Below are positions 1 through 64,000 of a stretch of DNA of 64,000 nt, in pieces. The notes under the pieces were generated by a model, which searched no databases, was not told the DNA's origin, and saw nothing but the letters and a program-made list of their open reading frames with translations. The stretch is from a phage. The stretch lies in sequence record OZ346201.1. One strand, 5' to 3'. Numbering within the stretch: the stretch's first letter is position 1; the number at the start of each line of letters is the position of its first letter. The translations under genes were made by a program, and so were the position numbers.

Positions 1-50
1 AGTGTTGCCAATCTTAATTAGATGTGGTACAATAAAGTAATTGGAGATAC

Positions 51-77
51 TAGCCCTCTGACGAGGGCTATTTTGTT
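51..77 (+). terminator. intrinsic terminator upstream of portal gene
   Basis: Hairpin TAGCCCTC-TGAC-GAGGGCTA (8-bp perfect stem) followed by TTTTGTT; read directly. Confidence 0.5.
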
Positions 78-101
78 ATACTGTTTTGAGGGTTAAAGCT
101 T

Positions 102-1658
102 GTGTCCAAAAAGAACCGCAGGAAACACAACGCCACAGCCAAAACTGTGAATAAATCTGGGAACGCAGGCGCACCAACTCATAATGTTCGTATGAGTGAG
201 ATCGGTTCTGGCGCACTTTCCCAAATTATGGCAGAATCGCAATCTATGATGGTTGAGGAATTGCGTTGGCCTCAGCTGATTGCCACAGTGGAGACTATGA
301 AATGTGATTCCACAGTTGCTACTGCCTTAGATACAAAATATGTTTTCATCACGAAAGCATTCAATGATTTTAAGATCCTTTATAATGTTAAAAGTGAAGA
401 CTCTAAGAAAGCTGCCGAGCTTATAGAGTATTCTTTGCGTAATTTGGCAAACCAACAAACTCTTCGAGATATTGCAAGAAGCGCAGCTACCTTTAACGAG
501 TATGGTTTTTCACTGTTTGAGAAAGTATACCGCAGAGAGAAAGAAGGTAAATATGCCGGGATGCTTCTTATTGATAAAATTGCATTCCGACCTCAGGCCA
601 GCCTGTCCAGATCAGAGCCGTTTGTTTTTGACAAGAATAGTAGAACACTGACAGGTATTTATCAATCACCTAATGCATTTCTAAACACGCAGAATGCACG
701 CTGGGCTGGTCCTCTTGCTGCAATGCCTTCAAAAGGCTTTAATGAGCCTGAAATTTTCATCCCTGCTAAAAAGCTTATGCTCATGACCCTGTCAGGAACA
801 GAATCTAACCCTGCAGGTGTGTCACCGATGATAGGTTGCTACAGATCTTTCCGTGAGAAAGTTCTGATTGAAAACCTTGAGGTTGTTGGCTGTTCCAAAG
901 ACCTTGGTGGTGTGCTTGAGCTGAAAATTCCTTCCAATATTTTGAACAAGGCCAGCATTGACCCGAATTCAATGGAAGGGAGAATGGTTGCAGATCTTAT
1001 GCTTGACGCAGCAAACGCCCATAGTGGTGAGCAAAGTTTCTTTATACTTCCGTCTGATAGAGATAAGTCTGGTAAAGAGCTTTACTCCATGACCCTGAAG
1101 GGGGTTGACGGTATGGGTAAGCAGTATTCCACTAAAGATTTGATTGATGCCCGTAAGAAGGCGATTCTTGACCGTTTCGGTGCTGGCTTTATTAACCTCG
1201 GTAACGATAACGTTGGATCCTTCTCTCTGTCTGAGTCAAAACAGTCTATCCATGGTCATTTTGTTCAGCGTGATATAGATATTATCACTGAAGCCTTCAA
1301 TAAGGATCTTATTCCACAGCTTCTGGCATTGAATGGTATCATCCTTGAAGATGATGATATGCCTAAACTGAAACCTGGTCTGATTGAAGAAGTGGATATG
1401 GAGAGCTTCTCCAAGTTTGTCCAGAGGATCGGTGCTGTAGGTTACTTGCCAAAAACTCCTGCAGTAATTAATAAGATTCTTGAAGTAGGCGGGTTTGATG
1501 AAAGATTTGACGAGGACATGGATCAGGAAGAGCTGATGAAGCTCTTGGGCCAGGACATCAGTAGAGCTGGTGATGGAATGGCTGCAGGATCCACTGGCAA
1601 CGGCACTTCTAAGATATCATCAACCAGAGATAATTCCATATCCAACATGGAAAATTAA
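102..1658 (+). CDS. portal protein (putative)
   Basis: 518-aa ORF, GTG start after GAGGG RBS; first gene of head module upstream of scaffold, decoration and capsid genes; size typical of portals. Assigned by position, not by a recognised motif. Confidence 0.55.
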   Translation: MSKKNRRKHNATAKTVNKSGNAGAPTHNVRMSEIGSGALSQIMAESQSMMVEELRWPQLIATVETMKCDSTVATALDTKYVFITKAFNDFKILYNVKSEDSKKAAELIEYSLRNLANQQTLRDIARSAATFNEYGFSLFEKVYRREKEGKYAGMLLIDKIAFRPQASLSRSEPFVFDKNSRTLTGIYQSPNAFLNTQNARWAGPLAAMPSKGFNEPEIFIPAKKLMLMTLSGTESNPAGVSPMIGCYRSFREKVLIENLEVVGCSKDLGGVLELKIPSNILNKASIDPNSMEGRMVADLMLDAANAHSGEQSFFILPSDRDKSGKELYSMTLKGVDGMGKQYSTKDLIDARKKAILDRFGAGFINLGNDNVGSFSLSESKQSIHGHFVQRDIDIITEAFNKDLIPQLLALNGIILEDDDMPKLKPGLIEEVDMESFSKFVQRIGAVGYLPKTPAVINKILEVGGFDERFDEDMDQEELMKLLGQDISRAGDGMAAGSTGNGTSKISSTRDNSISNMEN

Positions 1659-1713
1659 AAATTATCAACACAGGGGGTTGCAAAACCTCCTTTGGCGTGA
1701 TAAAATAATCCAC

Positions 1714-2145
1714 ATGGGGAATAAGATGCCACAGGAAGAAATGATTTCCTACGAAATCATCTACGAGCCTGACACTAAAGATGCTCACGGTGAGTGGATG
1801 AGTAAAGACACCATCAAAAAGGCTAAAGATAACTGGGACGCAGCATACGCTGCAGGCCTAGTTTCTGAAAACCTTTTCCACTTGACCTCTACAGATGCTT
1901 TCACTATTGAAAAGACGTGGATTCAAGAAGAGTTTGATGTTGTAGTAATTGGCACTGAGCAGGTCATCAAGGCTGGCTCTTGGGTTGCTAAAGTTAAATA
2001 CAATAATCCTGAATTATGGGAAGCTAAGAAGGCTGGCATTGTTGGTGGCCTAAGCATTCAGGCAACAGGTAATGTTGATGAAGAAACTGGTGAAATTACC
2101 AACGTAAACTTCGGGATCAGTGTTGTAGAAGAGGGCAATGAATAA
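1714..2145 (+). CDS. head morphogenesis protein, possible prohead protease
   Basis: ORF-track frame 1570..2145 overlaps the portal 3' end; an in-frame ATG at 1714/1726 after GGGGAA is the more plausible start. Position between portal and scaffold matches a protease slot. No catalytic motif recognised. Confidence 0.35.
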   Translation: MGNKMPQEEMISYEIIYEPDTKDAHGEWMSKDTIKKAKDNWDAAYAAGLVSENLFHLTSTDAFTIEKTWIQEEFDVVVIGTEQVIKAGSWVAKVKYNNPELWEAKKAGIVGGLSIQATGNVDEETGEITNVNFGISVVEEGNE

Positions 2146-3122
2146 TGTCTGAAAAAACGATTACTATTAAAGAGAAGGGGATTGCCCTGTGCCATAAGGC
2201 GCAAGGCTATAGCGCTAACAACAGACCTGTATCTCTTTTGATGAAGAGTGATCTTAAGCCTGAGCAGTTAACAGACGATATTGTTAAGGCACTTCGCCAA
2301 GTTACTGTGGAGCTTAGCTTTGAAGAATACCTGCGTCGTTTCTTCGATATGTGGTATGATGATGCTAAAGCACTTGCACACATGCTTGGTTTTGAGATTG
2401 AAGAGGAGGCTTGGGCTAAAGAGCATCCTGATTGGGAATGGGCGCAAGCTGACGCAGAGTCTTGTATTGCATGGCTGGAAGAGCGTTGTGATAACGTGAC
2501 CATTCATAAGGCTGCAAAAGAAGGCAAGCAGCTTAGTGTGGTAGATCAGTACAGCCTGTTAAAAACACAACAGATTTTTGAACAAGTAACCGCTGATCTC
2601 TTCGATAAAGAAGGGAACCTGATCAAGGCGGTACAGGAACCTGCTGAGGTGGATAAAACTACCGAGGTGGATGATGTTGCAAAATCCGCAAATACCGAGG
2701 AGAATCCGGTGGACGTAACCAAAACTAAAGAGTATCTGGATCTGCTGAAGCAAGTAGAAGAGCTGAAAGCAACCCAGAGTAAAGCTGAAGAAATCATCAA
2801 GGCCCAGGTTGAAGTTGAAAAAGCTAAAATGCTGACTAAGGCTCAAGCTTTAAGCTTTGTTGGTGAAGAAGATCACGCAACCCTGGTTGACTTCATGCTG
2901 GAAAAAGCTAACGAACCTATCGTAGCTATGCTGGAGAAAGCTCAAGCAAAAATTGAAGAGCTGGAAGCAGAGGTGCATAAAACTAAAGAAGAGTTTGCCA
3001 CCACTGAACATGGTAATGATGGCGAACCTGTTGTGGATGATATTGCGAAATCCGCAGAAGAAATTCTTGCTGAAAACGTTGCAAAAGCACTTGCTCGTGC
3101 ACGTGCAGAATCTAACAAATAA
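2145..3122 (+). CDS. scaffolding protein (putative)
   Basis: 325 aa, acidic, Ala/Glu/Lys-rich with long predicted coiled-coil segments (e.g. EKAQAKIEELEAEVHKTKEE); start overlaps the upstream stop (TAATG); lies between portal and capsid. Confidence 0.5.
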   Translation: MSEKTITIKEKGIALCHKAQGYSANNRPVSLLMKSDLKPEQLTDDIVKALRQVTVELSFEEYLRRFFDMWYDDAKALAHMLGFEIEEEAWAKEHPDWEWAQADAESCIAWLEERCDNVTIHKAAKEGKQLSVVDQYSLLKTQQIFEQVTADLFDKEGNLIKAVQEPAEVDKTTEVDDVAKSANTEENPVDVTKTKEYLDLLKQVEELKATQSKAEEIIKAQVEVEKAKMLTKAQALSFVGEEDHATLVDFMLEKANEPIVAMLEKAQAKIEELEAEVHKTKEEFATTEHGNDGEPVVDDIAKSAEEILAENVAKALARARAESNK

Positions 3123-3142
3123 GACATTAACGGGGGAAATAA

Positions 3143-3532
3143 ATGATTACCGCTCAATATTCTGATATCGTGCTCGGCAAAGTTGATTCTAGCGATGCTG
3201 GCTACAATTTTAAAGAGATGGAAATTACACTGACAAAGCACCACCATGCGGGTACTGTTGTAACAAAAACTGGCACTATCGCTAACGATGATGGCTCAGA
3301 CGTTTATGGTGTTCTTGTAGACCGAGCTTTGGTAAAAGATGCAGGAAAAGTTCATCTTGCTGAGCCTCTGCAAACAGGTCAGAAATATAAACTAGTTGTC
3401 GCAGTTCACGGTGTTACCTTTGCAAAAGATAAGCTGCTGGGGTCTAACGGTGAAGCAGCTAAGCAGGATGTTCTTGAAAAGCTGGAAGCTCTGGGTAACA
3501 AAGTTCACGTCCAGACTCTTGGTGAAGAGTAA
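3143..3532 (+). CDS. head decoration protein (lambda gpD-like)
   Basis: 129 aa, RBS GGGGGAA; immediately upstream of the major capsid gene, as in the lambda D-E arrangement. Confidence 0.45.
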   Translation: MITAQYSDIVLGKVDSSDAGYNFKEMEITLTKHHHAGTVVTKTGTIANDDGSDVYGVLVDRALVKDAGKVHLAEPLQTGQKYKLVVAVHGVTFAKDKLLGSNGEAAKQDVLEKLEALGNKVHVQTLGEE

Positions 3533-3580
3533 GTCCTAAATTGTTCGGGAAAATATTTAAGTTTTACTTTGGAGAAATAA

Positions 3581-4588
3581 ATGATTACTCGTAAAGATGA
3601 ATTTGGCATTGTTGATTTAGGTGCTACTCTGGACCTTGTTCCACGTCAATTCCGCCTGATTACTGGTATGGATCTGTTCGAAACCCGTCTCGGCACCTCA
3701 ACAATTGCTCAGATTGAGCGTGTTGATGAAGTTGTAACCGACATTCCGGCACGCCGTCGTGGTGGTGAGCGTAACTACGTTGGTAGTGAACGTGCTCAGG
3801 TTAAAAACCTGAACATCCCGTTCTTCCCTCTGGACAAAGGCATCACTGCCGCAGATGTTCAGAACTTCCGTCGTTACTTCACTCCTGATGCTCCGAAAAC
3901 TGTTCAGGACGTAGTAACCCGCGTTGTTCGCCGTATCCGTGTTTCTCATGAAGCACTGCGTGAGAAAGCGCTGTTCCAGGCTATTCTGGGTAAATCCTAT
4001 GCACCTGGTGACACCACCTGTCAGTATAATTACTACACTCTGTGGGGTGTGTCTCAGAAGTCTGTTGAGATCGACCCTGCAAAAGCAGATCAGGATCCTA
4101 TGGAGGTTCTGGAAGAAGCTCGTCTGCACATCGCACTGCAAGCTGGTGATAACGCAGCTGGCTATCGCATTGTAGCTCTGTGCTCACCGGAGTTCTTCAG
4201 TGCTGTTACTCATCACCCGCTGGTAGAACTGGCATACACCTATTACGGCTCTGCTCAGGAACCTCTGCGTCGCCGTCTGGGTGCTGGCGGTCAAGACAGC
4301 GTATACCGTGTGTTTGAGCATAAAGGTATCACCTTTATCGAAGATATCTCTGGCAATATTCCTAAGAAAGAAGCTCGCATTCTGCCGATGGGTATTGATC
4401 AGATGTTCCAGCTGCACTTTGCTCCGGCAGACGATGTTAACGAAGCAAACACTCCAGCACAGGAACTGTACATGTGGTATAAACACTCTGCATACCTGCG
4501 TGAAGAGAAGATTGAATCTGAAACTTCCATGCTGGCAGTTAACACCCGTCCAGAGCTGGTTGTTAAAGCAACTCTGAAAGGTGAATAA
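3581..4588 (+). CDS. major capsid protein (lambda gpE-like family)
   Basis: 335 aa, strong RBS GGAGAA, followed by a terminator; size and position match gpE-type capsid proteins. Confidence 0.65.
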   Translation: MITRKDEFGIVDLGATLDLVPRQFRLITGMDLFETRLGTSTIAQIERVDEVVTDIPARRRGGERNYVGSERAQVKNLNIPFFPLDKGITAADVQNFRRYFTPDAPKTVQDVVTRVVRRIRVSHEALREKALFQAILGKSYAPGDTTCQYNYYTLWGVSQKSVEIDPAKADQDPMEVLEEARLHIALQAGDNAAGYRIVALCSPEFFSAVTHHPLVELAYTYYGSAQEPLRRRLGAGGQDSVYRVFEHKGITFIEDISGNIPKKEARILPMGIDQMFQLHFAPADDVNEANTPAQELYMWYKHSAYLREEKIESETSMLAVNTRPELVVKATLKGE

Positions 4589-4610
4589 TCATGAAGGTGA
4601 TTCATCCCAT

Positions 4611-4648
4611 ATGGGGAGGGGGTTCTTCCCCTTTCCCCTTTTTATTTA
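4611..4648 (+). terminator. intrinsic terminator after major capsid gene
   Basis: GC-rich hairpin GGGGAGGGGG-TTCTT-CCCCTTTCCCC followed by a T-run. Confidence 0.4.
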
Positions 4649-4671
4649 TTAGGGTTTAACAGGAGTGTCCC

Positions 4672-5517
4672 GTGAAGAGAGCCGTATATCCAGTTGAGTA
4701 TGATCCTCTATTAAGAGTTTTCAACAATCAGTTAAGTTTTTATCAATTTTTAGCACAATATAATCCAGAAATCAATGTTGGTTTATCAGCCCTGCTGCCA
4801 CCAACAGAGTTCGTTATTGGCAGTGTTCACTATCCATGCAGAACGATTGTAGACTTCTTCGAGAAGATTGCAAAACACACAGGCCTGCCAATTGATACTG
4901 GTATTTCAACTATCCGTATGGGTGTTATTCTTCTGTTCTTCACAGAGAACCTTGATGAAAGCACTTTAACACTGCAAAGCGGGGATGTCAATATTACACT
5001 CACTCCGTCAGTGTTTAAAGAGGTAGATGCTGCTTTCAAAGTTTCCGTGGCAGAGGGCCATCTGTGGGACCCTGAAGGTATGCCTAAAAAAGTGACCATA
5101 AACGATGAGCAATGCAACATTGTTTATGAAGAAGATACCCAAACTTTCACCATCGAGTGGCCTAAGAAACGTTCTCAGGTTGTAAATCTTGGGCTGGTTT
5201 CTACAGTAGCTCCACTGCCTGAACCAGAGCCGGAGCCACCTGTAGGTCCTACTGAACCAGGTGGTGGCGGTGAAGAATCCCCAGATCCGGCTGCACCGGG
5301 AGGCACTGAGCAGGATCCTGAACAGGCACAAGAATCAAGATCTTCTCGCAGTGATGTTGATGCCATACTGCAGCAGGCCGCAGCTCTTAACAACGAAGAT
5401 GACAAAAGTGGTTCAAAAGATGCACTCCAAACCTTCGCCAAAGAGCACGGTGTTATCTTAAGTAAGGCAAAAACTTTCCAAAATATGATGAAAGATTTTG
5501 AGGCTGCACTGGCATAA
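4672..5517 (+). CDS. hypothetical virion protein with Pro/Glu-rich linker
   Basis: 281 aa, GTG start after AGGAG; internal low-complexity PEPEPEPPVGPTEPGGGGEE linker; in head module. Confidence 0.4.
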   Translation: MKRAVYPVEYDPLLRVFNNQLSFYQFLAQYNPEINVGLSALLPPTEFVIGSVHYPCRTIVDFFEKIAKHTGLPIDTGISTIRMGVILLFFTENLDESTLTLQSGDVNITLTPSVFKEVDAAFKVSVAEGHLWDPEGMPKKVTINDEQCNIVYEEDTQTFTIEWPKKRSQVVNLGLVSTVAPLPEPEPEPPVGPTEPGGGGEESPDPAAPGGTEQDPEQAQESRSSRSDVDAILQQAAALNNEDDKSGSKDALQTFAKEHGVILSKAKTFQNMMKDFEAALA

Positions 5518-5524
5518 TTTTGTT

Positions 5525-5567
5525 AAGGCCCCTTCCAAATCAGGAATGGGGCTTTATTTTTACGAGG
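5525..5567 (+). terminator. possible terminator or attenuator
   Basis: GGCCCC...GGGGC stem with long loop, followed by TTTATTTTT; weak. Confidence 0.25.
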
Positions 5568-5576
5568 TATTTTCAA

Positions 5577-6197
5577 ATGGCATGGTATGAAGATGAAGAG
5601 ATTATCCAGTCACCGCCTAACCATGATGGTGTAGTCGATACCCCAGAAGAACCACCAAAAGAAGATCCTGTACCTCCGGAACCTGATCCAGACCAACCTC
5701 TTATTAATATTATGAGGTTGTTGCTTGGCAATGTTGATGAGGAAACCCTCCCTGATGAGGTAATTAAAACATTCCTTGACATGGAGAAGTTGAAACTAAA
5801 TTATCCGGCAGATCCTGATAAGCTACCTCTACTTAAGTACAATGTGCTTGTGCAGCTGGTGCGGTGGCTGATGATGCAGGAAGTGTCCAGCGGTAATGCA
5901 AGTATAACTTCCCGTCTGGAAAAAATAGGTGATGAGACCATAGAGATTCGTGGTGGATCTTCCTACGCCCAATGGAAGGATTTCCTTGATTGGCTGCTGG
6001 CACACCCAGACTATGTAGATTCTGAGCTAGATGCTTACAGCAGAATGATTATCATTGGTGGTGTTTGTGTAGACGAAGGAATTCGGGTTAAATTTAATGA
6101 AAACAGCAACGGACCGTTCGATGTCCAGGGGATTACACCTATCAGCGGTCTAAATAACCAACCTCCTCGCCACCCAAGACGCAAACGCAGTTTTTAA
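5577..6197 (+). CDS. hypothetical protein (head module)
   Basis: Track ORF starts at a TTG at 5520 inside the hairpin; ATG 5577 (MAWYEDEE...) after GAGG is more plausible. Acidic Pro-rich N-terminus. Confidence 0.4.
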   Translation: MAWYEDEEIIQSPPNHDGVVDTPEEPPKEDPVPPEPDPDQPLINIMRLLLGNVDEETLPDEVIKTFLDMEKLKLNYPADPDKLPLLKYNVLVQLVRWLMMQEVSSGNASITSRLEKIGDETIEIRGGSSYAQWKDFLDWLLAHPDYVDSELDAYSRMIIIGGVCVDEGIRVKFNENSNGPFDVQGITPISGLNNQPPRHPRRKRSF

Positions 6198-6204
6198 AAA
6201 TTGT

Positions 6205-6233
6205 TGCTTTTGATGTATCTTTGTGGTAAAATA
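6205..6233 (+). promoter_or_regulatory. sigma70-like promoter TTGCTT-N17-TAAAAT
   Basis: -35 TTGCTT, 17-nt spacer, -10 TAAAAT inside the conserved motif GGTAAAATAC; read directly. Confidence 0.45.
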
Positions 6234-6250
6234 CATTAGTGAGGGATATA

Positions 6251-6715
6251 ATGCTAAAGGTTAAATGTCAAACAAGGTTCAACCTAAAGCGTTTAGATCG
6301 CTTCTACAAAGAACTTGTGAGACTTGAAAGTAAAACAATAACCTACGGCTTTTATGACGAACCTCACCCGTCAGGCTTAAATATGGCAACATTGGCAGCC
6401 ATTCACAACTTCGGTTGGAACGGGCTGCCTGTTCGCAATTTTATGGAGACAGCTTTTGCATTTCACAGCACTCAACTACAGACCTTGACAGAAAAATTGT
6501 TGAGAGCTATGGCTAGAGGATCAAGTGCAGAGGCTATTCTTAAGCAGATGGGGGACACAGGGGCCAAAGCTATCCAGTTTGTTATTGAGGCTGGTCAGTT
6601 TAGTAACCCTACTGTTAGTGAGCAGTGGGCACAAGAGAAGGGCTTCAACGAGGCTATGCGGCATTACGATGTGCTGCTGGAATCTGCAACCTTTAAAATT
6701 GGACAGCAAAAATAA
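6251..6715 (+). CDS. hypothetical head-tail joining protein
   Basis: Track ORF starts at a GTG at 6239, about 6 nt after the -10; ATG 6251 after GAGGGA is preferred. Confidence 0.4.
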   Translation: MLKVKCQTRFNLKRLDRFYKELVRLESKTITYGFYDEPHPSGLNMATLAAIHNFGWNGLPVRNFMETAFAFHSTQLQTLTEKLLRAMARGSSAEAILKQMGDTGAKAIQFVIEAGQFSNPTVSEQWAQEKGFNEAMRHYDVLLESATFKIGQQK

Positions 6716-6724
6716 GGGGGTTGA

Positions 6725-7150
6725 GTGGCAGCAGGTTATAAGCTGATAGGAAAGAACAGGCTAATACCCCGTAAAACATTCAAAGGTCGCCACAGAGTGT
6801 ATAACAAAACAGTTGGTGGTCCTTTTGCTAACGAGGGGTTAGAATTTGAGTATGAAGAGTTTGATGTCTTAGAGTGTGTTGTGCAGCCGTTGACAGGAAG
6901 GGCAGCTAAAGATTACTCCTCTCAAATAAATCCAGAAGGTGACAGACAGTACGAGGCTTTTACAGTCTACTCCTCAACCAAGTTGTATAGTCCAGATGAA
7001 GGAACATATGCAATGGCTGATCAAATTCAGCTGCCTGACATTCGTGGTGACTTGAAATGGTTTACCGTTTTAAAATGCGATGCATATGTTACCTCTGGTG
7101 GTGGGAGATATAGATTTTTTGTGGTAGAAGAGCCTGAAGGAGAAGACTGA
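6725..7150 (+). CDS. putative head-tail connector / neck protein
   Basis: 141 aa, GTG start after AGGGGG; between head and tail genes. Confidence 0.35.
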   Translation: MAAGYKLIGKNRLIPRKTFKGRHRVYNKTVGGPFANEGLEFEYEEFDVLECVVQPLTGRAAKDYSSQINPEGDRQYEAFTVYSSTKLYSPDEGTYAMADQIQLPDIRGDLKWFTVLKCDAYVTSGGGRYRFFVVEEPEGED

Positions 7151-7701
7151 TGGAAGCTTTCGAAAAAGTTTTTTCTGATCTTGAAACAACCATTGCTAAG
7201 CTTGTCAAGGTTGCCACAGGAAGAACTGTAGTTTTGGCAGAAAGCTCTACCATACCGAAGCCGGAAGGTGAGTTTGTGCTTTTACAAACCTTGGCGATCA
7301 ATCCCACCACTTGGGAAGATAATGAGTTTCAAGATGCGGAGGGTAATGCTTACGTCACCCACAGCTACACTGTTACTTATCTGTTAACAGCTTATCGTGG
7401 CAGGGCATATGCTGCACTTAGCAGAGTATTGCAAGCAATAAACCTTCCAATGTTTTATGACAAGTATTTCCCTCTGGGATCGTGCTTTGCCTACTCTAAC
7501 AATTCAACAATCTCACCTCAAAGAGTGCCGTTGAATAAGCAGACGTATGAAAATAGAGCCACTGTGATGCTGACATTTAACGTAAGGTTTGTTGAAACAG
7601 ACATTGGGGCTTTTGAGGATCTTCAGGGAATTAAGGCTGAAATAACCACACACTTCCCTTCACCCAATTCTGGTAAAGCGGTTACAGACAGTGGTCAGTA
7701 A
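7150..7701 (+). CDS. putative tail completion / neck protein
   Basis: 183 aa, start overlaps upstream stop (TGATG); directly upstream of the sheath gene. Confidence 0.35.
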   Translation: MEAFEKVFSDLETTIAKLVKVATGRTVVLAESSTIPKPEGEFVLLQTLAINPTTWEDNEFQDAEGNAYVTHSYTVTYLLTAYRGRAYAALSRVLQAINLPMFYDKYFPLGSCFAYSNNSTISPQRVPLNKQTYENRATVMLTFNVRFVETDIGAFEDLQGIKAEITTHFPSPNSGKAVTDSGQ

Positions 7702-7711
7702 TCGTTATAAT
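7682..7711 (+). promoter_or_regulatory. possible promoter for sheath/tube genes
   Basis: TTACAG-N18-TATAAT overlapping the end of the previous gene, followed by a short hairpin GTGTAAT-G-ATTACAC. Confidence 0.2.
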
Positions 7712-7773
7712 TGTGTAGTGTAATGATTACACTGCGTGTTTGATATCCGTGCACAGATATTAAGAGGAAACAA

Positions 7774-9150
7774 ATGCCATATTTAGATAAAGTGGTAGAT
7801 GTTACAGTTAACCTCGGAACCCAGCCTATTGACACTGTAGGTTTCGAAACTCCCCTGTTCATCGCTATCCACAACAACTTTACTGAGCGAGCTCGCGTAT
7901 ATGCAGAGCTGGATCAGATGGTGGAAGATGGTTTCGCACAAGGCTCTGCAGCGTATGAGTTTGCAGCAAAAGCTTTTGGCGGTGTATTCCCTCCACAATA
8001 CGTTATGATCGGCAGACAGGCCAAAGAAAAGACCACTGTAGATTTTAAAGGTATTGCTGCCGCAGCTGATACCGATGTCGTAATGACTATTGCAAAAGGT
8101 AGCTACAATACCTCTTTGATAGTCCCTATCTCTGGTGGAACAGCTGCAACTCAGATTGCAGAGTCAATGAAGACTAAAATCGAAGCAGATGATAACTTGG
8201 ACGATATCACTGTAGAGGCTGCTGATGGTGTTATCACCATCACTGGTGACTGTACTGTTGGTTACCATACTGGTAACTATACAATCAAAAATATCGCCAA
8301 TGCTGAAAAACCTTCTACAGTAGTTGATAAGATCAATGCTGAGCGTGACAATTGGTACTTCCTGTGCCATGAAGACCACACCGACATTGAAGCATGTGCT
8401 AAGTGGGCTCAGGCTAACTACAAGCTGCATGTCTACTCTACTGCAGAAGATGTGACTGGTAAAGATAATAACATCGCCACCAAACTGAAAGCTGCACAAT
8501 ATGACAGTGTCGGCATGTACGATCCTCGTGCAGATAAGGACTTCCCGGAGGGTGGTATCATAGGTGCTATGGCATCCAACGATCCGTCTTACGGCGACAG
8601 CTTGCACTTAAAACAGATGCCAGGTGTGATTGCACCGTCTCTGACTTTAACTCAGCGTATGGCTATTTGGGAAAACCACGTTAACTTCTACAGAATGATT
8701 AACGGTGTTGGCGCTTTCTGGGAAGGTAAGTGTGCTTCAGGTCAGTATGCAGACGCTATTCGTTTTGCACACTGGATCAAGTTCAGATCTGAAGAATCTA
8801 TGTTTGGGTACATGCATCGTCGCTCCAACATGGGTTTAAGCATGAAGATGTCTGATGATGATCTTCCGGTTATCAAGTCTGTTCTGATGAACAACCCAAT
8901 CAACACTGGCATTAAGAATGGTGCGATCCTGACAGGTTTTGACGAAGACAACAATGTGTTCTACGACCCGATCATCACAGTTCCTAAACGTGCAGAAATC
9001 CCAACCAATCAGTTGGCTGCTCGTGTTCTGGAAGGTGTGAAAGTGGAACTGGTGTATAACAACGCCCTACACTTCGTTCGTATCCGGATCAACGTCCTTC
9101 TGGACAAAGTTGGTTCTAAATCCACCAATGCTGTTGCAATGACTGAATAA
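7774..9150 (+). CDS. tail sheath protein (putative)
   Basis: 458 aa, RBS AGAGGA; followed by a 157-aa tube-sized gene, a chaperone pair and the tape measure, the canonical contractile-tail order. Confidence 0.55.
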   Translation: MPYLDKVVDVTVNLGTQPIDTVGFETPLFIAIHNNFTERARVYAELDQMVEDGFAQGSAAYEFAAKAFGGVFPPQYVMIGRQAKEKTTVDFKGIAAAADTDVVMTIAKGSYNTSLIVPISGGTAATQIAESMKTKIEADDNLDDITVEAADGVITITGDCTVGYHTGNYTIKNIANAEKPSTVVDKINAERDNWYFLCHEDHTDIEACAKWAQANYKLHVYSTAEDVTGKDNNIATKLKAAQYDSVGMYDPRADKDFPEGGIIGAMASNDPSYGDSLHLKQMPGVIAPSLTLTQRMAIWENHVNFYRMINGVGAFWEGKCASGQYADAIRFAHWIKFRSEESMFGYMHRRSNMGLSMKMSDDDLPVIKSVLMNNPINTGIKNGAILTGFDEDNNVFYDPIITVPKRAEIPTNQLAARVLEGVKVELVYNNALHFVRIRINVLLDKVGSKSTNAVAMTE

Positions 9151-9160
9151 GGAAGCCTAG

Positions 9161-9634
9161 ATGGAAACTCAAATTTTAACTCCTTATGCGTATGACCCTA
9201 AAAAGGTCAAACTGTATCTGATGCAGCAGCGTGTCACTGGCTTCGCTGCTGACACCAAGATTGTTGTTTCAAGAAACGAAGACAACATCTACCCTCACGT
9301 TGGTGTGGATGGCGAAATGTCTGCGGCCCTGTCTCGTAACCAATCTGGTGTTATGACCGTGTCTTTGCAGAACACTTCTGTATGGAACGCTTACCTTTCT
9401 GACTGGCAGAAACAGGCATCGATTACTGGTCTGGTATTCTTCCCGGTTCTGCTGGAAGGTAGCCAGGGCCCTGGTATTTCCACAATCGGTTGGATCCAGA
9501 AACAGCCTGACCTGACTTACGGAACCGAAGTAGGTCAGCTGGACTGGGATATCGGTATTCTGGATGCATGGCTCAACCGTGATAACATCACTGGTGCTCT
9601 TACTGGCCTCGCAGGTCTTGCAGGTATTATCTAA
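9161..9634 (+). CDS. tail tube protein (putative)
   Basis: 157 aa, RBS AAGGAAG; between sheath and chaperone; strong terminator immediately downstream. Confidence 0.55.
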   Translation: METQILTPYAYDPKKVKLYLMQQRVTGFAADTKIVVSRNEDNIYPHVGVDGEMSAALSRNQSGVMTVSLQNTSVWNAYLSDWQKQASITGLVFFPVLLEGSQGPGISTIGWIQKQPDLTYGTEVGQLDWDIGILDAWLNRDNITGALTGLAGLAGII

Positions 9635-9652
9635 GGGCACACTTTAGCATAA

Positions 9653-9683
9653 GCCTCACCTTCGGGTGGGGCTTTTTGCTTTT
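9653..9683 (+). terminator. intrinsic terminator after tube gene
   Basis: GCCTCACC-TTCG-GGTGGGGC (UUCG tetraloop) followed by TTTTTGCTTTT. Confidence 0.65.
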
Positions 9684-9724
9684 ATGGTTTTGACACACGT
9701 TCTTGAATTGCTTGAAAGGTTAAA

Positions 9725-9753
9725 TTGACAATGCACCATAATCATGGTAAAAT
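9725..9753 (+). promoter_or_regulatory. sigma70-like promoter TTGACA-N17-TAAAAT
   Basis: Perfect -35 TTGACA, 17-nt spacer, -10 TAAAAT within the GGTAAAATAC motif. Confidence 0.55.
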
Positions 9754-9796
9754 ACACAAATATGGTGCACAACATGACTAATAAGGATGCTATAAA

Positions 9797-10270
9797 ATGG
9801 CTATAAACTTTAGACCTACAACAGAGATTGATTTAGCAGGGCACAACTTTGTGATCACCCACTGGGGACCGATGAAAGCAATGAAAAACATGCCTAAAAT
9901 CGGTAAGATTGTGGCTGTCCCGCTAGGTGCTATCGGTGGATCTATTATCTCTGGTGGTCAGAATATGGCAGAGGTCCTTCCTACTGCTCTGGCTTACCTG
10001 TTCCAAGAACTTGATGATAGCTCTATTGAAGAGTTATTTAAAATCTTGTTCGAAGATATTACCGTAGATGGTGTGGATAAGCTTAACCCAGATGTTGTGT
10101 TTGCAGGGCATCTGCTGGAGATGATTAAGCTGGCAGGTAAGGTTCTGGAGGTTAACTACGGCTGTTTTTTCACACAAGACGGTTTAGGAAGCCTTCTGGA
10201 GATGTTACAGCAGATGGGTATGATTCAGCAGGTGAACAACCTGGATCAGACTCCGGAAGAGCAGGAATAA
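9797..10270 (+). CDS. tail assembly chaperone
   Basis: 157 aa, directly upstream of the tape measure; contains slippery heptamer T_TTT_TTC at 10165-10171. Confidence 0.5.
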   Translation: MAINFRPTTEIDLAGHNFVITHWGPMKAMKNMPKIGKIVAVPLGAIGGSIISGGQNMAEVLPTALAYLFQELDDSSIEELFKILFEDITVDGVDKLNPDVVFAGHLLEMIKLAGKVLEVNYGCFFTQDGLGSLLEMLQQMGMIQQVNNLDQTPEEQE

Positions 10271-10530
10271 GCAAGGTTGTTGTGAGGGCCAGTGAGTGGG
10301 CAGCCAAGAACAGTTCACTCAACTGGTTCGACTTTCTTTGGTGTAGGGTGCTCAAGAATTTCAAAGGGGAAAATTTTGAATCGCTAAATCTTGCAGATAT
10401 GGCGTATTTCCTGAAGCTCTGTGAGTATCTTGATATCGAAGAATTCCTAGATACCGTCCAAAACAGGGAAATGGAGCGGGAGCAGAAGGCTGCCGCAGCT
10501 GCTGCGAAAGCTAAGCGCAGGAGAGGATAA
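10171..10530 (+). CDS. tail assembly chaperone -1 frameshift extension
   Basis: The -1 frame is open from 10156 to 10530 (track ORF 10282..10530 lies within it). Slip at TTTTTTC would fuse chaperone residues 1-125 to about 120 aa ending in an Ala/Lys/Arg-rich tail. Confidence 0.4.
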   Translation, partial: HTRRFRKPSGDVTADGYDSAGEQPGSDSGRAGISKVVVRASEWAAKNSSLNWFDFLWCRVLKNFKGENFESLNLADMAYFLKLCEYLDIEEFLDTVQNREMEREQKAAAAAAKAKRRRG

Positions 10531-10584
10531 TCTAAGGGCCGGATTCCTTTTCTGGGATCTGGCCCTTTTTATTATGAGGAAACC

Positions 10585-12921
10585 ATGGCTACAAACAAAA
10601 TAGTTGCCACAACAGTCAACAAGATTGGCTTTGAGATAGAGAACTCCTCCTACAAAAAAGCTGTAGAGAAAATTCGCAGTATTGGGAGGGAGTTCAGGAA
10701 ACTGGGCGAGGATTTTAACTCAGCCAACCCCATGAGTAGATGGCAGGCGGTAGCTGTTAAAACCCAGCAGACAATGCAGAGGGTTGCCAGACAGCAATCT
10801 CAGGCAAATGCTAAACTGCACAGAGAGAGCGTAGCACAGGCCAAGAAAGAGGCTGCAGTAAGGGCTGCAATAGAACGTAGGGAGAATGCGAGACGTAAAC
10901 AAGCTGTAGGTAATCTTACCGCTAAAAATCCAGAAATGGCTAGGATGCGTAAGTTCTACCAGCAGCAAGCTAAAGAGGCCAAAAAGGCTGCCAAATCTGC
11001 ACCAGTGTCTTACGGTGGTTATAAGGCACCTAAGGCAAGAGTTTTGGCTAATGCCAAATCTTTCAAATATATCCCCGGTAACCCTAATATGGGTGGTGTG
11101 GCTTCCGACCCTAACCTTGTGAAAGCTCAGACAGCCGCTATGAATCGTTATCATAGACAGCTAAGAAGAGACAGTAAAGCTGGTATGGATAATAGGCTTA
11201 TGTCGGATCGTGAGGCAAGGAGAACCCACCTCTACAACTCCGCGATAAGACTTTCTGCCAAGTATGGGGCCGGATTCCGTGGAAGCTTGCCAGGATACTC
11301 AGAGTTAGAGTCCAGGTTTGCTCGCGGGGAGATGAAGAAGTCAACCTTTAACGCCCACCTGTCAGCGCTGCAGTCTGGGTTTAAAAGCGCCACCAGCCAA
11401 ACGCTTACACTAGGCGATGCCATGAGAGACTTACGTAGATCTGTTATTAATGCAACAGCTGCGTATACAGCTTTTTCTGGATTTGCTGCGGTTAACAGAT
11501 CCGGTCACATGATGGAGGGGGCAAGTGCTGCTCTTACTGCTGTTACTGGAGATCCAAACAAAGCCAACAGTGAGGTTGCGTTTGTCCAGCAAGAGGCTAT
11601 GCGTCTTGGTTTTGATCTCAAATCTGGTCTTCAAGGTTACGCCCAGATGTCGGTAAACGCCAAAAACCAGATGACAAATCAGGAAGTGCATGAGCTGTTT
11701 TCTGCATACTCACAGTATGCTGCTGCTTATGGTGCCGATGAGGTAAAATACCAGCGCGGTATTATGGCTATCCAACAGATGCTTGGCAAGGGACAAGTAA
11801 TGTCCGAAGAACTGAAGCAACAACTTGCTGAAGCATTGCCCGGTGCATACGAACCTTTTATCAAGGCCACCAAAGAGGCTTTTGGTCTTTCTGAACTCTC
11901 CATGGATCAGTTCATGGACATGATGAAGAAAGGTGAGGTTAAAACAGCCAAGATCATGAAGTATGTGGCTAAGTACATGAACGAGGCATCTGCAGCTGGT
12001 TATGAAAGAATGCAGAAGTCTAACGTGCTGGCAGAAAACAGACTGAAAACCTTTATCGAACTGACTCGTCAGAAACTGTTCACCCGTTGGTCTGACGAAC
12101 TAACAGAGTTCTATTATACACTAATCCGCACTGGTGAGACTCTGCAATTTGTGTGGGATGCCTCTGGTGATTTTGTTAGCGGGTTTGTGAGAGGCCTTAA
12201 CTGGGTAGTTGGTGAACTGAACAACACTATAGTCAAGATCCGCATGTTTTTCCTTGAATGGGGGATTAAATGGGGGTTCATAACAGCTAAGACGAAGGAA
12301 TATTCTGAAGAGCTTCATGACACCTTTAGCTATGCTAAATGGGCAGGGTTTGCTGCTGCCATCATGCTGGTCGTCAACGCCCTAACAAAAGGTTTTGTCA
12401 TGACATCTATGCTTGTAAAAACCTTTAAATTCCTTAGCTCTCTAAGGGGTGCAGCTGGAGTAGCAGGTGCCGCTACTACAGAAGGATCTGGTGGTGGCGC
12501 TCCGGCAGGAAAAGGGGGAGGTGGCCTCAAGACACCTGGTGGCAAAGTTGGTCTGCTCGGTAAGCTGGGTATTATCGGTATAATACTAAGCGCCAGGGAA
12601 TTATTTAATGACCGTTACAACCCACTAAGTGAAAGAAATCAGCAGCTGGATACTATCAGCGATATGATTCGCAAAGATATCATATCGGGAGGTAACGGAT
12701 TTGTTAATCCTTTGGACACCTTACCGGGCGGTACTCTTCCGTTGCCAGGTGGCCCTGGTTTTGCTTCTCAATTAAGAACTATGGAAATGCTACCTTTAGA
12801 GATTAGTGATGGGAAAATCACGATTTCAATAGATGAGGGTGAGTTTAGCAAAATACTTGATGCAAAACTTGAGTGGGAGAATAACAAAGATATTAACTTT
12901 ATGTCAACAGATCTTTGGTAA
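10585..12921 (+). CDS. tail tape measure protein
   Basis: 778 aa, RBS GAGGAAA; long helical Ala/Gln/Lys-rich N-terminal half, Gly-rich hydrophobic segment (GAAGVAGAATTEGSGGGAPAGKGGGG); follows the chaperone pair. Confidence 0.7.
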   Translation: MATNKIVATTVNKIGFEIENSSYKKAVEKIRSIGREFRKLGEDFNSANPMSRWQAVAVKTQQTMQRVARQQSQANAKLHRESVAQAKKEAAVRAAIERRENARRKQAVGNLTAKNPEMARMRKFYQQQAKEAKKAAKSAPVSYGGYKAPKARVLANAKSFKYIPGNPNMGGVASDPNLVKAQTAAMNRYHRQLRRDSKAGMDNRLMSDREARRTHLYNSAIRLSAKYGAGFRGSLPGYSELESRFARGEMKKSTFNAHLSALQSGFKSATSQTLTLGDAMRDLRRSVINATAAYTAFSGFAAVNRSGHMMEGASAALTAVTGDPNKANSEVAFVQQEAMRLGFDLKSGLQGYAQMSVNAKNQMTNQEVHELFSAYSQYAAAYGADEVKYQRGIMAIQQMLGKGQVMSEELKQQLAEALPGAYEPFIKATKEAFGLSELSMDQFMDMMKKGEVKTAKIMKYVAKYMNEASAAGYERMQKSNVLAENRLKTFIELTRQKLFTRWSDELTEFYYTLIRTGETLQFVWDASGDFVSGFVRGLNWVVGELNNTIVKIRMFFLEWGIKWGFITAKTKEYSEELHDTFSYAKWAGFAAAIMLVVNALTKGFVMTSMLVKTFKFLSSLRGAAGVAGAATTEGSGGGAPAGKGGGGLKTPGGKVGLLGKLGIIGIILSARELFNDRYNPLSERNQQLDTISDMIRKDIISGGNGFVNPLDTLPGGTLPLPGGPGFASQLRTMEMLPLEISDGKITISIDEGEFSKILDAKLEWENNKDINFMSTDLW

Positions 12922-12933
12922 TAAACTGTGCAG

Positions 12934-12957
12934 GGGGGCTCCGGCCCCCTTTATTTT
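12934..12957 (+). terminator. intrinsic terminator after tape measure gene
   Basis: GGGGGC-TCCG-GCCCCC followed by TTTATTTTAT. Confidence 0.55.
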
Positions 12958-12964
12958 ATCGGTG

Positions 12965-12993
12965 TTGTAAAAACGGCTATTTTATGATACAAT
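12965..12993 (+). promoter_or_regulatory. sigma70-like promoter TTGTAA-N17-TACAAT
   Basis: -35 TTGTAA, 17-nt spacer, TG-extended -10 (TGATACAAT). Confidence 0.45.
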
Positions 12994-13026
12994 ATCTAGA
13001 TGGTATCGGAGTGTCCTGGAGAGGTT

Positions 13027-13911
13027 ATGCCAAGCAATATAGTTGATGAAAAAGACCTGTACAAGCCTCAAGAGGTTAAATCTCCAAAGGCTGAAAAGGC
13101 AGAGCAGCAAACTGAAAGCGATGTAAAGTACACTATGTTTGTCAGCGGTCTTAACTATGGCGGTCGCAATACGGAGATGAAGGGTAAAAACTTTACTAAC
13201 GATCTTGCCATTATCTTCGATCAGGTTGAGAATTACTCTTTCAAACATTCTGTTGATAAGACTGGGTTTGCGGTGGAAGATAAATCTACCCTGTCAGACC
13301 ACGCTGTAATTAAAGATGGTGTATTTTCTTTTACTGGTAGGGTAAATACATCACCACATATAATCTATGAGCAAAACTACATTGACAGGAATACTGACTC
13401 TAAAAACCCTGCAGCGTCTATGCGACCAGGCGCTGCACTGGAGGCTTTGACTGAGATCATTAATAAGCGCCAGTTGGTTTCTTTGGTTACCGAGGAGAGA
13501 CTCCTTGAGAACTACATCATAACCAGCCTTTCTGCCAACAAGTCTGTTGGTGAAGGTGCTGCGATGGTGTTTGATGTAGAACTTACAGAGTTCCGCACAT
13601 TCTACTTGAATAAGGTTGTTAATGCAACTGTATACAGCAATCCTAAGAAAGTAGGCAAGACCCAACAAAAAGGCGCTGTCAACGACTGTAAGAATGGTAG
13701 TAACGTAGGTAACAAGAGGGACACAGGAGCATTCGCAGACACTGCATCCACAAACGCTGCAGAGGAGTGGCAGCCATACAAATCTATGATGTGGACAGAT
13801 GAAAACGGTGTTACCCAATCGGCTGCGGATTGGTATTATCAGGAATATGGAAGACCTTCTACCATAGTCCCATCTGAGCAGGGAAACTACAACAAAGTTA
13901 ACGGGAAATAA
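13027..13911 (+). CDS. hypothetical tail/baseplate protein
   Basis: Track ORF starts at ATG 13000, only 7 nt after the -10; ATG 13027 after GGAGAGG is preferred. Confidence 0.4.
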   Translation: MPSNIVDEKDLYKPQEVKSPKAEKAEQQTESDVKYTMFVSGLNYGGRNTEMKGKNFTNDLAIIFDQVENYSFKHSVDKTGFAVEDKSTLSDHAVIKDGVFSFTGRVNTSPHIIYEQNYIDRNTDSKNPAASMRPGAALEALTEIINKRQLVSLVTEERLLENYIITSLSANKSVGEGAAMVFDVELTEFRTFYLNKVVNATVYSNPKKVGKTQQKGAVNDCKNGSNVGNKRDTGAFADTASTNAAEEWQPYKSMMWTDENGVTQSAADWYYQEYGRPSTIVPSEQGNYNKVNGK

Positions 13912-13923
13912 GGGGAGCGTATA

Positions 13924-14304
13924 ATGGAGCTTAAAGATTGGTGCATAATCACCTTTGTGTGGGACATTGACGGCTTTCCTGATCAAACCATGCGTGTTGT
14001 TTTAGACAATGAAACGTATGAAATGCGTATGCAATGGAATGAGAGGGATGAGTCCTGGTGGTTATCTCTTGGTCCAGTAGGTGACAGCCCTTTAGTAACT
14101 AGAAAAGTAACAGCTTGTCAAGATATTTTAGACGGACTGCATTACAGAGATGATTTACCGAAAGGTAGACTGATGGCGCTGTCGTTTAAAGACGATCAAT
14201 ATTGGGGCAGGGTTGGAAGATATAACCTTGGGGCGAGATCTGAGCTACAACTTGTATACGGCACCCCGGTTGATCTTTACAAGGAACAGCAAGGGTTAGA
14301 ATAA
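13924..14304 (+). CDS. hypothetical baseplate-module protein
   Basis: 126 aa, RBS AAGGGGAG; translationally coupled to the next gene. Confidence 0.4.
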   Translation: MELKDWCIITFVWDIDGFPDQTMRVVLDNETYEMRMQWNERDESWWLSLGPVGDSPLVTRKVTACQDILDGLHYRDDLPKGRLMALSFKDDQYWGRVGRYNLGARSELQLVYGTPVDLYKEQQGLE

Positions 14305-15308
14305 TGGCAGAGTACAGACGTAGAACATGGCGATTATTGTTTGGTCGTCCTGTAGAACATGGCGGCAAATCAAAAACCAATATCCCAAAATCTGTTGAAA
14401 AGAAAGGGGAGAGTGATTCCGGAGTTTATGAAGTTAGCTCGGACACTGGTGCTGCCAATATAGAGTTTGACATACAAAAGGACAATACCAAAGAGCCAAA
14501 CAAAGGTTATGTGACAGTTTACAACCTGTCTGACGATACAGTTAACTATCTGGATATGCATCAGGCTGATGCCCTTGCAGTTATGTTTGAAGCTGGCTAT
14601 GATAATGAGAACCAGTTGATATTCTCCGGAACTGTGGAGTTTGTTGAAGACAGGTGGGAAGGCCCGACCAGAAAAACTAAGTTCATCTTTGGGGATGGCA
14701 CTGAGAACATCATTAAGTGCCAAAGCACAAGATCTTATCAGAAAGGCACACCTCTGAACTCTGTGCTTAATGACCTACTGAAGGATATGAACTTGCCAAA
14801 AGGTAGGGTTGTGGGTTTTGGAAACCAGACTCTGCAATACTCTATGGCTTTCTCTGGAAACACTGCAGAGAACCTCCGCAGGTTTGCAAGGCTGACCAAC
14901 TCAACATTTAGCGTTCAGGATGGAGCTTTGTATTGGACCAAGGTTGGGAAAAGGTTCAAAGACTCTGTGTTTGAAATAAGTGCAGAGTCTGGGATGCACG
15001 GATCTCCTACCCCTAAAAACCCAGAACCTGCTAAAAAACGAAAAGCTAAAGCTGCTGCCAAAGGTGGTTCGACATCTAAAAAGAAAAAGAAAAACCCGAG
15101 AGAGGATGTTGGCCTTACTGTAACCACATGCCTTAACGGAGCTATCCTCCCAGAGTCCACTATTTATCTTAAAAGCAAGCAATATACAGGATTCTACAAA
15201 GTGATCACGGTGCATCATAAGGGCACCATAGAAGGCGGTGATTACACTACAGAGCTTGGCCTTGGGGAAACAGTGGGTGGGGTTGTTGACAAAACTGAGG
15301 AGGTATAA
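14304..15308 (+). CDS. putative baseplate hub / tail protein
   Basis: 334 aa, internal Lys-rich linker (PAKKRKAKAAAKGGSTSKKKKKNP); upstream of the spike gene. Confidence 0.35.
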   Translation: MAEYRRRTWRLLFGRPVEHGGKSKTNIPKSVEKKGESDSGVYEVSSDTGAANIEFDIQKDNTKEPNKGYVTVYNLSDDTVNYLDMHQADALAVMFEAGYDNENQLIFSGTVEFVEDRWEGPTRKTKFIFGDGTENIIKCQSTRSYQKGTPLNSVLNDLLKDMNLPKGRVVGFGNQTLQYSMAFSGNTAENLRRFARLTNSTFSVQDGALYWTKVGKRFKDSVFEISAESGMHGSPTPKNPEPAKKRKAKAAAKGGSTSKKKKKNPREDVGLTVTTCLNGAILPESTIYLKSKQYTGFYKVITVHHKGTIEGGDYTTELGLGETVGGVVDKTEEV

Positions 15309-15985
15309 TGGCAATAAATAGGAAAGATGCTGCTGTAAGATCCTTTATAGAAAAAATAATGAGGGACTACCACACCAGTATCAGGGCCAGAGTTGTCAGT
15401 GTTGACTACAGTATACCTTCTGCAGCCGTGCAGCCAATAGCTGAAACTACGTTTGATGACGGAGATGTGGAGAGGTACCCTCTTATCTATGACGTTCCAA
15501 TTCAGGTGATGTCTGCAAACAGTGGGAAGGCAAGGTTAACACTTCCTATTAAGGCTGGAGATGTTGTAGGATTACAGTTTTCAGAGAGAAATGAAAACAA
15601 TAACGACGATCAACAAACTCACGGCCTGTTTCCAGGGTGGGCAATCACCTCTGTCCATTCAGACTCAAACGCTTTACAGATCGATCCTGATAACGTAGAG
15701 TTATGGAATGATAGGGTTTATTTTAAACTGACACCTTCTGGCGATTTTGAGCTTCAAACACCCGGTGGGACATTACGGTGCGACAGCAGCGGGGAGTTTT
15801 CTTTCACTAACGGGGCTGCCAATTTGCGAGCTGCTGTGGATGGAAATATCAGAATGAATGGTGCCACAATAGACCCATCTGGTAGAATTATAACTGCTGC
15901 TGGTGTGGATTTGGATTCATTCTATGCAGAATATAAAGGTCATACCCACTCTTGCCCTGACGGCGAGACAAGTGGACCGCACTAA
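15308..15985 (+). CDS. baseplate central spike protein (gpV-like, putative)
   Basis: 225 aa, RBS GAGGAGG; C-terminal GHTHSCPDGETSGPH His-x-His motif resembling metal-binding spike tips. Confidence 0.4.
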   Translation: MAINRKDAAVRSFIEKIMRDYHTSIRARVVSVDYSIPSAAVQPIAETTFDDGDVERYPLIYDVPIQVMSANSGKARLTLPIKAGDVVGLQFSERNENNNDDQQTHGLFPGWAITSVHSDSNALQIDPDNVELWNDRVYFKLTPSGDFELQTPGGTLRCDSSGEFSFTNGAANLRAAVDGNIRMNGATIDPSGRIITAAGVDLDSFYAEYKGHTHSCPDGETSGPH

Positions 15986-15997
15986 TAGAGGGCTTTC

Positions 15998-16714
15998 ATG
16001 GCTACGCTTTATAGTGATATATTGATGGACCCACAAACAGGCGATTTGGCGATAGACAAAGGTCTTGAGTTGATAGATTCAAACCAAGTAAGTCTGCGCC
16101 AGCGCTTGTGGATGAGGTTTAATACGTGGAAGGGGAGCTGGTACTTTGACGAGTTGTTTGGCTTCCCTTATATGGACTTTCTCAGTAAGAAGGTCATGAA
16201 GACTGTTCTTGATAACAAGATCATGGAAGTGGCAAGACAAGAGCCGGATGTGCTAAACATCATAAACTTCCAGTCTACCATGGATCGAAGATCGAGAACA
16301 TACCAAGCGTTCTTTGAGGTTGTTACCAAAGAGAACGAGATTGTAAGACTGGCTTTCGTAGGTCTTGATCAGTTCGCCTACCCACAGCCTGATTCTGGGA
16401 CAACCTCTCTCTGTGATGATGAGGGTTGGATTAAGTGGGCTAATAAACTGTACTACCTGATCAACTTCAGATTACCTAGAACCGGAGATGCCACATGGTG
16501 GAACCAGTATGCTGGTCCTGAGATGGAAAACCCGATCCCTGTAGGCTCTCTGTTGACTCAGGATAAAGATCTGCTGATGACTGAGGCAGAACAAACCATT
16601 AACCGCAATACCTGGACGCTTGCTCCAGATGAGCGCGAATACTCTGGTGTTATTGCTACCTCCAATGATGAGGCTATTGCCAACCAGTCTGGTCGTGCTA
16701 TTGATGTTAACTAA
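15998..16714 (+). CDS. putative baseplate protein
   Basis: 238 aa, RBS AGAGGG; in baseplate cluster. Confidence 0.35.
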   Translation: MATLYSDILMDPQTGDLAIDKGLELIDSNQVSLRQRLWMRFNTWKGSWYFDELFGFPYMDFLSKKVMKTVLDNKIMEVARQEPDVLNIINFQSTMDRRSRTYQAFFEVVTKENEIVRLAFVGLDQFAYPQPDSGTTSLCDDEGWIKWANKLYYLINFRLPRTGDATWWNQYAGPEMENPIPVGSLLTQDKDLLMTEAEQTINRNTWTLAPDEREYSGVIATSNDEAIANQSGRAIDVN

Positions 16715-16723
16715 GGAGAAATC

Positions 16724-17392
16724 ATGGCTGTAGCTTATCCTACAATACCAATTCCAGATCTTGAAGATGCAGAAACAGTCCTGAGTGATGACTTCTTGGT
16801 TGTCAACCAGACTGATGGGACAAGAAAGGCTAAGATTGACGATGTTGTCAACGATCTTAGCATTACTAAGATAGTCTATTTCACAGAGGGTGGTTATCTT
16901 AAGAGCAAGAAGGACTTTGCTTATGACCCAGAAACTAAGCGCTACTACACGTGGAACGGGGATTATCCTAAAATAATCCTCCCAGACTCCACTGTAGAAG
17001 GTGCTGGGGGTGTGTCTGCAAATGCCTGGTCTGTTTTTGGCGAGCTTGCTGCAACTTCTTCTGGCAGAATAGTTGATTACGGATCTATCGGTGGTCAGCT
17101 TGATATGGATCTTGAAGTTGCGGATACCTTTAAGGTTCGACTAACTTCAAATACCACAATCTCTTTTGAAAATCAAACAGAAGGTCTTGAAGGGGTGGCG
17201 AGAACTATAACCGTATGCATTACTCAGACCTCTGGCGGCAACAAAGTCTATTGGCCTGGTAATGTTGAATGGTCCTACGGAAGAGATCCTATCCTAACAT
17301 TTACAGCTGGTGCAACAGACATTTTCAAGTTGGAAACCTACGACAACGGGTTAACTTGGTACGGGGCACTGATTATCGCAGGAGCTATCTAA
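16724..17392 (+). CDS. tail protein sharing the N-terminal domain of the 1272-aa fibre
   Basis: 222 aa; N-terminal 100 aa align with the N-terminus of the 20027..23845 product (DDxLVVxQxDxTRxxKIxDVV...F.EGG.L...DFAY...AW.V). Confidence 0.45.
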   Translation: MAVAYPTIPIPDLEDAETVLSDDFLVVNQTDGTRKAKIDDVVNDLSITKIVYFTEGGYLKSKKDFAYDPETKRYYTWNGDYPKIILPDSTVEGAGGVSANAWSVFGELAATSSGRIVDYGSIGGQLDMDLEVADTFKVRLTSNTTISFENQTEGLEGVARTITVCITQTSGGNKVYWPGNVEWSYGRDPILTFTAGATDIFKLETYDNGLTWYGALIIAGAI

Positions 17393-17393
17393 G

Positions 17394-19991
17394 ATGCGTA
17401 TTCAACACAACATTGATAACGTATTTCAGATGATTGAGGGGCACAGGAAGTGCCTCGATAACAACACAGGTATTACCAACACCCCTACACAAAATAAGCT
17501 AGTAAACCCTGATGGTCTTATAGCTGCAGGGTGGGCAGGTGATAAGATAAATAATGATTGGGCAATGCATGAGTCCCAAGCTGTGTTGATTCTGGGATAC
17601 ATTGAAGCATACAGGGCATCGAAAAGCGATTTCTATCTGGGTAGGGCAAAAGATGCTTGGGAAGCTTACAATAGCCATCTTCTGGGTGCATATGCAGTAG
17701 AAAGTAAAATGCAAAGATTGTCCCACTACCCCCTATCCACAGATGGGGTTCCATCACATGGTGGGTTTAAAGATGTGGTGGTGTCTTTTACCAACGGTAG
17801 AGGAAAAATCCCAGCTGGATCTCCGACATGGGGAGAATACCTTGACAAAGCATTCCAAGCGTATAACGGTGTGTTAGGAAGAAACACTGTAGACTCTGAT
17901 GTTTACGGTGGCACAGATGCTAACCCAGATTGGACAACATCCGGATTAAGTTGGTGGGTTGAGTGGTACATAGCATGGGATGGTAACCGCTATTGGGCTA
18001 ACGGTAGCATAGCCGACAGTGGTCATACGTCTGTAGAGTTCGGCACAATCCAATTACAAGATAAGGGTGTTACAGGCAGCCACAAGGTGACCTATTGTGT
18101 AAGATTACCTCAAGAGCAGGGCGGATCGGTGATACCTGCAGGATCCCCTGTAATTGTAAATCCTATAAACGTGGTTGCAGATAATCAGGCCCCAGAGTTG
18201 GACGGGGAAGAAATGTGGTGTGACGCTTGTTATCAACTCTACACCTTGACAGGTGAGGAAAAGTATTACACCGCGTTTAAACAGTCTTACAACAAATTGC
18301 TTAATTTCAGTGATATAAACGCCTACGACAAACTGTTTAGGAAGACCACGTTGATTAAGGCACCGTTTACAGATGGTACTTGCCTTGTTGCAGGAACAGT
18401 TCCTGCCATGAGCAGGGACAGTGACGGGTATATCAATTTTAGAATGAACGCACGCCAGCCTTGCGAAATAATTCAAAAAGGGACTACATACAAAATAGGC
18501 AGAGATGCTGAAATTGTTATGAATTTCGGAGGAGAAGGGGTTCTGTTCCAGCCACATTTCATCCTTAATGATGGCAACAATAACAAAAAACAGTACAGGA
18601 TAGGGGTTCCTTTTGGAGGGGCAGAGGTAACAGAAATAGTTGCCAAGGTTACTGATTTCGTAGAGGTAGTTGGTAAAGACGGTAATCCGTATCTCTTACC
18701 TAAAGAGGAAAACATTGTCGTAAGCGGTGGCGCTAGTGTTAGTATGCAGTATGATACCGACATTTACAACCACTCTGACAACTTCACCCGTTGTAATATA
18801 GCAAGAGGTAAAGTAACTTTCAATTTTGGGAGAGAGATTTCTTTAAACTCAGTAACTTATCGATCAGATGATGAGATGGTAAGGGTCAAATTTCTTGACA
18901 AAGATAGGTGGTTATGGTATGCTGATCTATATGCCACTAATGGACAATGGATAACAGAAACTCTTACTCTAGGAGATTTCAAACTAGATCCGACACAACC
19001 TCATCACACCGAAGAAGAGATTAAACCTTTCTTTGCTAATCCTAAGGGGCTCACCTCTGTAGATTTCAGCCTAAGCGACAGGCAGATAGGTAATGGCTTG
19101 TTTGATCTGTACTGCGTAAACACGCTGCCGCAGTTCTATATTGCAGATAGGGATGCTTATCTAATATGGTTTAGCGTATGGATGGCAAGCAAGACAGAAT
19201 CAACCGCTAAGGTTGGTGATTGCTATGTCAGAAACTACAAGCAAGGTGCATACAGGCACACACCAGGTGTGTTCCCTGCCGGAAAGGTGATAGATAAGGA
19301 AAACTATCTCTTAGAGGAAAAGCCAAATTGGCCCTACCCTGGCATGCAATACCCAGCAGTATACTGCATGGGTGCAGAAAACATAGATCGCCATAGATTG
19401 TCAAATACAATAGGCTTTCTGTATGACGCTCAAGTCTGGTATAATAATACATTTAAGACAGAGGGTCCAGTTGCCTCGCGTTATGTATGGCAGAGAGGTA
19501 ATGAAGGGCTGACTGGTTGGTGGGAGATGGTAGATAACTCTAAGCTCCAGTCAAGATCTTTTGTTGCTGCGTGCCGCACAATCTATGAGCTCAAGAAACA
19601 TAAAGAACCTGTTGATGAAAGATTATTCCTGTTCTGCCAGAAATGGGCATGGTTCCTCAACAGATTCCAGTCATCTCATTCAGGAAATCTGCCTACAGAC
19701 TTTAACACCTCTGGGGGATATTCTTATCAAGACAGAGGGGACAGGATGTGGGTGGTAGGTGAATGGCTTGCAGGTTGCTGCTGGCTAGGTCTGTGCGGGT
19801 ATTCAGAGACAATACCTCAAATAGACATTGTTGTAGAAGCCTGTATGAAGCTACTGCAAAAGCACCACTTCATCAATGGGGATAATGTTTTAAACGGCTG
19901 CTGGGCAGTTTCTGATCCGGTGGGCTATCACTCTGGCGAAATCCTTCGCGGTCTGGGCCTTTATGCTCAATACCGTGGATTGTACCTTTAA
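17394..19991 (+). CDS. large tail/baseplate protein, unknown function
   Basis: 865 aa, Trp/Tyr-rich; possible enzymatic domain but no motif recognised. Confidence 0.4.
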   Translation: MRIQHNIDNVFQMIEGHRKCLDNNTGITNTPTQNKLVNPDGLIAAGWAGDKINNDWAMHESQAVLILGYIEAYRASKSDFYLGRAKDAWEAYNSHLLGAYAVESKMQRLSHYPLSTDGVPSHGGFKDVVVSFTNGRGKIPAGSPTWGEYLDKAFQAYNGVLGRNTVDSDVYGGTDANPDWTTSGLSWWVEWYIAWDGNRYWANGSIADSGHTSVEFGTIQLQDKGVTGSHKVTYCVRLPQEQGGSVIPAGSPVIVNPINVVADNQAPELDGEEMWCDACYQLYTLTGEEKYYTAFKQSYNKLLNFSDINAYDKLFRKTTLIKAPFTDGTCLVAGTVPAMSRDSDGYINFRMNARQPCEIIQKGTTYKIGRDAEIVMNFGGEGVLFQPHFILNDGNNNKKQYRIGVPFGGAEVTEIVAKVTDFVEVVGKDGNPYLLPKEENIVVSGGASVSMQYDTDIYNHSDNFTRCNIARGKVTFNFGREISLNSVTYRSDDEMVRVKFLDKDRWLWYADLYATNGQWITETLTLGDFKLDPTQPHHTEEEIKPFFANPKGLTSVDFSLSDRQIGNGLFDLYCVNTLPQFYIADRDAYLIWFSVWMASKTESTAKVGDCYVRNYKQGAYRHTPGVFPAGKVIDKENYLLEEKPNWPYPGMQYPAVYCMGAENIDRHRLSNTIGFLYDAQVWYNNTFKTEGPVASRYVWQRGNEGLTGWWEMVDNSKLQSRSFVAACRTIYELKKHKEPVDERLFLFCQKWAWFLNRFQSSHSGNLPTDFNTSGGYSYQDRGDRMWVVGEWLAGCCWLGLCGYSETIPQIDIVVEACMKLLQKHHFINGDNVLNGCWAVSDPVGYHSGEILRGLGLYAQYRGLYL

Positions 19992-20026
19992 CATAGGGGG
20001 CTGTTTGCCCCCTTTCAGGAGAAAGA

Positions 20027-23000
20027 ATGGCTGATATTAAAGTTGTCAGAATTGAATCTCTTCCTGCCACTACCGCAGTGACAGAGGATGATTACCTGGT
20101 TGTTCAACAACCAGACCTGACCCGTCGTGTAAAAATTGGCGATGTTGTCCATGTGGATGGGACTGTTTCTCATGTAATCTCCTTTAAGGAAGGTGGTAAG
20201 TTAAACGGCCCAATGGATTTTGCCTATTTCGAAGAGGAAGATCTCTACCTGCGTTGGAAAGGCGAATTTCCACACACTGTTCCTGCACTATCTTCACCGT
20301 ACTCAGATGGTGGGATTACTGACGCTGCATGGATGGTATATACTGACCCGTCCCTAAGGGAGGAGCTGGAATCTACCATTGGCGCATCTATGATCATGAC
20401 AGCCGAAGGGCAGTCTGTCCAGGATGTAATGGATGTTACTGTTCAGACAGCTAACGATGCTAAAGCACTTGCACAGCGTGTAGATTTTGGTACGGTGCAC
20501 ACTGTAGGTGATGTTATTCACCTTGATAACTTTGTGGGTCCTGCAGTTATTGAAGAGGGAAGAACCACCAACTACCCTTCTGTAGCAGCTGGTGAAAAAT
20601 TTCTGAACGGTGTGGTATCTCGTCGTGATACTACAACTGTTGATGGTATTTTCCGTGGCGCTACCTCCGGAGCCATGTATACCATTGCAGTAACCAACGG
20701 TGTAGCAACAACAAAAAGAATAGCACTTCGTGATGAATTTAAACGCCTAGAGGCAAACAACCCAACAAGAACAGTTATCCGTGCTGGAGATGATTTAAAC
20801 ACGGCAGGGTACTTGCAGCTTGATGCAACAGGCCGTTGGGGTATGTGGAACCAACAAACAGCCTCGTGGCAACCTCTTGCTATAGAGCAAGGCGGTACAG
20901 GGGCCAGAGATGCCGCTGGAGTGCGTATCAATATTGGGGCTTTCTATAAGCAACGTGCAGCCCTTGAGCCCAATTTCAATATCAATAACTTGACTGGTAA
21001 TCAGGATGGTGTATACTACCAGCCGAGGACTGCTTATGCAACTGAGGCAAATGGTTACCCTGCAGGTTCTGGTGCTGGTCACTTGATTGTCTGGCAGAAC
21101 AATGCTAACGGAGGTACAGGTTGTCGTCAGGAATACTATCCATTCTCTAACGTAGATGTTTGGTATTTGAGAACCTATCAGGCCAACACAAACCAGTGGA
21201 CTGCATGGCAGCCGATGGTCAGACCTCGTAACGATGATACCTTCAGATCTCATATTGGTCTCGGGCCTAGAAATACCCCTACCTTCGGGCACATTTACCT
21301 GTCTCAAAGTTCTGCTGATGTTAAGTCAGCCTCGGGTATTGTTAACGGGGACAAATACAGCGCTGACGGTGTCCTTGAGCATGGATATAGGATCTATTCT
21401 GAGGTAAGAAACGACAATAAGGCTTGGCTGACAATCCACCTGCACAAAGGTGCAAAAGGATCTGAAACTCATAAATATTTAGGTTTCCGCGAAGACGGCG
21501 TATTAGACTGCCCTAAATATATGCAGGTTGGGGATCTTACTGGTCAGCTGACAAACTGGGGACTTGGAGAATGGATTCGTAGTTCAGGAGCAGAAAGAGG
21601 CTTCTGGGGGTCCAAGAAAGCCGCCAAGATGGTTATCTGGGATGGTGGGATGGACGAATCCGGTAACGGCACTCTGGAATGGGGTGTTTATAACAACCGG
21701 AAGGCCAAGTGGGAACCTCTACCTCAAGCCGCAGGTGGCACTGGGGCTACAACTTTAGCAGATGCTCAGAATCTGTTCAAAGTTCCTGTAGCGGCAGGCG
21801 TAAAAGACTTCTTAACACTGCCAAGAACTGCAGGAATGGAAGATGGGAAATACTACCCAATCATCGTTAGAACAGATCCGTATTACGCCCTTTCGACAGG
21901 TACAGATATTACTATAGTCACCAGGTCTTCATCTGGAAATGACCCTATGAACTGTGCCACCCTGCAGTGTCATTATAGAACTGGTGGCTGGACGGACAGG
22001 GGAGATTCTTTCCAAGGGGTTATTAATTTCTACCAAAACGAGAGAGCAATTCTTGGGTGTGTGGCTCCAACCAGAGGGAAGCAGGCGTATGTTGCATTCT
22101 ATGTTGAGGCGCGTGCTTTCCCTGTCAGTGTCTACGCAAGCAGAAACGTTCTTGAGGTATTTACCAGAGAAAATGACTGGCAGGTAGGGGATGTGACTAA
22201 CAACCAAAATGGTGTCAAGTTTTGCGCCCCTCTTGCGTCAGATAATTTAAGTCTTGCAATTAAAGGTGATGATGTAACAAACACCAGACCTCTTGCTGAG
22301 TTCAAGGGAACATCAGGGTTCTATACGGGTGGTGCTACAGGCTGGCACTATGTAGGCACACCTGACAGAATGGTTCTGATGAGTAAGACAGAGATGCCTC
22401 CTGTAGAGATGTGGTACAATGGTCTTAACTACATTTGCCCAGGTAGCCAAACCACTAGAAAAGCACTGTTCTCTAACGCAGGGTTCCAAGCTGCATCGGA
22501 AGGAACAGAGGATCTGATCAATAATACCTTTACCTCTAAATGCGGTAATGGTGCAAGACTGCAGGGACAGGCAGAGTTCAGATCCACCCCAGAGGCTGGT
22601 CAAGTTATTGTTCGTGATATTGTAGGCACAGCCCATAGATTCTACAACTTCAACAAAGATGGCACTTTCTCAGCTCCGGGCGGTTTTGTATGCCACACGG
22701 GTGCAGACTGGAACAACCAGTTTGGGCCTAACAACCCGTCAAAAATAATAGCTGGTAATGTTAACGGCCCACAAGATACCATGGTTGTAGGCGGGTTATC
22801 TGTAGGATTCTCGGGAAACTACGCTTTCCAGATTGCTGGCAGACAAAGTAACTTATACACCAGGTCTATAGAAGGTGGTAATCACCATCCCTGGAATAAG
22901 GCCATGCAACACAGGGGTCAAGGTCTTGGTTCTTCAGACCTTAACACCTATCACGGATTGTGGGAAGGTATTTACCATCAGCCTGCAAATAATGATGCAA

Positions 23001-23845
23001 CATATGATCGTCATTATCCCGTAAATGAGGCCGGAACACTTATTGTGTTGCAAAATAACGCCAATAACGGTAATGGGTGTGTTCAAGAGTATATTACCTA
23101 CCATGGCGATAGATTCACACGTTATGGGAATATGGTGAAACAGGTCTTCACTTGGGGCCCGTGGACTCAAACAGGTGGTAATGGTGTTAGCTTCAGGTAT
23201 GGAGGAACAACCCCAGAAGGGGAAATACCAACCCCAGAGTTAAAGGTGTATATTTCTGGAAGCCATGTTACTAATAACGGTGGCAACATGCCTGCTAATG
23301 CCGCCCATATGTATTATTGGGGTAACGGCAGCACAGGAGATCGTCCAAACGTGTTAGAGTTTAAGGTTCTTGACGAGTCTCAATCAAATTGGGTATGGCA
23401 TTGCGGTACCTTGCCGGATAAATCAAGATATCTTTCTGTAAACGGCGCTGTGAATTGCACATCTGTCAATCAGAGTTCTGACAGAGACCTGAAAGATAAC
23501 ATAGCTGTTATTCCTGATGCGTTAGAAGCTATCCGGAAGATGAAGGGTTATACTTACACTCTTAAAGAGAACGGTATGCCTTATGCAGGTGTTATAGCAC
23601 AAGAAGTGCTTGAAGCTCTGCCGGAAGCGGTTAGCTCTTTCGTGCAAAGAAAGGAAATCCCAAACCCTGATCAAGATGGAACTCCTTTGATAACAGAGGA
23701 AAGATTCTACAGCGTGGATTACGCAGCTGTAACAGGCTTGCTTGTCCAGGTTTGCAGGGAACAGGATGATAAAATAACCGCCCTTGAGGAGCAGGTTAAA
23801 AAATTGACAGAGGTTGTTACTGGGTTGCAAGAGAAATTGAAGTAA
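20027..23845 (+). CDS. tail fibre/tailspike with C-terminal intramolecular chaperone domain
   Basis: 1272 aa; C-terminal 120 aa (SDRDLKDNIAVIPDALEAIRKMKGYTYTLKE...coiled coil) match the autoproteolytic chaperone domain of endosialidase-type fibres (peptidase S74 family). Confidence 0.7.
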   Translation: MADIKVVRIESLPATTAVTEDDYLVVQQPDLTRRVKIGDVVHVDGTVSHVISFKEGGKLNGPMDFAYFEEEDLYLRWKGEFPHTVPALSSPYSDGGITDAAWMVYTDPSLREELESTIGASMIMTAEGQSVQDVMDVTVQTANDAKALAQRVDFGTVHTVGDVIHLDNFVGPAVIEEGRTTNYPSVAAGEKFLNGVVSRRDTTTVDGIFRGATSGAMYTIAVTNGVATTKRIALRDEFKRLEANNPTRTVIRAGDDLNTAGYLQLDATGRWGMWNQQTASWQPLAIEQGGTGARDAAGVRINIGAFYKQRAALEPNFNINNLTGNQDGVYYQPRTAYATEANGYPAGSGAGHLIVWQNNANGGTGCRQEYYPFSNVDVWYLRTYQANTNQWTAWQPMVRPRNDDTFRSHIGLGPRNTPTFGHIYLSQSSADVKSASGIVNGDKYSADGVLEHGYRIYSEVRNDNKAWLTIHLHKGAKGSETHKYLGFREDGVLDCPKYMQVGDLTGQLTNWGLGEWIRSSGAERGFWGSKKAAKMVIWDGGMDESGNGTLEWGVYNNRKAKWEPLPQAAGGTGATTLADAQNLFKVPVAAGVKDFLTLPRTAGMEDGKYYPIIVRTDPYYALSTGTDITIVTRSSSGNDPMNCATLQCHYRTGGWTDRGDSFQGVINFYQNERAILGCVAPTRGKQAYVAFYVEARAFPVSVYASRNVLEVFTRENDWQVGDVTNNQNGVKFCAPLASDNLSLAIKGDDVTNTRPLAEFKGTSGFYTGGATGWHYVGTPDRMVLMSKTEMPPVEMWYNGLNYICPGSQTTRKALFSNAGFQAASEGTEDLINNTFTSKCGNGARLQGQAEFRSTPEAGQVIVRDIVGTAHRFYNFNKDGTFSAPGGFVCHTGADWNNQFGPNNPSKIIAGNVNGPQDTMVVGGLSVGFSGNYAFQIAGRQSNLYTRSIEGGNHHPWNKAMQHRGQGLGSSDLNTYHGLWEGIYHQPANNDATYDRHYPVNEAGTLIVLQNNANNGNGCVQEYITYHGDRFTRYGNMVKQVFTWGPWTQTGGNGVSFRYGGTTPEGEIPTPELKVYISGSHVTNNGGNMPANAAHMYYWGNGSTGDRPNVLEFKVLDESQSNWVWHCGTLPDKSRYLSVNGAVNCTSVNQSSDRDLKDNIAVIPDALEAIRKMKGYTYTLKENGMPYAGVIAQEVLEALPEAVSSFVQRKEIPNPDQDGTPLITEERFYSVDYAAVTGLLVQVCREQDDKITALEEQVKKLTEVVTGLQEKLK

Positions 23846-23852
23846 CTGTTTT

Positions 23853-23880
23853 GCCCTCGCTTCGGCGGGGGCTTTTTGTT
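23853..23880 (+). terminator. intrinsic terminator after fibre gene
   Basis: GCCCTCGC-TTCG-GCGGGGGC followed by TTTTTGTTTG. Confidence 0.65.
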
Positions 23881-23884
23881 TGTA

Positions 23885-23913
23885 TTGCGTATTAACTCAA
23901 AATCTGGTAAAAT
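23885..23913 (+). promoter_or_regulatory. sigma70-like promoter TTGCGT-N17-TAAAAT
   Basis: -35 TTGCGT, 17-nt spacer, -10 TAAAAT in GGTAAAATAAC context. Confidence 0.45.
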
Positions 23914-23944
23914 AACTATCATGATTGTTTAACCCGGAGGCACA

Positions 23945-24535
23945 ATGTTTTTATGGGAAAGGCCTAGATACCTTCCAGATATTAGATTGGAGCTGCTGGC
24001 AGATATTGTTACGTTTAAAAGTCCGTTTACAGGTAAAACGCAAAAAGTAACCTATGCCACACCTAATTGGAAAGGCACTTTGACGGTCTCTAATATCAGC
24101 GAGTCACAGTTGTTAGAGCTTAAGAGCTTTGTTGATCAGGTGTATAAAGATGGAAACATCTTTCTTATTAAAACTTACGGTCACTCAGTAACAGCTAATG
24201 AGCCAATCGCCCTGGGGCCTACTGGTAACGACGATTTTTTGAAGACGGTTGGGTGGGAGCCAAACAGAGACATAGCTAGAGCTGGCGATAAAATATCTGT
24301 CAATGATGAGTTGAAAGTGGTAACAGCTCCAGTGCGCAGCGATGGTGTTGGGGCTGCTGTTATAAGCATATCTCCAAGACTTAGAAAACCTATTGCCGCA
24401 GGGGACACTATGAAGATAATAACTCAATCCCCGAAGGGTAGGTTTCATATCAGAGATATTCATAAAATTAAGCAAAAAGTCGATGCTATGCAAAAAGGTG
24501 ATAATATAGTTATCAACTTCTTTGAGGATTTCTAA
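23945..24535 (+). CDS. putative minor tail protein (tip module)
   Basis: 196 aa, RBS GGAGG; first gene of a four-gene block ending in the J-like protein. Confidence 0.4.
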   Translation: MFLWERPRYLPDIRLELLADIVTFKSPFTGKTQKVTYATPNWKGTLTVSNISESQLLELKSFVDQVYKDGNIFLIKTYGHSVTANEPIALGPTGNDDFLKTVGWEPNRDIARAGDKISVNDELKVVTAPVRSDGVGAAVISISPRLRKPIAAGDTMKIITQSPKGRFHIRDIHKIKQKVDAMQKGDNIVINFFEDF

Positions 24536-24536
24536 G

Positions 24537-25088
24537 ATGATCAGAGCGCCATTAGATAATTTATTTCTTGAAAAGCTGGAGCTTGATGGTGTTGAGATTT
24601 TAATTGCTGCAAAGCTAGAGCTACCGACAGGAACTGTCAGGGTGTGCTCAGGCACTGGTGTGGTAGTAATTGAGGGGCAACATTTTATAGGGATAGGTGG
24701 ATCAGCAACATTAACTGCTGTGTCTGAGAAAGATGCCACCAACTTCGGATCTGTGGTAGCGACATTGAACGGGTTTGATCCTAAGTATGTGGGTGATCTG
24801 CTGAAGACGGAGTATTCTGGTTGTCGTGCTACGTTGTACATTACCGCTATGGAGAATGGTCTGCCTGTTACAACTAATGGCTTGTTTGACGGCCTTATAA
24901 CAGATATGGCTATTCAGACAGGTGAGAATAGTGCTTTGTCCATATCCATCTCTTCCATCTTCAACAGTTGGTTAAGAGGTTTTCCTTATCGGTACACGGA
25001 GGAAAGCCACAGCTCAAGAAACGATAATGACAGATTTTTTAAATATGTGGATCAGGTGGCGAGCCGCCCGATCATTTGGGAGGTTTAA
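24537..25088 (+). CDS. putative minor tail protein (lambda gpL-like position)
   Basis: Track ORF starts at a TTG at 24522; ATG 24537 after GAGGA is preferred. Confidence 0.4.
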   Translation: MIRAPLDNLFLEKLELDGVEILIAAKLELPTGTVRVCSGTGVVVIEGQHFIGIGGSATLTAVSEKDATNFGSVVATLNGFDPKYVGDLLKTEYSGCRATLYITAMENGLPVTTNGLFDGLITDMAIQTGENSALSISISSIFNSWLRGFPYRYTEESHSSRNDNDRFFKYVDQVASRPIIWEV

Positions 25089-25513
25089 TGAGCACACACC
25101 CTCGTTTAGTGGATTGGCAAGAAAGATTGTGGAAAGTGTTTGACGAAGAGGCCACCATACCTTTTGAATGGGGATTCCACGATTGTTGCACCTTTGCAGC
25201 TAAGTGTGTTGATGCCCAATACGGAACAGATTTTCTTTCTAACTTCGAAGGAACGTATAAAACAGAGTTGGAAAGCAAAAGATGGTGCATGCTTCGTTTC
25301 AAAACTACACACCTGCCTACTATTTTTGATCTCTTTATGACTCGACTGGATACTCCTAAACAGGTTCAGCGTGGCGATATTGTTATTTTCGAAGGTCTGA
25401 ACGGGCTCACCGCTGGTGTGTTCTGGAACAACCAGATTTGGGCGAAAGGTGATAAAGGGGTCTTTATGTTCGACATGAAAGATTCTATCGTTGTTGATGT
25501 CTGGAGGTATTGA
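25088..25513 (+). CDS. putative tail protein (lambda gpK-like position)
   Basis: Track ORF starts at a TTG at 25076; ATG 25088 after GGGAGG, overlapping the upstream stop (TAATG). Contains an HDCC motif. Confidence 0.35.
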   Translation: MSTHPRLVDWQERLWKVFDEEATIPFEWGFHDCCTFAAKCVDAQYGTDFLSNFEGTYKTELESKRWCMLRFKTTHLPTIFDLFMTRLDTPKQVQRGDIVIFEGLNGLTAGVFWNNQIWAKGDKGVFMFDMKDSIVVDVWRY

Positions 25514-28500
25514 TGCCAATTGCAATGATTGATAACATCGTTGCTTCTGCAAGATCTTCAAGTTATGACTGGAACGCATCCAAGGCAGCTCTGGCTGACA
25601 GCCTGAACACTGTGACCACCAGAACTTTGGATAAGATTTTTGAGGGCAACAAATCTTACAGAAGTCAGCAAGATAGACAAAAGCTTCTCAGATCTTCTGC
25701 TGCACCTTGCTCTGTAGTGTATGGAAAGACACGCACATCTGGATTGCTTGCGTTTTTGGAGCAGGATAGCGACAGAACCCTCCATTGTGCTATTGTTCTT
25801 GCCAATCACCCTCTGGAAGGTATAGAAGATATACTTATCGACGGTAATCCTATTTCCTCGTATGGAGATCTGGTATCGTGGGAGCTACATAACGACAGAA
25901 AAACATCTGATCCTTTCATGGGTACACACTGCCCATCATGGTCACCTGACATGATAGGTAGAGGGATCAGTTGGCTACGTGCCAGCTTCAGGTTTGACCC
26001 TAACAAGTTTCCTTTTGGGTTGCCAAACGTTACACTCGTCAAGATTGGTAAAAAATGCTATGATCCTCGTATCAGTAAAGAGGTGTACACCAATAACGCT
26101 GCCTTGGTGATCCTAGACTATTTAAGAACGTACCTTAAATGTCCTGACGAAACCATCAACTGGGAGTCCTTCAAGGAGGCTGCCAACATATGCGACGAGG
26201 CGGTAAAAAACGCAGACGGAACCAGTGAGCGCCGTTACACCATTAACGGTGAGTTTGACATGGATGAGGCCCCAGCAAGTATTATGGCAGAAATGCTGAA
26301 AGCTTGCGGTGCAGATCTTAGTTATGTTGCTGGTAAGTATGGTTTGCTGGTTGGTGCATACTATGGCCCAGCAACAATGACACTTAGTGAGGACTGTGTC
26401 TGTGGTGAGGTTAAGATCTATCCGGAAGCCTCATTTGACAAAAGATCCAACACAATAACTGGCAGATTCACTAGCCCGACCAAAGGGTATTCTGAAACAG
26501 ATTTTCCATCAGTGTTTGTCCCAGAGTGGATAGAGAAGGATGGAGAAAGAAAGATAATCGATATAGATTATCGCTTTGTTACCAGTCCTTATCAAGCTCA
26601 GCGTGTTTCTGCAATCTTCCTAAGACGTGCTAGAGCTGGCAGGATTATTGAAGTCACCTGCAATATGCGAGGTTTTAAATTTAAGCCTGGCCGTTATGTT
26701 ACAATGGACCTCCCAAGTATTGGTATCGTGGGCCAAGAAATGAGGGTTCTTGAATGGGAGTTCACCAAAAAGGGCGGTGTCAAGGTAAAACTTCGTCAAG
26801 ATGCTAAAGAGTGGAATGATGCCACAGGGCAACTTCCGGATTCCGGCGATGTAGATATTCCGATATCCCCGTCCGGTGTAGCTCAGCCGCAAAACTTCAG
26901 ATACTCCGTTCTCCAAGCTGGGGAAGTAACTCACGGTGTTTTGGCCTGGGACAACGTTGGGACTTACGCTCAAAATATTGTGCAGGTAAGAAAGAACGGA
27001 GAGATTGTTTGGACAGCACAGACAGTTGAGCAGTTTGTCCGTGTTGAAGGTCTGACTAAAGGTTCCTACACAGCCACTGTTGTTGCAACATCTTATAAAG
27101 GTGGTGTATCTCCAGAAGCGTATTGTGAGTTTAACATTCAGGCACCTGAAGCTCCGGTTTCTGTAGAGGTTAAGCAAGGATACTTTGCTATCACCTTGAT
27201 TCCGCATAGTAGGGATTTAGCAAGTGTTAGCACCCAGTATGACTTTTGGACATCCGGTATGACAAGGTTGCCCGACACCAGTGATGCAACCGTTACTTCA
27301 AACGCCACCCGTATGGGTGTTGGTTCAACTTGGACATCTGAAGGTCTGCAGAACGATAAGGTTTATTATTGGTATATTCGAACCACAAACGCTTTTGGTA
27401 GTTCTCAGTTTGTAGAATGCGCTGCACGCTGCTACACCTCTATTGAGGATTTGATGCCTCAGATAGATGCTGAATTCAAAAAGACAGAAACTTATAAAGA
27501 GTTGATGAGCACTTTGGATTCCTCTATTGAAGAGGTTGAAAATCGTGTCACAGAACTTAACAGGTACATGGATGGTAGGGTAGATGAGGCATTCCAGCAA
27601 CTTGGAGACAGAATAGGTGCGGTAGTTACAGAGACAACTCAGAAGTTTGAGGATGTCAATGGCAATATCACAGCGCTGGATAGGAAACTTGTTGCTGCAC
27701 AGAACAAGTTCACCAACGATCTGAACACTGAAAGTGGAAGATTGGCATCCCTGATTGAGACAACCAATAAAGCAACTACTGATCTTCTGAACAAAAAGAC
27801 AGAGGCTTTAGATGAGAAATTGGTTGCCGCCAAAGGTGAGCTGGTAGAGCAGATAGAGGGAGTTGAGAGCGGGTATTTAGCCGGAGATAAAACTCTGGAT
27901 GGTAAGATCAATACTCAGAGAACAGAACTTGACGCAAGCATCTTGAGCACTAACCAGGCCACTGTGGATCTTTTGAACAGGACATCTGAAACTCTGGATC
28001 AAAAGATTAGTCAGACAAACGCGACGGTATTTAAAAACTATACCACCCTTGACGGCAAGATAACTACCGCAAAAACTGACCTCAACACCTTGATTGCCAA
28101 TACCAACAAGGCCACCACTGACTTGTTGAATCAGAAAACATCTGCACTGTCAGAGCAGATAACTTCTGCACGTGGGGAGATTTCTACCAACAAGCAAGCG
28201 ATTGATGCTTTGGATGGAAAACTGACCTCCACAAAAACAGCGCTGGATGCTACAATTTCCGATACCAATAAAGCCACTGTGGATCTTATCAACGGCACAG
28301 CGTCAGCTATTCGTCAAGAACTTGCTGTTGCTAAGCAGGAGATCATTGATGATGTTGGGGATGTGTCTGAGATCAGGGCTGCAGTAGCTACAACATCTAA
28401 GGCTGTAACCGACTTAGAGGGTAAAGTAAATGCTCAATGGGGCACAAAAATACAGGTAGACTCCGCAGGGAATAAATATGTTGCAGGTATTCAGTTGGGG

Positions 28501-29352
28501 ATGGAAGGGTCTGGAGGCCAAGTTCAATCCTACTTCATGGTTAGCGCAAACAATTTTGCGGTATACAACCCTGGCAATGGAACAGCAACCCTTGCTTTCG
28601 CAATCAAGAACAACCAAGCGTTCTTGAAAGACGCTTTTATAGAGAATGGCACGATCTCCTCTGCCAAGATTGCACAAGAAATTTCGTCAAACAACTACGA
28701 TGGCAACGGGTACCATAAATACGGTTGGTATATTAACAAGAACGGGCACGCCCAATTTATGGATGTGTGGGTGAAAGGCAACATCAACGCCAGTTCTGGT
28801 AACTTCACAGGGGCAGTTAACGCCACTAGTGGTACCTTCCGTGGGGATGTTTATGCCAATAATGGTAGCTTTAGAGGCACCATAGATGCAACCGGAGGTA
28901 CCTTCCGTGGTCGTGTAGAAGCTTCTGTTATCCGCGCTAACCAGTTCGAAGGTGCAATTGTTGCACACAGGACTTACGGAGATTGTGCTCCAGTATATAA
29001 CTCCCAGCAAAGGGTTTGCCGTTGGAGGTGGAGATACGTAGATAACGTTTCAGGTCAGGGTAAGAACGTAACATTCTTCTTTAAACTGAATGGTACTCTT
29101 GCCAGCTCTCAGCTTAACGTTTGGATAGCCGGACATCAAATCCTTGCAGGTAAGAAGTACGGAAACGACAACAACGGCATGTGTGCGGTAGGGATAACGG
29201 GTCTTGGTGAACAAACCATAGATATTGTTGTTGAAATCTACACACCATGGTCAACGTCTTCTGTAACAGGGGTCGCAATATCCTGTCCTACTGTTGTGGT
29301 AAGCCGTTCTAACTCTAGTTTCCAAGGACCTTGGAACGAGTCTCACGACTAA
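25513..29352 (+). CDS. host-specificity / central tail fibre protein (lambda J-like)
   Basis: About 1279 aa from ATG 25513 after GGAGG. N-terminal region typical of J-like tip proteins, central 55-aa imperfect repeats, C-terminal Gly/Asn-rich beta-type region (GNFTGAVNATSGTFRGDVYANNGSFRGTIDATGGTFRG). Confidence 0.6.
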   Translation: MPIAMIDNIVASARSSSYDWNASKAALADSLNTVTTRTLDKIFEGNKSYRSQQDRQKLLRSSAAPCSVVYGKTRTSGLLAFLEQDSDRTLHCAIVLANHPLEGIEDILIDGNPISSYGDLVSWELHNDRKTSDPFMGTHCPSWSPDMIGRGISWLRASFRFDPNKFPFGLPNVTLVKIGKKCYDPRISKEVYTNNAALVILDYLRTYLKCPDETINWESFKEAANICDEAVKNADGTSERRYTINGEFDMDEAPASIMAEMLKACGADLSYVAGKYGLLVGAYYGPATMTLSEDCVCGEVKIYPEASFDKRSNTITGRFTSPTKGYSETDFPSVFVPEWIEKDGERKIIDIDYRFVTSPYQAQRVSAIFLRRARAGRIIEVTCNMRGFKFKPGRYVTMDLPSIGIVGQEMRVLEWEFTKKGGVKVKLRQDAKEWNDATGQLPDSGDVDIPISPSGVAQPQNFRYSVLQAGEVTHGVLAWDNVGTYAQNIVQVRKNGEIVWTAQTVEQFVRVEGLTKGSYTATVVATSYKGGVSPEAYCEFNIQAPEAPVSVEVKQGYFAITLIPHSRDLASVSTQYDFWTSGMTRLPDTSDATVTSNATRMGVGSTWTSEGLQNDKVYYWYIRTTNAFGSSQFVECAARCYTSIEDLMPQIDAEFKKTETYKELMSTLDSSIEEVENRVTELNRYMDGRVDEAFQQLGDRIGAVVTETTQKFEDVNGNITALDRKLVAAQNKFTNDLNTESGRLASLIETTNKATTDLLNKKTEALDEKLVAAKGELVEQIEGVESGYLAGDKTLDGKINTQRTELDASILSTNQATVDLLNRTSETLDQKISQTNATVFKNYTTLDGKITTAKTDLNTLIANTNKATTDLLNQKTSALSEQITSARGEISTNKQAIDALDGKLTSTKTALDATISDTNKATVDLINGTASAIRQELAVAKQEIIDDVGDVSEIRAAVATTSKAVTDLEGKVNAQWGTKIQVDSAGNKYVAGIQLGMEGSGGQVQSYFMVSANNFAVYNPGNGTATLAFAIKNNQAFLKDAFIENGTISSAKIAQEISSNNYDGNGYHKYGWYINKNGHAQFMDVWVKGNINASSGNFTGAVNATSGTFRGDVYANNGSFRGTIDATGGTFRGRVEASVIRANQFEGAIVAHRTYGDCAPVYNSQQRVCRWRWRYVDNVSGQGKNVTFFFKLNGTLASSQLNVWIAGHQILAGKKYGNDNNGMCAVGITGLGEQTIDIVVEIYTPWSTSSVTGVAISCPTVVVSRSNSSFQGPWNESHD
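27740..28380 (+). repeat. intragenic imperfect tandem repeats in J-like gene
   Basis: Four 50-60-aa units of pattern TNKATxDLLNxKTxxLxxxI...LDGKxxTxxTxLDA; corresponding DNA repeats seen near 27770, 28100 and 28260. Confidence 0.5.
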
Positions 29353-29360
29353 CCTTTAAA

Positions 29361-29387
29361 GCCCCGCTTCGGCGGGGTTTATTTTTA
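29361..29387 (+). terminator. intrinsic terminator after J-like gene
   Basis: CCCCGC-TTCG-GCGGGG followed by TTTATTTTTAT. Confidence 0.65.
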
Positions 29388-29395
29388 TGCTCAGA

Positions 29396-29424
29396 TTGAC
29401 TATTGTTACAAAATTTGGTAAAAT
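29396..29424 (+). promoter_or_regulatory. sigma70-like promoter TTGACT-N17-TAAAAT
   Basis: -35 TTGACT, 17-nt spacer, -10 TAAAAT within GGTAAAATAC. Confidence 0.5.
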
Positions 29425-29457
29425 ACCTTGTAGAGATTTTCATACCGGAGGAGTGAC

Positions 29458-30948
29458 GTGGCTAAGTATGGATTGACAGAGGCTGGTTTCGTTATACCAA
29501 CCCTAAATGACCTAATCGTTGAAACTAAGCAAAGCCTGATCCGTGCTTTTGGCGAAAACTTCAACGTACAGAGTAACTCCGTTGCAGATAAGCTGACCAC
29601 TATCTTCAACGAGCGAGAGTATCAACTTATTCTTATGGCAGCATCTGTATACGCATCACAGACGCTGTATGGGGCAGAAGGTATTTACCTGGATGAGCTT
29701 CTTGGAAGACAGGGTATTTACCGAAGAGGCCGTTCTAAATCATCAGGTACCTGCCAGTTGACAATCAACACAACTGTGCCGTACAATATGATTTATGATT
29801 CCAAAACTTATACGCTGGATAGTGGCAACTTTGTTCTTAGCAATGATGTGCAGGTGGCAGGGAATCTTATTGCCCACAGAATAAATGCTCCAGACCTAAG
29901 GATTGGTAAATACAACTTTCAAATCACCAACCAGACAGATGGAAGTATCAAAACAAAAAGTCTGGTTTTAACAGATAAGTCTCTGGACTCCTCTGATCTG
30001 CCAAGCTTTTACGGAGAGATTAAGCAGTTCATTGTCGATAATACAACCCTGTTGAACGACGATTTGATTCAGATCGATATGTTGACAGGAACGTTGTGGA
30101 TAGGGTACAATTCGAATCTTGATCAAGTTGGACTTAATAGTAGGGTAGATTTCAGAGTATCTCCGATTGTAGGGGAAAGAACTATCACCCTAGATGTTAT
30201 CGCTAACGAGGCTGGTGAGCTGTCAAGAGAGGCAGAAACCGTGACAACAATGTCACCTACTCCCAGTGGATTTATCAAGCTTACCAACAGAGAAAGATTC
30301 AATGAGGGCAGGGATGTTGAGAAAGACTCAGAGTATCGCTTAAGAGCTTCCAGCACAAAACAGTTAACATCGAAGGCTACCCGTCCTGCAATCCTTAGCG
30401 CTGTAAGCGAGGTGAAAGGTGTTGAGAAAGTGAGAGTGTTCTCCAACAACACTGATAAAACTGATGCTAAAGGTATACCTCCTTACAAGTTCCAAGTGGT
30501 TGTGTTTGGTGGTGCAACGGAGGACATTTGCCAAGCACTTTACCAAACTATAGCCTGTACGAACAGGACTTATGGTAATATTTTCTACGATGTCACTACA
30601 TCTGACGGTCAAACTGAAAGAATTTATTACTCCAAGGCAAATACCTACCGCTTAGATGTAAGAATTACCTACTCCGGTGCTGCGCTTTCCACAACCGAAA
30701 AAGATGCCATTGTAGAGGCTCTTTTGCAGGTTGTTAACGGACTGGATGTTGCAGATACGTTATACAATATCCAATTGGTCGGTGCTGCATCCGCTGCTGT
30801 GTCAATAGGCAGATTTAATAGACTGGTAATTCAAGTTAAACCAGTAGGAGCTTCTGATGAAGCTTACACTACAAACGATATTGTTGCGAACATGACCGAG
30901 GTGTTTGACCTCGACGAAAGTAATATAACTTTCCAACAAACTATTTAA
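29458..30948 (+). CDS. baseplate wedge protein (baseplate J-like, putative)
   Basis: 496 aa, GTG start after GGAGGAG; size and position upstream of an I-like gene and fibre genes. Confidence 0.45.
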   Translation: MAKYGLTEAGFVIPTLNDLIVETKQSLIRAFGENFNVQSNSVADKLTTIFNEREYQLILMAASVYASQTLYGAEGIYLDELLGRQGIYRRGRSKSSGTCQLTINTTVPYNMIYDSKTYTLDSGNFVLSNDVQVAGNLIAHRINAPDLRIGKYNFQITNQTDGSIKTKSLVLTDKSLDSSDLPSFYGEIKQFIVDNTTLLNDDLIQIDMLTGTLWIGYNSNLDQVGLNSRVDFRVSPIVGERTITLDVIANEAGELSREAETVTTMSPTPSGFIKLTNRERFNEGRDVEKDSEYRLRASSTKQLTSKATRPAILSAVSEVKGVEKVRVFSNNTDKTDAKGIPPYKFQVVVFGGATEDICQALYQTIACTNRTYGNIFYDVTTSDGQTERIYYSKANTYRLDVRITYSGAALSTTEKDAIVEALLQVVNGLDVADTLYNIQLVGAASAAVSIGRFNRLVIQVKPVGASDEAYTTNDIVANMTEVFDLDESNITFQQTI

Positions 30949-30959
30949 GGCGGCGAGAT

Positions 30960-31646
30960 ATGGCAGAGATTAAGTCGGATGTTAACCACATCCACACTCT
31001 GCCAGATTTTGTTCAGGGAGGTCTTGACTACCTACCTGGAGATTTTCTGGCTGAGAAGGTTAATTTAGTCACATTCTTAACCGTATACCTTAAAAGGTTG
31101 GAGGATGTTGATAAGATGCTGGTAGGTTTGGCTGAAGGAAGATTGCTTAACAATGCCAGCGGAAGATACCTTGACGAAGTTGGTAATCAACTTGGTATTC
31201 TTAGGAATGGACTTTCAGATGCTGATTTTCGTGCCACACTAATTATTCAGCAGGCCGCAGCATCAAGGGGCGGGACTCGCGAAGATGTCATCTCCACCTT
31301 GCGACAATTGTTCGGAAGAGACAATTTCGATACGTGGAAAGGAGACAACTTCAGGTTTGACATAAATATTAGAAAAACTTGCTTTGACATATTGCAGTCT
31401 ATCGATCAGATCTTAGATATGCTACCATTGCCTTGTCATTTGCGTCTTACAGAATCGCAAGGGCAAGCTTTTGGTTTTGAAGGGGACTCTACAGCTCTGG
31501 GCTTCGGATCAGTGTGGGAAGAAAACCAATTCGGAGTTGGTGGGCTGGCTACTTTGCTATATGTTCCTGACGTAAGACCTGATTGGGACACCACAACCAT
31601 TTATTGTGAAAGTATTACAGTAAACGCAACTAGACAGGAGGGTTAA
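30960..31646 (+). CDS. putative baseplate/tail protein (P2 gpI-like position)
   Basis: 228 aa; follows the J-like wedge gene. Confidence 0.35.
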   Translation: MAEIKSDVNHIHTLPDFVQGGLDYLPGDFLAEKVNLVTFLTVYLKRLEDVDKMLVGLAEGRLLNNASGRYLDEVGNQLGILRNGLSDADFRATLIIQQAAASRGGTREDVISTLRQLFGRDNFDTWKGDNFRFDINIRKTCFDILQSIDQILDMLPLPCHLRLTESQGQAFGFEGDSTALGFGSVWEENQFGVGGLATLLYVPDVRPDWDTTTIYCESITVNATRQEG

Positions 31647-33718
31647 TGGCAACAGCTGTTTTTAAACCTTACCGTGATTACTCTACAATGGCTGCACAGT
31701 TTCATTACCGCACAGTTCAGGATACTGCCGTTCCTGGTAGAGATTATGATCATGTTGAGGGCGATGTAACTATCCCAGTTGGGGCAACCAGTATTGAGAT
31801 CCCAGTGGAAATTGTTGACAAATTACCCAACAGGTTGCCAAGAAGCTTCTTTATGGAGTTTTCATCAAAATCTCAAGGAGTGATGATTGGAACACAAAGG
31901 GCGAAATGTACAATAGTTTCAGATGAGAATCTTGACAGGATATCTTGGGATACTGTTGAGGAGAGAATGTTTCACCCAAGATATTGGGTTACAACCACTC
32001 AGCAGACTGAAAGTACCTGTATTGTTGCAGATAACAACTGTTGTATTAACCGTTTAGTGTCAAGAACATATGGAGGTATGGCTGGGTGCATTTGGGAAAC
32101 AGTTGACAAGTATGACCATTTCGGTATTGGGTTTGATGATCACTATGAGATGAGAAACACCAAGCTTTGGTTCAGAATGTCAATAACCAACGCCAGCAAC
32201 TTCTCCACTCCTGAAAAGATGATTATGACTGTAGACCTTGTTGATGGCACAATCATCTATGTTCCTTTAGCTCAATATGCTGTCAGCATCTCAGAGGATA
32301 AAAATGTTGCAGAAATTCATATTGATTTTGAGGACTGCGTCGGGATGGACCAGAACAACAACATGATGGGTGTTGATCCTCGGCAGGTGAGAAGGATTTT
32401 AATACCACTTATGCCTAAAGACTGGGTAAGTAATAGCACAGATCCAAGAACGGAAAATGTAGAGTGTGAGTTGCGCCTAGATCTGCTTCAGCCAGACACA
32501 GGCTGGAAAATGATGCAACTTAATAATATCCAGGTGAGAGAGCACGACGTTGGGATCTGCACCGCATATGACGATATGTGGAACGTGTCCCCTTTAAGGG
32601 TGTTGAACAATATCAAGCGTCTGGGCTATACCGGAACCATAAACCATTATGTTGGTATGAGTCATTATTATGACTACACATGGTCAGGAACCCAATGGTC
32701 TATAAACAGAACAGGAGCGCTAAACGCTGCAGCTTATAAATGGCATGATGATTTTATGTACAATGCCAAACGACATAACTTCGACGTTATGCAATCTGTA
32801 AGTTTTGAGCTTTTCAGCGATGCCTGCCCGTTGGAATGGACCCAAAGAGACTGGAACGATAACTACGCTAAAACAGGGTATACACCTTGTAGCTACCTCC
32901 TGTCTCCAACCATTGAAGAGGGTATGAATTTCCTTACTGCAGTATTTAAGAATTTTGCATCAGCCGCTATGAGAAACAACCTGCCAGTGATTATGCAGGT
33001 TGGTGAACCGTGGTGGTGGTACAATACCGATACTCGTAGACCTTGTATTTATGATTACCCTACAAAACAGGCGTTTTATGATGAGACAGGCGAGTATGCA
33101 TTAGATATTGGGACTATTGACGATCCTAAAACTGGCGGTGTTTACGATAAGTATGTAGCATTTTGTCGTGGTAAGCTTGGCGCTCGTATTGCGGCTATTT
33201 CAAAGGCAATAAAGGCACACGCTGCATCAGCTCAGATGACAGCTCTGCTGTTTTTCCCAACCATTATGGAAACCGAGCTTACGCAAAAGCTTAACCTTGC
33301 TGACCAATATAAAAAGGAAGCAGGTGCTCTTGATTTCTTCTGCACCGAGTGCTACGATTGGGTGATGCAGGGAGGTATTGAAAAGGCAAAAGAGTCTGTA
33401 AACATACCTATCGTTAAGTTAGGTTGGCAACCGTCTGAAATACAATACCTTGCAGGGTTCGTTCCTAGTAAAGAGCTTGCTCCGGTATATGGTTACGACC
33501 CAACCAGGAATTACCAAGAATTTTTATGGAGATGTATTTGCGGAAACATGGCAACTATAGAGTATAGATATCCTGAGGTAAAACAGTATGTGTGGGCATA
33601 CCCGCAAGTAATGTCTGACAGCATCACTGTTACCGCTAGAGATTCTACCGTGCTTCATATGGGGCAGGTTGCTCTGAAAGGGTATGTAGAAGATGTTGTC
33701 CCGCCAGACTTCTCATAA
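31646..33718 (+). CDS. large structural protein with N-terminal Calx-beta-like segment
   Basis: 690 aa; N-terminal segment RDYDHVEGDVTIPVGATSIEIPVEIVDK resembles a Calx-beta fold motif; Trp/Tyr-rich C-terminal part. Confidence 0.4.
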   Translation: MATAVFKPYRDYSTMAAQFHYRTVQDTAVPGRDYDHVEGDVTIPVGATSIEIPVEIVDKLPNRLPRSFFMEFSSKSQGVMIGTQRAKCTIVSDENLDRISWDTVEERMFHPRYWVTTTQQTESTCIVADNNCCINRLVSRTYGGMAGCIWETVDKYDHFGIGFDDHYEMRNTKLWFRMSITNASNFSTPEKMIMTVDLVDGTIIYVPLAQYAVSISEDKNVAEIHIDFEDCVGMDQNNNMMGVDPRQVRRILIPLMPKDWVSNSTDPRTENVECELRLDLLQPDTGWKMMQLNNIQVREHDVGICTAYDDMWNVSPLRVLNNIKRLGYTGTINHYVGMSHYYDYTWSGTQWSINRTGALNAAAYKWHDDFMYNAKRHNFDVMQSVSFELFSDACPLEWTQRDWNDNYAKTGYTPCSYLLSPTIEEGMNFLTAVFKNFASAAMRNNLPVIMQVGEPWWWYNTDTRRPCIYDYPTKQAFYDETGEYALDIGTIDDPKTGGVYDKYVAFCRGKLGARIAAISKAIKAHAASAQMTALLFFPTIMETELTQKLNLADQYKKEAGALDFFCTECYDWVMQGGIEKAKESVNIPIVKLGWQPSEIQYLAGFVPSKELAPVYGYDPTRNYQEFLWRCICGNMATIEYRYPEVKQYVWAYPQVMSDSITVTARDSTVLHMGQVALKGYVEDVVPPDFS

Positions 33719-33730
33719 TCAGGAGATAAA

Positions 33731-34771
33731 ATGTCAAAACCTAGTTTTCCATTAGAGATTTGGGCAGAGGAGGATCAGGTTCTGCCTAACACCCACAGAC
33801 AGAACAGGCTACGCCCGATTGATGATTTGTGGAGAAAAGGTTGGGATCTTGGTCAAAAGCCCTCATGTGAAGAACTTAACTATATTTTCAATATGCTCGG
33901 GACTTGGGCAAAATACATCGCTGACGAGCAGATCCCCGCTCAAGAAGGCCGTTATCTGGTACGTGATAATAACTTGAGTGATCTTTTGAACATTCCTGTT
34001 GCCCGTAGAAACCTTGGGATTATTACTAAGGAAGAGGCAGACGCCAGGTATGTAAAAGTTACAGGTGATACAATGACAGGCCCATTGGGTTTGCAACGTA
34101 TCAACTTTAAAGCTGCCGAGTCAGATAAGGCTTGGATAGAGACAACTATTGGCCCAGATAAGACAACTCTCGACTTTGGGTTAAGTGATAATACCGGGTC
34201 GTTTGATGATGGTGGTACATCTACAGTGGATGCGTTCCGTTGGAGATTCCAGCCAACTCAGCCGGATATTAATCCAGAGTTCACTTTGATGTACCTTAAC
34301 GCGATCACGGCTAACCGTGCGCTGTTGAAAGTGGTAGGCAATGTTGAAGTTGTCGATAACATGAGGTGCAATAACCTTACTATCAGCAATACAGCGACAT
34401 TCACCAACTGTAATGTGGCTAGTCAGTTGACGGCTGGGTCAGTGTATGTTAATGGTGGTGCAAGTTGTGACAGTATGGTTGTAAGAAGCCAGCACTGTGT
34501 TGTCGGTAACAGAAATGTGGTTCGCTCTGTGAACGGAGTGACGGCTAACGGTAACGGTGATGTAACGATCACTATCCCGCAGACAGGTGTGCAAGACATC
34601 AGAATCGGTGCAAGACTTGTGGACGGAGTTTCTGAATCTCCAATCCGCAACGGCTACGTTGTCACAGGCTGGCATTTCGGTGACAAAAAAGAGATGCGTG
34701 GTTCAACCTACTGGGCAGGACCTTTACAAAAACTTGTAAATGGTCAATGGATCACTGTTAATTATGCATAG
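33731..34771 (+). CDS. tail fibre protein (cassette A)
   Basis: 346 aa; N- and C-termini paralogous to the 35786..36829 product (C-terminal ...QKLVNGQWIT(V/I)xYA); followed by a Tfa-like gene. Confidence 0.55.
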   Translation: MSKPSFPLEIWAEEDQVLPNTHRQNRLRPIDDLWRKGWDLGQKPSCEELNYIFNMLGTWAKYIADEQIPAQEGRYLVRDNNLSDLLNIPVARRNLGIITKEEADARYVKVTGDTMTGPLGLQRINFKAAESDKAWIETTIGPDKTTLDFGLSDNTGSFDDGGTSTVDAFRWRFQPTQPDINPEFTLMYLNAITANRALLKVVGNVEVVDNMRCNNLTISNTATFTNCNVASQLTAGSVYVNGGASCDSMVVRSQHCVVGNRNVVRSVNGVTANGNGDVTITIPQTGVQDIRIGARLVDGVSESPIRNGYVVTGWHFGDKKEMRGSTYWAGPLQKLVNGQWITVNYA

Positions 34772-34785
34772 ATCGGAGGACTAGC

Positions 34786-35370
34786 ATGAAAATACTTCAA
34801 GAGTTTAAACTTTACCAACCGGGATCTGGCGAATACCGCACCAACAAGGAAACCAAGGAGCTGACCCCTCAAGAGGTTGAGGATTACACAGCATACACTG
34901 GGTATTTTTTACGTAATGATGATGGCGATTGGTATGTGCAGTCACGAACATTACGACAAGAAAATCCGGGGTGTATCTTCCTACTTGTTGACGAGAAGGG
35001 AATTCTTAAGACATCTACAGAAGAACCTGATGCCTTATGGCCTGCTCCAGGTCTTCGTGTGGTTATCGCCAAAAAAGAAGAGGTACCAGAAAACATTATG
35101 CTTCACCACGACGCTTTGCGTTTAGTTGGTGATGAATTTGTCACAGACAATGAATTCTTTGTTCAACAGGCAGAGGGTGTCATAGAGACAGAACTTGCTT
35201 GGGCTACTGCTAGAATTGGTGCCTATCAAGACATGATTGACCTTGAATATGATCTTACTGATGACCAGAAACGTAACATCAGAGATTTGAAAATGTACAG
35301 GGTAAAACTTCTTGAAATAGATACATCTAAAGCCCCTGACATTTTCTTCCCGGAGCGACCTACCCTCTAA
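34786..35370 (+). CDS. tail fibre assembly protein (Tfa-like)
   Basis: 194 aa; C-terminus (...RNIRDLKMYRVKLLEIDTSKAPDIFFPERP) matches the conserved Tfa signature; immediately downstream of a fibre gene. Confidence 0.55.
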   Translation: MKILQEFKLYQPGSGEYRTNKETKELTPQEVEDYTAYTGYFLRNDDGDWYVQSRTLRQENPGCIFLLVDEKGILKTSTEEPDALWPAPGLRVVIAKKEEVPENIMLHHDALRLVGDEFVTDNEFFVQQAEGVIETELAWATARIGAYQDMIDLEYDLTDDQKRNIRDLKMYRVKLLEIDTSKAPDIFFPERPTL

Positions 35371-35381
35371 GAGGAGGTGTT

Positions 35382-35696
35382 GTGGAGTTGGATTTGGCGG
35401 CATTGTACGGTATCTGCATGGGTACCGTTGTCCCGATCTGTGTATGGGCTTTCAACCAGTGGCACACCAAATGGAAAGGCATTTCCAAGAGGTTGGATGA
35501 ACTGGAGAAAGACCTCATCTTAGTGAAAAACAGTATGGTTACAAAAGATAAACTTGATTCCGTTATCGAGACCCGGTTAAGTAAGCTAGAGGCCGATATT
35601 AACGACCTTAAGCAGGATGTCAGGACAGATGTCTCCGGTATCCGAGCTGATGTACAAAAGATTTTGCACATGCTCGTAGAGCATAGTAAAAGGTAA
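35382..35696 (+). CDS. membrane-anchored coiled-coil protein (possible spanin- or holin-associated)
   Basis: 104 aa, GTG start after GAGGAGG; one N-terminal hydrophobic helix (LYGICMGTVVPICVWAF) followed by a coiled-coil region. Confidence 0.35.
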   Translation: MELDLAALYGICMGTVVPICVWAFNQWHTKWKGISKRLDELEKDLILVKNSMVTKDKLDSVIETRLSKLEADINDLKQDVRTDVSGIRADVQKILHMLVEHSKR

Positions 35697-35726
35697 ACAA
35701 AGGTCAGAACGGAAAGGACTCTGTTC

Positions 35727-35755
35727 TTGCATTTTGTTCCCTAAAGTGTTAAAAT
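35727..35755 (+). promoter_or_regulatory. sigma70-like promoter TTGCAT-N17-TAAAAT
   Basis: -35 TTGCAT, 17-nt spacer, -10 TAAAAT (GTTAAAATAG). Confidence 0.4.
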
Positions 35756-35785
35756 AGTCCTAAGGAATTTTCTCAGGAGAACGTG

Positions 35786-36829
35786 ATGACTAAACCAGTT
35801 ATCCCTCTTGATATTTGGGCCAATCAGGATGTTGTGCTTGAAAATACGGGAGAGTTGAATAAGTCTCAACCAAAAAAAGAAGAGAGATTGAAAGGTTGGG
35901 ATATGACACAAAGAGTGGCATGTGAAGTTGTTAACTTTGAACTTCACATGCTTTCTGCGTGGTTGAAGCATTTAACAGAAGATGTTGTCCCAGGATGGGA
36001 TAATAGATTCTTAAGGGTCACTAATAATCTAGCAGACGTTCCAGACAAAGCTGCTGCACGTCAAGTTCTCAATGTATACTCACCTGAAGAAATGGACGAT
36101 CTATATGTTGACAAGTCTGGAGACATAATGACTCAGACTCAAACTTTAGGTCTTCAAAGAATCGAGTTTGCATCTGCGTCAACAGACAGTGCGGCAATAT
36201 ATACCACCATAACTCCAGACAAGACGACGATGGATTTCTGGATTATGGACAACATCGGTGGTGCTGACGGCACAGACCTTGATGATCCTTCTCACCAAAT
36301 AGATGGGTTCCGTTGGAGATTTCAACCTTCTGGTGGGCAGCCTGTGTTTTCAGCTATGAAGCTCAATGCTATAACTGCCAACCGTGCAAGACTGGCTATC
36401 CAAGGAAATCTTGAATGCAACGATGCAAAAAGTTCCTCTGCAAATGCCAATGCGGTCACGATACCAAGAGCCACTGTTAATGGACAACAATCCTGCGGAA
36501 GCGCTCAAATAGGTGGAAGAGTTGATTGTAACGATGAAACCGTCAGGGGCCAATATGCAACAGTTGGTGGAAGAAACGTGGTCCGCAGGGTAAATGGTAA
36601 CGGCGCAGACAGTAGTGGTAACCTTACTATTCCTATGCCTAGCAGAGGGGTTGATGATGTAAGGATAGCAAACCGTTTCAAAACCACCTACAGAGAGTCA
36701 AGAGTCTACCCTGGACATGTGATGTGCTCTGGTAACTACGCTTATAAACACCCTTATCAAGGTGATTACTGGACAGGTGCTATCCAAAAACTTGTAAATG
36801 GTCAATGGATCACTATATCTTATGCTTAA
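35786..36829 (+). CDS. tail fibre protein (cassette B, paralogue of cassette A)
   Basis: Track ORF starts at GTG 35783; ATG 35786 after AGGAGA. Shares N-terminal 65 aa and C-terminal 20 aa with cassette A, divergent centre. Confidence 0.55.
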   Translation: MTKPVIPLDIWANQDVVLENTGELNKSQPKKEERLKGWDMTQRVACEVVNFELHMLSAWLKHLTEDVVPGWDNRFLRVTNNLADVPDKAAARQVLNVYSPEEMDDLYVDKSGDIMTQTQTLGLQRIEFASASTDSAAIYTTITPDKTTMDFWIMDNIGGADGTDLDDPSHQIDGFRWRFQPSGGQPVFSAMKLNAITANRARLAIQGNLECNDAKSSSANANAVTIPRATVNGQQSCGSAQIGGRVDCNDETVRGQYATVGGRNVVRRVNGNGADSSGNLTIPMPSRGVDDVRIANRFKTTYRESRVYPGHVMCSGNYAYKHPYQGDYWTGAIQKLVNGQWITISYA

Positions 36830-36840
36830 AAAGAGGGTAA

Positions 36841-37107
36841 ATGAAACTAACTCAGTTTTTATGGGGACTGGTTGCGGCATCTGATGACCCTACGAAAGTA
36901 TCCCAAACTAAGCTATGGTCGAACATAGGCATGGCGGTGATGACTGGGGTGTTTATTCATATGGGGTATAATGATACGCTTCCTGAATGGTATGCGTGGA
37001 TATACGCGCCTTCAGTAGCTTGCCCCCAGCTTATTAGCAAATTCATCTCGCTCCGGTGGGGTTGCCAGCACCCTGACCACGTTAAAAACGAAGAGCAAAA
37101 AGCTTAA
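36841..37107 (+). CDS. small hydrophobic protein (holin-like candidate)
   Basis: 88 aa with two hydrophobic stretches and a charged C-terminus (HVKNEEQKA); RBS AGAGGG. Confidence 0.3.
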   Translation: MKLTQFLWGLVAASDDPTKVSQTKLWSNIGMAVMTGVFIHMGYNDTLPEWYAWIYAPSVACPQLISKFISLRWGCQHPDHVKNEEQKA

Positions 37108-37116
37108 GGAGAAATC

Positions 37117-38862
37117 ATGGCGCAAGACATGACAAGCTTTGAGCAGGCGGTAGATCAAGTAATTGTTGATTCTGAACGTTTGCACCTGATTGTCAACGGT
37201 AACGCTGTGGATGAAGTTGTCGTAGAGGATGGGACCACCATCCCTACGGTACGAAAAGCCATGCTTGACACCCTTTATTTTAAAACGCCACCGATCCCTT
37301 GGGCGTATGGTGCATCCACAACAGTTTTTAACCAGCTGTACGAGTTTAAAGGGGACACAGGCCCTCAGTGGTGGTACGCTCCCGCAGCATCAAAATCTAA
37401 CCCGGTTAGAATGCCAGCAGATCCTTCACAATCTCCAAACTGGAGATTATATACCGATTCTGCAGTAATGGCAAAATACTACGCAAAACTTAACAGTCCG
37501 AGGTTCGAAGGTGACCCGCGAGTACCTACGCCTCCAATGGACGACAAATCCGAGTCTATAGCAAACACAGAGTTTGTTGTTGACTATGTGGATAGCATAT
37601 TTGAAGCCATGGAGGGAATGAAAGTTACTGTAGGGTCTTTGGTGGTAAAAGGTCTTACAGAACTTGCTAACACTATAGTTGGTGGCACACTCACCTTACA
37701 TGGGCCTGTTAATGGAGCAGATTCTACTGCACGCTTCAGGAACCTAATCCTCACGGCAAATACTTCTACACTTACTTTTGCGTGGAGTGATCCTAAGCAT
37801 GCAGACTGGAGAAGCACAGAGCTGCAACCTCATGAAGTGTCCACCCACAGGGTTATAGCTGACACTATAACTTCTGGGAAACCAGTGGCTAATAATAACG
37901 ATGTGCATTTTGATGGTCTAGGTAATAACTTTTTTGACTACGTGTACATTCGTGGTAATGCCATGAAGGCAGCAACCGAACCGACATTGCAGGTAGATGG
38001 AACCACCAGGGTTAAGAACCTTGAGGTGACAGGCACTGTTACAGGGATAACATACTCTGTCGATGGCACCATGATCTACCCTAGCTATATTGAAAGCACG
38101 GGTGATGCATTGATAAATGGCGATTTGGAGGTTGGCGGGTCTGTAGTTATTCGAGGTACAGCCTCTATCCAAAATATAGCTCTGAATACTCTAAGAGTCA
38201 ATGAGCGTGCAACTTTTGAAGGAGAAGGGCTTACAGCCAATAAAGGTACAATTACCGAGCTGACCACCACCACTTTAACTGCAACAACTGCAAACTCTGA
38301 AAACTGCAACATTACCAGAAACTTGCAGGTAAATGGAGATGTTAGTTTAAACGCCGCAGGGACTGGCACCACCTACCTTCACAATCTTGAAATATCCGGC
38401 ACAGTGACCGGATGGCTGCCAGACTTCTCTAATGTCAACTTTGTCTGTAATGGCATTAACTCCAGTGGTAAGATAACCACCTCTCAAGAAATTGAGGCTG
38501 GTAAAACCATCACTGCCCCTACTTTCCACGCAGGAAAGGTAGATTTTGACTTAGAGGAGGTTGACGCGTCCAGTGGGACATGGACACCTAACGGGCAGGC
38601 CAGTATGTATGTTGTCCACGCTAAAGGGGATTTTACAATAGGTCAGTGGCCTGGGACATCAGCGGAAGATAAACCTTATCCATTCACTGCAGTTATCTAT
38701 GTCATTCAGGATGCTGTAGGTCACAACGTGACTTTGCACGATAAGTATGCTATCCTGTCGGCAACACCTGTTATTAACAACAGGGCTAACAGTGTTACCT
38801 TGCTGCAATTAACGTATTGTGGTGTTGGTGATATTGTAGACGTAGTAATTGCACAACGTTAA
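37117..38862 (+). CDS. tail fibre protein
   Basis: 581 aa, RBS AAGGAGA; Thr/Gly/Asn-rich beta-type repeats (LEVTGTVTGITYSVDGT..., TITELTTTTLTATTANSENCNIT...). Confidence 0.5.
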   Translation: MAQDMTSFEQAVDQVIVDSERLHLIVNGNAVDEVVVEDGTTIPTVRKAMLDTLYFKTPPIPWAYGASTTVFNQLYEFKGDTGPQWWYAPAASKSNPVRMPADPSQSPNWRLYTDSAVMAKYYAKLNSPRFEGDPRVPTPPMDDKSESIANTEFVVDYVDSIFEAMEGMKVTVGSLVVKGLTELANTIVGGTLTLHGPVNGADSTARFRNLILTANTSTLTFAWSDPKHADWRSTELQPHEVSTHRVIADTITSGKPVANNNDVHFDGLGNNFFDYVYIRGNAMKAATEPTLQVDGTTRVKNLEVTGTVTGITYSVDGTMIYPSYIESTGDALINGDLEVGGSVVIRGTASIQNIALNTLRVNERATFEGEGLTANKGTITELTTTTLTATTANSENCNITRNLQVNGDVSLNAAGTGTTYLHNLEISGTVTGWLPDFSNVNFVCNGINSSGKITTSQEIEAGKTITAPTFHAGKVDFDLEEVDASSGTWTPNGQASMYVVHAKGDFTIGQWPGTSAEDKPYPFTAVIYVIQDAVGHNVTLHDKYAILSATPVINNRANSVTLLQLTYCGVGDIVDVVIAQR

Positions 38863-38869
38863 TATATCT

Positions 38870-38898
38870 AACCGCTCCTGACGGGGCGGTTTTCTTAT
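38870..38898 (+). terminator. intrinsic terminator
   Basis: AACCGCTCC-TGAC-GGGGCGGTT followed by TTTCTTAT. Confidence 0.5.
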
Positions 38899-38910
38899 CT
38901 GGAGAACACA

Positions 38911-41900
38911 ATGCTTCCAATCCCTTTGCTAAAACTTGGTCGTCATTTCCTCGATAAGAGGGGTGGAATTAAGGAACTTGCTGTTCTGTCATACCCAATA
39001 GACAACAGTGATGGTACAAGCAACACAGTATCCTATGTAAATAGCTTGGCTATACTTTTTGATGATGGTCAGCTTAATATTACGGGCTATAACAAGTTCG
39101 GGGAGTGTCGCACTGGGGATCGTAACCCTATAAACTACCCAAGCGAAACAGCCTGGAATGTTGATCATGTGTGGAGAGCAGACCGTGCGTTTGTGATCCG
39201 GACTTTTGATAACCAGTTTTTCTACATCGGCTGCACTGCAGGTCTTATCGGATCCACTGCGGCAGGCGGTAATGATGTTTGCGTAAACGAGTGGACACCT
39301 CTTCCGGAACAGATTGTTAAAGGGTTGCACCTTGACACCCACCCAGAGCGCCTTATTGAGGTGATGGGTGGTATTAACAACACTGTCTGGGTTATTGCAG
39401 AGGCAGAAGGCACTGGCATACTTAAACTATATGGATCTGGTAACAACACCTACGGATCTTTGCATGTAGATAAAAATCAGCATGCAACCCCTGTAAAGAT
39501 TGGTGAGACATCGGAAAATCCGGAAACAGGTCCTTGGAAAAACCCAAGCATCAACTGCGAGGTGCATGACAACTCTGTTATTTTCGGTGGTCCTAGAGGC
39601 TTCTGGATTGCTGGATACGACTTTCTAAGAAATAACAGTAGAAACGACCTTGTTTGGCCTCCTGTGCAGATTACTCGTAACGATTTGAGGGGCATTCCTG
39701 CAGATGAAGAGTGGAAAGGGTTTATGTGCGGTCCTAACGGGGCAATAATTGCCACACAGAGGATGCACAAACCAAATGACCAGCAGCTTGTTAACGTATT
39801 CTACGGGCAAGACGTTTGGGGAGATGACACGTGGCGTTCCTTAAATATCACCTACACCCATGAGGTGATAATGGCTCGTGGATACGGCACAAGTGGCATT
39901 TTCTTCAATAATGGCACTAAACAGTATCGTGGATTCTCTCGCAACTTGTGTAATGATATTGGTGCACAATCTGCAAACAATAGCCCTAGGGCTAATTTTA
40001 TCCACTATCAGGCTCTTGCTACAGCTAAATATGTTGAGCAACGCCTGCCAGTTAGCTGGACAGAGAGTGTTTATTTCCAAGGCATCCACAGGGAAGGTTT
40101 CTTAGGAACCTTTACTGTTGTTAATGGCAAACTTTGGTGGTCAGGCATCCCAAGGGGGAGTTTTGCAGGATCTAACAACCTCTTTGGCGGCAGACTTAAC
40201 AGCCAAGGGTTCACAGAGATTCCGGAGAATTGGTATAAAAATGTCCCGGTAGATAGCTGGGGTATCGAAGACATCTTTGATGTCAATGGTGTGAGCAATG
40301 TTAGCAACATTTACATCGGAGATACTGTCAAGATGAAATTGAAACCTCAGCCGGAGGGTGCTACGTTCATTATTGACAAGATTGAGTTGGTAAATGCTGC
40401 AGGCACTGTTGTTACAGATGCAAACTATCAGTTCTCCACTAACTGGAACCATGGTGGTGCTAACGAAGTTGTGGTCACCCAGTATAACCGTAACATCAAC
40501 AGACGTGGTTTGTATTCTATCAAGATCACCTACCATGACAAGCATGGCACTGGAAGAACCTATACGACAAGAACTTTGAACTGGAACACTATAGTTCCTG
40601 CGTATCCGTCCAACGGCAAGTGGCATACCGTTGGTAGAAACAAGCAGTTCCATGTTAACGATACTGTATACTTTGGGCTGAATGGGACCCAGCCTGCAGT
40701 AGAAGGGGATACATCGTATATGGTCAGACTCCACAGAATGGATGCTGGATCAGTCACTTATGATGTGACCCAAGAGATCTACGATCAAAGACGTGCCACG
40801 TATGACAATATTGTAAAAACACAAGCCTTGTGGGAGTTCAATCCTAATGGCAAGGGTGGTAAAATGTTGCAGGTTAATGAGCAGAACGGAACGTCGTTGA
40901 CTGTTCACGAACACCCAGACCCTTGGCCTGATCCTGGAAAACCTCGCCCGGGAGCTCGTACACTGAAAATTGTCAGCCATGATGCAGGATATTTCGGAAT
41001 ACGCTGGGAAGCTACAGTAAGATATGTCGACGGGACAACAAACAACATAGGGATTACACTTGGCGGCACTAGTGAAGATAACTCGCTGAAAATTGCCTAC
41101 ACGCCCAGAGGTATCTCTATTGATAGTATGGATGTTGTTCGCAATGGCTACGGCGATGTGAATGTCAAAGTTACTCTTGGCGAACATCTTGGTGGGGAAA
41201 GGATCATCATGTATACCTTTGATCATGATCCACGCACCAATGGAACTTATGCAAATCAGGCATGGAGTTACCTGATAAATGCACCTGAGCCGAATACTAA
41301 AGAGTTCTACTATGGTATGAAGCGAGATGTGTGCAAGAAAACAGGAACACATGACTGGATTGCTATCTGCGTTAAAGATGAGCGCACAGCTTGGGATGAG
41401 CCTGTTAACAGATGGTTCATAGGTATTCCTACCAGAAGTGATAAGTATGTCGCAGAATATATTGTATGCATGGGCGGTACCAACCTAAACATGTGTTGGA
41501 ACGAAGATGTAAACAAATACTCTGATTATGACTATATGAGGGATTACTCTTGTAATTTGTGGTTTAACCAAACTACAGGTTACCCTCCAAGACAGGCGAG
41601 AGTAAACCCTGCAATCTTCACAGACACGCAGGTTTTCTTGACAAAACAGGCCAACGAGGTTCAGACCTTCAAGAATAAATACGCTCCTAACAAGTGGTTC
41701 TACAACTGTTACGGCGCATTTTTCTGGGGACCTGGTGAGTTACCTGGTGGGGGATCTTGCTTGAATGAGGCAACTTACGCAAGTGACTACATCATGGGGC
41801 AGGTCAAGAAGTATAAGATAATCCCCGGTCCTGAGACTTTGGGCAATGCCGTTGACCCTTATATCATCATGACTGCACTGAGATCAAACATGGATGGGAC

Positions 41901-44547
41901 ATCCATGTCCATGCAAATTCCGGTAACAAACGGATACAAACGTGTTGTGATGATCATTAAGTGCGACCTGATAGGTAAACAAGTTCTTGCAGAAAACGGG
42001 ACATCCACACATCCTTTTGAGATCGCTCTGCACTATCAGTTTGCTGACTCACCTTTTGCAGGGGATAAGAGAATATCTGATACAGACGCACAGCGTTGTA
42101 AGAAAGTATTGTTGGGTGCAGGTTGGTGGTGGTATGAGTTTGATTTAACAGACAAATTCACCGACACGTCTAAAGTTGTAACAGGACTTCGTCTAGACCT
42201 TGGCGAGAACATGCACAAAGCTGTTTGTGATGGCACCTATGGTGACCCTACAATATACCTAAAATATGTTTCTTTTGAGCATCCGGAAGATGTTGTCTAC
42301 GGTCCAAAACTGAGATTGTTTGGCAGCTGGATTGCAAAAGATAGGGTAGGCATGGGTAAGAAGGTAAGAGGGCTCTTGGTTGATGCAGGAACAGAAGACA
42401 TGCTGGTTAATGCAGTGTGGCCTGAATTACCTGGGACTCAGTGGGACAACTCAGCCAAATCTATAAACTGGTTTAACATTCATAGGGCCATGTGGACCAC
42501 TAACTGCTACTTGTGGAGAGAGCTTAACGATCAGGCCTTTGGATTCAGCGATGGTAGAAGGATGGCGATCATTTGCTGGACAACACTGCAAAGATGTTAT
42601 GACCATGACTATGAGATTGGGGGCAGGGCATGGAAAAATATCAGGGATAGAATCATAACCAATTTTGCAGACGACAACGGTGGTGGAGCACATAACTTTG
42701 GCACAAGCCGACTCATCCATTTGAACGGATCCTCAGCCTACAAGAAAGAAGGTTACTCTGGGTCTATGATCGAGTGGGGTCTGGTGAAAGATGCTCGCGT
42801 ATTGATGGGCCAGCAACTTGCTGCCGCAATAGGTCCCAGCGCAGTGCAGTCGGTTAAACCAGCGTGGTTCGATATTCCATTGTGGTCACCCGGAACACCG
42901 GGAACTGCTGCAATCAACCCTACCACTGGGGATCTAGAAATCTCCTGGGAGGACTTGAAGCAGGTCGGTGGTTGGGACAAAACAGGGTACCAGGTTCAGT
43001 GGTGGAGAGCTGATGGATCTTTAGCTGCTGATGAGTTTGTTAAGGACAATTTCTACACTATGTCCTCTGCAAAAGCACAGCAATTATTTGGTCAGGCAAC
43101 TCCGTCAACGATCACCATGTCTATGTGCTGTAAAGACAACAGGACTGGAGCTTTGGGGCCAAGGGTTGCTAAAGTTTTCTCAGGTATTAAATGGAATCTA
43201 CCTGTCCAAAGTATTTCATGGAAGCAAATAGGTGATAACAAGCTGCTGGTTACCCCTGCCTGTCAGTTCAACGCAACTCTTAACGTTGATCCTGCTGTTG
43301 CGGCAAACTCAGCTAAAGCTTCTGACTTCTCTGTGTCTAACACTGCTATGGCAGATGTGAGGAAGATTGACACGCTGAACGCCAGAATTACCTGTAAAAA
43401 CACTTATGGCACATTCCAGATCATCAACAACTTCACAGATGCTGATTCTAAGGTAGTGAGGACAGCAAGCCAGACTTTGAGTTTAGGAACTCTGGCCTAT
43501 GCGGCCCTAATCACTGAACAGTCGGCAACACTCCAAGGAGGTGGTGTAGGCAAGTCCATTACAACACCTGTGTGGAAGCCAAATGAGTGGGTTGTGTTTG
43601 ATTTGACTGTGGACTTCTCCAGCGATAATAACTGGACATGGGTAAGGAATTGTTTGTCACAGTTGATGGGCGGTCCAAGCTCCGTTAGTGATAGTCACGA
43701 CTCTACTGACCCGAGTGTGTTCCAGGTAGGTAAAACTCACCCAGAGACTGGAGAAACGTTGCCTGACAGGAAGTATGCTTTGGTTTGCATCTCTTACGGG
43801 AAGGCAGATGTCACCTTCTCAGGGACACACACTTATAACGGAACCTACAACTTCTCAAGGAAGTATAGTCTCAAAGCAGGGAACATTATAGACGAGGTTG
43901 GTGTGCTGTATAATCCGGGCAACGGCATAGGGATTGTTGGTGGTAAACTGCAGATGCAGGAACCTTCTATTACCCCTTCCAACGTATCCGGGATTAGAAA
44001 GACTTGGGAAAGTAGTAATACCAACATTGCAACAGTGGATGCCACCACAGGACTGGTAACATTTAAAGCTACTGGGAATGTCACCATAAAGTTTGTAGTT
44101 ACAGATGATGCAGGGCGCAAAACGTCTTCAACATCTTTTACTGTCAAACAGATGGCACCACAGTGGAGAATGTGGATAGGTACAGCAACAAACGGGGCAT
44201 ACCCTAATCCGGCAGGTACTTCTGGTATGAAGACTTTCTCTACAAGCAAACCGATGGAGTACGGCAGCGGTCCTAAGGTAGGGCAGATGGTGTACTTTGG
44301 TGCGTATATTCCTGAAATTATAGGGCTTCCGAGAAGTCAGCTTCAGTTGCTGTTTGGGGCTGGTGTTGACGATCTTGCCACTTTCGGGTATAGCGACAAC
44401 ATCGAGGCTGCAAGGAGTTCAGGATGGGTAGGGTTCAGAATGGAGTCTGGAAAGGAAGGCAGGATTCTAGGGACAGCCTCTATAGGTGTTATGTTCCCTG
44501 GTGACCAGCAGTATCGTCTAGAAGCCTACGCAACCTTTTCTCGTTAA
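38911..44547 (+). CDS. giant virion-associated multidomain protein (Ig-like and FN3-like domains)
   Basis: 1878 aa, RBS GGAGAA; C-terminal Big_2-like segment (SNVSGIRKTWESSNTNIATVDATTGLVTFKATGNVTIKFVVTDDAGRKTSSTSFTV); FN3-like region (PGTPGTAAINPTTGDLEISWEDL...GYQVQWW); last gene of the late block. Confidence 0.55.
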   Translation: MLPIPLLKLGRHFLDKRGGIKELAVLSYPIDNSDGTSNTVSYVNSLAILFDDGQLNITGYNKFGECRTGDRNPINYPSETAWNVDHVWRADRAFVIRTFDNQFFYIGCTAGLIGSTAAGGNDVCVNEWTPLPEQIVKGLHLDTHPERLIEVMGGINNTVWVIAEAEGTGILKLYGSGNNTYGSLHVDKNQHATPVKIGETSENPETGPWKNPSINCEVHDNSVIFGGPRGFWIAGYDFLRNNSRNDLVWPPVQITRNDLRGIPADEEWKGFMCGPNGAIIATQRMHKPNDQQLVNVFYGQDVWGDDTWRSLNITYTHEVIMARGYGTSGIFFNNGTKQYRGFSRNLCNDIGAQSANNSPRANFIHYQALATAKYVEQRLPVSWTESVYFQGIHREGFLGTFTVVNGKLWWSGIPRGSFAGSNNLFGGRLNSQGFTEIPENWYKNVPVDSWGIEDIFDVNGVSNVSNIYIGDTVKMKLKPQPEGATFIIDKIELVNAAGTVVTDANYQFSTNWNHGGANEVVVTQYNRNINRRGLYSIKITYHDKHGTGRTYTTRTLNWNTIVPAYPSNGKWHTVGRNKQFHVNDTVYFGLNGTQPAVEGDTSYMVRLHRMDAGSVTYDVTQEIYDQRRATYDNIVKTQALWEFNPNGKGGKMLQVNEQNGTSLTVHEHPDPWPDPGKPRPGARTLKIVSHDAGYFGIRWEATVRYVDGTTNNIGITLGGTSEDNSLKIAYTPRGISIDSMDVVRNGYGDVNVKVTLGEHLGGERIIMYTFDHDPRTNGTYANQAWSYLINAPEPNTKEFYYGMKRDVCKKTGTHDWIAICVKDERTAWDEPVNRWFIGIPTRSDKYVAEYIVCMGGTNLNMCWNEDVNKYSDYDYMRDYSCNLWFNQTTGYPPRQARVNPAIFTDTQVFLTKQANEVQTFKNKYAPNKWFYNCYGAFFWGPGELPGGGSCLNEATYASDYIMGQVKKYKIIPGPETLGNAVDPYIIMTALRSNMDGTSMSMQIPVTNGYKRVVMIIKCDLIGKQVLAENGTSTHPFEIALHYQFADSPFAGDKRISDTDAQRCKKVLLGAGWWWYEFDLTDKFTDTSKVVTGLRLDLGENMHKAVCDGTYGDPTIYLKYVSFEHPEDVVYGPKLRLFGSWIAKDRVGMGKKVRGLLVDAGTEDMLVNAVWPELPGTQWDNSAKSINWFNIHRAMWTTNCYLWRELNDQAFGFSDGRRMAIICWTTLQRCYDHDYEIGGRAWKNIRDRIITNFADDNGGGAHNFGTSRLIHLNGSSAYKKEGYSGSMIEWGLVKDARVLMGQQLAAAIGPSAVQSVKPAWFDIPLWSPGTPGTAAINPTTGDLEISWEDLKQVGGWDKTGYQVQWWRADGSLAADEFVKDNFYTMSSAKAQQLFGQATPSTITMSMCCKDNRTGALGPRVAKVFSGIKWNLPVQSISWKQIGDNKLLVTPACQFNATLNVDPAVAANSAKASDFSVSNTAMADVRKIDTLNARITCKNTYGTFQIINNFTDADSKVVRTASQTLSLGTLAYAALITEQSATLQGGGVGKSITTPVWKPNEWVVFDLTVDFSSDNNWTWVRNCLSQLMGGPSSVSDSHDSTDPSVFQVGKTHPETGETLPDRKYALVCISYGKADVTFSGTHTYNGTYNFSRKYSLKAGNIIDEVGVLYNPGNGIGIVGGKLQMQEPSITPSNVSGIRKTWESSNTNIATVDATTGLVTFKATGNVTIKFVVTDDAGRKTSSTSFTVKQMAPQWRMWIGTATNGAYPNPAGTSGMKTFSTSKPMEYGSGPKVGQMVYFGAYIPEIIGLPRSQLQLLFGAGVDDLATFGYSDNIEAARSSGWVGFRMESGKEGRILGTASIGVMFPGDQQYRLEAYATFSR

Positions 44548-44561
44548 CAAGGGGGTAAATA

Positions 44562-44592
44562 AAAAGGGGCCAAACGGCCCCTTTCTTTTTAT
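44562..44592. terminator. bidirectional intrinsic terminator between convergent blocks
   Basis: AGGGGCC-AAAC-GGCCCCT flanked by A-run on one side and T-run on the other, so it works on both strands. Confidence 0.65.
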
Positions 44593-44594
44593 AG

Positions 44595-44795
44595 TTAGTA
44601 ATACTCCCAACATGCCCCATCTTCAGACGGCTTGACGCGCTTACCTTTATGGTCAACATAGGTATAGCCACAACCTTCACAAATAACAGGTGCTGCATAG
44701 CCTTCCTTCCACTGATCCTCAGTGATCAATCCTTTCAGATCTCCGCAGTCACGACCAAACAACTCTTCAGAACAGTCTTTACAAAAATCAGCCAT
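44595..44795 (-). CDS. small zinc-ribbon protein
   Basis: 66 aa with CxxC(5-8)...CxxC pairs (CKDC...C; CEGC...C). Confidence 0.45.
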   Translation of the reverse strand: MADFCKDCSEELFGRDCGDLKGLITEDQWKEGYAAPVICEGCGYTYVDHKGKRVKPSEDGACWEYY

Positions 44796-44864
44796 CTCTA
44801 TCAGTCTCCATATTTAACCAATCTATATTACATATTGCCGAAGAAACAGTATTTCATTTCATCA

Positions 44865-45083
44865 TCACAGATCTCCAACAACTTCCCAAATACCCCAGTG
44901 AGCATCTATATCCTTGATAAAGTATCTTTCTCCACGGTTTGTCCACACACCTATCCCAACTTTACCATCTATCCCATTGTATACATCTGCCTCATACTCT
45001 TTGCCCGGTGTAAAGTGTACACCCATCATAAGGGCTGTTATTCCATTAGGATTTTTAAATTTAACAAATTTTACTTTGCTCAT
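44865..45083 (-). CDS. hypothetical protein
   Basis: 72-aa ORF co-directional with neighbours. Confidence 0.35.
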   Translation of the reverse strand: MSKVKFVKFKNPNGITALMMGVHFTPGKEYEADVYNGIDGKVGIGVWTNRGERYFIKDIDAHWGIWEVVGDL

Positions 45084-45084
45084 A

Positions 45085-45414
45085 TTACTTAATCCTTGCA
45101 GTTACAGTAGCGCTATACCCCATGTAGTTATGAGACATAAAGAATGTAAGCCCTTTAAGTTCAGGATTCTTTCTAAGAAATCGTTTCAATTTTCGAATGC
45201 AATTAACACCATGATCATAGTTTGAGAAATTAAATTTAATACCCTGCTCCATCATAGTGCACACTTCTCCATGGGTATGCCATTGTCTATCGTGGTCACA
45301 AAACCAGTAACCAATACCTTCTTTTTCTTGGATATGCAATCCCCAAAATACTTTATGCATTGGATATTTTGGTTTTCTACCATGATAATGTAGTTTAATA
45401 TTCACATGTGCCAT
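45085..45414 (-). CDS. hypothetical His/Cys-rich protein
   Basis: 109 aa rich in His, Cys and Trp (possible metal binding). Confidence 0.4.
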   Translation of the reverse strand: MAHVNIKLHYHGRKPKYPMHKVFWGLHIQEKEGIGYWFCDHDRQWHTHGEVCTMMEQGIKFNFSNYDHGVNCIRKLKRFLRKNPELKGLTFFMSHNYMGYSATVTARIK

Positions 45415-45448
45415 TTTTTTGTTACTCCGTTCTGTATCTGTGATAATG

Positions 45449-45478
45449 AGAATAGCAAACTGGGGTGTGTGCTGTCAA
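45449..45478 (-). promoter_or_regulatory. possible sigma70-like promoter TTGACA-N18-TATTCT (minus strand)
   Basis: In the 170-nt intergenic gap upstream of the 45414 start; reverse-complement read. Confidence 0.3.
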
Positions 45479-45583
45479 CAACATTTTTAAGCGTTTTGGG
45501 GAAGTTTTTTGAAAGGTGGGTGTAATCACAAGAGAGGGTGGAGTTATTGAAGGCACAGGCCTCTTTTGAGGCCTTAAAATCGA

Positions 45584-45964
45584 TTATGACACTTTGACGT
45601 AGCGCTCTGACAGAGCTGGAAAGCCAAAAGCAGTACCTATACTACCGTATGCTACCCACCATTGAAGTTCATCGTGACACCATTTTCCGATCAGGAAGGT
45701 GCTGGAGTAGCGGGTCAGTATTTTGGCATAAGCTTTAGGGTCTGCATCTTCTGGGATAATGATACTTGGAACATCTTTGTTATGGCCACAGCAGCAGTTT
45801 AGAGTTTTCAATCCTGCCGCCCATAGACTCATGATAGGCTTAGCCATGCACTTATCAAGGCACACACGTTTTTTGCCGTCACGGAGCTTTTTAGGCACAT
45901 CAACGATAACATTTTGATGCTTGGCACCTTTCACTTTCCAATTATAGGATTTACACTTGCACAT
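45584..45964 (-). CDS. hypothetical Cys-rich protein
   Basis: 126 aa, multiple Cys clusters (MCKCK..., CLDKC, NCCCGH, WCHD). Confidence 0.4.
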   Translation of the reverse strand: MCKCKSYNWKVKGAKHQNVIVDVPKKLRDGKKRVCLDKCMAKPIMSLWAAGLKTLNCCCGHNKDVPSIIIPEDADPKAYAKILTRYSSTFLIGKWCHDELQWWVAYGSIGTAFGFPALSERYVKVS

Positions 45965-45994
45965 TTAATCAGTCTCCATCTAGAAAGCAATACT

Positions 45995-46165
45995 TTACTT
46001 AAAATCTTTGTCACCTATTACGATTGCACGAATCCACTCATTGTGATGTTCAATGGCGGTAAGGTGTAACATAATGCAGTGATTGTCATTACCAAACACG
46101 GTGCGGTAAGCTTTAGCAGCACCATGATATAACTTCCACATCAGGTAATGATATCTTCGCCTCAT
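45995..46165 (-). CDS. small hypothetical protein
   Basis: 56-aa ORF (MRRRYHYLMWKLYHGAAKAYRTVFGNDNHC...), start overlapping the upstream stop (ATGA); below the ORF-track length cutoff; coordinates +/-2. Confidence 0.25.
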   Translation of the reverse strand: MRRRYHYLMWKLYHGAAKAYRTVFGNDNHCIMLHLTAIEHHNEWIRAIVIGDKDFK

Positions 46166-46641
46166 GGCTCTTTCTCCGGTTCAGGATCTGGGTAATCTTC
46201 AATAATAAAGGGCCATCCGTTCCGCTTAGCCTCAGACTTGTACTCAATCTCCTTCATTGCAAACTCTAACTGATTTTTAGCCGGAATACATGCCGGAGAA
46301 TCATCAACCCAGATATCTGGGTAGATATCAAACTGCGCCAGGTAGGATGCCTTCTGAACACCGCCAGTATAAAACACACCAACATCGAGCTCCTTGCGCC
46401 AATACTCAATGTCCACATTGTCTTGAGTAATGAATCGGAAAGTCACAAGGTATACTGTCCACCCCTCCTTCTTCAGGTCCCTGATCAGGCGGGAGAAGAT
46501 GAACGGACTCGCATTGAACGTTCCATCAAAGTCAATGGCAATGATGTGTGTGCCGTGGCGAGTCTCATATGGATTGCTTGTGGTAAGATTGCTGTAGTTA
46601 AAAGGAACTTCTTCCCCGCAGTAGCTGTAGTCCATATTCAC
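46162..46641 (-). CDS. putative HAD-superfamily phosphatase
   Basis: 159 aa; N-terminal IIAIDFDGTF fits HAD motif I (hhhDxDGT). Confidence 0.35.
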   Translation of the reverse strand: MNMDYSYCGEEVPFNYSNLTTSNPYETRHGTHIIAIDFDGTFNASPFIFSRLIRDLKKEGWTVYLVTFRFITQDNVDIEYWRKELDVGVFYTGGVQKASYLAQFDIYPDIWVDDSPACIPAKNQLEFAMKEIEYKSEAKRNGWPFIIEDYPDPEPEKEP

Positions 46642-46913
46642 ACCTTCTCGTTGATAAATTTACGGGCGGTTTGGTGAGTTGTTTCTGCTGTCTTCAGAAT
46701 GATATTAATTTTATTGTCAAGATCATTCATCTCTGCAGTTAATTCAGGAATCTCTCCGGCATGCATAGTGAAATCATACATAGACATGCCCAGAATCTCA
46801 TTGATGCGGCGGTTGCATTCTGCAGCACGCTGGTTCATTTTCCAAGCTAACACCAAAGCCTCCTGCGTAGCCTCTAGTGCAAAATCTAATACATCGGCCT
46901 CTTCTTTCGTCAT
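46638..46913 (-). CDS. hypothetical protein
   Basis: 91 aa, helical; overlaps the downstream gene start by 4 nt. Confidence 0.4.
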   Translation of the reverse strand: MTKEEADVLDFALEATQEALVLAWKMNQRAAECNRRINEILGMSMYDFTMHAGEIPELTAEMNDLDNKINIILKTAETTHQTARKFINEKV

Positions 46914-46968
46914 CTCAGTCTCTCCTGTTGTATTGTTGGTAGGTGCATGAACACCTTATATCTCACTT

Positions 46969-47535
46969 TTATTCAAACTGCAATAGTAAGTCCACCACCG
47001 CGCTAGGTCTGTCAACAAATTCCCCAGGTCCACATGCCCACAGAGGGTATCCGTCTACATACCGCCAAATCCAACCTGCAGTGTGGAGTTCGAGCAGGGC
47101 AGTACCGTCCTTACTGTCAACCACTCTTTCCCACAGTGTTGGGCAGCGAAGCTTGAGAATCGGATCACCTCCCTTATACCCGTCCATGTAGATACCCATT
47201 GCAAAGTTCAGCATCATCTTTTTGTGCACTGATCTCTTACTGAGGGTGCTCATCACTTCCTCTTTGTGAATGTTTGTAAGCTTCTCTTTGGCTACCCGCA
47301 GATCGTTGCAACCATTGTTCAGCAGATCTTCCAGACACTTGATCCGGAGGTCGTGAATGTCTTTGTCGTGTACCGTTGGCACAGGGTCGTAGCGGTATAG
47401 CACTGTTGATACAAGGTTGCTCGGGTGTGGGTCTGACAGCAACCCATAACCCCAATACTCTTCTGTATCTGAAAGGACAAGACACCCAATGTCTCTGTCA
47501 AGCTTTCCTGTGTTGTAAGCCACATTGACCGCCAT
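46969..47535 (-). CDS. hypothetical protein
   Basis: 188-aa ORF, no motif recognised. Confidence 0.4.
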   Translation of the reverse strand: MAVNVAYNTGKLDRDIGCLVLSDTEEYWGYGLLSDPHPSNLVSTVLYRYDPVPTVHDKDIHDLRIKCLEDLLNNGCNDLRVAKEKLTNIHKEEVMSTLSKRSVHKKMMLNFAMGIYMDGYKGGDPILKLRCPTLWERVVDSKDGTALLELHTAGWIWRYVDGYPLWACGPGEFVDRPSAVVDLLLQFE

Positions 47536-47537
47536 GA

Positions 47538-47783
47538 CTATAGCTCCACTAGCAAAGTGCTTTCAAAGTGCCGTTCATGCAGACCGTTGTAAGGGACCAC
47601 TTCCACAACACCATCACGGACATACGGGGCCATCATAGTGGTATAATCTCCAAACGGGTTGGTATTGTCACTAACCACAACCACCTTCTGCCCTTCCTTG
47701 GCAGAGTGCCAAATAGATCTACACTTCATCAGGTGTTCGAGAGCTCCAGGTAAAATTTTGTTACGTTCTTTACGGGTCTTCAT
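47538..47783 (-). CDS. hypothetical protein
   Basis: 81-aa ORF, tightly packed with neighbours. Confidence 0.35.
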   Translation of the reverse strand: MKTRKERNKILPGALEHLMKCRSIWHSAKEGQKVVVVSDNTNPFGDYTTMMAPYVRDGVVEVVPYNGLHERHFESTLLVEL

Positions 47784-48229
47784 AACAGATATAGCTCCTT
47801 ATGAAAGTGGTCTTTTAATTTCTCACTGAGAAACTTCTTGATACCTTCCTCTAAAGTGTTTTCGATGTAGTCCAGCTTAACTGCTTCGATGGACATATCA
47901 TAGATTGCCAGCTCTAAGCTGTCAAGTCCCATCATAGCATGAACCATAAGATTTTCATCTTCAGATACATTCAGGGGACTTCCTATAACATCTGGAGGCA
48001 GAATAGTTTCCCAATTATTCTGGGTGGTAGTTCTCCCGCCATCTACTTTACGGCGCAGTTCGAATGTGTTCTTAGTGTAGAACACTTCATAAGAAACGAT
48101 ACGACTGTCACTCTCATAATAAACGAAGTTCAGGTAGGAGCCTAGCCGCAGTCGGCAAACTTCCACCCCAAACCATTGTTTCTTATAAGAATTCAGGCTA
48201 ATGCTGTCGCATTCACGTTTGCTCAACAC
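47780..48229 (-). CDS. hypothetical protein
   Basis: 149-aa ORF. Confidence 0.4.
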   Translation of the reverse strand: MLSKRECDSISLNSYKKQWFGVEVCRLRLGSYLNFVYYESDSRIVSYEVFYTKNTFELRRKVDGGRTTTQNNWETILPPDVIGSPLNVSEDENLMVHAMMGLDSLELAIYDMSIEAVKLDYIENTLEEGIKKFLSEKLKDHFHKELYLL

Positions 48230-48245
48230 GGCTATCTCCTTTTTG

Positions 48246-48480
48246 TTAATCTTCGTAAATCAGGATTTCTGCTTTAGGTTTTCGTGCTTTCAGGTCCAGC
48301 TCTATCCAGTGCACCATAGCTGTTTCAAGAAAAACAGCTTGGATGCATCCGTCCTCAGCGTGCCCCCACCAACATAACGAGATCTTCACCTTCGTCATCT
48401 GCATCACGAACATAAAGAATCTCTCCAGATTCGAAGTCTTTCACAACCTGATTGCTAGATAATTTTCGAATTTTTGCCAT
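48246..48480 (-). pseudogene. frameshifted fourth copy of the 87-aa tandem paralogue family
   Basis: ATG after GAGGG gives 41 aa (MAKIRKLSSNQVVKDFESGEILYVRDADDEGEDLVMLVGAR*); the family's C-terminal signature (...ELDLKARKPKAEILIYED) continues in another frame after a GGGGG run. Confidence 0.45.
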
Positions 48481-48481
48481 A

Positions 48482-48745
48482 TCAGAAACCCTCTAAAAAG
48501 CTCTTGTAGAAAACAATCTCAGTATCCACACCAGTCACAATCTTGTCGTTCCTGATTTCATCGGTAAGATAGGTGTCAAAACGCAGAACCTGTGTGGTGT
48601 TGTCACACATCCACTCAGCTGTGACCATTGCGAAAATCTTAGCATCTTCATTATCTGGTGTGAATGTTACCACCTCACCGCACTTAAACTTTTCGATAGG
48701 CTGAGTGTTAGCTTTCGGTTCTGCGATAGTGATTTTTGTGGTCAT
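48482..48745 (-). CDS. small protein, tandem paralogue 3 of 4
   Basis: 87 aa; shares G(T/E)VV.F..D...D......V...FD....LP....VTE.D..I.ILGE pattern; start overlaps upstream stop (TAATG). Confidence 0.5.
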   Translation of the reverse strand: MTTKITIAEPKANTQPIEKFKCGEVVTFTPDNEDAKIFAMVTAEWMCDNTTQVLRFDTYLTDEIRNDKIVTGVDTEIVFYKSFLEGF

Positions 48746-49008
48746 TATTCTCCTCCTTCTTTTGAATAGCTTGTCTCTCCAAGGATGGTAATTTTGGTGT
48801 CAAGCTCTGTAACTTTCATGTTTGGCGGCAGATCGTACAACTCATTATTTTCTAAATCGAACCCCCACACACAATGTTCTCCTGTTTTGACAATCATAAC
48901 TATGTTTTGAATGCCGTCTCCGTCGCAACTTACCACGGTCCCACACGGAAAACTGTCTGCACGCTTTTTGTTCTTCACCTTAGAATTGAATACAATGCTG
49001 GTAGCCAT
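48745..49008 (-). CDS. small protein, tandem paralogue 2 of 4
   Basis: 87 aa, same family; TAATG overlap with the upstream gene. Confidence 0.5.
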   Translation of the reverse strand: MATSIVFNSKVKNKKRADSFPCGTVVSCDGDGIQNIVMIVKTGEHCVWGFDLENNELYDLPPNMKVTELDTKITILGETSYSKEGGE

Positions 49009-49271
49009 TATTGTTCCTCCACCATAACTTCGCCAAGAATTTCTATGCAGGCATCCATTTCTGTAACAACCAAACTGTGAGGTAGTTCTACAAACACCTT
49101 TCTGAACAGGTCAAATACCCCAACATATATGTTTGCAGGATGTGATTTTACAACAAGTGCTGTATTCACATCCCCAAGTTCATCAACAAACATCACCACA
49201 GTGCCCGGAGCTACTGAGGACAGATACTTCTTAGTTTTACGGTTTGATGCAAATTTTAACTCTGTTGCCAT
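49008..49271 (-). CDS. small protein, tandem paralogue 1 of 4
   Basis: 87 aa, RBS GAGAGGAGG; same family. Confidence 0.5.
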   Translation of the reverse strand: MATELKFASNRKTKKYLSSVAPGTVVMFVDELGDVNTALVVKSHPANIYVGVFDLFRKVFVELPHSLVVTEMDACIEILGEVMVEEQ

Positions 49272-49286
49272 AAATAACCTCCTCTC

Positions 49287-50747
49287 TTACTTAGCGTACT
49301 CGATTAATTCCACAGTTTTCCCAAAGCTCGGGATATAATTTTTATTATACCCCTCAGTGAGGACCCATAGAGTATCGTACTTTTTCCACTTGTTGTCAAC
49401 AACCTTTTGTTCAAAGTTATGCTCAAAGTATAGGTCGGTCAGGACGATGACATCTTTTGCATTAGGTATGTTGGCATCCAGATACTCGAACACGCAAGCA
49501 GCTGTTGTGCCCCATGTTGAGTGGACCTCATAGTTGATCATCTCGTCTATGTTGCCGCGAGTGTATACTTTAACCTCTCCAACCTCAGTTGACCAACAGA
49601 ACATTGTAACCTTAAACTCTTTATACAGATTGCACAATCCGGTGATTTCATTGAACATTTTCTTTAAAGTTCTTTGAGAGATCGAGCCAGAAACGTCTAA
49701 AGCCACCACAATATCTATAGTGTTTTCCGGATTACGACCAGGAACAATAACGTGCTGGTTCTTGTTTATAGCCCCAACTTTTCGCATTGTGCTGGTCAAA
49801 GACCCAGATCGGCGACCAGGTTTTCTGTAGGTCAGTTCGGCCTTTCTTTTAGACAACATACGTTGCTTAATGATGTCTATATAGTTGATTACAGGCTTAC
49901 CTCTGTTCTTGACAAACTCACGCACCGCCTCAGGGCAACGGCCTCCGGACGCTTGCATTGCTGCCTCCAGCATATCACCAGAGTCCTGCATGGCCTGATC
50001 TTTATCAGATTGGCTGATTACAGGTTGTGGCTGATCATACCCCATAGCCTTTCCAAGATTATCACTGGTGCCACCGTTCCCACTCATGTGATCATCGGTT
50101 TGTCGCTTATCACTTTGAGAGTTCTCACCTTTACCGTTCTTACTTTTACCGTTATTCTGATCTCTTTGCTTATCAAGAACTGCATAAACGTTCTCAGCAA
50201 TCCATCCATGAAACTTCATGTCGCAGTAGCAGCTGGCTAAGAAGCCAAAAGGCTTACCTTTCATGAACGTAGTGCTTTTCCCCTTCGGGAAGAAAACACA
50301 AGGAGGTTTGCTAAAGTCAACCACAAGGCCTGTGTTGATAACGTGATCACAAGCAATATTGAACAGTTCCGGCTCAAAGCTTTTACCACGGACTAGGTGA
50401 TCACAGATAATATGCCCCACCTCATGTGACAGAAGGAAGGCCACCTCTTTCACAGATTTTGGGGAATAGAAAACTTCAGCCATCTCAAACTGCTCGTCAG
50501 TTAGAGAAGCCTTAAGAATAGCCTTGCGTTCATCAGCCAATCCCATAATGAACTCAGGACTGTAATAGATGCGTTTATGGTCGGTTGCCATGGTGGAGCA
50601 CCATGTGTGGTTTTCTACGAACTGCAACCCTGACAGTAGTGTGCCATAAAACGGCAGCTTTTCAAGGAGATACATACGTGCAGCCTGCAACATTCTCAGG
50701 GCATCATCTTTCTGCGAGGCAATGATTTCTGAACTTCTGCTATCCAT
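49287..50747 (-). CDS. metallopeptidase-like / von Willebrand factor A domain protein
   Basis: About 486 aa from the second ATG (MDSRSSE...) after GGAG; the track ATG at 50768 lies in a hairpin loop. N-terminal HExxH (SHEVGHIICDH); C-terminal VWA with MIDAS motif (VVALDVSGSIS). Confidence 0.6.
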   Translation of the reverse strand: MDSRSSEIIASQKDDALRMLQAARMYLLEKLPFYGTLLSGLQFVENHTWCSTMATDHKRIYYSPEFIMGLADERKAILKASLTDEQFEMAEVFYSPKSVKEVAFLLSHEVGHIICDHLVRGKSFEPELFNIACDHVINTGLVVDFSKPPCVFFPKGKSTTFMKGKPFGFLASCYCDMKFHGWIAENVYAVLDKQRDQNNGKSKNGKGENSQSDKRQTDDHMSGNGGTSDNLGKAMGYDQPQPVISQSDKDQAMQDSGDMLEAAMQASGGRCPEAVREFVKNRGKPVINYIDIIKQRMLSKRKAELTYRKPGRRSGSLTSTMRKVGAINKNQHVIVPGRNPENTIDIVVALDVSGSISQRTLKKMFNEITGLCNLYKEFKVTMFCWSTEVGEVKVYTRGNIDEMINYEVHSTWGTTAACVFEYLDANIPNAKDVIVLTDLYFEHNFEQKVVDNKWKKYDTLWVLTEGYNKNYIPSFGKTVELIEYAK

Positions 50748-50756
50748 TAAAACTCC

Positions 50757-50775
50757 AGAAGGGGCCATTGGCCCC
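50757..50775 (-). promoter_or_regulatory. intergenic hairpin (attenuator or terminator candidate)
   Basis: AGGGGCC-AAT-GGCCCCT between the stop of the 50781..51575 gene and the VWA gene start. Confidence 0.3.
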
Positions 50776-50780
50776 TGTCA

Positions 50781-51575
50781 TTATTTAACGTGTTTGAAAA
50801 TACCTGCCAACTCGGTCATTGTCATGCGGGTGGTCTTCATAAGATCTGTCATAGCTTTCTCCATAATTGGAGATACTACCATAAAGTTTCCTTTAGTGAA
50901 ACCTTTATTCCAGTCGGTCACCAACAGGGGTTTAAGTCCAGCTCCAAGACGTTCACCAGTTAAAGCACAGCATTTGCGAATATACGAACTCTTAAATTGG
51001 CTGAACGACAGATCAACTTTCATACCTACATCGTAGAACGTTTGACAATAGAAAGTGTAAGCTTTGGCAATCTCAACATCATCAGGTAGTGCAGGAACCT
51101 CTTCTGTAAGCTCCTCTTCGACCTCCTGAGTCTCTTTTTCCTCTTCATGCACCTGTTGCGTCATTTCTTCAATCTCTTCTGTGATAGGCTCGTTTACAAT
51201 GTCGGAAATGTGCTTCTTGGGTGCACGATAAGTAACTTTAGACATCGGTAGCATATCTTCCTCCTCTTCTTCGTCAAAGAGTGCTAGTTTATCCTCTTCC
51301 GTTCCATATTGCAAGATGAAATCTTCAAAAGTATAATCACCTTTCAATTTCTCCATACGCTCTTCGCTCAGGTGGAGCATCATCTGCTGGACAATTTTTC
51401 GATCAGTTTCGTCTTTAATCAAGACTGCAGTCTTTTTATCTACCAGACAGTCCTTTAGAGAGTTGCATCTCAATCCCACCACACAACAGTTATCAACCGC
51501 ATAAGGACCTTCATCATCTATCCGCTCCAGAGATGGGTAGAAAGGATTCCCCAGCCCGTTTTCATCTGTGTGCAT
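50781..51575 (-). CDS. hypothetical protein with Cys-rich N-terminal domain and acidic C-terminal region
   Basis: 264 aa; first 23 codons lie in the left palindrome arm; internal LPMSKVTYRA identical at 27 nt to the start of the 52791 gene; preceded internally by GAGGAGG. Confidence 0.45.
   Translation of the reverse strand: MHTDENGLGNPFYPSLERIDDEGPYAVDNCCVVGLRCNSLKDCLVDKKTAVLIKDETDRKIVQQMMLHLSEERMEKLKGDYTFEDFILQYGTEEDKLALFDEEEEEDMLPMSKVTYRAPKKHISDIVNEPITEEIEEMTQQVHEEEKETQEVEEELTEEVPALPDDVEIAKAYTFYCQTFYDVGMKVDLSFSQFKSSYIRKCCALTGERLGAGLKPLLVTDWNKGFTKGNFMVVSPIMEKAMTDLMKTTRMTMTELAGIFKHVK
51222..51248 (-). repeat. 27-bp inverted-repeat copy 1 (CCGATGTCTAAAGTTACTTATCGTGCA)
   Basis: Exact 27-nt identity, in inverse orientation, with 52788..52814. 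Confidence 0.6.
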
Positions 51576-51760
51576 GTCAAAAGGTATAAGGGTATAGTCG
51601 CATACTCCATCTCCTAAAAGTTTTTTACCAAATATTTGGTAAAAAACTTTTAGGAGATGGAGTATGCGACTATACCCTTATACCTTTTGACATGCACACA
51701 GATGAAAACGGGCTGGGGAATCCTTTCTACCCATCTCTGGAGCGGATAGATGATGAAGGT
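51507..51760. repeat. 254-bp perfect palindrome at the divergent junction
   Basis: Arms about 127 bp, centre ...TTACCAAATATTTGGTAA... at 51633/51634; the ORF-track N-terminus of the leftward gene equals the mini-ORF I translated from the right arm (MHTDENGLGNPFYPSLERIDDEG). Confidence 0.7.
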
Positions 51761-52502
51761 TATTGAGCGTAGATTGGTATCTGGGTCTGATAAGTGGACA
51801 TATTTAGATAATGAAGGACACACCTATTCCAATGGGTATGTCGATATAAAAGTAGAATACGCGGTATCATACCGCCGGAGCGGTTCTGTAACTTTCAACT
51901 TCTCTGGAGGTTTTCGATCTCTGGCTACCTCACCTTTTGTTTCCTCAGAGGAGAAGTATGAGCTGCCATTTCTTTGGATGATGGCTAACGCGACAGGAAA
52001 AACCCCCGTTAGCATCCGAGTAAAATACAACTACAACGGATCTAGTAAGATCTATGCCGAAAGTGTCTCAGCAAGTTTTTATTTTGTGATGGGGGATGGA
52101 ATCCTCAAACATATAAAGATGTGCGATATGCATGATGTTATAAATGAAGTGACTGATAAGAATGTTCTAGTGAAAGACCTCAACAATTTTTATACACCCG
52201 GAGACTATTACGTCAGCCGTCCACTGTGCATCTTTAATGCCGCACACCCTCTAGGTGAGTATTTGATCGCCAATAGCGATATTGCCAATAACCGCTTCGA
52301 GGTAGCAAGAGTTCAGAATGAGGTATTGACATCTTGCAAGAGCGGTGATAAGTTTACCGAAGAAGAGATGGGTGTTTTAGAAATGATGGGATATAAGTGT
52401 AGCCTTTGGGTAGATGAGGTGTTCAATGATTGCATCTATGGACAGGATATTTACCCATTAAAGAAGTATACTGATTCCAGTTTAATTTACGCGGAGATTT
52501 GA
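51750..52502 (+). CDS. hypothetical protein
   Basis: 250 aa; ATG lies in the last 11 nt of the right palindrome arm, RBS GGAGCGG. Confidence 0.45.
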   Translation: MMKVIERRLVSGSDKWTYLDNEGHTYSNGYVDIKVEYAVSYRRSGSVTFNFSGGFRSLATSPFVSSEEKYELPFLWMMANATGKTPVSIRVKYNYNGSSKIYAESVSASFYFVMGDGILKHIKMCDMHDVINEVTDKNVLVKDLNNFYTPGDYYVSRPLCIFNAAHPLGEYLIANSDIANNRFEVARVQNEVLTSCKSGDKFTEEEMGVLEMMGYKCSLWVDEVFNDCIYGQDIYPLKKYTDSSLIYAEI

Positions 52503-52504
52503 CT

Positions 52505-52777
52505 ATGATGAAGTCATGTGGTAGTGTATATTATGTTGGTGAGAATGTTCAGGCAGATAGTGTGTGGAAATCCATTAAGTCCACCACCGATGATGCCTTT
52601 CTGAGCGGGTTATGTTTTCCCAGCCCAGGGGACACTCTCCCTTACCCTGGAGATTTTGTTGTCAACAAGATGGACGGTTATACCGTGTGCCTGATGGTTG
52701 AAAAAATCTTTTTAGACACTAGACACAATCACCGTCTTGTGTTAAAATTTCAAGAATGTAAAATGACAATTGCCTAA
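52505..52777 (+). CDS. hypothetical protein
   Basis: Track ORF starts at a TTG at 52499; ATG 52505 after GGAGA is preferred. Confidence 0.35.
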   Translation: MMKSCGSVYYVGENVQADSVWKSIKSTTDDAFLSGLCFPSPGDTLPYPGDFVVNKMDGYTVCLMVEKIFLDTRHNHRLVLKFQECKMTIA

Positions 52778-52787
52778 GGAGACCTTG

Positions 52788-52814
52788 CCGATGTCTAAAG
52801 TTACTTATCGTGCA
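52788..52814 (+). repeat. 27-bp inverted-repeat copy 2 (CCGATGTCTAAAGTTACTTATCGTGCA)
   Basis: Exact match to the reverse complement of 51222..51248; contains the ATG and first 8 codons of the 52791 gene. Confidence 0.6.
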
Positions 52815-53147
52815 GCTATTTACTGCAATGAACACCCAATCAATAATGATGGTCACTGCCTTTTTAAAGAAAATCAATTGGGCTGTATTGTCCTCCCTGA
52901 TGAAGGGGAAGGTTATCTGATTGCGTTGACAGGGTTTGAACCTGAAGCTCTGGAAGCCAATCTTGACTACCTGGTAGAGGAGGGTGCTGCAGACCTGGTT
53001 GCCAATGGCCTCTCCATAAGCCTTGACGAAGTGGAGCGCTTCATGGGCAATTACCGTGTAGTGCGTGAGTTTACTATCGAGGTGGAAACTCCCGAGTGGG
53101 GTAGCCATGAAACTAATGCCGAAGAAAAAGAAGAGGAGGTAGAATAA
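52791..53147 (+). CDS. small acidic protein
   Basis: Track ORF starts at a TTG at 52770; ATG 52791 after AAGGAG is preferred. Strongly acidic (C-terminal EEKEEEVE). Confidence 0.45.
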   Translation: MSKVTYRAAIYCNEHPINNDGHCLFKENQLGCIVLPDEGEGYLIALTGFEPEALEANLDYLVEEGAADLVANGLSISLDEVERFMGNYRVVREFTIEVETPEWGSHETNAEEKEEEVE

Positions 53148-53404
53148 TGAAAGTGCAGATCTTGACTAATGCCGAGAAGATGTTTATTGAAGATACACCT
53201 TTTGAAGCTGGTGAGCTACAGTTCGTTTATTTTGTTGACTTAGATAAGGTGTTTCCTGCACTGAATCTAGGTTTGGATGAAGTTCCTCATAAGGTTTTGT
53301 GCCAAGTTGTTCGTGCCTTAGCGGCAGAGGGGGAGTTCCACACCCTTCAAGATATCCAGACCTACGGGTATCTTGAACTACAACGAGAAGAAGAGGTGGA
53401 CTGA
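53147..53404 (+). CDS. small acidic protein
   Basis: 85 aa, RBS GGAGG, start overlaps upstream stop. Confidence 0.4.
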   Translation: MKVQILTNAEKMFIEDTPFEAGELQFVYFVDLDKVFPALNLGLDEVPHKVLCQVVRALAAEGEFHTLQDIQTYGYLELQREEEVD

Positions 53405-53406
53405 TA

Positions 53407-53787
53407 ATGGCTCAGTGGAAGACAACAGTTGACCTTCATGATCAGTGGTTAGGACGCATCACTGAAGACGGGAAGCTAGTGGAGTGGGACAATAAGCATG
53501 TTAGCGAGTTGGCAAGTATTGTGGCTGGCAAGTTACGCTCCAAGTTCCCTGAACAACTGGATCCTGATAGTTCAAAGTTCGATCCTGAGTTAGAGGATGT
53601 TGTATACTACTTCGACACCGTTGATGACTACGACGCGTGGTTTGCAGCACGGGAGCTTTACCCACAAGGCTCTGCTATGCGCCAGATGGAAGAAGATTAT
53701 CCTCCGTGTGAGCAATTCAATAGTGCAATGACTTGCCTCTATGATTGGGCAGATAAGAACCTTGTCTGGATTCGGACTGCATTTTAG
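53407..53787 (+). CDS. small acidic protein
   Basis: 126 aa, Asp/Glu/Trp-rich. Confidence 0.4.
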   Translation: MAQWKTTVDLHDQWLGRITEDGKLVEWDNKHVSELASIVAGKLRSKFPEQLDPDSSKFDPELEDVVYYFDTVDDYDAWFAARELYPQGSAMRQMEEDYPPCEQFNSAMTCLYDWADKNLVWIRTAF

Positions 53788-53831
53788 TGGGCAGGAATGG
53801 CGGCAAGGATGCTGCTTAAGGAGTAGTAGAG

Positions 53832-54101
53832 ATGTTATACCAGCAATATGAACTTCGTGCAGAAAAAGAGTTAAATTTTGACAAAGATATTCACAGATAT
53901 TATTATGGGAAAGTTAGAGGGCAAGCAAGAAAGTGTACTCCAACACTCTTTTATGCCAGCAGACGACTAGCGCCAGAAGAGGCAACAGCAGAAAGGGTTG
54001 CGTACAACTGGAGAGTCACGTATGATATTGACAGATTCGATGTGATATCTGTTTTGGAAAACTTTGAAAACACTTACACACAAGTAGAGGACTTTTACTA
54101 A
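53832..54101 (+). CDS. hypothetical protein
   Basis: 89 aa, RBS AAGGAG. Confidence 0.4.
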   Translation: MLYQQYELRAEKELNFDKDIHRYYYGKVRGQARKCTPTLFYASRRLAPEEATAERVAYNWRVTYDIDRFDVISVLENFENTYTQVEDFY

Positions 54102-55285
54102 TGTCAAGAAACGTATTCGAAAGTGGTCAAATCACTGTCCGTGAGTTGCCAGCTATTATTCAGTTTGCCCAACGTCATAGCCGATCTGTCCTAATTTTGG
54201 GACCAATGGGTGTGGGTAAAAGCCAGGTGATGAAGCAGATCGCTGATAATATGTTCGGTGAGCGAGATGACAACCTTGTTGACGTGCGACTGTCAGATAA
54301 AGATCCTGCCGACTTATCTGGGCTACCTATCCCTGTAGAAGCGGATGGAACTACACGTACAGTGTTTGCAATTCCAGAATTTTGGCCTGCGGATCCTGAC
54401 TGGAGCGGAATTATCTTTCTGGATGAGCTCACTCATGCAGATAACTACCTGCAAAAGGTTGCAATGCAAATTATGCTTGACCACAAGTGCGGCACCTATG
54501 CATTCCCTAAGGGTTCTGTTTTTGTGGCTGCGGGTAACCGTTCTACAGATGGTGCGGTTCTTTCGGCGCTCGAAGCCCCTCTGGCTAACCGTTTTATCAT
54601 TGTAGAGGTTACAAGCAATGCAGAGGTGTTTATTGAGGACTACGCATTCCTCAACGGGGTTCACTCCTCTGTAATTGGGTATCTGAAAAGAGTTCCATCA
54701 GCTATTGATAATTATGAGGCTATGGCTGAGATTAATTGTCCATCTTTTGCCACACCACGATCTTGGGTTGCTGCATCTGACATCTTGCACGATTTTGACA
54801 GCGGTATTATTTCTGACGCTATGGCCCGTGTTCTTCTACAAGGTGCTATTGGTCACACTGCAGCGGTAGAGATCTGGACTTACCACACCAAGAAACGTAA
54901 TTTACCGGAAATCGGTCGGATTATGGCAGGTGGCTGCAAAGAATACGTAGGTCCTAAGCAGCCAGACATTTTGTGGATTCTTGGATCTGAAGGTTGTATC
55001 GCTATTCGCAATATGATGGAAAATGCAAGTATCTCCGACGAAGATCTTGTTAGCTGTGTGGCAAACTTCCTCGATTTCCTTTGGGAAAATTTCAAGGACG
55101 AGAACCGAGATTTTGTATTCTCAGTCTTTATGGCGATGATGAAACCTAACGCCTTAGGAAATGCCTTGCTTATCGGTAAAGGGCGTGACAAGATTGTTGC
55201 TCAGTTGATCAAAGCATATCCAAACCTGATGAAGATTGTAAAAGAGTTTGGTGAAGAGTTTAGCGCCATTTTGGCTAAAGCTTAA
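54101..55285 (+). CDS. MoxR-like AAA+ ATPase
   Basis: 394 aa; Walker A GPMGVGKS, Walker B IIFLDELTHA, and VAAGNRSTDG...ALEAPLANRFIIVEV typical of MoxR/AAA_5-type ATPases. Confidence 0.65.
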   Translation: MSRNVFESGQITVRELPAIIQFAQRHSRSVLILGPMGVGKSQVMKQIADNMFGERDDNLVDVRLSDKDPADLSGLPIPVEADGTTRTVFAIPEFWPADPDWSGIIFLDELTHADNYLQKVAMQIMLDHKCGTYAFPKGSVFVAAGNRSTDGAVLSALEAPLANRFIIVEVTSNAEVFIEDYAFLNGVHSSVIGYLKRVPSAIDNYEAMAEINCPSFATPRSWVAASDILHDFDSGIISDAMARVLLQGAIGHTAAVEIWTYHTKKRNLPEIGRIMAGGCKEYVGPKQPDILWILGSEGCIAIRNMMENASISDEDLVSCVANFLDFLWENFKDENRDFVFSVFMAMMKPNALGNALLIGKGRDKIVAQLIKAYPNLMKIVKEFGEEFSAILAKA

Positions 55286-55294
55286 GGGGGTTGT

Positions 55295-55675
55295 ATGGCT
55301 AAAGTAGGTAAGCGGGGAAACTACCTGGTGGTATTGACCGAGGAGCCGGAGAAGGAGTACGAGTGCAGCTCCACTTGCGTGATCGATATCCGAGAAAAGG
55401 ATGTGGATGAAATCTGGTTTGAAATATTAGACGCTTGCGACAGCAGTGATTATTTCTTCATCTATGTCAACGATAAGGCTGGATTCTTCCATGACGACGG
55501 AGAGTTGCCGTATGAAATCTATGAACTTGTAGAGGCTTGCCATCGTGGAGATGCGGAGTTGTTTGGCCTACGGCTGAAAAGCGGTAAATTCTTCTATCAA
55601 GATGAGTGCATGAATCTTCATAACTTTGTAGAGGGAACTTGCAACGATGGAGAGATTTTGGCACACTACGATTAA
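55295..55675 (+). CDS. small acidic Cys-containing protein
   Basis: 126 aa, RBS AAGGGGG; followed by a terminator. Confidence 0.4.
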   Translation: MAKVGKRGNYLVVLTEEPEKEYECSSTCVIDIREKDVDEIWFEILDACDSSDYFFIYVNDKAGFFHDDGELPYEIYELVEACHRGDAELFGLRLKSGKFFYQDECMNLHNFVEGTCNDGEILAHYD

Positions 55676-55687
55676 TTTCTAAGACCT

Positions 55688-55714
55688 CCCCCGCTTCGGC
55701 GGGGATTTTCTATT
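55688..55714 (+). terminator. intrinsic terminator
   Basis: CCCCGC-TTCG-GCGGGG followed by ATTTTCTATTT; same stem sequence as the 29361 terminator. Confidence 0.6.
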
Positions 55715-55724
55715 TGGAGTCATT

Positions 55725-56225
55725 GTGAAAATTAAGATCTTTGCTATTATTTTGAGCGCACTTTTATCGCTGCCTGTTGTTGCAGCACCAAAACAAAAAG
55801 TATATCATACTTGCAAGCCATCAGATACTAAGGAAAACATTCTGGCATGCAATATCTACAGGGAAGCTAGAGGAGATGGCACGATGGGTATGCTGGCATC
55901 TGGGTTTGCCACACTAAACAGGAAATCCCACCCTAAATACCCAGACACTATAAGAAAGATTGTCTACCAACCTAACCAGTTTTCGTGGACAAACCACGGC
56001 AAAACTTTTAAGGTGACAGAAAAAGATTCATGGGATCACGCTAAAAGTCTTGCAAAGATGCTTCTAAAGGTCTATAATAACAACCATGTTGCATACATGG
56101 CTATGGACATAACAGGTGGAGCAACACACTACCATACAACCAAAGTACGACCGAAATGGGCAAAAAAGATGCAGAGGACAGCTCAATTCGGGAGCCATAT
56201 CTACTACAAGGAGCGCAATAAATGA
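55725..56225 (+). CDS. secreted cell-wall hydrolase (SleB/CwlJ-like), endolysin candidate
   Basis: 166 aa, GTG start after GGAG; N-terminal signal peptide MKIKIFAIILSALLSLPVVAAP; NIYREARGDG...YQPNQFSW region resembles the Hydrolase_2 family. Confidence 0.5.
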   Translation: MKIKIFAIILSALLSLPVVAAPKQKVYHTCKPSDTKENILACNIYREARGDGTMGMLASGFATLNRKSHPKYPDTIRKIVYQPNQFSWTNHGKTFKVTEKDSWDHAKSLAKMLLKVYNNNHVAYMAMDITGGATHYHTTKVRPKWAKKMQRTAQFGSHIYYKERNK

Positions 56226-58204
56226 TCGTAAACAGTAATGAAACTAAAGCGGTACTAACCGGGAATATGGAGGTCACCAGGGGCTCAATTTCTCTGAACA
56301 AAGAGACTTTTGGGCTAATCATTAAAGGGATTTACGAAGATAAGGTGCTGGCAAGCTGCCGTGAACCAATCTTCAATGCCGTGGACTCCCATGTTGAGTC
56401 TGGACGGGGTGATGTACCGATCATTATTCACTCTCCTACAGACCTTGAACCATACTTCTTTGTGCAGGACGTTGGATTGGGCATGTCAGAAGAGATGGTC
56501 CGCAACACTTTCATGAACCTCGGGGAGTCAACCAAGCGCAACAGCAACGCTCTGGTAGGTAATAAAGGTGTTGGTTCAAAGGCTCCGTTCAGCATGGTGG
56601 ACACTTTCGATGTTATCAGTGTGCACAATGGTGTTGAAAGCACATATCTATTGTTCTTGGATCAGGGTATCCCAAACGTTACCAAGATCCGTGAGCGGAA
56701 GACTGAAGAGCACAACGGGGTAAAAGTTCAGTTCCATGTTAAGAAAGAGCATGTCCTGAAATATCGCACTGCTATTGCATCGTGCTTACGCTATGCGAAG
56801 TTTCCGTTCATCGTCACCGATCCTATGACCAGTAAGATGTTAGAAGGTGACAAGGTTGAGGCACAGTATCATTACGAGAAGGATGGCTGGAAAATGACCA
56901 TCCTGAAAGGTTATACCAGTTCTGATGAGAGCCGTGTTGTGATGGGTCACCAACCTTACCGCTCCAAGTTCCTGGAGACATTGACCGATTACCCTGCAAT
57001 CTGCGTGGAAATTCCTATTGGGGATTGCAATATTAACCCTGGGCGTGAATGGACCATAGAGGGCCATGACGACGGTGGATTCCAGGATCGCCTGGAGGCC
57101 TTTGTCAAAGAAGGTATACGTCTTCGCGGGGCAGAAGTTGTTGCAGAACTGGAGACGGCAAAAACCTCCGCAGAAGCACGTGAAATGATGAAGAATAGTG
57201 GAGTGTTCGGACACATCTTCGGCAAAAACTTTATGTGGAACCGTTGGGAAGAAACAGGGCTTGGCGACTTAGGCGATTGTGAAATTTTCGCTGGCGGCTT
57301 AAATAAAGGCCGCATAGGCTATGCTCGTTACGGAAAGTCGGAGTTCTTACGAGGTGTATACCTTGTATTTAACGACGGAGACGGCAAATATAACCGGAAT
57401 AAGTGTAACTACTTAAGCGAGATCACCGGACGCAACGTTTTCTATTGCCGGAACACGGATCTGGTGAAAGAGTTTAAAGAGGCGGCACACCATCCGTTCT
57501 TTGCAGATACGGTCAAATTGTTATCGGAGCTTCCACGCCGACCTGCGAAGAAAGGTGAAACCAAAACTCGATACGAGCCAGGCTACTGGGTTAAGAAGCT
57601 TAGAGAGGATGGCTACTTCCATCGTGAGCGCCTCACGAAGGCAGAGTTCAAGAAGATTAAGCATTGCATCCCTTATGAGGGGGATATCCAACGGGGAAGC
57701 TGCTGGCTGGGCCAGATGAGTAACATCTACCAGCAAAATTATGACCGTGTGCGTGCGGCACTCCAGATTCCTGAAGGGGAAGACCTGTACCTGGTATCAG
57801 AATCCCGTCTGCTTTGGACTGATCCTGATTGCCAGTATGTTACAGAGAAAAATGTGGAACATTTGTTGAAAGAGGACGCCTGGAAATTCTTACTGACTCG
57901 CGCAGCAAATGAAACTTCATATGACAACCTGTATAGACAATTAGGGAAAATTATCCCCATGCAGGATTTTGGAAATTATCGGCCACATTTCCACAAGTGG
58001 GAAGGTAACACCGCGTGGAAGCACAGTGAGCTAAATCATCGTGCCAAAATCTTAATCGCCAACCGGGTTAAGTGCGGGAAGGCCTATATTGCAAGATTGG
58101 AAAAGAAATATCCACTTTTGAAGCATGTGGGCTTGAAATATTGGGACACTTCTGCTATGATTGAATACCGTGAACTGATCGATACAAAGAATAACATCAA
58201 ATAA
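56222..58204 (+). CDS. rIIA: rIIA-like protein (GHKL-type ATPase fold)
   Basis: 660 aa; N-terminal region matches T4 rIIA from memory (GVGSKAPFSMVDTFDVISVH versus T4 [20 protein letters not shown]); immediately upstream of rIIB. Confidence 0.65.
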   Translation: MIVNSNETKAVLTGNMEVTRGSISLNKETFGLIIKGIYEDKVLASCREPIFNAVDSHVESGRGDVPIIIHSPTDLEPYFFVQDVGLGMSEEMVRNTFMNLGESTKRNSNALVGNKGVGSKAPFSMVDTFDVISVHNGVESTYLLFLDQGIPNVTKIRERKTEEHNGVKVQFHVKKEHVLKYRTAIASCLRYAKFPFIVTDPMTSKMLEGDKVEAQYHYEKDGWKMTILKGYTSSDESRVVMGHQPYRSKFLETLTDYPAICVEIPIGDCNINPGREWTIEGHDDGGFQDRLEAFVKEGIRLRGAEVVAELETAKTSAEAREMMKNSGVFGHIFGKNFMWNRWEETGLGDLGDCEIFAGGLNKGRIGYARYGKSEFLRGVYLVFNDGDGKYNRNKCNYLSEITGRNVFYCRNTDLVKEFKEAAHHPFFADTVKLLSELPRRPAKKGETKTRYEPGYWVKKLREDGYFHRERLTKAEFKKIKHCIPYEGDIQRGSCWLGQMSNIYQQNYDRVRAALQIPEGEDLYLVSESRLLWTDPDCQYVTEKNVEHLLKEDAWKFLLTRAANETSYDNLYRQLGKIIPMQDFGNYRPHFHKWEGNTAWKHSELNHRAKILIANRVKCGKAYIARLEKKYPLLKHVGLKYWDTSAMIEYRELIDTKNNIK

Positions 58205-58214
58205 GGAGACCAAG

Positions 58215-59420
58215 ATGATTTTCATCTACGAACATTTCAAAACCCGTAAAGAAGCACGAGACCGCCGTGCAGAACTTGAGAAGAAGGGTTTCACATGTGC
58301 CATTGAGAAAGGCGACACAACCTGGACACTGGCAGTGGGTGCCCCAGAGTTGTTCGATCCTGACCGTGACAGCGTCTGCTACACCCGTGAGGATTTTGAA
58401 ACCCGCGAAGAGGCCCGTTTATCCCGCTATGGATTGGAAGATAATGGTAAGTACGCCATGATCTTAGACTTAGGCGAAGGTTCCGTTAAACGTTGGGGCG
58501 TGGTATACCCACTGTGTGTTGTTCACGGTGTGGGGTTCACTGGGGTGGCAATCAAGTCAGAAGAACCTTTAGTAGAAGTTAAAGATCCGGTGCTGGAGGT
58601 GGTGAGCAGTGTGTCTCAGCAACAAACTCGAAGCATCGAGCCTTTGGTAGTTATTTGTGGGGAACTCCTCCAGATCACCTGCAACGAAGGCATTTTTGAA
58701 ATTCGCCGCAGCGAAAGTGAGGAAGTTTACCAGAAAGTCTTCGACCATATCTCTGTTCAGGAATATGACGAGGCAATTGGTGAAATCCTTGTCTGGCTGG
58801 AACGCAAGAATGAGTTCACCACACTTGCAGACAACCTGATCATGAAAGATGGTAAGCTCTACTACTACGGTGTAGAGATGCGATCCACCATTGCAAAGAA
58901 AATTGAGAAAGATTATGCAGACGGAACGCTGGATGACCGCTATGTGAAATTCCTCGTTCGCCTGCTACGCAATCCTTCTGCAAAATCTGTAAACATGCTC
59001 TACGATTTTATGCAGGCCAATGATATTCAGATTGCAGAAGATGGTCGAATCATTTGCTACAAAGGGGTTCAGTTTAACGGTAGCAAGTGGGTGGATTGGC
59101 ACAGTGGTAAAGTCCCACAATACCAAGGTGCTTTTGTATCCATGCCTCGTAACTTTGTAGAGGATGATCCTGAAGCTGCGTGCTCCTATGGCTTACACTG
59201 CGCCAGCAAAGAGTATGCGAAGAGCTACGGCACTGTAATGCCTGTCATGGTTGACCCTGCAGATGTGGTTAGTGTGCCATACCAACACAATAGCGCTAAG
59301 TGCCGTGCATGCCGCTATGAGATTGTGGTAGCTCCGGAAGCACGCAAGGACGGAGACCCGATTGAATACGTGGTTGACCGAGACGGTAACACTATCGACA
59401 TTCTTTACGAGGAGGCGTAA
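58215..59420 (+). CDS. rIIB: rIIB-like protein
   Basis: 401 aa; C-terminal half matches T4 rIIB from memory (NPSAKSVNMLYDFMQANDIQIAEDG; CSYGLHCASKEYAKSYG; DPADVVSVPYQHNSAKCRACRYEIV). Confidence 0.65.
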   Translation: MIFIYEHFKTRKEARDRRAELEKKGFTCAIEKGDTTWTLAVGAPELFDPDRDSVCYTREDFETREEARLSRYGLEDNGKYAMILDLGEGSVKRWGVVYPLCVVHGVGFTGVAIKSEEPLVEVKDPVLEVVSSVSQQQTRSIEPLVVICGELLQITCNEGIFEIRRSESEEVYQKVFDHISVQEYDEAIGEILVWLERKNEFTTLADNLIMKDGKLYYYGVEMRSTIAKKIEKDYADGTLDDRYVKFLVRLLRNPSAKSVNMLYDFMQANDIQIAEDGRIICYKGVQFNGSKWVDWHSGKVPQYQGAFVSMPRNFVEDDPEAACSYGLHCASKEYAKSYGTVMPVMVDPADVVSVPYQHNSAKCRACRYEIVVAPEARKDGDPIEYVVDRDGNTIDILYEEA

Positions 59421-60790
59421 TGGAAAAAGGGCAGTATGATGTAGGCACAGATGCTGCCCTCGTTGCAATCATGAGCGGTGAGAATGTCTTCGTTTCAGGA
59501 CCAGCAGGTTGTGGGAAGACGTACCTCATCAACATGATCCAGTCAATGTATGGAGACTCTTGCATAACGGTTGCCCCGACAGGGGTAGCCGCTTTAAACG
59601 TTAATGGAGCAACAGCACACCGAACCTTCGATCTTGCAGCAGGTGTGAGCATGGAGTCAGACTGGACCGCAATAAGGGCAAAAACAGCAAAGCCTTTGAA
59701 AAGCAAGGCATTTACCATCCTGATTATCGATGAAATCTCTATGATCCGTGCTGATAAGTTTATAGAGATGGATAGGAAACTTCGCTTCCTTCGAAAAAAT
59801 GACAAACCTTTCGGAGGCATACAGGTCATATTGTTTGGCGATTTTTACCAGGCACCTCCTGTTGTCTCTTCTATGGAGAAGGAAGCCTACTTCAACTTCT
59901 ACCATACAGACCTGTGTTGCTATACCGAATCTTGGAAAGAGCTTGACCTCCACAACATAGCCCTAATAGATCAGTTCCGACAGGAGTCTATTCGATTTGC
60001 CACAATGCTCAACTGTGTTCGTGAGGGTCGTCGCATAAAAGAGGTTGTAGCAGAACTTAATGCTCGCTGTTACAAAGGCGGTGTACCAACAGACGCTCTC
60101 ACAATTTGCGCCACCAACAAACAAGCAGAGGAAGTGAACAGAAGGTTCTATGATGCCATCAACGCCCCGGAGAAGGTATACACTGGGGAAATGAAGGGTA
60201 AGTTTCCCTCCACCCTGCCAGTTGAGCAGGAGATGAAGTTGAAAATTGGCATGAAAGTTATGATAACCGCCAACGATGTTGACCCGACGCACAAAGTACC
60301 TTATTATGTTAACGGAACACGTGCCACAATTGTTAAATTTAAGAACAAGGCGGTGGTGGTAGAGCTTGAAGATGGAACACAGGTTGACATAGAGCAGAGG
60401 TTGTGGGAGAATAACGAGTATAAGCCATCTCAGAGATACAACATTGCAGAAAGGAAGATGGAGAAGTTTATAGAGAGGGTAGTGATTGGGTCATACAAGC
60501 AACTTCCTCTGAAATCTGGGTACGCCGTAACATCTCATAAAAGTCAAGGACTTACGCTAGATTGTTACAACCTAGACCTTGGAAAGAACGGAGCTTTCTC
60601 TCCTGGGATGACGTATGTCGCTTTGAGCAGAGTTAAGACAATACAAGGAATAAACTTGTTGCGTCCACTAAGAGAAGTTGACATTATTGTTGACCCGCGA
60701 GTCGTAGAGTTTTACAATACAACATTCCCTGACTTAGACAAAATTGTCAGGAAAGATTTTGAAACCAGAGCCGAAGAGGGGGGCGTATGA
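59420..60790 (+). CDS. SF1B DNA helicase (Dda/PIF1/RecD-like)
   Basis: 456 aa; Walker A GPAGCGKT, Walker B LIIDEISM, C-terminal VTSHKSQGLTLD...TYVALSRVK resembling Dda/RecD motifs V-VI. Confidence 0.6.
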   Translation: MEKGQYDVGTDAALVAIMSGENVFVSGPAGCGKTYLINMIQSMYGDSCITVAPTGVAALNVNGATAHRTFDLAAGVSMESDWTAIRAKTAKPLKSKAFTILIIDEISMIRADKFIEMDRKLRFLRKNDKPFGGIQVILFGDFYQAPPVVSSMEKEAYFNFYHTDLCCYTESWKELDLHNIALIDQFRQESIRFATMLNCVREGRRIKEVVAELNARCYKGGVPTDALTICATNKQAEEVNRRFYDAINAPEKVYTGEMKGKFPSTLPVEQEMKLKIGMKVMITANDVDPTHKVPYYVNGTRATIVKFKNKAVVVELEDGTQVDIEQRLWENNEYKPSQRYNIAERKMEKFIERVVIGSYKQLPLKSGYAVTSHKSQGLTLDCYNLDLGKNGAFSPGMTYVALSRVKTIQGINLLRPLREVDIIVDPRVVEFYNTTFPDLDKIVRKDFETRAEEGGV

Positions 60791-61128
60791 GTTTGTGGAG
60801 AAATATCGTTAACTACGTGTGTGGCAATCCAACTCCTGAAGAGAAGGATGTTGTGATTCACGATTTTACTAAAAGATCTCGTGAAAAAGATCTACTGCTA
60901 ACAAAGGTGACTGATAAAGATCCTGCAGTAGGGGACTGGGCAGGTTTTGCATTCACATCGGACAAATACACCTTTAACAAAGGTGACTACCTTGTTGTGG
61001 ATTTTAACGAAGACATCGAGGGTGCTGAACCTTACTATCAGACCCTTATTGTTGCAGGGTGTGTTGATCTCTCTGCAGGCATGCACAGTTTGATTCTTTT
61101 TGAGCTTGACTCTGAAGACCTTGAGTAG
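60787..61128 (+). CDS. hypothetical protein
   Basis: 113 aa, start overlaps the helicase stop. Confidence 0.4.
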   Translation: MSLWRNIVNYVCGNPTPEEKDVVIHDFTKRSREKDLLLTKVTDKDPAVGDWAGFAFTSDKYTFNKGDYLVVDFNEDIEGAEPYYQTLIVAGCVDLSAGMHSLILFELDSEDLE

Positions 61129-61189
61129 TAAGATGTGAGTATAAAGGGGAGGCCTCCTCCCCACAAAAAACTAAGGAGAGCACCAAACG

Positions 61190-62518
61190 ATGAGCAAAAC
61201 CAAATTAGAACTTACCTGGATAGGTAAAAACGAGCGCAAAAAATTAGAGCCACACATTTTGTTAGAAGACCCGAGCAAGTCTTATCACGCCAGCCAAAAA
61301 GTGACCGAAAACGATATTTTTGATAATAAACTGATTTTTGGCGATAACTTATTAGCATTGAAGGCGCTAGAGCAAGAATATGCAGGCAAAGTGAAGTGTG
61401 TTTACATAGACCCACCATTCAACACCGGGAGGGCTTTTGAGCACTACGATGATAGTCTGGAGCATTCCATTTGGCTGGGCTTAATGAGGGATAGGTTAGA
61501 AATAATTCGTAATCTTCTAAGTGATGACGGGGTAATATTCGTTCACTTAGATGATTGCGAAATGGCGTATTTAAAAGTTTTGATGGACGAGATTTTTGGT
61601 CGTGCAAATCAGTTAAATACCATATCGATGACCACAAATTCCCCTTCGGGATTTAAGGCAACAGGAGCCACAGTTTTCTCCACAGCAAACTTTTTGCTTG
61701 TATATGCAAAAGATCGCACCCAGAAACCGCTTAACAAAATCTATATACCTAAAGGGTATGATACCGGATATAACAAATACCTATTAAACCCGGATGATCA
61801 TTATAAAAATTGGACGTGGTGCGGTATTGCCGATGCGTTTGCAAAGGCCAATGGCTATAAAGATGCAAAAGAAGCCAAGAAAAAACTGCCTGACACATTC
61901 GATGATGAATTAGCACAATTTGCAATTGATAATGCAGAACGTGTATTTCAATCTGTTGCAATTGGTGGTGGTGCTAAAATAAAGAGAAAAGAAACTATAG
62001 AGAAGTCAAAGAAAGATAGGGATAAGGTTTATGTACATCCAAATGAGGATGTTGAAGGATTTTATATCGCAAATGGTAGGCAAATGGTCTTTTACTCCAA
62101 CAGGCTTTTGGAAATTGACGGTGATATGCAACCTGCGGAACTAATAACTGATGTTTGGACAGACATTAGTTGGAATGGAATAGCAAATGAAGGCGGCGTT
62201 AGTTTCAAAAATGGGAAAAAACCAGAAGCGCTTTTGAAGCGGATTTTCGAAATGTGTACGCGAGAAGGTGATTTGGTATTGGATTCATTCGGTGGTTCGG
62301 GAACTACTGCCGCTGTAGCTCACAAGATGAAAAGACGTTGGATCTCCATCGAGATTGGTGATCATTGCCATACCCATATTATTCCGCGCTTGGAAAAAGT
62401 GATCGATGGGGAAGATCAAGGTGGTATTTCTAAGTCTGTAAACTGGCAAGGTGGTGGTGGCTTCCGTTATTACAAACTTGCCCCGACCTTAATTGCGAAA
62501 GATAAGTCTGATCAATAA
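61190..62518 (+). CDS. DNA methyltransferase (beta-class N6-adenine or N4-cytosine), orphan
   Basis: 442 aa; catalytic DPPF motif N-terminal to the SAM-binding FGGSGTT motif; no restriction endonuclease partner adjacent. Confidence 0.6.
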   Translation: MSKTKLELTWIGKNERKKLEPHILLEDPSKSYHASQKVTENDIFDNKLIFGDNLLALKALEQEYAGKVKCVYIDPPFNTGRAFEHYDDSLEHSIWLGLMRDRLEIIRNLLSDDGVIFVHLDDCEMAYLKVLMDEIFGRANQLNTISMTTNSPSGFKATGATVFSTANFLLVYAKDRTQKPLNKIYIPKGYDTGYNKYLLNPDDHYKNWTWCGIADAFAKANGYKDAKEAKKKLPDTFDDELAQFAIDNAERVFQSVAIGGGAKIKRKETIEKSKKDRDKVYVHPNEDVEGFYIANGRQMVFYSNRLLEIDGDMQPAELITDVWTDISWNGIANEGGVSFKNGKKPEALLKRIFEMCTREGDLVLDSFGGSGTTAAVAHKMKRRWISIEIGDHCHTHIIPRLEKVIDGEDQGGISKSVNWQGGGGFRYYKLAPTLIAKDKSDQ

Positions 62519-62531
62519 AGAGTACAATCAA

Positions 62532-62837
62532 ATGATGAAACGTTATAAACCATACACTTTTGAAATCGATTTCGAACTTGACGATATGTTCACTGTAGAA
62601 GCTCAGGCAGTTGTCCAGTTGCCAGACCCGGAGTGCCGTGATTCTGATGTTGACTATTACGGATTTAGACAGATCACTGATGTGCATGTTTACCACAACG
62701 GTGAAGAGGTGGACTTCCACCAACTGCCAAACGATATTCGCCACTCAATTTACAAACGTGCAGCCCGTGAACTAGAGTCCTATCTGGATGCAGCGACGAC
62801 AGCAGCTGCATTTGCCGAAGAAGTGGGAGGTTTCTGA
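62532..62837 (+). CDS. hypothetical protein
   Basis: Track ORF starts at a TTG at 62493 overlapping the methyltransferase; ATG 62532 (MMKRYKP...) is preferred. Confidence 0.35.
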   Translation: MMKRYKPYTFEIDFELDDMFTVEAQAVVQLPDPECRDSDVDYYGFRQITDVHVYHNGEEVDFHQLPNDIRHSIYKRAARELESYLDAATTAAAFAEEVGGF

Positions 62838-63235
62838 TGATTACAGGTGTGAAGATTCTCCAATACCACTTAACCAAATTGGAAGATGCTGAAAAAGAGC
62901 TTGCAGAAGTTCTGAATAGTGGATATACTTTGCTATCATGCGCCTGCTCAGACACCTACGTTGTGTGGACACTTATCCGGAAGGAAGAGCCTGCAGGGAT
63001 CTTGGTGCCAAACCCTAAGATTATTAGTGAGGTGGATGACTATTCCCAGGACGGCCTGCCAGAAGGCTGGGAAGTATGGGAAGGTGGTGAAAACCCTGCA
63101 CCAGGTAAGTGGGTAAAATATAAACTACGTAGTGGTGCACAGTACGCTGACTACTCTGATGACCTAGACTGGAGTCATTCTTCACCAGGATCGTCTGCAA
63201 GTTCATATGATATCGTTGCTTTTCAGGAAGAATAA
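62837..63235 (+). CDS. hypothetical protein
   Basis: 132 aa, RBS GGGAGG. Confidence 0.4.
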   Translation: MITGVKILQYHLTKLEDAEKELAEVLNSGYTLLSCACSDTYVVWTLIRKEEPAGILVPNPKIISEVDDYSQDGLPEGWEVWEGGENPAPGKWVKYKLRSGAQYADYSDDLDWSHSSPGSSASSYDIVAFQEE

Positions 63236-63247
63236 GGAGATAGTGTT

Positions 63248-63730
63248 ATGTCAGCTTTTATGTGGAAAGTAGGTTACGCAGCTCCTGAAATGTGTGAGGC
63301 TTGCTTTGTGAAAATAGGCCGCGAGGATATCGACAAAGTGATCCTTAAGTTTCGTGATGTGGCTGTGATCGGCAACCGAGTGCTTAAGCACTTAAAGAAT
63401 TTGAAGCTCACCAAAAAGAAATTCTTCGGGCTTTTCGAAGAGAAAGTTGATGCTTGGACCCATTGCATTCAGGAAGCTAAATCTCACTACAGCGCTATCG
63501 TTACCCCAGAACGGGTAGCCAAGATGGAAGGATTCATCAACAGCACAGAGTTTGAGTGCCTGAAAGCTGCACTTGATAGTTATCCGAAATGCCTCAAGCA
63601 CTTGGACAAGTATGTAGAAAAGGATGGGGAAATGTACCTAACCCTGGACGCATATTATGAGATGCAAGAAATTTTAAATTTAGATTTGACATTGGTATCC
63701 ACCGAGTATACAATAGGTATCCGGGTTTAA
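63248..63730 (+). CDS. hypothetical protein
   Basis: 160 aa, RBS AAGGAGA; followed by a terminator. Confidence 0.4.
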   Translation: MSAFMWKVGYAAPEMCEACFVKIGREDIDKVILKFRDVAVIGNRVLKHLKNLKLTKKKFFGLFEEKVDAWTHCIQEAKSHYSAIVTPERVAKMEGFINSTEFECLKAALDSYPKCLKHLDKYVEKDGEMYLTLDAYYEMQEILNLDLTLVSTEYTIGIRV

Positions 63731-63736
63731 CACTAG

Positions 63737-63766
63737 GCCCTGCCCGAAAGGGTGGGGCTTTTTGCA
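63737..63766 (+). terminator. intrinsic terminator
   Basis: GCCCTGCCC-GAAA-GGGTGGGGC followed by TTTTTGCATT. Confidence 0.5.
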
Positions 63767-63781
63767 TTAGGAGACAGCAAA

Positions 63782-64000
63782 TTGAAATTTATCTACAAAG
63801 AACACTACCACAAAGGTGTTGTGTGGAGCCTGTTTGACGGATCTGGTGGTGCAGTCATTGACTGGGCAAAAGCTGGGTATCTGTGCCTGTGCTTTAATGC
63901 AGAAGGTGCTGATCACGGCAGTTATGCAGAGGTGATAACCGATCATCCCAACATTCACTATGTGGATTATTGGATTGACCCATGGTTCCCTCAGGAAACT
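63782..64000 (+). CDS. putative DNA methyltransferase, 5' fragment (truncated by window end)
   Basis: TTG start after AGGAGA; N-terminus VVWSLFDGSGGAVIDWAKAGY resembles a SAM-binding motif I (FxGxGG); ORF runs off the window. Confidence 0.3.
   Translation, partial: MKFIYKEHYHKGVVWSLFDGSGGAVIDWAKAGYLCLCFNAEGADHGSYAEVITDHPNIHYVDYWIDPWFPQET

Follow-up and report, generated by a model that had tools for sequence, protein, structure and literature searches.

A siphovirus-type tail-tip gene cassette within the contractile-tail module of an rV5-like phage

The window analysed here is a stretch of 64,000 nucleotides of phage DNA (record OZ346201.1), and the region of interest lies between positions 7774 and 29352. 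Across the full 21.6 kb, nucleotide identity reaches 98.8% with rV5_ev158 and 97.3% with rV5; Bas54 is 98.5% identical, and its tail genes match those of the window one for one. Near-identity and synteny with rV5 thus identify the source, by sequence comparison, as a Vequintavirus (an rV5-like E. coli phage). All gene calls of a preliminary description of this DNA were confirmed at the same positions, and the tail module extends to about 44.5 kb, past the end of that description at 29352. The first part of the region encodes the core of a contractile tail:

7774..9150, + strand: contractile tail sheath, homologue of rV5 gp53 (phrog_205 'tail sheath', 4.5e-118; Pfam DUF3383)
9161..9634, + strand: tail tube protein (phrog_280, 2.4e-41; Pfam KPP10_Orf10; labelled tail tube in Bas54)
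9797-10270 and 10282-10530, + strand: tail assembly chaperone pair (Pfam Phage_TAC_15, 3.3e-23)
10585..12921, + strand: tape measure protein (phrog_5255, E=0; Pfam TMP_3)
12932-12951, + strand: terminator after the tape measure gene
13000..13911, + strand: the myovirus's own tube initiator, with a Dit_like domain (Pfam Dit_like, 2.5e-22; Bas54 annotation)
13924..14304, + strand: baseplate plug, equivalent of phi92 gp136 (Pfam Pam3_gp18, 2.9e-18)
14304..15308, + strand: central baseplate hub (phrog_196, 2.3e-83)
15308..15985, + strand: central spike (Pfam PF18352, spike N-terminal domain, 1.4e-09; 'central spike' in Bas54)
15998..16714, + strand: sheath initiator, gp25-like (phrog_120 'baseplate wedge subunit', 1.2e-20)

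The product of 7774..9150 matches the solved sheaths of phiTE (9cb9, 1.3e-144) and phi92 (gp130, 9.9e-49), so that a reading of this gene as a non-contractile tail protein fails, and the contractile tail that had been deduced from the order of sheath, tube, chaperone and tape measure genes is borne out by the sheath, tube, TAC_15 and TMP_3 matches. This order is that of a phi92/phiTE-type contractile tail. The chaperone pair contains a slippery site, T_TTT_TTC, at 10164-10170, with the -1 frame open from 10156 to 10530, and a -1 frameshift at this site probably joins the two products. The hub matches the solved hubs of phiTE (9cuy_X, 6.8e-110) and phi92 (gp137, 6.6e-51), the tube initiator takes its role from the phi92 structure as the equivalent of gp135, and Pfam Sheath_initiator was matched on the L014 homologue, which is 92% identical to the 15998..16714 product. 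The genes from the tube initiator through plug, hub and spike to the sheath initiator are all present, as are those of the wedge heterotrimer, and the same set, with sheath and tube, is found in phi92, phiTE and other Vequintavirinae/Stephanstirmvirinae. The core baseplate is complete without the four-gene cassette described below, and the phi92 structure contains no J-type component in its baseplate.

Downstream of the sheath initiator follow fibre genes, the cassette and the wedge genes:

16724..17392, + strand: 222-aa fibre or adaptor with Tail_spike_N, rV5 gp43 (Pfam Tail_spike_N, 2.2e-10; phrog_7760)
17394..19991, + strand: 865-aa tail or fibre scaffold, rV5 gp42 (phrog_2871, E=0)
20027..23845, + strand: 1272-aa lateral fibre with Tail_spike_N and a C-terminal Peptidase_S74 chaperone domain, rV5 gp41
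23853-23872, + strand: intrinsic terminator, upstream boundary of the cassette
23905-23914, + strand: late-promoter motif TGGTAAAATA upstream of the cassette
23945..24535, + strand: cassette gene 1, predicted Dit of the T5 pb9 type, 196 aa, rV5 gp40, bas54_0028 (phrog_1302 'distal tail protein', 6.4e-50)
24537..25088, + strand: cassette gene 2, predicted gpL-like tip hub protein, 183 aa, rV5 gp39, bas54_0029 (phrog_2048, 8.9e-68)
25088..25513, + strand: cassette gene 3, DUF6950 protein, 141 aa, rV5 gp38, bas54_0030 (Pfam DUF6950, 2.7e-33)
25513..29352, + strand: cassette gene 4, full-length J-type tip protein, 1279 aa, rV5 gp37, bas54_0031
29359-29380, + strand: terminator, downstream boundary of the cassette
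29416-29425, + strand: next late-promoter motif, after the cassette terminator
29458..30948, + strand: baseplate wedge protein of the gp6/P2 gpJ type, homologue of the phi92 wedge (phrog_6, 6.8e-45; Pfam Baseplate_J)
30960..31646, + strand: second wedge protein (phrog_4056, 2.5e-103; 63% identity to PVP-SE1)

Spike- and wedge-like genes had been placed after the tape measure gene and within the region; this holds for the spike at 15308..15985, but the true wedge genes lie downstream of J, past 29352. The first of these is 60% identical to the PVP-SE1 wedge, and the second takes its role from the phi92 structure. At least four fibre or spike genes had been counted, and four indeed lie within the region (16724-17392, 17394-19991, 20027-23845 and J), with at least five more downstream. 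The gp42 homologue has counterparts with 34% identity in both PVP-SE1 and a phi92-like phage, and the gp41 homologue has segments in common with side fibres of Queuovirinae.

The cassette comprises four genes at 23945-29352 and starts 11 kb past the tape measure gene; nine genes and two terminators separate the two. With its own late promoter and flanking terminators it forms a separate transcription unit. The motif TGGTAAAATA, of which only 4 exact copies occur within the 64 kb, has been reported as the rV5 late promoter (PMC3606486). The G+C content of the cassette equals that of its flanks. Its position is the interval between the sheath-initiator and wedge genes, a slot that PVP-SE1 and the phi92-like phage use for accessory fibre genes.

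The three small tail genes noticed earlier beside J were confirmed at 23945-24535, 24537-25088 and 25088-25513. An AF2 model of the 196-aa protein (pLDDT 74) matches pb9 of DT57C/T5 at 1.8e-08 and 9.6e-08 (range to 1e-05) with low TM-scores of 0.3-0.4, and this fold match to T5 pb9 assigns it as a Dit; profile comparison gave no similarity to lambda gpM (109 aa). For the second gene, the true start is the ATG at 24537, as in Bas54, in place of the TTG at 24522 given in the list of open reading frames. Its AF2 model (pLDDT 75) matches T5 pb3 (5.3e-07), lambda gpL (8iyk_L, 4.4e-05) and RcGTA g13 (chain 6tba_7A, 3.4e-04), as well as T1, Chi and JBD30, and on these modelled folds the product is assigned as a gpL-like hub protein. 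Its profile has no significant similarity to lambda L, and Pfam PF09931 (former DUF2163) is matched by 4 of the 83 members of its family. The DUF6950 protein has an invariant F-x-W-G-x-x-D-C-C motif and no conserved His; it is possibly NlpC/P60-like (gpK-like), with weak matches to MepS (E=0.15) and the catalytic-Cys motif of lambda K (E=0.021, probability 2%), and its profile similarity to lambda K is not significant.

The fourth gene had been taken for a J-like host-specificity protein, and this assignment held up when checked by profiles: Pfam (Phage_Tail_Tip, 1.2e-38; Ig_J_second, 1.2e-30; Ig_J), PHROG 31 'central tail fiber J' (1.3e-163), the solved lambda J (8iyk, 1.6e-28) and an hhalign alignment to lambda J residues 114-1000 (99.8% probability, 738 columns that run from the hub region as far as the tip fibre) agree. 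Pfam Phage-tail_3 was matched by 6 of 8 family members and not by the J of the window itself. The protein consists of a hub region (about 50-490), Ig/FN3 domains (493-652), a coiled-coil stalk (about 650-955), a tail-tip fibre domain (957-1097) and a Vequintavirus-specific C-terminus (about 1125-1279). Its N-terminal part is, from about residue 50, a hub region homologous to that of siphovirus J proteins and does not correspond to known fibre adaptors (Tail_spike_N, for example); it gives weak tblastn matches to T5-like hub genes, and a 'megatron' gene is among the distant J matches. Among Vequintaviruses, J is 1199, 1279 or 1381 aa long and the length of the stalk varies, and the distal 330 aa are well conserved. 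The Bas54 annotation labels the gene as a lateral tail fibre.

All four genes are collinear with genes located right after the tape measure gene in Queuovirinae and other siphoviruses (29-54% identity), including Vibrio phages 1.072.O, 1244 and K450 and Pseudomonas phage Aurca01. The closest comparison is with Queuovirinae, in which Nonagvirus JenP1 (gp17-gp20) and Seuratvirus KS_A8 (CDS0018-0021) have the same four genes in the same order, with products of 196, 194, 138 and 874 aa in JenP1 versus 196, 183, 141 and 1279 aa in the window. Identities to the two are 29-31% for Dit, 39% for the gpL-like protein (JenP1), 45-47% for the DUF6950 protein (47% in JenP1) and 50-54% for J (50% in JenP1), and both groups infect E. 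coli. In Queuovirinae, the tape measure gene is directly followed by the cassette, whose products make up the end of a non-contractile tail, whereas the window encodes a sheath and its own hub and spike; the coiled-coil stalk of the window J is longer by about 200-280 aa, and the last ~155 aa of the protein are different. The order Dit, L, K, J is conserved in all 80 of 80 IMG/VR loci, and in 69 of the 77 loci outside Vequintavirus a gene of 600 aa or more ends within the 900 nt upstream of the cassette; this siphovirus rule of direct succession to the tape measure gene does not apply here, where the distance is 11 kb.

Three other tip systems were compared. In the lambda tip (gpM, gpL, gpK, gpI and gpJ; PDB 8iyk), small proteins followed by J are encoded in the same gene order as in the window, J is homologous over 738 columns and the 183-aa protein has the gpL fold. 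However, the window has no equivalent of gpI, its first gene encodes a 196-aa Dit of the T5 pb9 type instead of the 109-aa gpM, and its small proteins have no sequence-level similarity to M and L, with a non-significant similarity of the third to K. The best fold matches come from the T5/DT57C tip (PDB 7zhj, 7qg9 and 8hqz), namely pb9 for the 196-aa protein and the hub domain of pb3 for the 183-aa protein, although in T5 the gpL-like domain lies within pb3, there are a separate central fibre and receptor-binding protein, and identity to the window is 11-18%. The tip of RcGTA (PDB 6tba), in which g12-g15 encode Dit, hub protein, NlpC/P60 peptidase and megatron, has a four-part logic in common with the cassette, but this alphaproteobacterial gene transfer agent is very distant and its tip closes a non-contractile tail. 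Taken by homology and modelled fold, 23945-29352 is a complete siphovirus tail-tip cassette inside a myovirus, encoding Dit, a gpL-like protein, a DUF6950 protein (possibly gpK-like) and J. Its genes are already annotated in GenBank; we found no paper handling the cassette as a unit.

The comparative data show that the cassette is restricted to the genus Vequintavirus, under purifying selection and exchanged as a unit. It is absent from the syntenic tail regions that were fetched for PVP-SE1, Av-05, PBES02, A73 and the phi92-like phage, and among 50,697 phage records there were no matches to the J N-terminus at 60-95% identity. More than 110 phage genomes carry all four frames in intact form, their starts and stops coupled. 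Wherever an estimate of dS was obtained (the gpL-like protein, the DUF6950 protein, and J against L015), dN/dS is 0.02-0.19, with 0.02-0.03 for the gpL-like protein; for Dit, dS is saturated. A whole-cassette allele swap was seen in a genome with 99% identical flanks, dS being 0.06-0.14 in the flanks versus more than 1.6 or saturated within the cassette. Between alleles, Dit and the gpL-like protein are 85-87% identical, which equals the conservation of structural neighbours.

The mosaic that the preliminary description saw in this tail is therefore stronger at the gene level than had been claimed, since all four genes are collinear homologues of siphovirus genes, but a hybrid tail is not supported. 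The complete canonical contractile core is encoded, and its homologues have been solved in phi92 and phiTE; in the groups of these two phages, the members sampled (the phi92-like phage and PBES02) lack a syntenic cassette. A HIDEN-SEQ preprint reports for two of the four cassette genes, bas54_0028 (Dit) and bas54_0031 (J), that insertion of a transposon is tolerated on E. coli K-12. With a sheath, its own hub and spike and a J and Dit that are dispensable on K-12, the tail differs from siphovirus tails in that the tip genes probably do not form a non-contractile tail end. The other suggestion, an unusually complex baseplate, is in line with what has been published on Vequintavirinae.

We consider it probable (about 0.7) that the cassette is of siphovirus origin, was captured by a Vequintavirus ancestor and now provides a peripheral host-recognition device of the baseplate instead of the tail tip. 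The transfer, for which we infer the direction from siphovirus to Vequintavirus ancestor, would have started from a siphovirus related to present Queuovirinae, and the cassette would have been inserted in the accessory-fibre slot between sheath-initiator and wedge genes, where it would have gained, or retained, its own late promoter and terminators and would be expressed late, alongside the other tail genes. The tip of the contractile tail would be formed by its own tube initiator, hub and spike, with the cassette products located elsewhere. Most likely, a J trimer joins gpL-like and Dit subunits to form a small complex resembling a tip at the baseplate periphery, one among several host-recognition devices, and the long J stalk of variable length and its C-terminal tip would bind a surface receptor that is required on some hosts only. 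The same preprint found some fibre genes to be conditionally essential on clinical strains, peptides of gp37 (J) were detected in virions of rV5, and in cryo-EM of Bas54 an unassigned density hangs on a fibre head. A more specific version, which we hold as a tentative possibility that falls short of even odds, is that virions bear complete mini siphovirus tips (Dit ring, gpL-like trimer and J trimer) at the baseplate periphery, docked on the head of another fibre, which would replace the tube end. Against a receptor-binding complex at the periphery count the thin mass-spectrometry record of gp37, the cryo-EM of Bas54 and Bas49, in which only three fibres were fitted, the conserved distal 330 aa of J, less variable than a usual receptor-binding tip, and the Dit ring, which usually docks on the tail tube and thus needs a tube, no tube-like partner being evident at the baseplate periphery.

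The need for a tube is also what would speak for the cassette as an alternative or additional central tip, either with a J-type initiator in some particles or with a J complex beneath or around the spike: the cassette encodes all that a siphovirus needs for closing the tube end, its Dit ring is built for docking on a tube, and the hybrid end proposed earlier would follow. We regard this as very improbable, considering that the tube initiator, hub and spike of the phage itself are 54-60% identical to those of relatives without a cassette, with hub homologues solved in place in phi92 and phiTE, and that the tube is of the myovirus type, unrelated to the tubes that such Dits normally meet. Moreover, 11 kb lie between the tape measure gene and the cassette, which is transcribed as a separate unit, neither J nor Dit is needed for infective virions on K-12, and rV5 micrographs show ordinary contractile tails (PMC3606486). 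That same dispensability, together with the working virions of sister genera that have no cassette, could make the cassette a functionless passenger, recent DNA heading for decay. This is close to refuted already by the four intact coupled frames in more than 110 genomes, the low dN/dS despite saturated synonymous divergence between alleles, the dedicated late promoter, the G+C content shared with the flanks and the J peptides in virions.

Somewhat less remote, but still unlikely, is that J alone enters the virion, as a trimeric side fibre with a new anchor, and that the Dit, gpL-like and DUF6950 proteins are mere factors for folding and trimerising it. In lambda, gpK serves assembly and is not known to be part of the finished tail. 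The rV5 virion mass spectrometry did detect gp37 (J), thinly, with 4 peptides and 4.2% coverage, and none of gp38-40 is among its 19 proteins; the authors of RBPseg remark that hub-like N-termini may need partners for trimerisation. However, the mass-spectrometry set, which also includes probable non-structural proteins, missed the hub, tube initiator and sheath initiator as well, so that absence from it says little. In all siphovirus tips solved so far, Dit and gpL-type proteins are part of the structure, hence their appearance among the fold matches, and in Vequintaviruses both are as conserved between alleles as their structural neighbours, with a dN/dS of 0.02-0.03 for the gpL-like protein. 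A saturated transposon library of Bas54 exists, as do cryo-EM maps.

Siphovirus tip complexes and myovirus baseplates are usually seen as alternatives for one position of the tail, and Vequintavirus keeps both, the siphovirus tip being demoted to an optional, separately transcribed and exchangeable accessory. If true, the peripheral reading would identify one unassigned part of the 'Swiss army knife' with which rV5-like phages adsorb; these phages find wide use in E. coli biocontrol and therapy. If the complex is present on the particle, it would mean that exchange between tail types, with a change of purpose, extends beyond fibre domains to whole multi-protein tail organelles; and if it takes the form of mini tips on the virion, an entire tail-tip machine would have become a receptor-binding device mounted on the side, and the length of the stalk would determine how far it reaches.

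Over its full length, the region 7774-29352 shares 98.8% identity with Escherichia phage rV5_ev158; identity is 98.5% to Bas54 (MaxBurger) and 97.3% to rV5, and at least 80% of the region is covered in 113 phage records. This rV5-like identity places the window in the genus Vequintavirus, myoviruses with 136-kb genomes that have been well studied. The tail genes are all encoded on the plus strand, between the portal gene (at 102) and about 44.5 kb. At least 18 GenBank records of the MG0656xx series (e.g., MG065658, MG065682 and MG065646), named 'Campylobacter phage' with C. jejuni as host, are 97-99% identical to the rV5-like region, and this host label looks doubtful.

The contractile-tail genes of the phage are as follows.

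Contractile-tail core of the window
7774-9150, plus strand: contractile sheath (PHROG 205, 4.5e-118; solved sheaths of phiTE, 1.3e-144, and phi92 gp130, 9.9e-49)
9161-9634, plus strand: tail tube
9797-10270, plus strand: chaperone (Phage_TAC_15)
10282-10530, plus strand: second chaperone reading frame
10585-12921, plus strand: tape measure gene
13000-13911, plus strand: tube initiator (Dit_like domain)
after the tube initiator, plus strand: baseplate plug (Pam3_gp18 family)
14304-15308, plus strand: hub (solved homologues in phiTE, 6.8e-110, and phi92 gp137, 6.6e-51)
downstream of the hub, plus strand: spike, then sheath initiator
29458-30948, plus strand: wedge gene (Baseplate_J)
30960-31646, plus strand: second wedge gene

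A preliminary description of this DNA had proposed that 7774-29352 combines a contractile tail with a lambda-J-like tip module. Its contractile gene order (sheath, tube, chaperone pair, tape measure) is confirmed gene by gene; the matches of 7774-9150 to PHROG 205 and to the solved phiTE and phi92 sheaths identify a contractile sheath, and the non-contractile alternative fails. Spike- and wedge-like genes had also been placed after the tape measure: the spike is indeed there, whereas the wedge genes (29458-31646) lie just past the end of that interval. GenBank records treat the two chaperone frames (9797-10530) as separate genes; a -1 programmed frameshift probably links them, given a slippery site, T_TTT_TTC, at 10164-10170 and a -1 frame that stays open between 10156 and 10530. 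The central complex of the phage is complete; its components are 54-60% identical to their counterparts in relatives that lack the tip module, and their homologues are seen in place in the solved phi92 and phiTE structures.

The tip module is a cassette of four genes at 23945-29352, whose last product is the J protein.

J genes compared
25513-29352, plus strand: J of the window, 1279 aa, rV5 gp37 (Phage_Tail_Tip, 1.2e-38; Ig_J_second, 1.2e-30; Ig_J)
11573-15172: J copy in the related loci L014 and L015
1281-5441: J copy in the related locus L020

The J-like assignment proved correct. Besides its Pfam domains, the 1279-aa protein matches PHROG 31 'central tail fiber J' (1.3e-163) and the solved lambda J (1.6e-28), and a profile built from it and seven relatives aligns with lambda J residues 114-1000 at 99.8% probability, so that the homology takes in the hub-forming N-terminal half and not the fibre alone. 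The J hub family of Pfam, Phage-tail_3, is matched by six of these eight proteins. Vequintavirus J proteins of 1199, 1279 and 1381 aa share a conserved hub (residues 1-650) and distal 330 aa; all length differences and most substitutions fall in the coiled-coil stalk (residues ~650-955), which is also the part expanded relative to the J of the siphovirus JenP1. The last ~155 aa are found in Vequintavirus only.

The three small proteins encoded ahead of J (196, 183 and 141 aa) gave nothing significant when searched against PDB chains, singly or as small family profiles, and zero matches in NCBIfam. Comparison of their family profiles with the single lambda M, L and K sequences by hhalign was not significant, and the label 'lambda M/L/K homologues' was therefore dropped in favour of Dit (pb9 type), gpL-fold and DUF6950. 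Because sequence searches gave no link to solved structures, two of them were modelled with AF2 from alignments of database homologues and compared by fold. The 183-aa model (pLDDT 75) matches the T5 pb3 hub domain (5.3e-07) and lambda gpL (4.4e-05), as well as the corresponding chains from T1, Chi, JBD30 and the Rhodobacter gene transfer agent; four members of its family match PF09931, 'baseplate hub protein, N-terminal attachment domain'. For the 196-aa model (pLDDT 74), the match is to pb9, the distal tail protein of T5/DT57C (1.8e-08). As a single query this Dit retrieved nothing from the protein database but near-identical Vequintavirus proteins, and its homologues were gathered by searches with alignments; in Pfam scans of the Dit family, the sole match, a weak one to Phage_attach, is probably due to chance. 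The 141-aa protein belongs to DUF6950 and has an invariant F-x-W-G-x-x-D-C-C motif, with no more than a suggestive likeness to NlpC/P60 enzymes and lambda gpK.

Outside Vequintavirus, the nearest relatives of J found by tblastn with its first 497 residues are 60-kb siphoviruses of the Queuovirinae (49-58% identity), with zero matches in the 60-95% range. Directly behind the tape measure gene of the Nonagvirus JenP1 lie four genes (196, 194, 138 and 874 aa), labelled distal tail protein, tail protein, hypothetical protein and central tail fiber J, to which the four cassette proteins correspond one-for-one at 31%, 39%, 47% and 50% identity. The four-gene match recurs in Seuratvirus KS_A8, three Vibrio siphoviruses and one Pseudomonas phage, and two Lokivirus phages have the last three genes in common with the window. 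All 80 loci retrieved from IMG/VR keep the gene order Dit > L > K > J; myovirus markers occur in three of these, all Vequintavirus contigs, and a tape-measure-sized gene (at least 600 aa) ends at most 900 nt upstream in 69 of the 77 others. Taken with the fold matches of two of the small proteins, the one-for-one JenP1 matches identify the cassette as a complete siphovirus tail-tip gene set. The siphovirus-type arrangement of three small tail genes beside J, pointed out in the preliminary description, is borne out by collinearity with Queuovirinae genes; in detail it is nearer to the pattern of T5, T1 and Queuovirinae than to the M-L-K-I-J of lambda. The neighbouring 1272-aa fibre upstream (20027-23845) also has segments in common with Queuovirinae side fibres (36% identity over 576 aa to the KS_A8 fibre downstream of J; 44% between its C-terminal 199 aa and a JenP1 fibre), which indicates that exchange with Queuovirinae extends past the cassette.

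Comparison with relatives shows how the locus grew. The sheath-initiator gene directly adjoins the wedge genes in Av-05, PBES02 and A73, three fibre genes separate them in PVP-SE1 and a phi92-like phage, and in Vequintavirus these three fibre genes and the cassette together fill the slot. The tail regions retrieved from these five relatives contain no match to any cassette protein. Such differing content marks the slot as a hot spot of accessory adsorption genes, and the cassette as specific to one genus. Transfer from a siphovirus to the Vequintavirus ancestor is the economical reading, a direction we infer because unrelated siphoviruses and prophages, in large number, have the cassette in its canonical place behind the tape measure gene. 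Cassette and flanks have the same G+C content (0.43-0.45); a compositional signature of recent transfer was accordingly rejected, and the event is not a recent one.

The entire cassette occurs in a second allele (Dit 85%, gpL-like 87%, DUF6950 57% and J 82% identical; J of 1199 aa), which in the genome L015 is set inside flanks 99% identical to the window, with dS of 0.06-0.14 in the flanks versus saturation in the cassette. The dN/dS of the cassette is 0.02-0.19 for the three genes with estimable dS. An allele in near-identical flanks and low dN/dS together argue that the cassette is exchanged as a unit by recombination, under purifying selection. Its fastest-evolving member by far is the DUF6950 gene (25088-25513; 57% identity versus 85-87% for its neighbours, dN/dS 0.19). 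Among cultured phages, no match to the second allele was found beyond 80-92% nucleotide identity. Co-variation between cassette alleles and those of the upstream 1272-aa fibre, sought as a hint of contact, was not found, and the long fibre allele is paired with both cassette alleles (L015 versus the related locus L019). L015 itself (GCA_034689965.1, contig ABPQDZ010000011, 134.8 kb) is filed as an E. coli genome and holds a whole Vequintavirus genome. Its tail genes match the window at 99% identity outside one replaced block, which spans the big fibre gene together with the J cassette.

The following signals border the cassette.

Transcription signals at the cassette
23853-23872, plus strand: strong terminator closing the preceding fibre gene
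23905-23914, plus strand: motif TGGTAAAATA, reported as the rV5 late promoter (PMC3606486)
29359-29380, plus strand: second terminator, ahead of the wedge gene
29416-29425, plus strand: second copy of the motif at the cassette, ahead of the wedge gene

Stops and starts of the four genes touch or overlap. Only four exact copies of the motif occur in 64 kb (6224, 9745, 23905 and 29416), all on the plus strand in intergenic gaps preceding structural genes; the last two lie on either side of the cassette. Allowing one mismatch gives 23 copies against about 6 expected. These signals make the cassette a separate transcription unit.

Downstream of the wedge genes lies a 690-aa fibre (31646-33718). 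Its Pfam domains, NCTSP_N and TIM-barrel_NCTSP (4.1e-80), are those of the non-contractile tail sheath protein of N4-like podoviruses, a protein which the literature ties to binding of the N4 glycan receptor. A fibre chaperone gene (34786-35370) is located between two genes annotated as short tail fibres in Bas54 (33731-34771, 346 aa, and 35783-36829, 348 aa), which are paralogues according to the rV5 and BASEL papers. Next come a 581-aa fibre and a giant one of 1878 aa (38911-44547), after which the coding strand switches at ~44.6 kb.

With regard to the role of the cassette, it was reported that Bas54 on E. coli K-12 tolerates transposon insertions in bas54_0028 (Dit) and bas54_0031 (J), and that different clinical strains make different Bas54 fibre genes essential (HIDEN-SEQ preprint). 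Only four peptides of rV5 gp37 were detected in virions, in a mass-spectrometry table of 19 proteins, too few for the lack of gp38-40 to count against their presence there. The RBPseg study described one Vequintavirinae fibre with an N-terminal region 'common in central tail fibers', could fit only three of the nine annotated fibres into the Bas54 maps and noted extra unattributed density on the head of one fibre; no published structure positions the cassette proteins. The complete core of the phage itself, the insertions tolerated on K-12, the gp37 peptides and the RBPseg data best support a late-expressed, accessory, tip-like receptor-binding complex, which the cassette products would form at the baseplate periphery and which would be required on some hosts only (probability about 0.7).

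Other explanations were also considered. J alone might be carried on the particle, the only cassette product with reported virion peptides, and the small proteins might serve as assembly factors, which we regard as unlikely. An alternative or additional central tip, as the tip-like gene set might suggest, is highly improbable considering that the central complex of the phage is complete. Least probable of all is a decaying passenger: insertions are tolerated on K-12, but the cassette is under purifying selection.

Individual parts of the cassette are known. Many GenBank records carry the labels 'central tail fiber J', 'distal tail protein', 'tail protein' or 'tip attachment protein J', and the 2013 rV5 paper gave gp37 a COG4733 assignment and a hub-like HHpred match. 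In the literature searched, the four genes are nowhere described as a complete, collinear siphovirus tip cassette, and neither its restriction to one myovirus genus, nor a transcription unit of its own, nor its exchange as a unit was found stated. The sequence itself is ordinary and well sampled, and the parts are familiar, but their deployment is unusual; the architectural question it raises is real and immediately testable with existing Bas54 resources.

Follow-up and report, generated by a model that had tools for sequence, protein, structure and literature searches.

What does it mean that two tail proteins encoded close together in one phage genome, one of 222 residues and one of 1272, begin with much the same sequence? 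The window examined here, a 64-kb stretch of DNA, belongs to a Vequintavirus, an rV5-like myophage of E. coli; the locus is 99.0% identical in nucleotide sequence to Escherichia phage MaxBurger (Bas54) and 96.3% identical to rV5. The rV5-, PVP-SE1- and phi92-like phages have an unusually large set of fibers, and the authors of the BASEL paper, like those of the phi92 structure paper of 2026, describe the assignment of genes to fibers as unclear. Positions 16724–20400, where the preliminary description placed the two proteins, take in the short gene (gp43), the entire 865-aa gene that follows it (gp42) and the first ~125 codons of the fiber gene (gp41; Table 1). The products match PHROG 7760 (gp43, E = 4e-119, full length), PHROG 2871 (gp42) and PHROG 6578 (gp41), and all three were present in the virion in rV5 proteomics.

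The baseplate genes of rV5 have been annotated as Felix O1-like. In the window, the wedge proteins are encoded at about 29458–30948 and 30960–31646. The baseplate protein encoded directly upstream of the short gene, the gp44 homologue, is homologous to phi92 gp139, which the phi92 structure paper names the sheath initiator; its residues ~206–238 overhang both the 204-position PHROG profile and the 205–211-aa homologues of PVP-SE1 and phi92. The hairpin between gp42 and gp41 was considered as a terminator and rejected, as the terminator scan made no call there. Self-BLAST of gp41 detected no internal repeats at E < 1e-3.

Table 1. Features of the locus, in window coordinates
Feature	Position	Strand	Description and basis
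gp44 homologue, 238 aa	15998..16714	+	ORF, annotation, PHROG 4233/120
Short protein gp43, 222 aa	16724..17392	+	rV5 gp43 / Bas54_0025 homologue; anchor, Tail_spike_N and C-terminal beta "knob"
gp43 anchor, aa 1–45, MAVAYPTIPIPDLEDAETVLSDDFLVVNQTDGTRKAKIDDVVNDL	16724..16858	+	Aligns with fiber aa 1–45
gp43 Tail_spike_N (PF18668) connector, aa ~46–105	16859..17038	+	Pfam, AF2, Foldseek
gp43 C-terminal all-beta "knob", aa ~115–222	17066..17389	+	Conserved partner domain of gp42-like genes
gp42 homologue, 865 aa	17394..19991	+	Large tail protein without anchor; between short gene and fiber gene
GC-rich hairpin GGGGGC-TGTTT-GCCCCC, then TTTC	19996..20012	+	Between gp42 and fiber gene; read from sequence
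Fiber gp41, 1272 aa	20027..23845	+	rV5 gp41 / Bas54_0027 homologue; anchor, Tail_spike_N, long shaft and S74 chaperone
gp41 anchor, aa 1–45, MADIKVVRIESLPATTAVTEDDYLVVQQPDLTRRVKIGDVVHVDG	20027..20161	+	Alignment and profile
gp41 Tail_spike_N (PF18668), aa ~46–105	20162..20341	+	Pfam, 41 bits; PDB sequence matches
gp41 Peptidase_S74 intramolecular chaperone, aa 1151–1202	23477..23632	+	Pfam PF13884, E = 8.5e-14
Intrinsic-terminator-like hairpin and T-run	23853..23882	+	Directly 3' of fiber gene; terminator scan

The two parts of the shared N-terminus

The resemblance first noticed by eye, over roughly the first 100 residues, is genuine. BLASTP aligns gp43 residues 8–105 with gp41 residues 7–105 (38/99 identical, 38%, with one gap; 70.9 bits, E = 4e-18), and the motifs originally quoted (DD.LVV.Q.D.TR..KI.DVV, F.EGG.L, DFAY and AW.V) all lie within this alignment. 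By shuffling, the two halves are separately significant. Residues 1–45 scored 75 against 22.8 ± 4.5 for shuffled sequences (z about 11.6) and residues 46–110 scored 109 against 23.9 ± 4.7; in neither case did any of 20,000 shuffles reach the observed score. No third ORF bearing the module was found in the window (the next BLAST match had E = 0.44). Among the window ORFs, a profile built from residues 1–45 of ten anchors matched only gp43 and gp41, with no match in gp42.

The second half is a known domain. Tail_spike_N (PF18668, the TSP1/Gp66 N-terminal domain) matches gp43 residues 51–105 with 40.9 bits and gp41 residues 46–103 with 41.0 bits, against a Pfam gathering cut-off of 25 bits. In the AF2 monomer of gp43, residues 47–106 adopt this small beta fold, resembling TSP1, TSP3 and gp63.1 (pLDDT about 75); this region and the knob are the two domains with a confident fold. 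Foldseek paired the Tail_spike_N model with 6nw9, 4qnl, 4oj5, 9d84 and 5w6h (E about 1e-4, probability 1.0), partners that include CBA120 TSP1/3/4 and G7C gp63.1. The N-terminal module of gp41 has PDB sequence matches to Sf11 gp13 and the CBA120 TSPs, and the Sf11 tailspike (PDB 9OCC) is the best PDB sequence match of both modules (E = 2.6e-5 and 1.2e-10). Solved tailspikes have Tail_spike_N at an internal position, and it is the residues before it that dock; in Sf11 gp13, residues 4–59 dock and Tail_spike_N occupies 68–124. Docking in this siphophage is through N-terminal helices bundled with a helix of the distal tail protein, to which the anchor described here is unrelated in sequence. The docking segments upstream of Tail_spike_N in the branched tailspikes of CBA120 (TSP1–4), G7C (gp63.1/gp66) and B2 (gp48/gp49) are likewise unrelated to the anchor, and these phages belong to the Ackermannviridae and Schitoviridae rather than having Vequintavirus baseplates. 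Tail_spike_N, which occurs on podo-, sipho- and myophage tailspikes with quite different attachment partners, is a widespread generic connector between a docking segment and a downstream body.

Residues 1–45 have no Pfam counterpart and matched no PDB sequence at E ≤ 10. The AF2 monomer gives residues 1–46 of gp43 a low-confidence beta-hairpin and short helix (pLDDT about 30); few homologues were returned by the word-indexed protein searches (4, 13 and 7 matches), so the alignments behind the monomer models were shallow and the anchor was modeled without confidence. The distribution of the anchor is more informative. It heads proteins of 518–1481 residues with unrelated C-termini, the bodies behind it being the knob, a long fiber, an endosialidase, a colanidase-like protein, beta-helix proteins and S74-only proteins. 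One N-terminus is thus joined to unrelated C-terminal parts, as in modular receptor-binding proteins, and the slot beside the baseplate genes is fixed while its cargo varies (rV5-like phages, PVP-SE1, GAP31, LNA4, phi92, PD06, ALITA and P8734). Anchor and knob are joined without Tail_spike_N in phi92 gp140 and JohannJBalmer 0024, and the phi92 endosialidase gp143 consists of the anchor, End_N_terminal and the rest of the enzyme, again without Tail_spike_N. A spacer of ~40 residues separates anchor from Tail_spike_N in PD06_103 and P8734_15; P8734_14 and P8734_16 have the anchor only. In PVP-SE1, GAP31 and LNA4 the order is knob protein, gp42-like protein and anchor with colanidase-like protein, immediately upstream of the wedge genes. 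GenBank labels PVP-SE1 gp49 a "fusion protein similar to rV5 gp043 at N-terminus", an annotation in which the shared N-terminus was already partly recorded.

Between one and three proteins per genome bear the anchor. Klebsiella phage P8734 encodes three consecutively, and its 146,651-bp genome contains no gp42-like or knob sequence anywhere, so the anchor needs neither. Anchors within one genome are 53–58% identical in PVP-SE1, GAP31 and P8734, above their positional counterparts in other genera, whereas Tail_spike_N identities follow orthology. Such elevated within-genome identity would fit a single partner that both anchors follow; the pair is 40% identical in rV5-like phages and 32% in phi92, no closer than cross-genus pairs. 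The anchor occurs only in phages that have this set of baseplate genes, and it moves independently of Tail_spike_N. Judged from these sequences, it appears to be a plug specific to the Vequintavirinae and Stephanstirmvirinae.

The preliminary description regarded the whole shared region as a common attachment domain. It stands at the very start of two virion proteins and at the head of many unrelated C-terminal bodies, the pattern expected of a common attachment module, and to that extent the proposal holds. The ~100 residues are nevertheless two modules, a lineage-specific 45-residue plug and then a common tailspike connector domain, and only residues 1–45, the likely docking element, are specific to this phage group. 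A shared N-terminal module is the usual phage way of hanging different parts on one baseplate, and, taken generally, conservation of the N-terminus with exchange of the C-terminus is familiar.

The knob of gp43 and its neighbor gene

Residues 110–221 of gp43 match the C-terminal ends of PHROG 9017, 32568, 22179 and 27998 (E = 1e-13 to 1e-24). This knob domain has a motif, LxLxQGxGxNKVxWPxxIKW..., that is strongly conserved in phages of Escherichia, Salmonella, Cronobacter, Erwinia and others. Sampling started from gp42 homologues, which are present in 525 phage records, and in all eight lineages examined (Vequintavirus, Seunavirus x3, Justusliebigvirus, jumbo Seoulvirus, Kolesnikvirus, Rosemountvirus and a 42-kb podophage) the knob is encoded immediately upstream of the gp42-like gene. 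Start and stop of each pair abut or overlap, the N-termini of the knob proteins differ by lineage, and the arrangement is seen in myo-, jumbo- and podophages. Two distant metagenomic knob proteins have no gp42-like gene after them. gp42 itself has no Pfam match and no PDB sequence match, and literature searches under Vibrio phage Peru-2 and GAP227-like podophages returned nothing relevant to gp42 or the knob.

In the window, 1 nt separates the stop of gp43 from the start of gp42, and the gp42 Shine-Dalgarno sequence lies inside gp43. With the two genes in different frames, fusion by frameshifting was considered; it was rejected because the knob ends C-terminally at its own stop, and the pair is always two genes, in all eight lineages. 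The 1456-position PHROG 2871 profile, which might be taken as a sign of fusion, reflects longer homologues only.

The knob fold appears to resemble the branching/attachment domains of CBA120 TSP4 and T4-like gp9. In the branching adaptors CBA120 TSP2/TSP4 and G7C gp66, the N-termini of other spikes are received by T4 gp10-like (XD) domains; Pfam detected no gp10-like domain in the sequence of gp43, gp42 or gp41. The closest solved fold to gp43 is the capsid spike gp52 of Pa223 (PDB 9NY6), a podophage protein with a long triple beta-helix that sits at the capsid three-fold axes, whereas the gene for gp43 lies in the baseplate region and is coupled to gp42, and the protein has Tail_spike_N in place of the helix. 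One existing label does not suit gp43. The MaxBurger annotation is "sialidase domain protein", but no recognizable sialidase catalytic domain was found: Pfam gave no sialidase family match and sialidase structures were only non-significant Foldseek matches (E > 6). A 2013 HHpred report of a P22-type tailspike head-binding domain (probability 96.3) was not reproduced: no such Pfam family appears at E ≤ 0.1, and P22 is absent from the PDB sequence and fold matches.

Two roles had been suggested for the short protein, adaptor or alternative, truncated fiber. The latter conflicts with a C-terminal domain that goes with a gp42-like neighbor gene in phages of very different kinds. For a protein that is not a fiber remnant, the name adaptor is reasonable; as the knob is conserved with a gp42-like gene and seems to resemble fiber-attachment domains, our analysis suggests that gp43 is probably an adaptor for gp42.

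The direct counterparts of the locus, with the same gene order and the same baseplate neighbors, are gp140/gp141/gp143 of phi92 (Justusliebigvirus) and gp51/gp50/gp49 of PVP-SE1 (Seunavirus). phi92 gp141 and PVP-SE1 gp50 are gp42 homologues, and in both phages, as here, the ~45-residue anchor is common to the knob protein and to the receptor-binding protein of the exchangeable slot. Unlike gp43 and gp41, phi92 gp140 and gp143 dispense with the connector, and a fiber gene, gp142, is inserted between gp141 and gp143. The C-terminal part in phi92 and PVP-SE1 is an endosialidase or colanidase-like enzyme, compared with a long S74-chaperoned fiber here. Bas63 and Felix O1 offer a parallel: their long and short tail fibers have a common N-terminal baseplate-binding domain, with a T4 gp9-like platform, and in Bas63 this small trimeric platform (gp25) mediates one of the attachments. 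The two Bas63 domains have the same fold with no apparent sequence similarity, in contrast to the sequence identity between gp43 and gp41.

Insertion phenotypes and models of the module

Published HIDEN-SEQ transposon insertions are available for Bas54, the 99%-identical phage. Sites hit in the reference library numbered 7/47 in gp43, 94/189 in gp42 and 154/238 in gp41; after re-passage on K-12 the figures were 0/47, 29/189 and 6/238. On a clinical isolate, insertions occurred throughout all three genes, from codon 3 in gp43 and codon 4 in gp41. Mean counts on K-12 and the isolate were 0.0 versus 17.8 for gp43, 3.1 versus 52.1 for gp42 and 0.2 versus 16.6 for gp41, the hosts of the three per-site lists having been assigned by matching sums. 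Bas54 genes 0028–0031 had the opposite host trend. An insertion-free gp41 N-terminus, which could be read as a requirement for the N-terminal module alone, was dismissed, as the other lists are hit from codon 4 and the first list is sparse. gp43, gp42 and gp41 behave as one host-conditional adsorption module, with gp43 the most critical on K-12. The contrast between gp43 and gp42 there (0/47 against 29/189, about 4e-4, binomial) indicates that gp43 does more than carry gp42. Transposon insertions can be polar, and insertions at the 3' end of gp44 behave like those in gp43.

The reading that we prefer, and to which we give about an even chance, is that gp43 and gp41 are two appendages of a single gp43–gp42–gp41 module, held side by side by a common plug, with gp43 as the platform. 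They would be different, presumably trimeric, structures with the same bipartite N-terminal module. The plug would dock proteins onto this type of baseplate, either at the wedge periphery or on a neighboring plug. The fiber gene would serve as an exchangeable receptor-binding slot, in which relatives place, after this plug, a colanidase, an endosialidase or beta-helix depolymerases. gp43, as the knob protein preceding a gp42-like gene, would tie the anchor-less gp42 to the particle and may also support the fiber. The two plug-bearing proteins would then sit next to each other, perhaps in six copies each, without competing for one site. In cryo-EM of phi92 there are three fiber sets per wedge, and fiber II joins the base of fiber I; maps also exist for Bas54 (EMD-51869) and Bas49 (EMD-51868). 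Read in this manner, the plug would mark proteins hung on one type of site and the knob protein would be the constant partner of the gp42-like protein, a putative enzyme, and the three-gene module becomes a testable wiring diagram for one of the fiber sets. The plug boundary would also be a natural junction for host-range engineering.

The preliminary description had instead left open whether the two proteins compete for a baseplate site or occupy it together. Competition would have gp43 and gp41 alternating in the same socket, giving mixed particles in which gp43 caps fiber-free sites. They do have the same plug, and variable fiber occupancy is known in other myophages, as for the long tail fiber of Bas63. 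Loss of a competitor, however, should aid or spare use of the fiber on K-12, and among the three genes of Bas54 it is gp43 in which insertions do most harm there, the opposite of what freeing a site for the fiber would give. All three fiber sets occupy six-fold positions in the phi92 maps, the number of plug-bearing proteins varies among genomes, and gp43 has its own conserved partner gene. We consider competition highly improbable; co-occupation of neighboring sites by gp43 and gp41 is plausible. A different possibility is that the shared region is a generic trimerizing or connector N-terminus spread by domain shuffling, so that the two proteins have different attachment partners. The breadth of Tail_spike_N is in keeping with this, and the Bas63 fibers, despite their common baseplate-binding fold, bind wedge 2A and the gp9-like platform, respectively. 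The likeness between gp43 and gp41 nevertheless runs through residues 1–45, outside the Pfam domain, and is equally strong there; the anchor is seen only where these baseplate genes are present and moves without Tail_spike_N, and its within-genome similarity is raised in three genomes. Separate partners thus seem quite improbable.

In a hub arrangement, gp43 alone would dock on the baseplate, as the proximal center of a branched organelle; gp42 would bind its knob and the gp41 N-terminal module would pack against that of gp43 or onto gp43 itself, so that loss of gp43 would remove both. The order of severity on K-12 (gp43 at least equal to gp41, and both above gp42) is what this predicts, and the excess severity of gp43 fits it at least as well as the side-by-side model. 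The apparent likeness of the knob to the domains of TSP4 and gp9 points the same way, and phi92-like phages may drop the second plug-bearing gene while always retaining the knob protein. P8734, with three plug-bearing proteins and no gp43-like knob, argues that the plug can work without gp43; the gp43 insertions may also be polar on downstream genes, and the contact between N-terminal modules is conjectural. We judge this arrangement unlikely. The least probable of the readings makes gp43 a short spike whose knob binds a surface ligand of K-12, its adjacency to gp42 being operon organization only. gp43 is needed on K-12 and not on another host, its closest fold is that of Pa223 gp52, a trimeric spike that stands on its own, has a distal knob and, in a suggestion of its authors, may aid adsorption, and MaxBurger carries the sialidase label. 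Host-specific receptor-binding tips, on the other hand, would not be expected to be as strongly conserved as this knob is across phages of many hosts, the knob is always accompanied by a gp42-like gene in the lineages sampled, and Pfam gives the sialidase label no support.

A bolder reading, which we regard as doubtful, would make the anchor a universal plug for one conserved type of socket on Vequintavirinae and Stephanstirmvirinae baseplates and gp43 the gp9-like hub of a branched gp43–gp42–gp41 organelle, with two plug-bearing trimers touching per wedge. Were it correct, the fiber I and II densities of phi92 and Bas54 could be assigned to specific genes, and the plug would be a ready handle with which to re-target these broad-host-range phages.

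The shared N-terminal region of gp43 and gp41

Escherichia phage MaxBurger (Bas54) shares 99.0% and phage rV5 96.3% identity with the 8 kb around the feature; 124 phage records match this region, nearly all of them Vequintavirus. The genes for the short protein (gp43), gp42 and the fibre (gp41) are flanked by baseplate hub, spike and gp44 genes on one side and by further tail and wedge genes on the other; all three products were detected in rV5 virions (PMC3606486). The gp42 gene starts 1 nt past the gp43 stop, with its Shine-Dalgarno sequence inside gp43. The hairpin between gp42 and the fibre gene fails terminator criteria. Eighteen GenBank records named 'Campylobacter phage' (MG0656xx, host stated as C. 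jejuni) share ~96% identity with positions 16000–24000 of this E. coli Vequintavirus, and other records so named match phi92-like phages; these host labels seem doubtful.

Positions of the features discussed
Feature	Position	Strand	Description
gp44 homologue	15998-16714		residues ~206-238 extra; ~30 longer than PVP-SE1 and phi92 homologues (205-211 aa)
gp43 homologue of rV5	16724-17392	+	222 aa ORF
gp42 homologue of rV5	17394-19991	+	865 aa ORF
Hairpin	19996-20012		GC-rich, GGGGGC-TGTTT-GCCCCC, then TTTC
gp41 homologue of rV5	20027-23845	+	1272 aa ORF
Hairpin	23853-23882		strong terminator-like, with T-run, 3' of fibre gene
Tail-tip set	~23945-29352	+	lambda/PY54-like: distal-tail-protein-like gene, 'tail protein', hydrolase, 1279-aa J-like protein

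The preliminary description held that the first ~100 residues of the short protein and the fibre are alike, and BLASTP confirmed this: residues 8–105 of gp43 and 7–105 of gp41 are identical at 38 of 99 positions, with 1 gap (E=4e-18), and every motif quoted earlier lies inside the alignment. The pairwise check proposed there, in which non-significance was to refute the similarity, gave significant scores of 75 for the first 45 residues (shuffled, 22.8 ± 4.5) and 109 for residues 46–110 (shuffled, 23.9 ± 4.7), neither reached in 20,000 shuffles. No third ORF bearing the module was found across the whole window.

The single common attachment domain first proposed survives as a shared region, divided into two modules. 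Tail_spike_N (PF18668) is restricted by Pfam to residues ~46–105 of both proteins. In an AF2 model of gp43 residues 1–115, residues 47–106 (pLDDT about 75) match tailspike N-terminal domains with a Foldseek probability of 1.0; these tailspikes (Sf11 gp13, CBA120 TSP1, TSP3 and TSP4, G7C gp63.1 and B2 gp48) are also the top PDB sequence matches of the N-terminal module. The anchor (the first ~45 residues) has a pLDDT of about 30 and matched neither a Pfam family nor any PDB sequence. Tail_spike_N is internal in all PDB-matched tailspikes, and the docking segment of Sf11 gp13 (residues 4–59) lies ahead of its domain at 68–124 (PMC12724387), as the anchor does in gp43 and gp41. On the best reading, residues 1–45 are a lineage-specific putative plug and residues 46–105 a generic connector, with the pair serving two proteins of a single adsorption module.

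The anchor in related phages

In an exhaustive HMMER search, the full module turned up at the head of proteins of 518–1481 aa with unrelated C-terminal parts (beta-helix, colanidase-like or alternative gp41 alleles). The anchor occurs with a C-terminal all-beta knob and without Tail_spike_N in phi92 gp140 and JohannJBalmer 0024 (157 aa); with End_N_terminal, catalytic domains and S74 in the phi92 endosialidase gp143; ahead of a spacer of ~40 residues and Tail_spike_N in PD06_103 and P8734_15; and alone in P8734_14 (730 aa) and P8734_16 (275 aa, with S74). Judged by sequence, the anchor is a unit that moves independently of Tail_spike_N. Tail_spike_N without the anchor is seen in phi92 gp151 (L014:19320-21281, residues ~24–77), which therefore presumably has an attachment site other than that of gp140 and gp143.

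In PVP-SE1, GAP31 and LNA4, a knob protein, a gp42-like protein and an anchor-bearing enzyme follow one another immediately 5' of the wedge genes. The N-terminal similarity is already in databases, since PVP-SE1 gp49 is labelled 'fusion protein similar to rV5 gp043 at N-terminus'. In Klebsiella phage P8734 the baseplate gene order is kept and three anchor-bearing proteins follow one another; its whole genome contains no gp42-like and no knob sequence, and the anchor's partner is therefore neither. Within PVP-SE1, GAP31 and P8734, anchors are 53–58% identical, which exceeds their identity to the proteins in corresponding positions in other genera, while Tail_spike_N tracks orthology; no such excess was found in rV5-like phages or phi92. 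The knob proteins Erwinia phage M7 gp041 (L010:5552-6286) and SPFM22_139 (L011:4497-4970) show by eye an N-terminal anchor-like pattern (h-x-h-x-x-L ... D-h-h-h-V ... K-h-S) that is not significant (E 0.2–2); the plug may have an earlier origin and a broader distribution than the profile picks up.

The short protein and the fibre

The C-terminal ~110 residues of gp43 are modelled with confidence as an all-beta domain (pLDDT about 80). With sampling via gp42 homology, each lineage reached has this knob at the end of a small protein encoded directly 5' of its gp42-like gene (besides the window, Seunavirus, Justusliebigvirus, jumbo Seoulvirus, Kolesnikvirus, Rosemountvirus and a 42-kb podophage); stop and start abut or overlap, and the N-termini are lineage-specific. 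The converse fails, as two distant metagenome knob proteins precede other genes. Fold matches with moderate scores, such as the Pa223 trimeric spike gp52 (Foldseek E=4e-4), are attachment or branching elements; a likeness to gp52 was also reported for phi92 gp140 (PMC13450770). Pfam found no sialidase domain in gp43, despite the MaxBurger label, and gp42 gave no anchor by profile search, no Pfam match and no PDB sequence match. Of the two roles suggested earlier for the short protein, this conserved pairing favours the adaptor over the truncated fibre: we infer that gp43 is an adaptor or platform for gp42. The knob domain is widespread, apparently uncurated and without a Pfam match: many small proteins among the 3,100 database representatives with a match to gp43 end in it, and it occurs in 3–5 copies within P0017, P0018, P0021 and P0028 (1389–2036 aa).

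The fibre gene is best read as an exchangeable receptor-binding slot. Shorter database alleles (617, 827 and 988 aa) match gp41 over the first several hundred residues and then diverge. Two segments of the fibre, aa ~340–375 and 1000–1035 (AGHLIVWQNNANGGTGCRQEY, AGTLIVLQNNANNGNGCVQEY), are similar by eye and were not picked up by self-BLAST; one shorter allele looks like a join between them.

Host-dependent requirement and assembly

HIDEN-SEQ transposon mapping on Bas54 (bioRxiv 10.1101/2025.11.20.689424) is expressed as TA sites hit. In the reference library these were 7/47 for gp43 (classed by the authors as 'Essential'), 94/189 for gp42 and 154/238 for gp41 (both classed as 'Intermediate'); in the list taken as the K-12 re-passage, 0/47, 29/189 and 6/238. 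The third list is from a clinical isolate, on which bas54_0028-0031 become essential (from ~40–85 mean counts on K-12 to ~0); there gp43 was hit at 14/47 sites, from codon 3, and gp42 and gp41 throughout, the latter from codon 4. Lists were matched to hosts by inference from sums; the sheet title and command line name different isolates, and insertions can be polar. By the authors' resampling, mean counts on K-12 and the isolate were 0.0 and 17.8 (gp43), 3.1 and 52.1 (gp42) and 0.2 and 16.6 (gp41), all significant. It follows that gp43, gp42 and gp41 act together as a single host-conditional adsorption module, that infectious particles can be built without gp43, and that on K-12 gp43 outweighs gp42 and is no less important than the fibre. 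The last of these is difficult to square with the proposed competition of gp43 and gp41 for one site, and implies that carrying gp42 is not the whole role of gp43.

A hub model, with a fibre that is dependent on gp43, is the chief alternative. In our preferred arrangement, the two plug-bearing proteins would sit side by side on the particle, the short one as knob or platform partner of gp42 and the fibre as a swappable receptor-binding body behind its plug. In phi92, each wedge carries three fibre sets: the wedge protein gp145 holds fibres I and III, and fibre II is joined to the base of fibre I; of the gene assignments, gp147 alone is confident and gp143 tentative (PMC13450770). For Bas54 fibres, low-resolution maps exist (PMC12143355). 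The overall design, a conserved anchor with a swappable body, is familiar and partly in annotation already; the value lies in a testable gene-to-fibre assignment for this phage group.

In gp44, insertions on the isolate occur only from codon ~204 and are very abundant (up to 2303 reads), with none in this 3' part on K-12; the pattern points to a tail that the phage can do without, to polarity on gp43-gp41, or to both. The tail-tip set, homologous to rV5 gp40-gp37, lies within a myophage baseplate cluster; in Bas54 it is dispensable on K-12 (48/50, 28/35, 17/18 and 180/221 sites hit) and has ~0 counts on the isolate, the mirror image of gp43-gp41 (bioRxiv 10.1101/2025.11.20.689424).

Follow-up and report, generated by a model that had tools for sequence, protein, structure and literature searches.

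Two short tail fibre paralogues beside one chaperone gene in a Vequintavirus, with probable gene conversion between their 3' ends

A phage that carries two related tail fibre genes, identical to each other over a 30-nt stretch at their 3' ends, raises the question of whether the genes are alternative cassettes for receptor binding or two fibres of one particle, and of what has kept the shared stretch identical. We analyzed such a locus in a 64,000-nt stretch of phage DNA (sequence record OZ346201.1), hereafter the window. The whole window is a Vequintavirus sequence, 99.7% identical to BASEL phage AlexBoehm, whose annotation at this locus reads two short tail fibers and a chaperone. The locus corresponds to the rV5 gp30-gp33 short tail fibre locus (99-99.7% nucleotide identity, equal gene order and sizes), and gene order was collinear with the window over 5 kb in 112 of the 117 related genome records that span the full 5 kb. 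Its features are as follows.

33731..34771, + strand: short tail fibre paralogue A, 346 aa, rV5 gp33 orthologue (phrog_4465, E 2e-171)
34727..34756, + strand: copy 1 of the 30-nt tract, an exact repeat, coding for QKLVNGQWIT
34786..35370, + strand: tail fibre assembly chaperone, 194 aa, rV5 gp32 orthologue (phrog_136, E 2.4e-36)
35382..35696, + strand: 104-aa protein, rV5 gp31 (phrog_5345, E 1e-48)
35706..35727, + strand: terminator-like hairpin from a terminator scan, followed by invariant TTGCATTTT
35747..35756, + strand: late-promoter-like motif TGTTAAAATA, 30 nt upstream of B
35786..36829, + strand: short tail fibre paralogue B, 347 aa, rV5 gp30 orthologue (phrog_4465, E 4.8e-166)
36785..36814, + strand: copy 2 of the 30-nt tract, an exact repeat
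36841..37107, + strand: 88-aa membrane protein, rV5 gp29 (phrog_1322)
37117..38862, + strand: 581-aa lateral fibre protein, rV5 gp28, phiTE_241-like (phrog_4549 and AlexBoehm annotation)

Both fibre reading frames of the initial annotation were confirmed at 346 and 347 aa; for B, the ATG at 35786 is the preferred start, with AGGAG 6 nt upstream. The six locus proteins had no NCBIfam matches, and Pfam gave no match above its curated cut-off for A or B. The pair of paralogues, its chaperone and the dual-receptor idea are already known. Kropinski et al. (2013) reported 42.3% identity for the rV5 pair and detected gp30 and gp33 in virions, and mass spectrometry placed gp32, the chaperone, in the same virion proteome (PMC3606486). 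The presence of two paralogues and a chaperone with low allelic variation, as well as the idea that the fibre pair serves "two LPS chemotypes," had been published by 2013/2021 (PMC3606486, PMC8594841). The new point made here is probable gene conversion between the 3' ends of A and B; a regional conservation map, the replacement of a PF26221-family gene and a promoter-like motif before B are further additions.

The two proteins had been described as having conserved ends and a divergent, receptor-binding centre, and the regional map reversed this picture. Across 43% identity over the full length (E 7e-94), identity by A residues was 42% at 1-65, 33% at 66-110, 56% at 111-204, 33% at 205-283, 31% at 284-332, and 86% at 333-346. 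Apart from the short terminal segment, which holds the QKLVNGQWIT(V/I)xYA end that is indeed present in both proteins, the most conserved region is the centre (residues 111-204, 56%), and the N-terminal 65 aa (42%) do not stand out from the whole protein. Divergence lies in residues 205-283 and in the C-terminal tip (284-332).

Homology shows a three-part architecture, in which each fibre comprises an N-terminal joint of ~80-110 aa, a shaft, and a C-terminal tip of ~60 aa. The phiTE short tail fibre (PDB 9cuy), in which residues 3-92 are modelled on wedge 1, was matched by residues 1-108 of A (E 1.4e-19), by residues 1-83 of B (E 1.2e-9), and over its N-terminal joint (residues 1-82) by the family profile (domain E 1.2e-27). 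The joint is homologous to the part that docks on the baseplate wedge. With a gene directly downstream of wedge genes, the fibres fall among wedge-attached short fibres of the phiTE/phi92 type, which supports the earlier description of two intact tail fibre genes with a common baseplate-attachment type of N-terminus. At the near-invariant PIDDLW motif of the joint, B deviates in all three two-fibre clades: the motif is replaced by PKKEER in the window, PEKDLR in L022, and PAKEQQ in L020.

At the other end, the C-terminus of A matched residues 440-501 of Mu fibre protein S (5yvq, E 2e-6), and the family profile matched Mu S 438-503 (domain E 6.9e-8) and also 8ju3. Structure prediction of both fibres, proposed as a check in the initial annotation, gave weak AF2 monomer models (pLDDT 62.6 for A and 57.7 for B) that served as the basis of the Foldseek match only, and for both the sole significant match was 5yvq_A (E 2.5e-7 and 2.3e-6, respectively). 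The tip of the B model aligned to 8ju3 with an rmsd of 2.6 A over 62 columns. Being homologous to the Mu S tip, this segment would be the receptor-binding end and the site of Tfa-type chaperone action; the homology places receptor binding at the tip rather than in the centre. The predicted Tfa-like gene after A was verified: immediately downstream lies a Caudo_TAP chaperone (PF02413 at residues 121-192, E 8.5e-12), whereas the downstream neighbour of B is the 88-aa membrane protein. Sequence searches of the PDB with the chaperone returned no meaningful match and did not recover Mu U. As had been noted, it is the single chaperone gene at the locus, and it may serve both short tail fibres. The 104-aa protein (gp31) has an N-terminal transmembrane helix and a coiled coil, with only weak coiled-coil matches in Pfam, and its gene follows the chaperone gene in all relatives examined (Av-05, GAP31, Hena1, phi92-like phages, L020, and L022).

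The C-terminal tip of the fibres is homologous to that of Mu S (PDB 5yvq, 8ju3, 9ki1), with the terminal motif (P/A)xQKxxNGxWxx(V/I) in common, and just as S is paired with chaperone U, a Caudo_TAP-family chaperone stands directly downstream of A. Mu, however, relies on one S gene, and Gin-mediated inversion of the G segment exchanges its variable part to give S/U or S'/U', each version with its own chaperone, whereas here one chaperone gene accompanies two complete, co-oriented fibre genes whose N-terminal attachment domain is of the phiTE/phi92 rather than the Mu type. The phiTE short tail fibre (PDB 9cuy/9mjn), which docks on wedge protein 1 by a joint homologous to that of A and B, is a 554-aa protein that contains a coiled coil as well as Ig-like domains and has been linked to flagellotropism; fibre III of phi92 (gp147) has been described as Mu-like and attached under the wedge. 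In both phages the short fibre gene directly follows the wedge genes, as A does here, but each has one such fibre and the window has two. T4 gp12 has an analogous function, being a short baseplate fibre that binds the LPS core for irreversible adsorption, with gp57A as chaperone system where a Tfa is found here. HHpred matches of the rV5 fibres to gp12 were reported by Kropinski et al. (PMC3606486); for A and B, no gp12 structure appeared at E<=1 in PDB sequence and profile searches or among the Foldseek matches.

In relatives from Avunavirus, Seunavirus, Henunavirus, Klebsiella phages, and metagenomes, the short tail fibre and Tfa genes are followed by one gene of ~104-121 aa and one of ~152-157 aa, after which come a small membrane protein and the fibre. 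This synteny shows that B replaced the ancestral 157-aa membrane-protein gene (PF26221 family) of single-fibre relatives. No remnant of that gene was found in the window, the best tblastn match (E 0.046) lying elsewhere on the opposite strand. Synonymous divergence between A and B has reached saturation, and B would be an old duplicate; the A and B clades are sisters with 66% bootstrap, B having the longer branch, and given this support B may instead have been acquired from an unsampled relative.

The initial annotation placed a promoter-preceded small hydrophobic protein after B. The 88-aa membrane protein does adjoin B, but the promoter fell away: no sigma-70-like site was found on the + strand between 33500 and 37300, and the 11-nt gap between the two genes contains only an RBS. 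Nor is the 88-aa gene a B-specific partner, as single-fibre Av-05 and GAP31 have homologues (52-53% identical) at the corresponding place, making it an ancestral neighbour. Signals were instead seen upstream of B. Stem changes in the hairpin at 35706..35727 are compensatory at three of six pairs across four lineages, and the 10-nt late-promoter-like motif downstream of it is invariant in four lineages and matches the rV5 late-gene motif TggTAaAAtA (PMC3606486); the window holds eight occurrences of TGNTAAAATA, every one on the + strand, where 0.78 would be expected. Behind the conserved hairpin and this motif, B would head its own putative late transcription unit, in which the next gene would be that of the 581-aa lateral fibre, homologues of which carry PF26208/PF26209.

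The identity of the 30-nt stretch at 34727-34756 and 36785-36814 was confirmed, with 0 matches expected in shuffles. In simulations that kept both proteins unchanged and sampled codons anew from late-gene usage, the longest in-register match averaged 11.9 nt (95th percentile 17), giving P(>=30)=0.0002. Around the tract, similarity between the 3' ends extends to 62 nt at 84% identity. Complete identity is not genus-wide: other Vequintavirus genomes have one to four differences between their own A and B tracts. In L022-L024, a sister lineage, the two tracts are identical at 29 of 30 positions, and three synonymous differences from the window are common to both (P about 0.013). A third two-fibre lineage provides an unambiguous case, with a homogenised tip and a bounded B-to-A conversion tract of ~100 nt. 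Tip dN in the L020 clade is 0.20 between A' and B', as against 0.36 among A orthologues and 0.96 among B orthologues, and L032_A is identical to its own B' over stretches of 59 and 39 nt in which its orthologue L033_A has 13 differences. One boundary of this L032 tract, known from a metagenome assembly (UMGA01007364.1), falls inside the QKLVNGQWIT codons. In Vequintavirus sensu stricto, clustered A-to-B or B-to-A changes formed no clear tracts besides the 3' end; 40-50% of private changes there were toward the paralogue state, and these were scattered. From the covariation we infer that the 30-nt identity is the footprint of occasional ectopic gene conversion between paralogue 3' ends, and that the invariance of the encoded terminal strand QKLVNGQWIT has kept this footprint visible. 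We consider it likely that the locus as a whole encodes co-expressed paralogous short tail fibres with one chaperone and occasional 3'-end gene conversion. A reading of the repeat as part of a diversity-generating retroelement was rejected, the match being exact, in frame, and between paralogues, with no adenine-specific differences.

Two other accounts of the identical tract dispense with recombination or look beyond the protein. That protein constraint and codon preference on the invariant terminal strand produced it is unlikely, although the whole family keeps the peptide motif, Mu S and the phiTE short tail fibre among them, the core AATGGTCAATGG is common even to Av-05, and the one to four tract differences in several Vequintavirus genomes are independent. 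With the proteins fixed, the P value for at least 30 nt speaks against it, as do a background codon identity of just 0.32 at identical residues, the synonymous changes common to both L022-clade copies, and the L032 tract, which shows conversion operating at this very gene end. The identity at synonymous sites and its covariation would also suit a nucleotide-level functional element, for instance an RNA signal for the downstream gene kept equal in both mRNAs, and in both cases the next start codon does lie ~30-60 nt beyond the tract. We regard such an element as highly improbable, given that A' and B' of the L020 clade differ at 7 of 30 positions with tract codon identity of 2/9, at or below background, that YP-6 has four tract differences, one of them non-synonymous, and that the genes downstream are unlike, A being followed by the chaperone and B by a membrane protein.

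The exact direct repeat at both 3' ends, together with the movement of 3'-end sequence between copies in relatives, could also be taken to mean that A and B are alternative receptor-binding cassettes in which the repeat swaps the central segment, so that specificity is toggled or shuffled by the phage or its population. This is very doubtful. The genes are co-oriented on the + strand, with no inverted-repeat architecture of the invertase type: the only inverted pair at the locus is 20 nt long with 80% complementarity. With neither inverted repeats nor a rearranged genome in evidence, the locus is not a switchable cassette system and does not belong with the Mu G segment or the P1 C segment. 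Homology is one-sided, the longest matches on the 5' side being 12 and 15 nt, which leaves a swap of the centre without a second crossover site. Crossing over at the direct repeats would remove the chaperone and 104-aa genes along with most of B, a product absent from the 117 genomes. Moreover, the centre is the most conserved region, and what relatives have exchanged, on an evolutionary time scale, is the tip and the tract; the proposed role of the repeat as an exchange substrate survives in part as gene conversion of 3'-end sequence, not as cassette swapping. Finally, the rV5 virion is reported to contain the counterparts of A, B, and the chaperone (PMC3606486), which suggests that the particle carries both fibres at once and that nothing switches. 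The same virion data bear on whether B is superfluous or decaying, a duplicate that does nothing of its own, which we judge extremely unlikely. B has no chaperone gene of its own and evolves about twice as fast as A (37 vs 17 variable residues). Yet dN/dS is 0.04-0.07 for B (0.014-0.04 for A), indicating strong purifying selection on both; none of the genomes examined has a broken B, the tip is the part of B best conserved from clade to clade, and its own conserved promoter-like motif stands upstream. The initial annotation would have been refuted by a copy that is a remnant or absent from virions; the rV5 virion data and the purifying selection point to neither.

The LPS core region is the known terminal receptor of rV5-like phages, and terminal adsorption is attributed to the short fibres. 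Whole phages of the group depend on waaC/waaG (PMC8594841); this dependence and the homology to Mu S suggest that A and B would bind the LPS core. The tips in the window are 31% identical to each other, although each of them is highly conserved (for the B tip, window and L022 agree at 92% identity, dN 0.065). This fits two different LPS core ligands, and we infer that the A and B tips may bind different ones. Dual receptor specificity, suggested by the initial annotation and earlier proposed for rV5 gp30/gp33, is plausible here. It cannot explain the upkeep of two fibres in every lineage, however, because in the L020 clade both fibres have the same tip type.

A more tentative reading, which we hold to be possible rather than probable, is that B is defined by its joint and shaft, with a baseplate position or partner differing from that of A, while the tip is a semi-independent unit, copied again and again from one gene to the other by gene conversion and anchored on the terminal strand. 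If true, this would account for lineages whose two tips are different, as in the window and in L022, or alike, as in the L020 clade, and would amount to recombination-based tuning of the receptor specificities displayed per virion. The rV5-like phages are common, broad-host-range E. coli phages with uses in typing, biocontrol, and therapy cocktails. For host-range engineering, the useful points are that both fibres are selected for, that their tips are divergent, and that tip sequence is mobile between the genes: residues ~284-346 would be the module to swap, and the paralogue may overwrite engineered tips.

A 5-kb query around the two fiber genes found 117 matching phage records. In 112 of these the alignment covered 80% or more of the query, and the closest match was Escherichia phage AlexBoehm (Vequintavirus, BASEL collection) at 99.7% identity. 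The two short tail fiber ORFs of the initial annotation, here A and B, were present as described. The locus reads as follows, with AlexBoehm annotations and gp numbers from the type phage rV5 (all plus strand):

31646-33718, 690-aa gene, lateral tail fiber protein, gp34
33731-34771, A (346 aa), short tail fiber protein, gp33
34786-35370, 194-aa gene after A, tail fiber chaperone, gp32
35382-35696, 104-aa gene, hypothetical protein, gp31
35786-36829, B (347 aa), short tail fiber protein, gp30
36841-37107, 88-aa gene, hypothetical protein, gp29
after the 88-aa gene, 581-aa gene, lateral tail fiber protein with glycosidase domain, gp28

In Pfam, the 690-aa protein matches PF23845 (E = 4e-80) and PF23844, both domains of non-contractile tail sheath proteins, as well as Calx-beta; recent work has implicated this N4 gp65-like protein in NGR glycan binding. 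Across the locus, about 20 GenBank records named "Campylobacter phage" (MG0656xx), part of which carry the UNVERIFIED flag, share 98-99% identity with rV5-like phages of E. coli; their host assignment appears doubtful.

The pair was confirmed, though it was not new to this phage group. Kropinski et al. (2013) reported 42.3% identity between gp30 (347 aa) and gp33 of similar size, HHpred matches of both to T4 gp12, and gp30, gp32 and gp33 as virion proteins in whole-phage proteomics of rV5 (PMC3606486). Maffei et al. found no considerable allelic variation in the short-fiber paralogues and stated that these phages require the first outer-core LPS glucose because waaC and waaG mutants were resistant (PMC8594841). 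Since these papers cover both, the pair and the dual-receptor idea are known; our literature search did not find a paper separating the roles of the two short fibers.

Several details of the initial description were wrong. A and B had been presented as cassettes with conserved ends and a divergent centre; over their full length they are 43% identical (BLASTP), with the maximum in the centre and high identity again only in the last 14 residues.

Identity between A and B by region
Residues 1-65: 42% (overall 43%)
Residues 66-110: 33%
Residues 111-204: 56%
Residues 205-283: 33%
Residues 284-332: 31%
Last 14 residues: 86%

The receptor-binding part had likewise been placed in the centre, and homology points instead to the C-terminal tip. 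PHROG 4465 ("tail fiber protein") takes in both A (E = 2e-171) and B (E = 4.8e-166). Residues 1-108 of A and 1-83 of B match the phiTE short tail fiber in baseplate structure 9cuy (E = 1.4e-19 and 1.2e-9), where phiTE residues 3-92 form a trimeric joint docking on wedge protein 1 (PMC11972413). The A C-terminus matches residues 440-501 of Mu fiber protein S, and the A/B family profile matches Mu S 438-503, the S/S' chimera 8ju3 and, at both ends, the phiTE fiber. AlphaFold monomer models were weak overall (pLDDT 62.6 for A, 57.7 for B), as is expected for trimeric fibers; for each weak model the sole significant PDB fold match was nevertheless 5yvq_A, in which the Mu fiber is complexed with its chaperone (E = 2.5e-7 for A, 2.3e-6 for B), and 62 columns of the B tip aligned to 8ju3 with an rmsd of 2.6 A. 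The 194-aa chaperone has the conserved C-terminal Caudo_TAP domain (E = 8.5e-12); in this family the variable N-domain binds the fiber tip and the conserved C-terminal helices drive trimerization (PMC9608196). Together, the Mu S and phiTE matches and the chaperone biology indicate by homology that the C-terminal tip would bind the receptor. Phage phi92 has a single homologous fiber, gp147 ("fiber III"), with under-wedge attachment and described as Mu-like (PMC13450770). Salmonella myoviruses of ~52 kb that are unrelated to this group (SE13, SPLA2 and others; phage records H74-H80) have fiber tips 57-59% identical to that of A (residues 287-344, about 58 aa); the Mu-S-type tip thus moves between phage families too.

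Across Vequintavirus alleles, dN/dS was 0.014-0.04 for A and 0.04-0.07 for B, which had about twice as many variable residues (37 vs 17), clustered at positions 208-299. Between the window and the sister clade L022, the tip was the best-conserved part of B (92% amino acid identity, dN 0.065). Given this purifying selection, the conserved B tip and the presence of both proteins in the rV5 virion, A and B are both functional and neither is a remnant, which answers the refuting condition set with the initial annotation.

The 30-nt tract encoding QKLVNGQWIT was confirmed as exact and occurs only at 34727-34756 (A) and 36785-36814 (B). When both proteins were fixed and all codons redrawn from neighboring late-gene usage (5,000 trials), in-register nucleotide matches had a mean maximum length of 11.9 nt (95th percentile, 17), and a match of 30 nt arose in 0.02% of trials; the repeat thus exceeds what protein constraint yields. 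Its identity is not fixed within the genus: the copies agree at 30/30 positions in Pr121LW and A135 and differ at 1 in TP4, 2 in IMGVR279 and S127, and 4 in YP-6 and IMGVR988, through independent changes that include L to F in B only. A separate 15-nt exact match, AGAAGATGTTGTCCC, encodes EDVVP at 33688-33702 (C-terminal end of the 690-aa protein) and 35977-35991 (inside B); about 0.01 matches of this kind would be expected in 5 kb, and either chance or the trace of an old recombination junction could explain it.

Relatives suggested exchange between the 3' ends of the copies. In L022-L024, a sister clade from public assemblies (nucleotide identity to the window 75% for A, 70% for B), the tracts are 29/30 identical and both copies have the synonymous changes CTT>CTG, GTA>GTC and CAA>CAG, a coincidence of P ~0.013 if independent. 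A third clade, L020 with the independent assemblies L031-L033 (including one 136.8-kb contig), has the two-fiber layout of the window. The N-terminal two-thirds of its second copy, B', is B-type (~55% identical to window B, ~39% to A), and the last ~60 residues are A-type. The A' and B' tips are 76% identical with dN 0.20, below the dN across clades of A (0.36) and B (0.96) orthologues, which points to a tip coalescence younger than the clade split. Assembly collapse was ruled out as the cause of these like tips since they are just 71% identical in nucleotides. Up to position -150 from the stop, the A' gene of L032 is identical to its orthologue L033_A. Between -135 and -34 it is almost the same as the B' of its own genome, with exact matches of 59 and 39 nt; this segment, in which L033_A differs at 13 sites, brings two B-type residues. 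The gene reverts to A'-type exactly inside the QKLVNGQWIT codons, as would follow a recent conversion from B'.

A nucleotide-level element obliged to be identical in both copies could also account for the tract, but in the L020 clade it differs at 7/30 positions with codon identity of 2/9, arguing against this explanation. We instead read the ends as undergoing episodic ectopic gene conversion, for which the invariant terminal strand would serve as the homology anchor. No clustered conversion footprints were seen beyond the 3' tract in Vequintavirus sensu stricto. The proposal that the tract is a substrate for cassette exchange is borne out only in that 3'-end sequence moves between copies in relatives; the process appears to be evolutionary, not a programmed switch. 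A simple crossover between these direct repeats would remove the chaperone gene together with most of B; none of the 117 records shows such a deletion, and the locus has no inverted-repeat architecture. Elsewhere, in alignment columns 31-60 (window 33821-33910 vs 35876-35965), A and B of Vequintavirus sensu stricto have codon identity at identical residues of 7/8 to 9/9 (background ~0.32; L022 4/10, L020 2/7), and a second, older conversion tract may lie around the KGWD motif there.

Every Vequintavirus record contained two fiber matches and related genera one. In the single-fiber relatives examined (Av-05, 18-1-2, GAP31, GEC_vB_MG, NINP13076, Klebsiella phage P8734, Hena1 and two metagenomic lineages), the short tail fiber gene is followed in turn by those for Tfa, a TM/coiled-coil protein of ~104-121 aa, a polytopic membrane protein of ~152-157 aa (Pfam PF26221, Phage_phiTE_239), a membrane protein of 55-89 aa and a fiber of ~580 aa. 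B occupies the exact place of the 157-aa gene, of which no remnant was detectable in the window, and the 88-aa protein shares 52-53% identity with its counterparts in Av-05 and GAP31; from this position and these homologues, the 88-aa gene appears to be an ancestral neighbor and not a chaperone substitute. In a neighbor-joining tree the A and B clades are sisters (66% bootstrap) with a longer B branch, and synonymous sites are saturated between them, which fits B being an old duplicate that then evolved faster than A, although B may instead have been captured from an unsampled relative. The tail-fiber module of all Vequintavirinae relatives examined embeds small membrane proteins: the 104-aa TM and coiled-coil protein (window 35382-35696), the 157-aa polytopic PF26221 protein (5449-5922 in the relative L007) and the ~88-aa protein (window 36841-37107). 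Vequintavirus has lost the 157-aa member to B; members of the set may act in assembly, lysis or exclusion. The 88-aa homologue of the L020 clade has a C-terminal extension, and its ORF overlaps the B' end; the gene call in L020 gives 117 aa (3265-3618), and L033 has an ORF of 140 aa that begins at an alternative start further upstream (4537-4959).

The 88-aa gene had been described as promoter-preceded, a claim that did not hold: no sigma-70-like site was found on the plus strand in 33500-37300, and only 11 nt, with an RBS, separate B from this gene. The 104-aa and 157-aa genes overlap in relatives; the window instead has a 90-nt gap before B, with three elements kept across four lineages (flanking genes 70-90% identical):

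35706-35727, hairpin, stem changes compensatory at 3/6 pairs
gap before B, TTGCATTTT, invariant in the four lineages
35747-35756, TG(T/C)TAAAATA, invariant in the four lineages

The last matches TggTAaAAtA, the motif upstream of rV5 late genes (Kropinski et al., PMC3606486). The window has eight copies of TGNTAAAATA vs 0.78 expected, all on the plus strand (1698, 6224, 9745, 23767, 23905, 29416, 35747 and 61972). The copy at 29416 precedes the baseplate gene, and the window scan found none before A, the chaperone, the 104-aa gene or the 88-aa gene. TGNTAAAATA probably marks late transcription starts, and we infer two putative late units, one running from the baseplate through A, Tfa and the 104-aa gene and the other comprising B, the 88-aa gene and the following fibers.

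Overall, homology indicates that A and B are trimeric fibers that dock on the wedge through an N-terminal joint and end in a Mu-S-type tip, and that the locus has one Tfa-type chaperone gene. Both fibers would be displayed together on the particle, and the single chaperone would act on both through the terminal scaffold that they share, in which G286, V287, D289, R291, G308, V310, Q333, G338 and W340 are among the positions invariant in the family. The near-invariant joint motif PIDDLW is replaced in B-type proteins of all three clades (PKKEER, PEKDLR and PAKEQQ), suggesting that B may dock through a different interface. In the window lineage, the unlike, individually conserved tips may bind different LPS core-region features. 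Dual receptor specificity is not the sole reason for two fibers, because the L020 clade retains two with like tips. To what was known of this phage group, these data add, modestly, evidence for gene conversion at the 3' ends, the displacement of a PF26221-family gene and a separate promoter-like motif for B.
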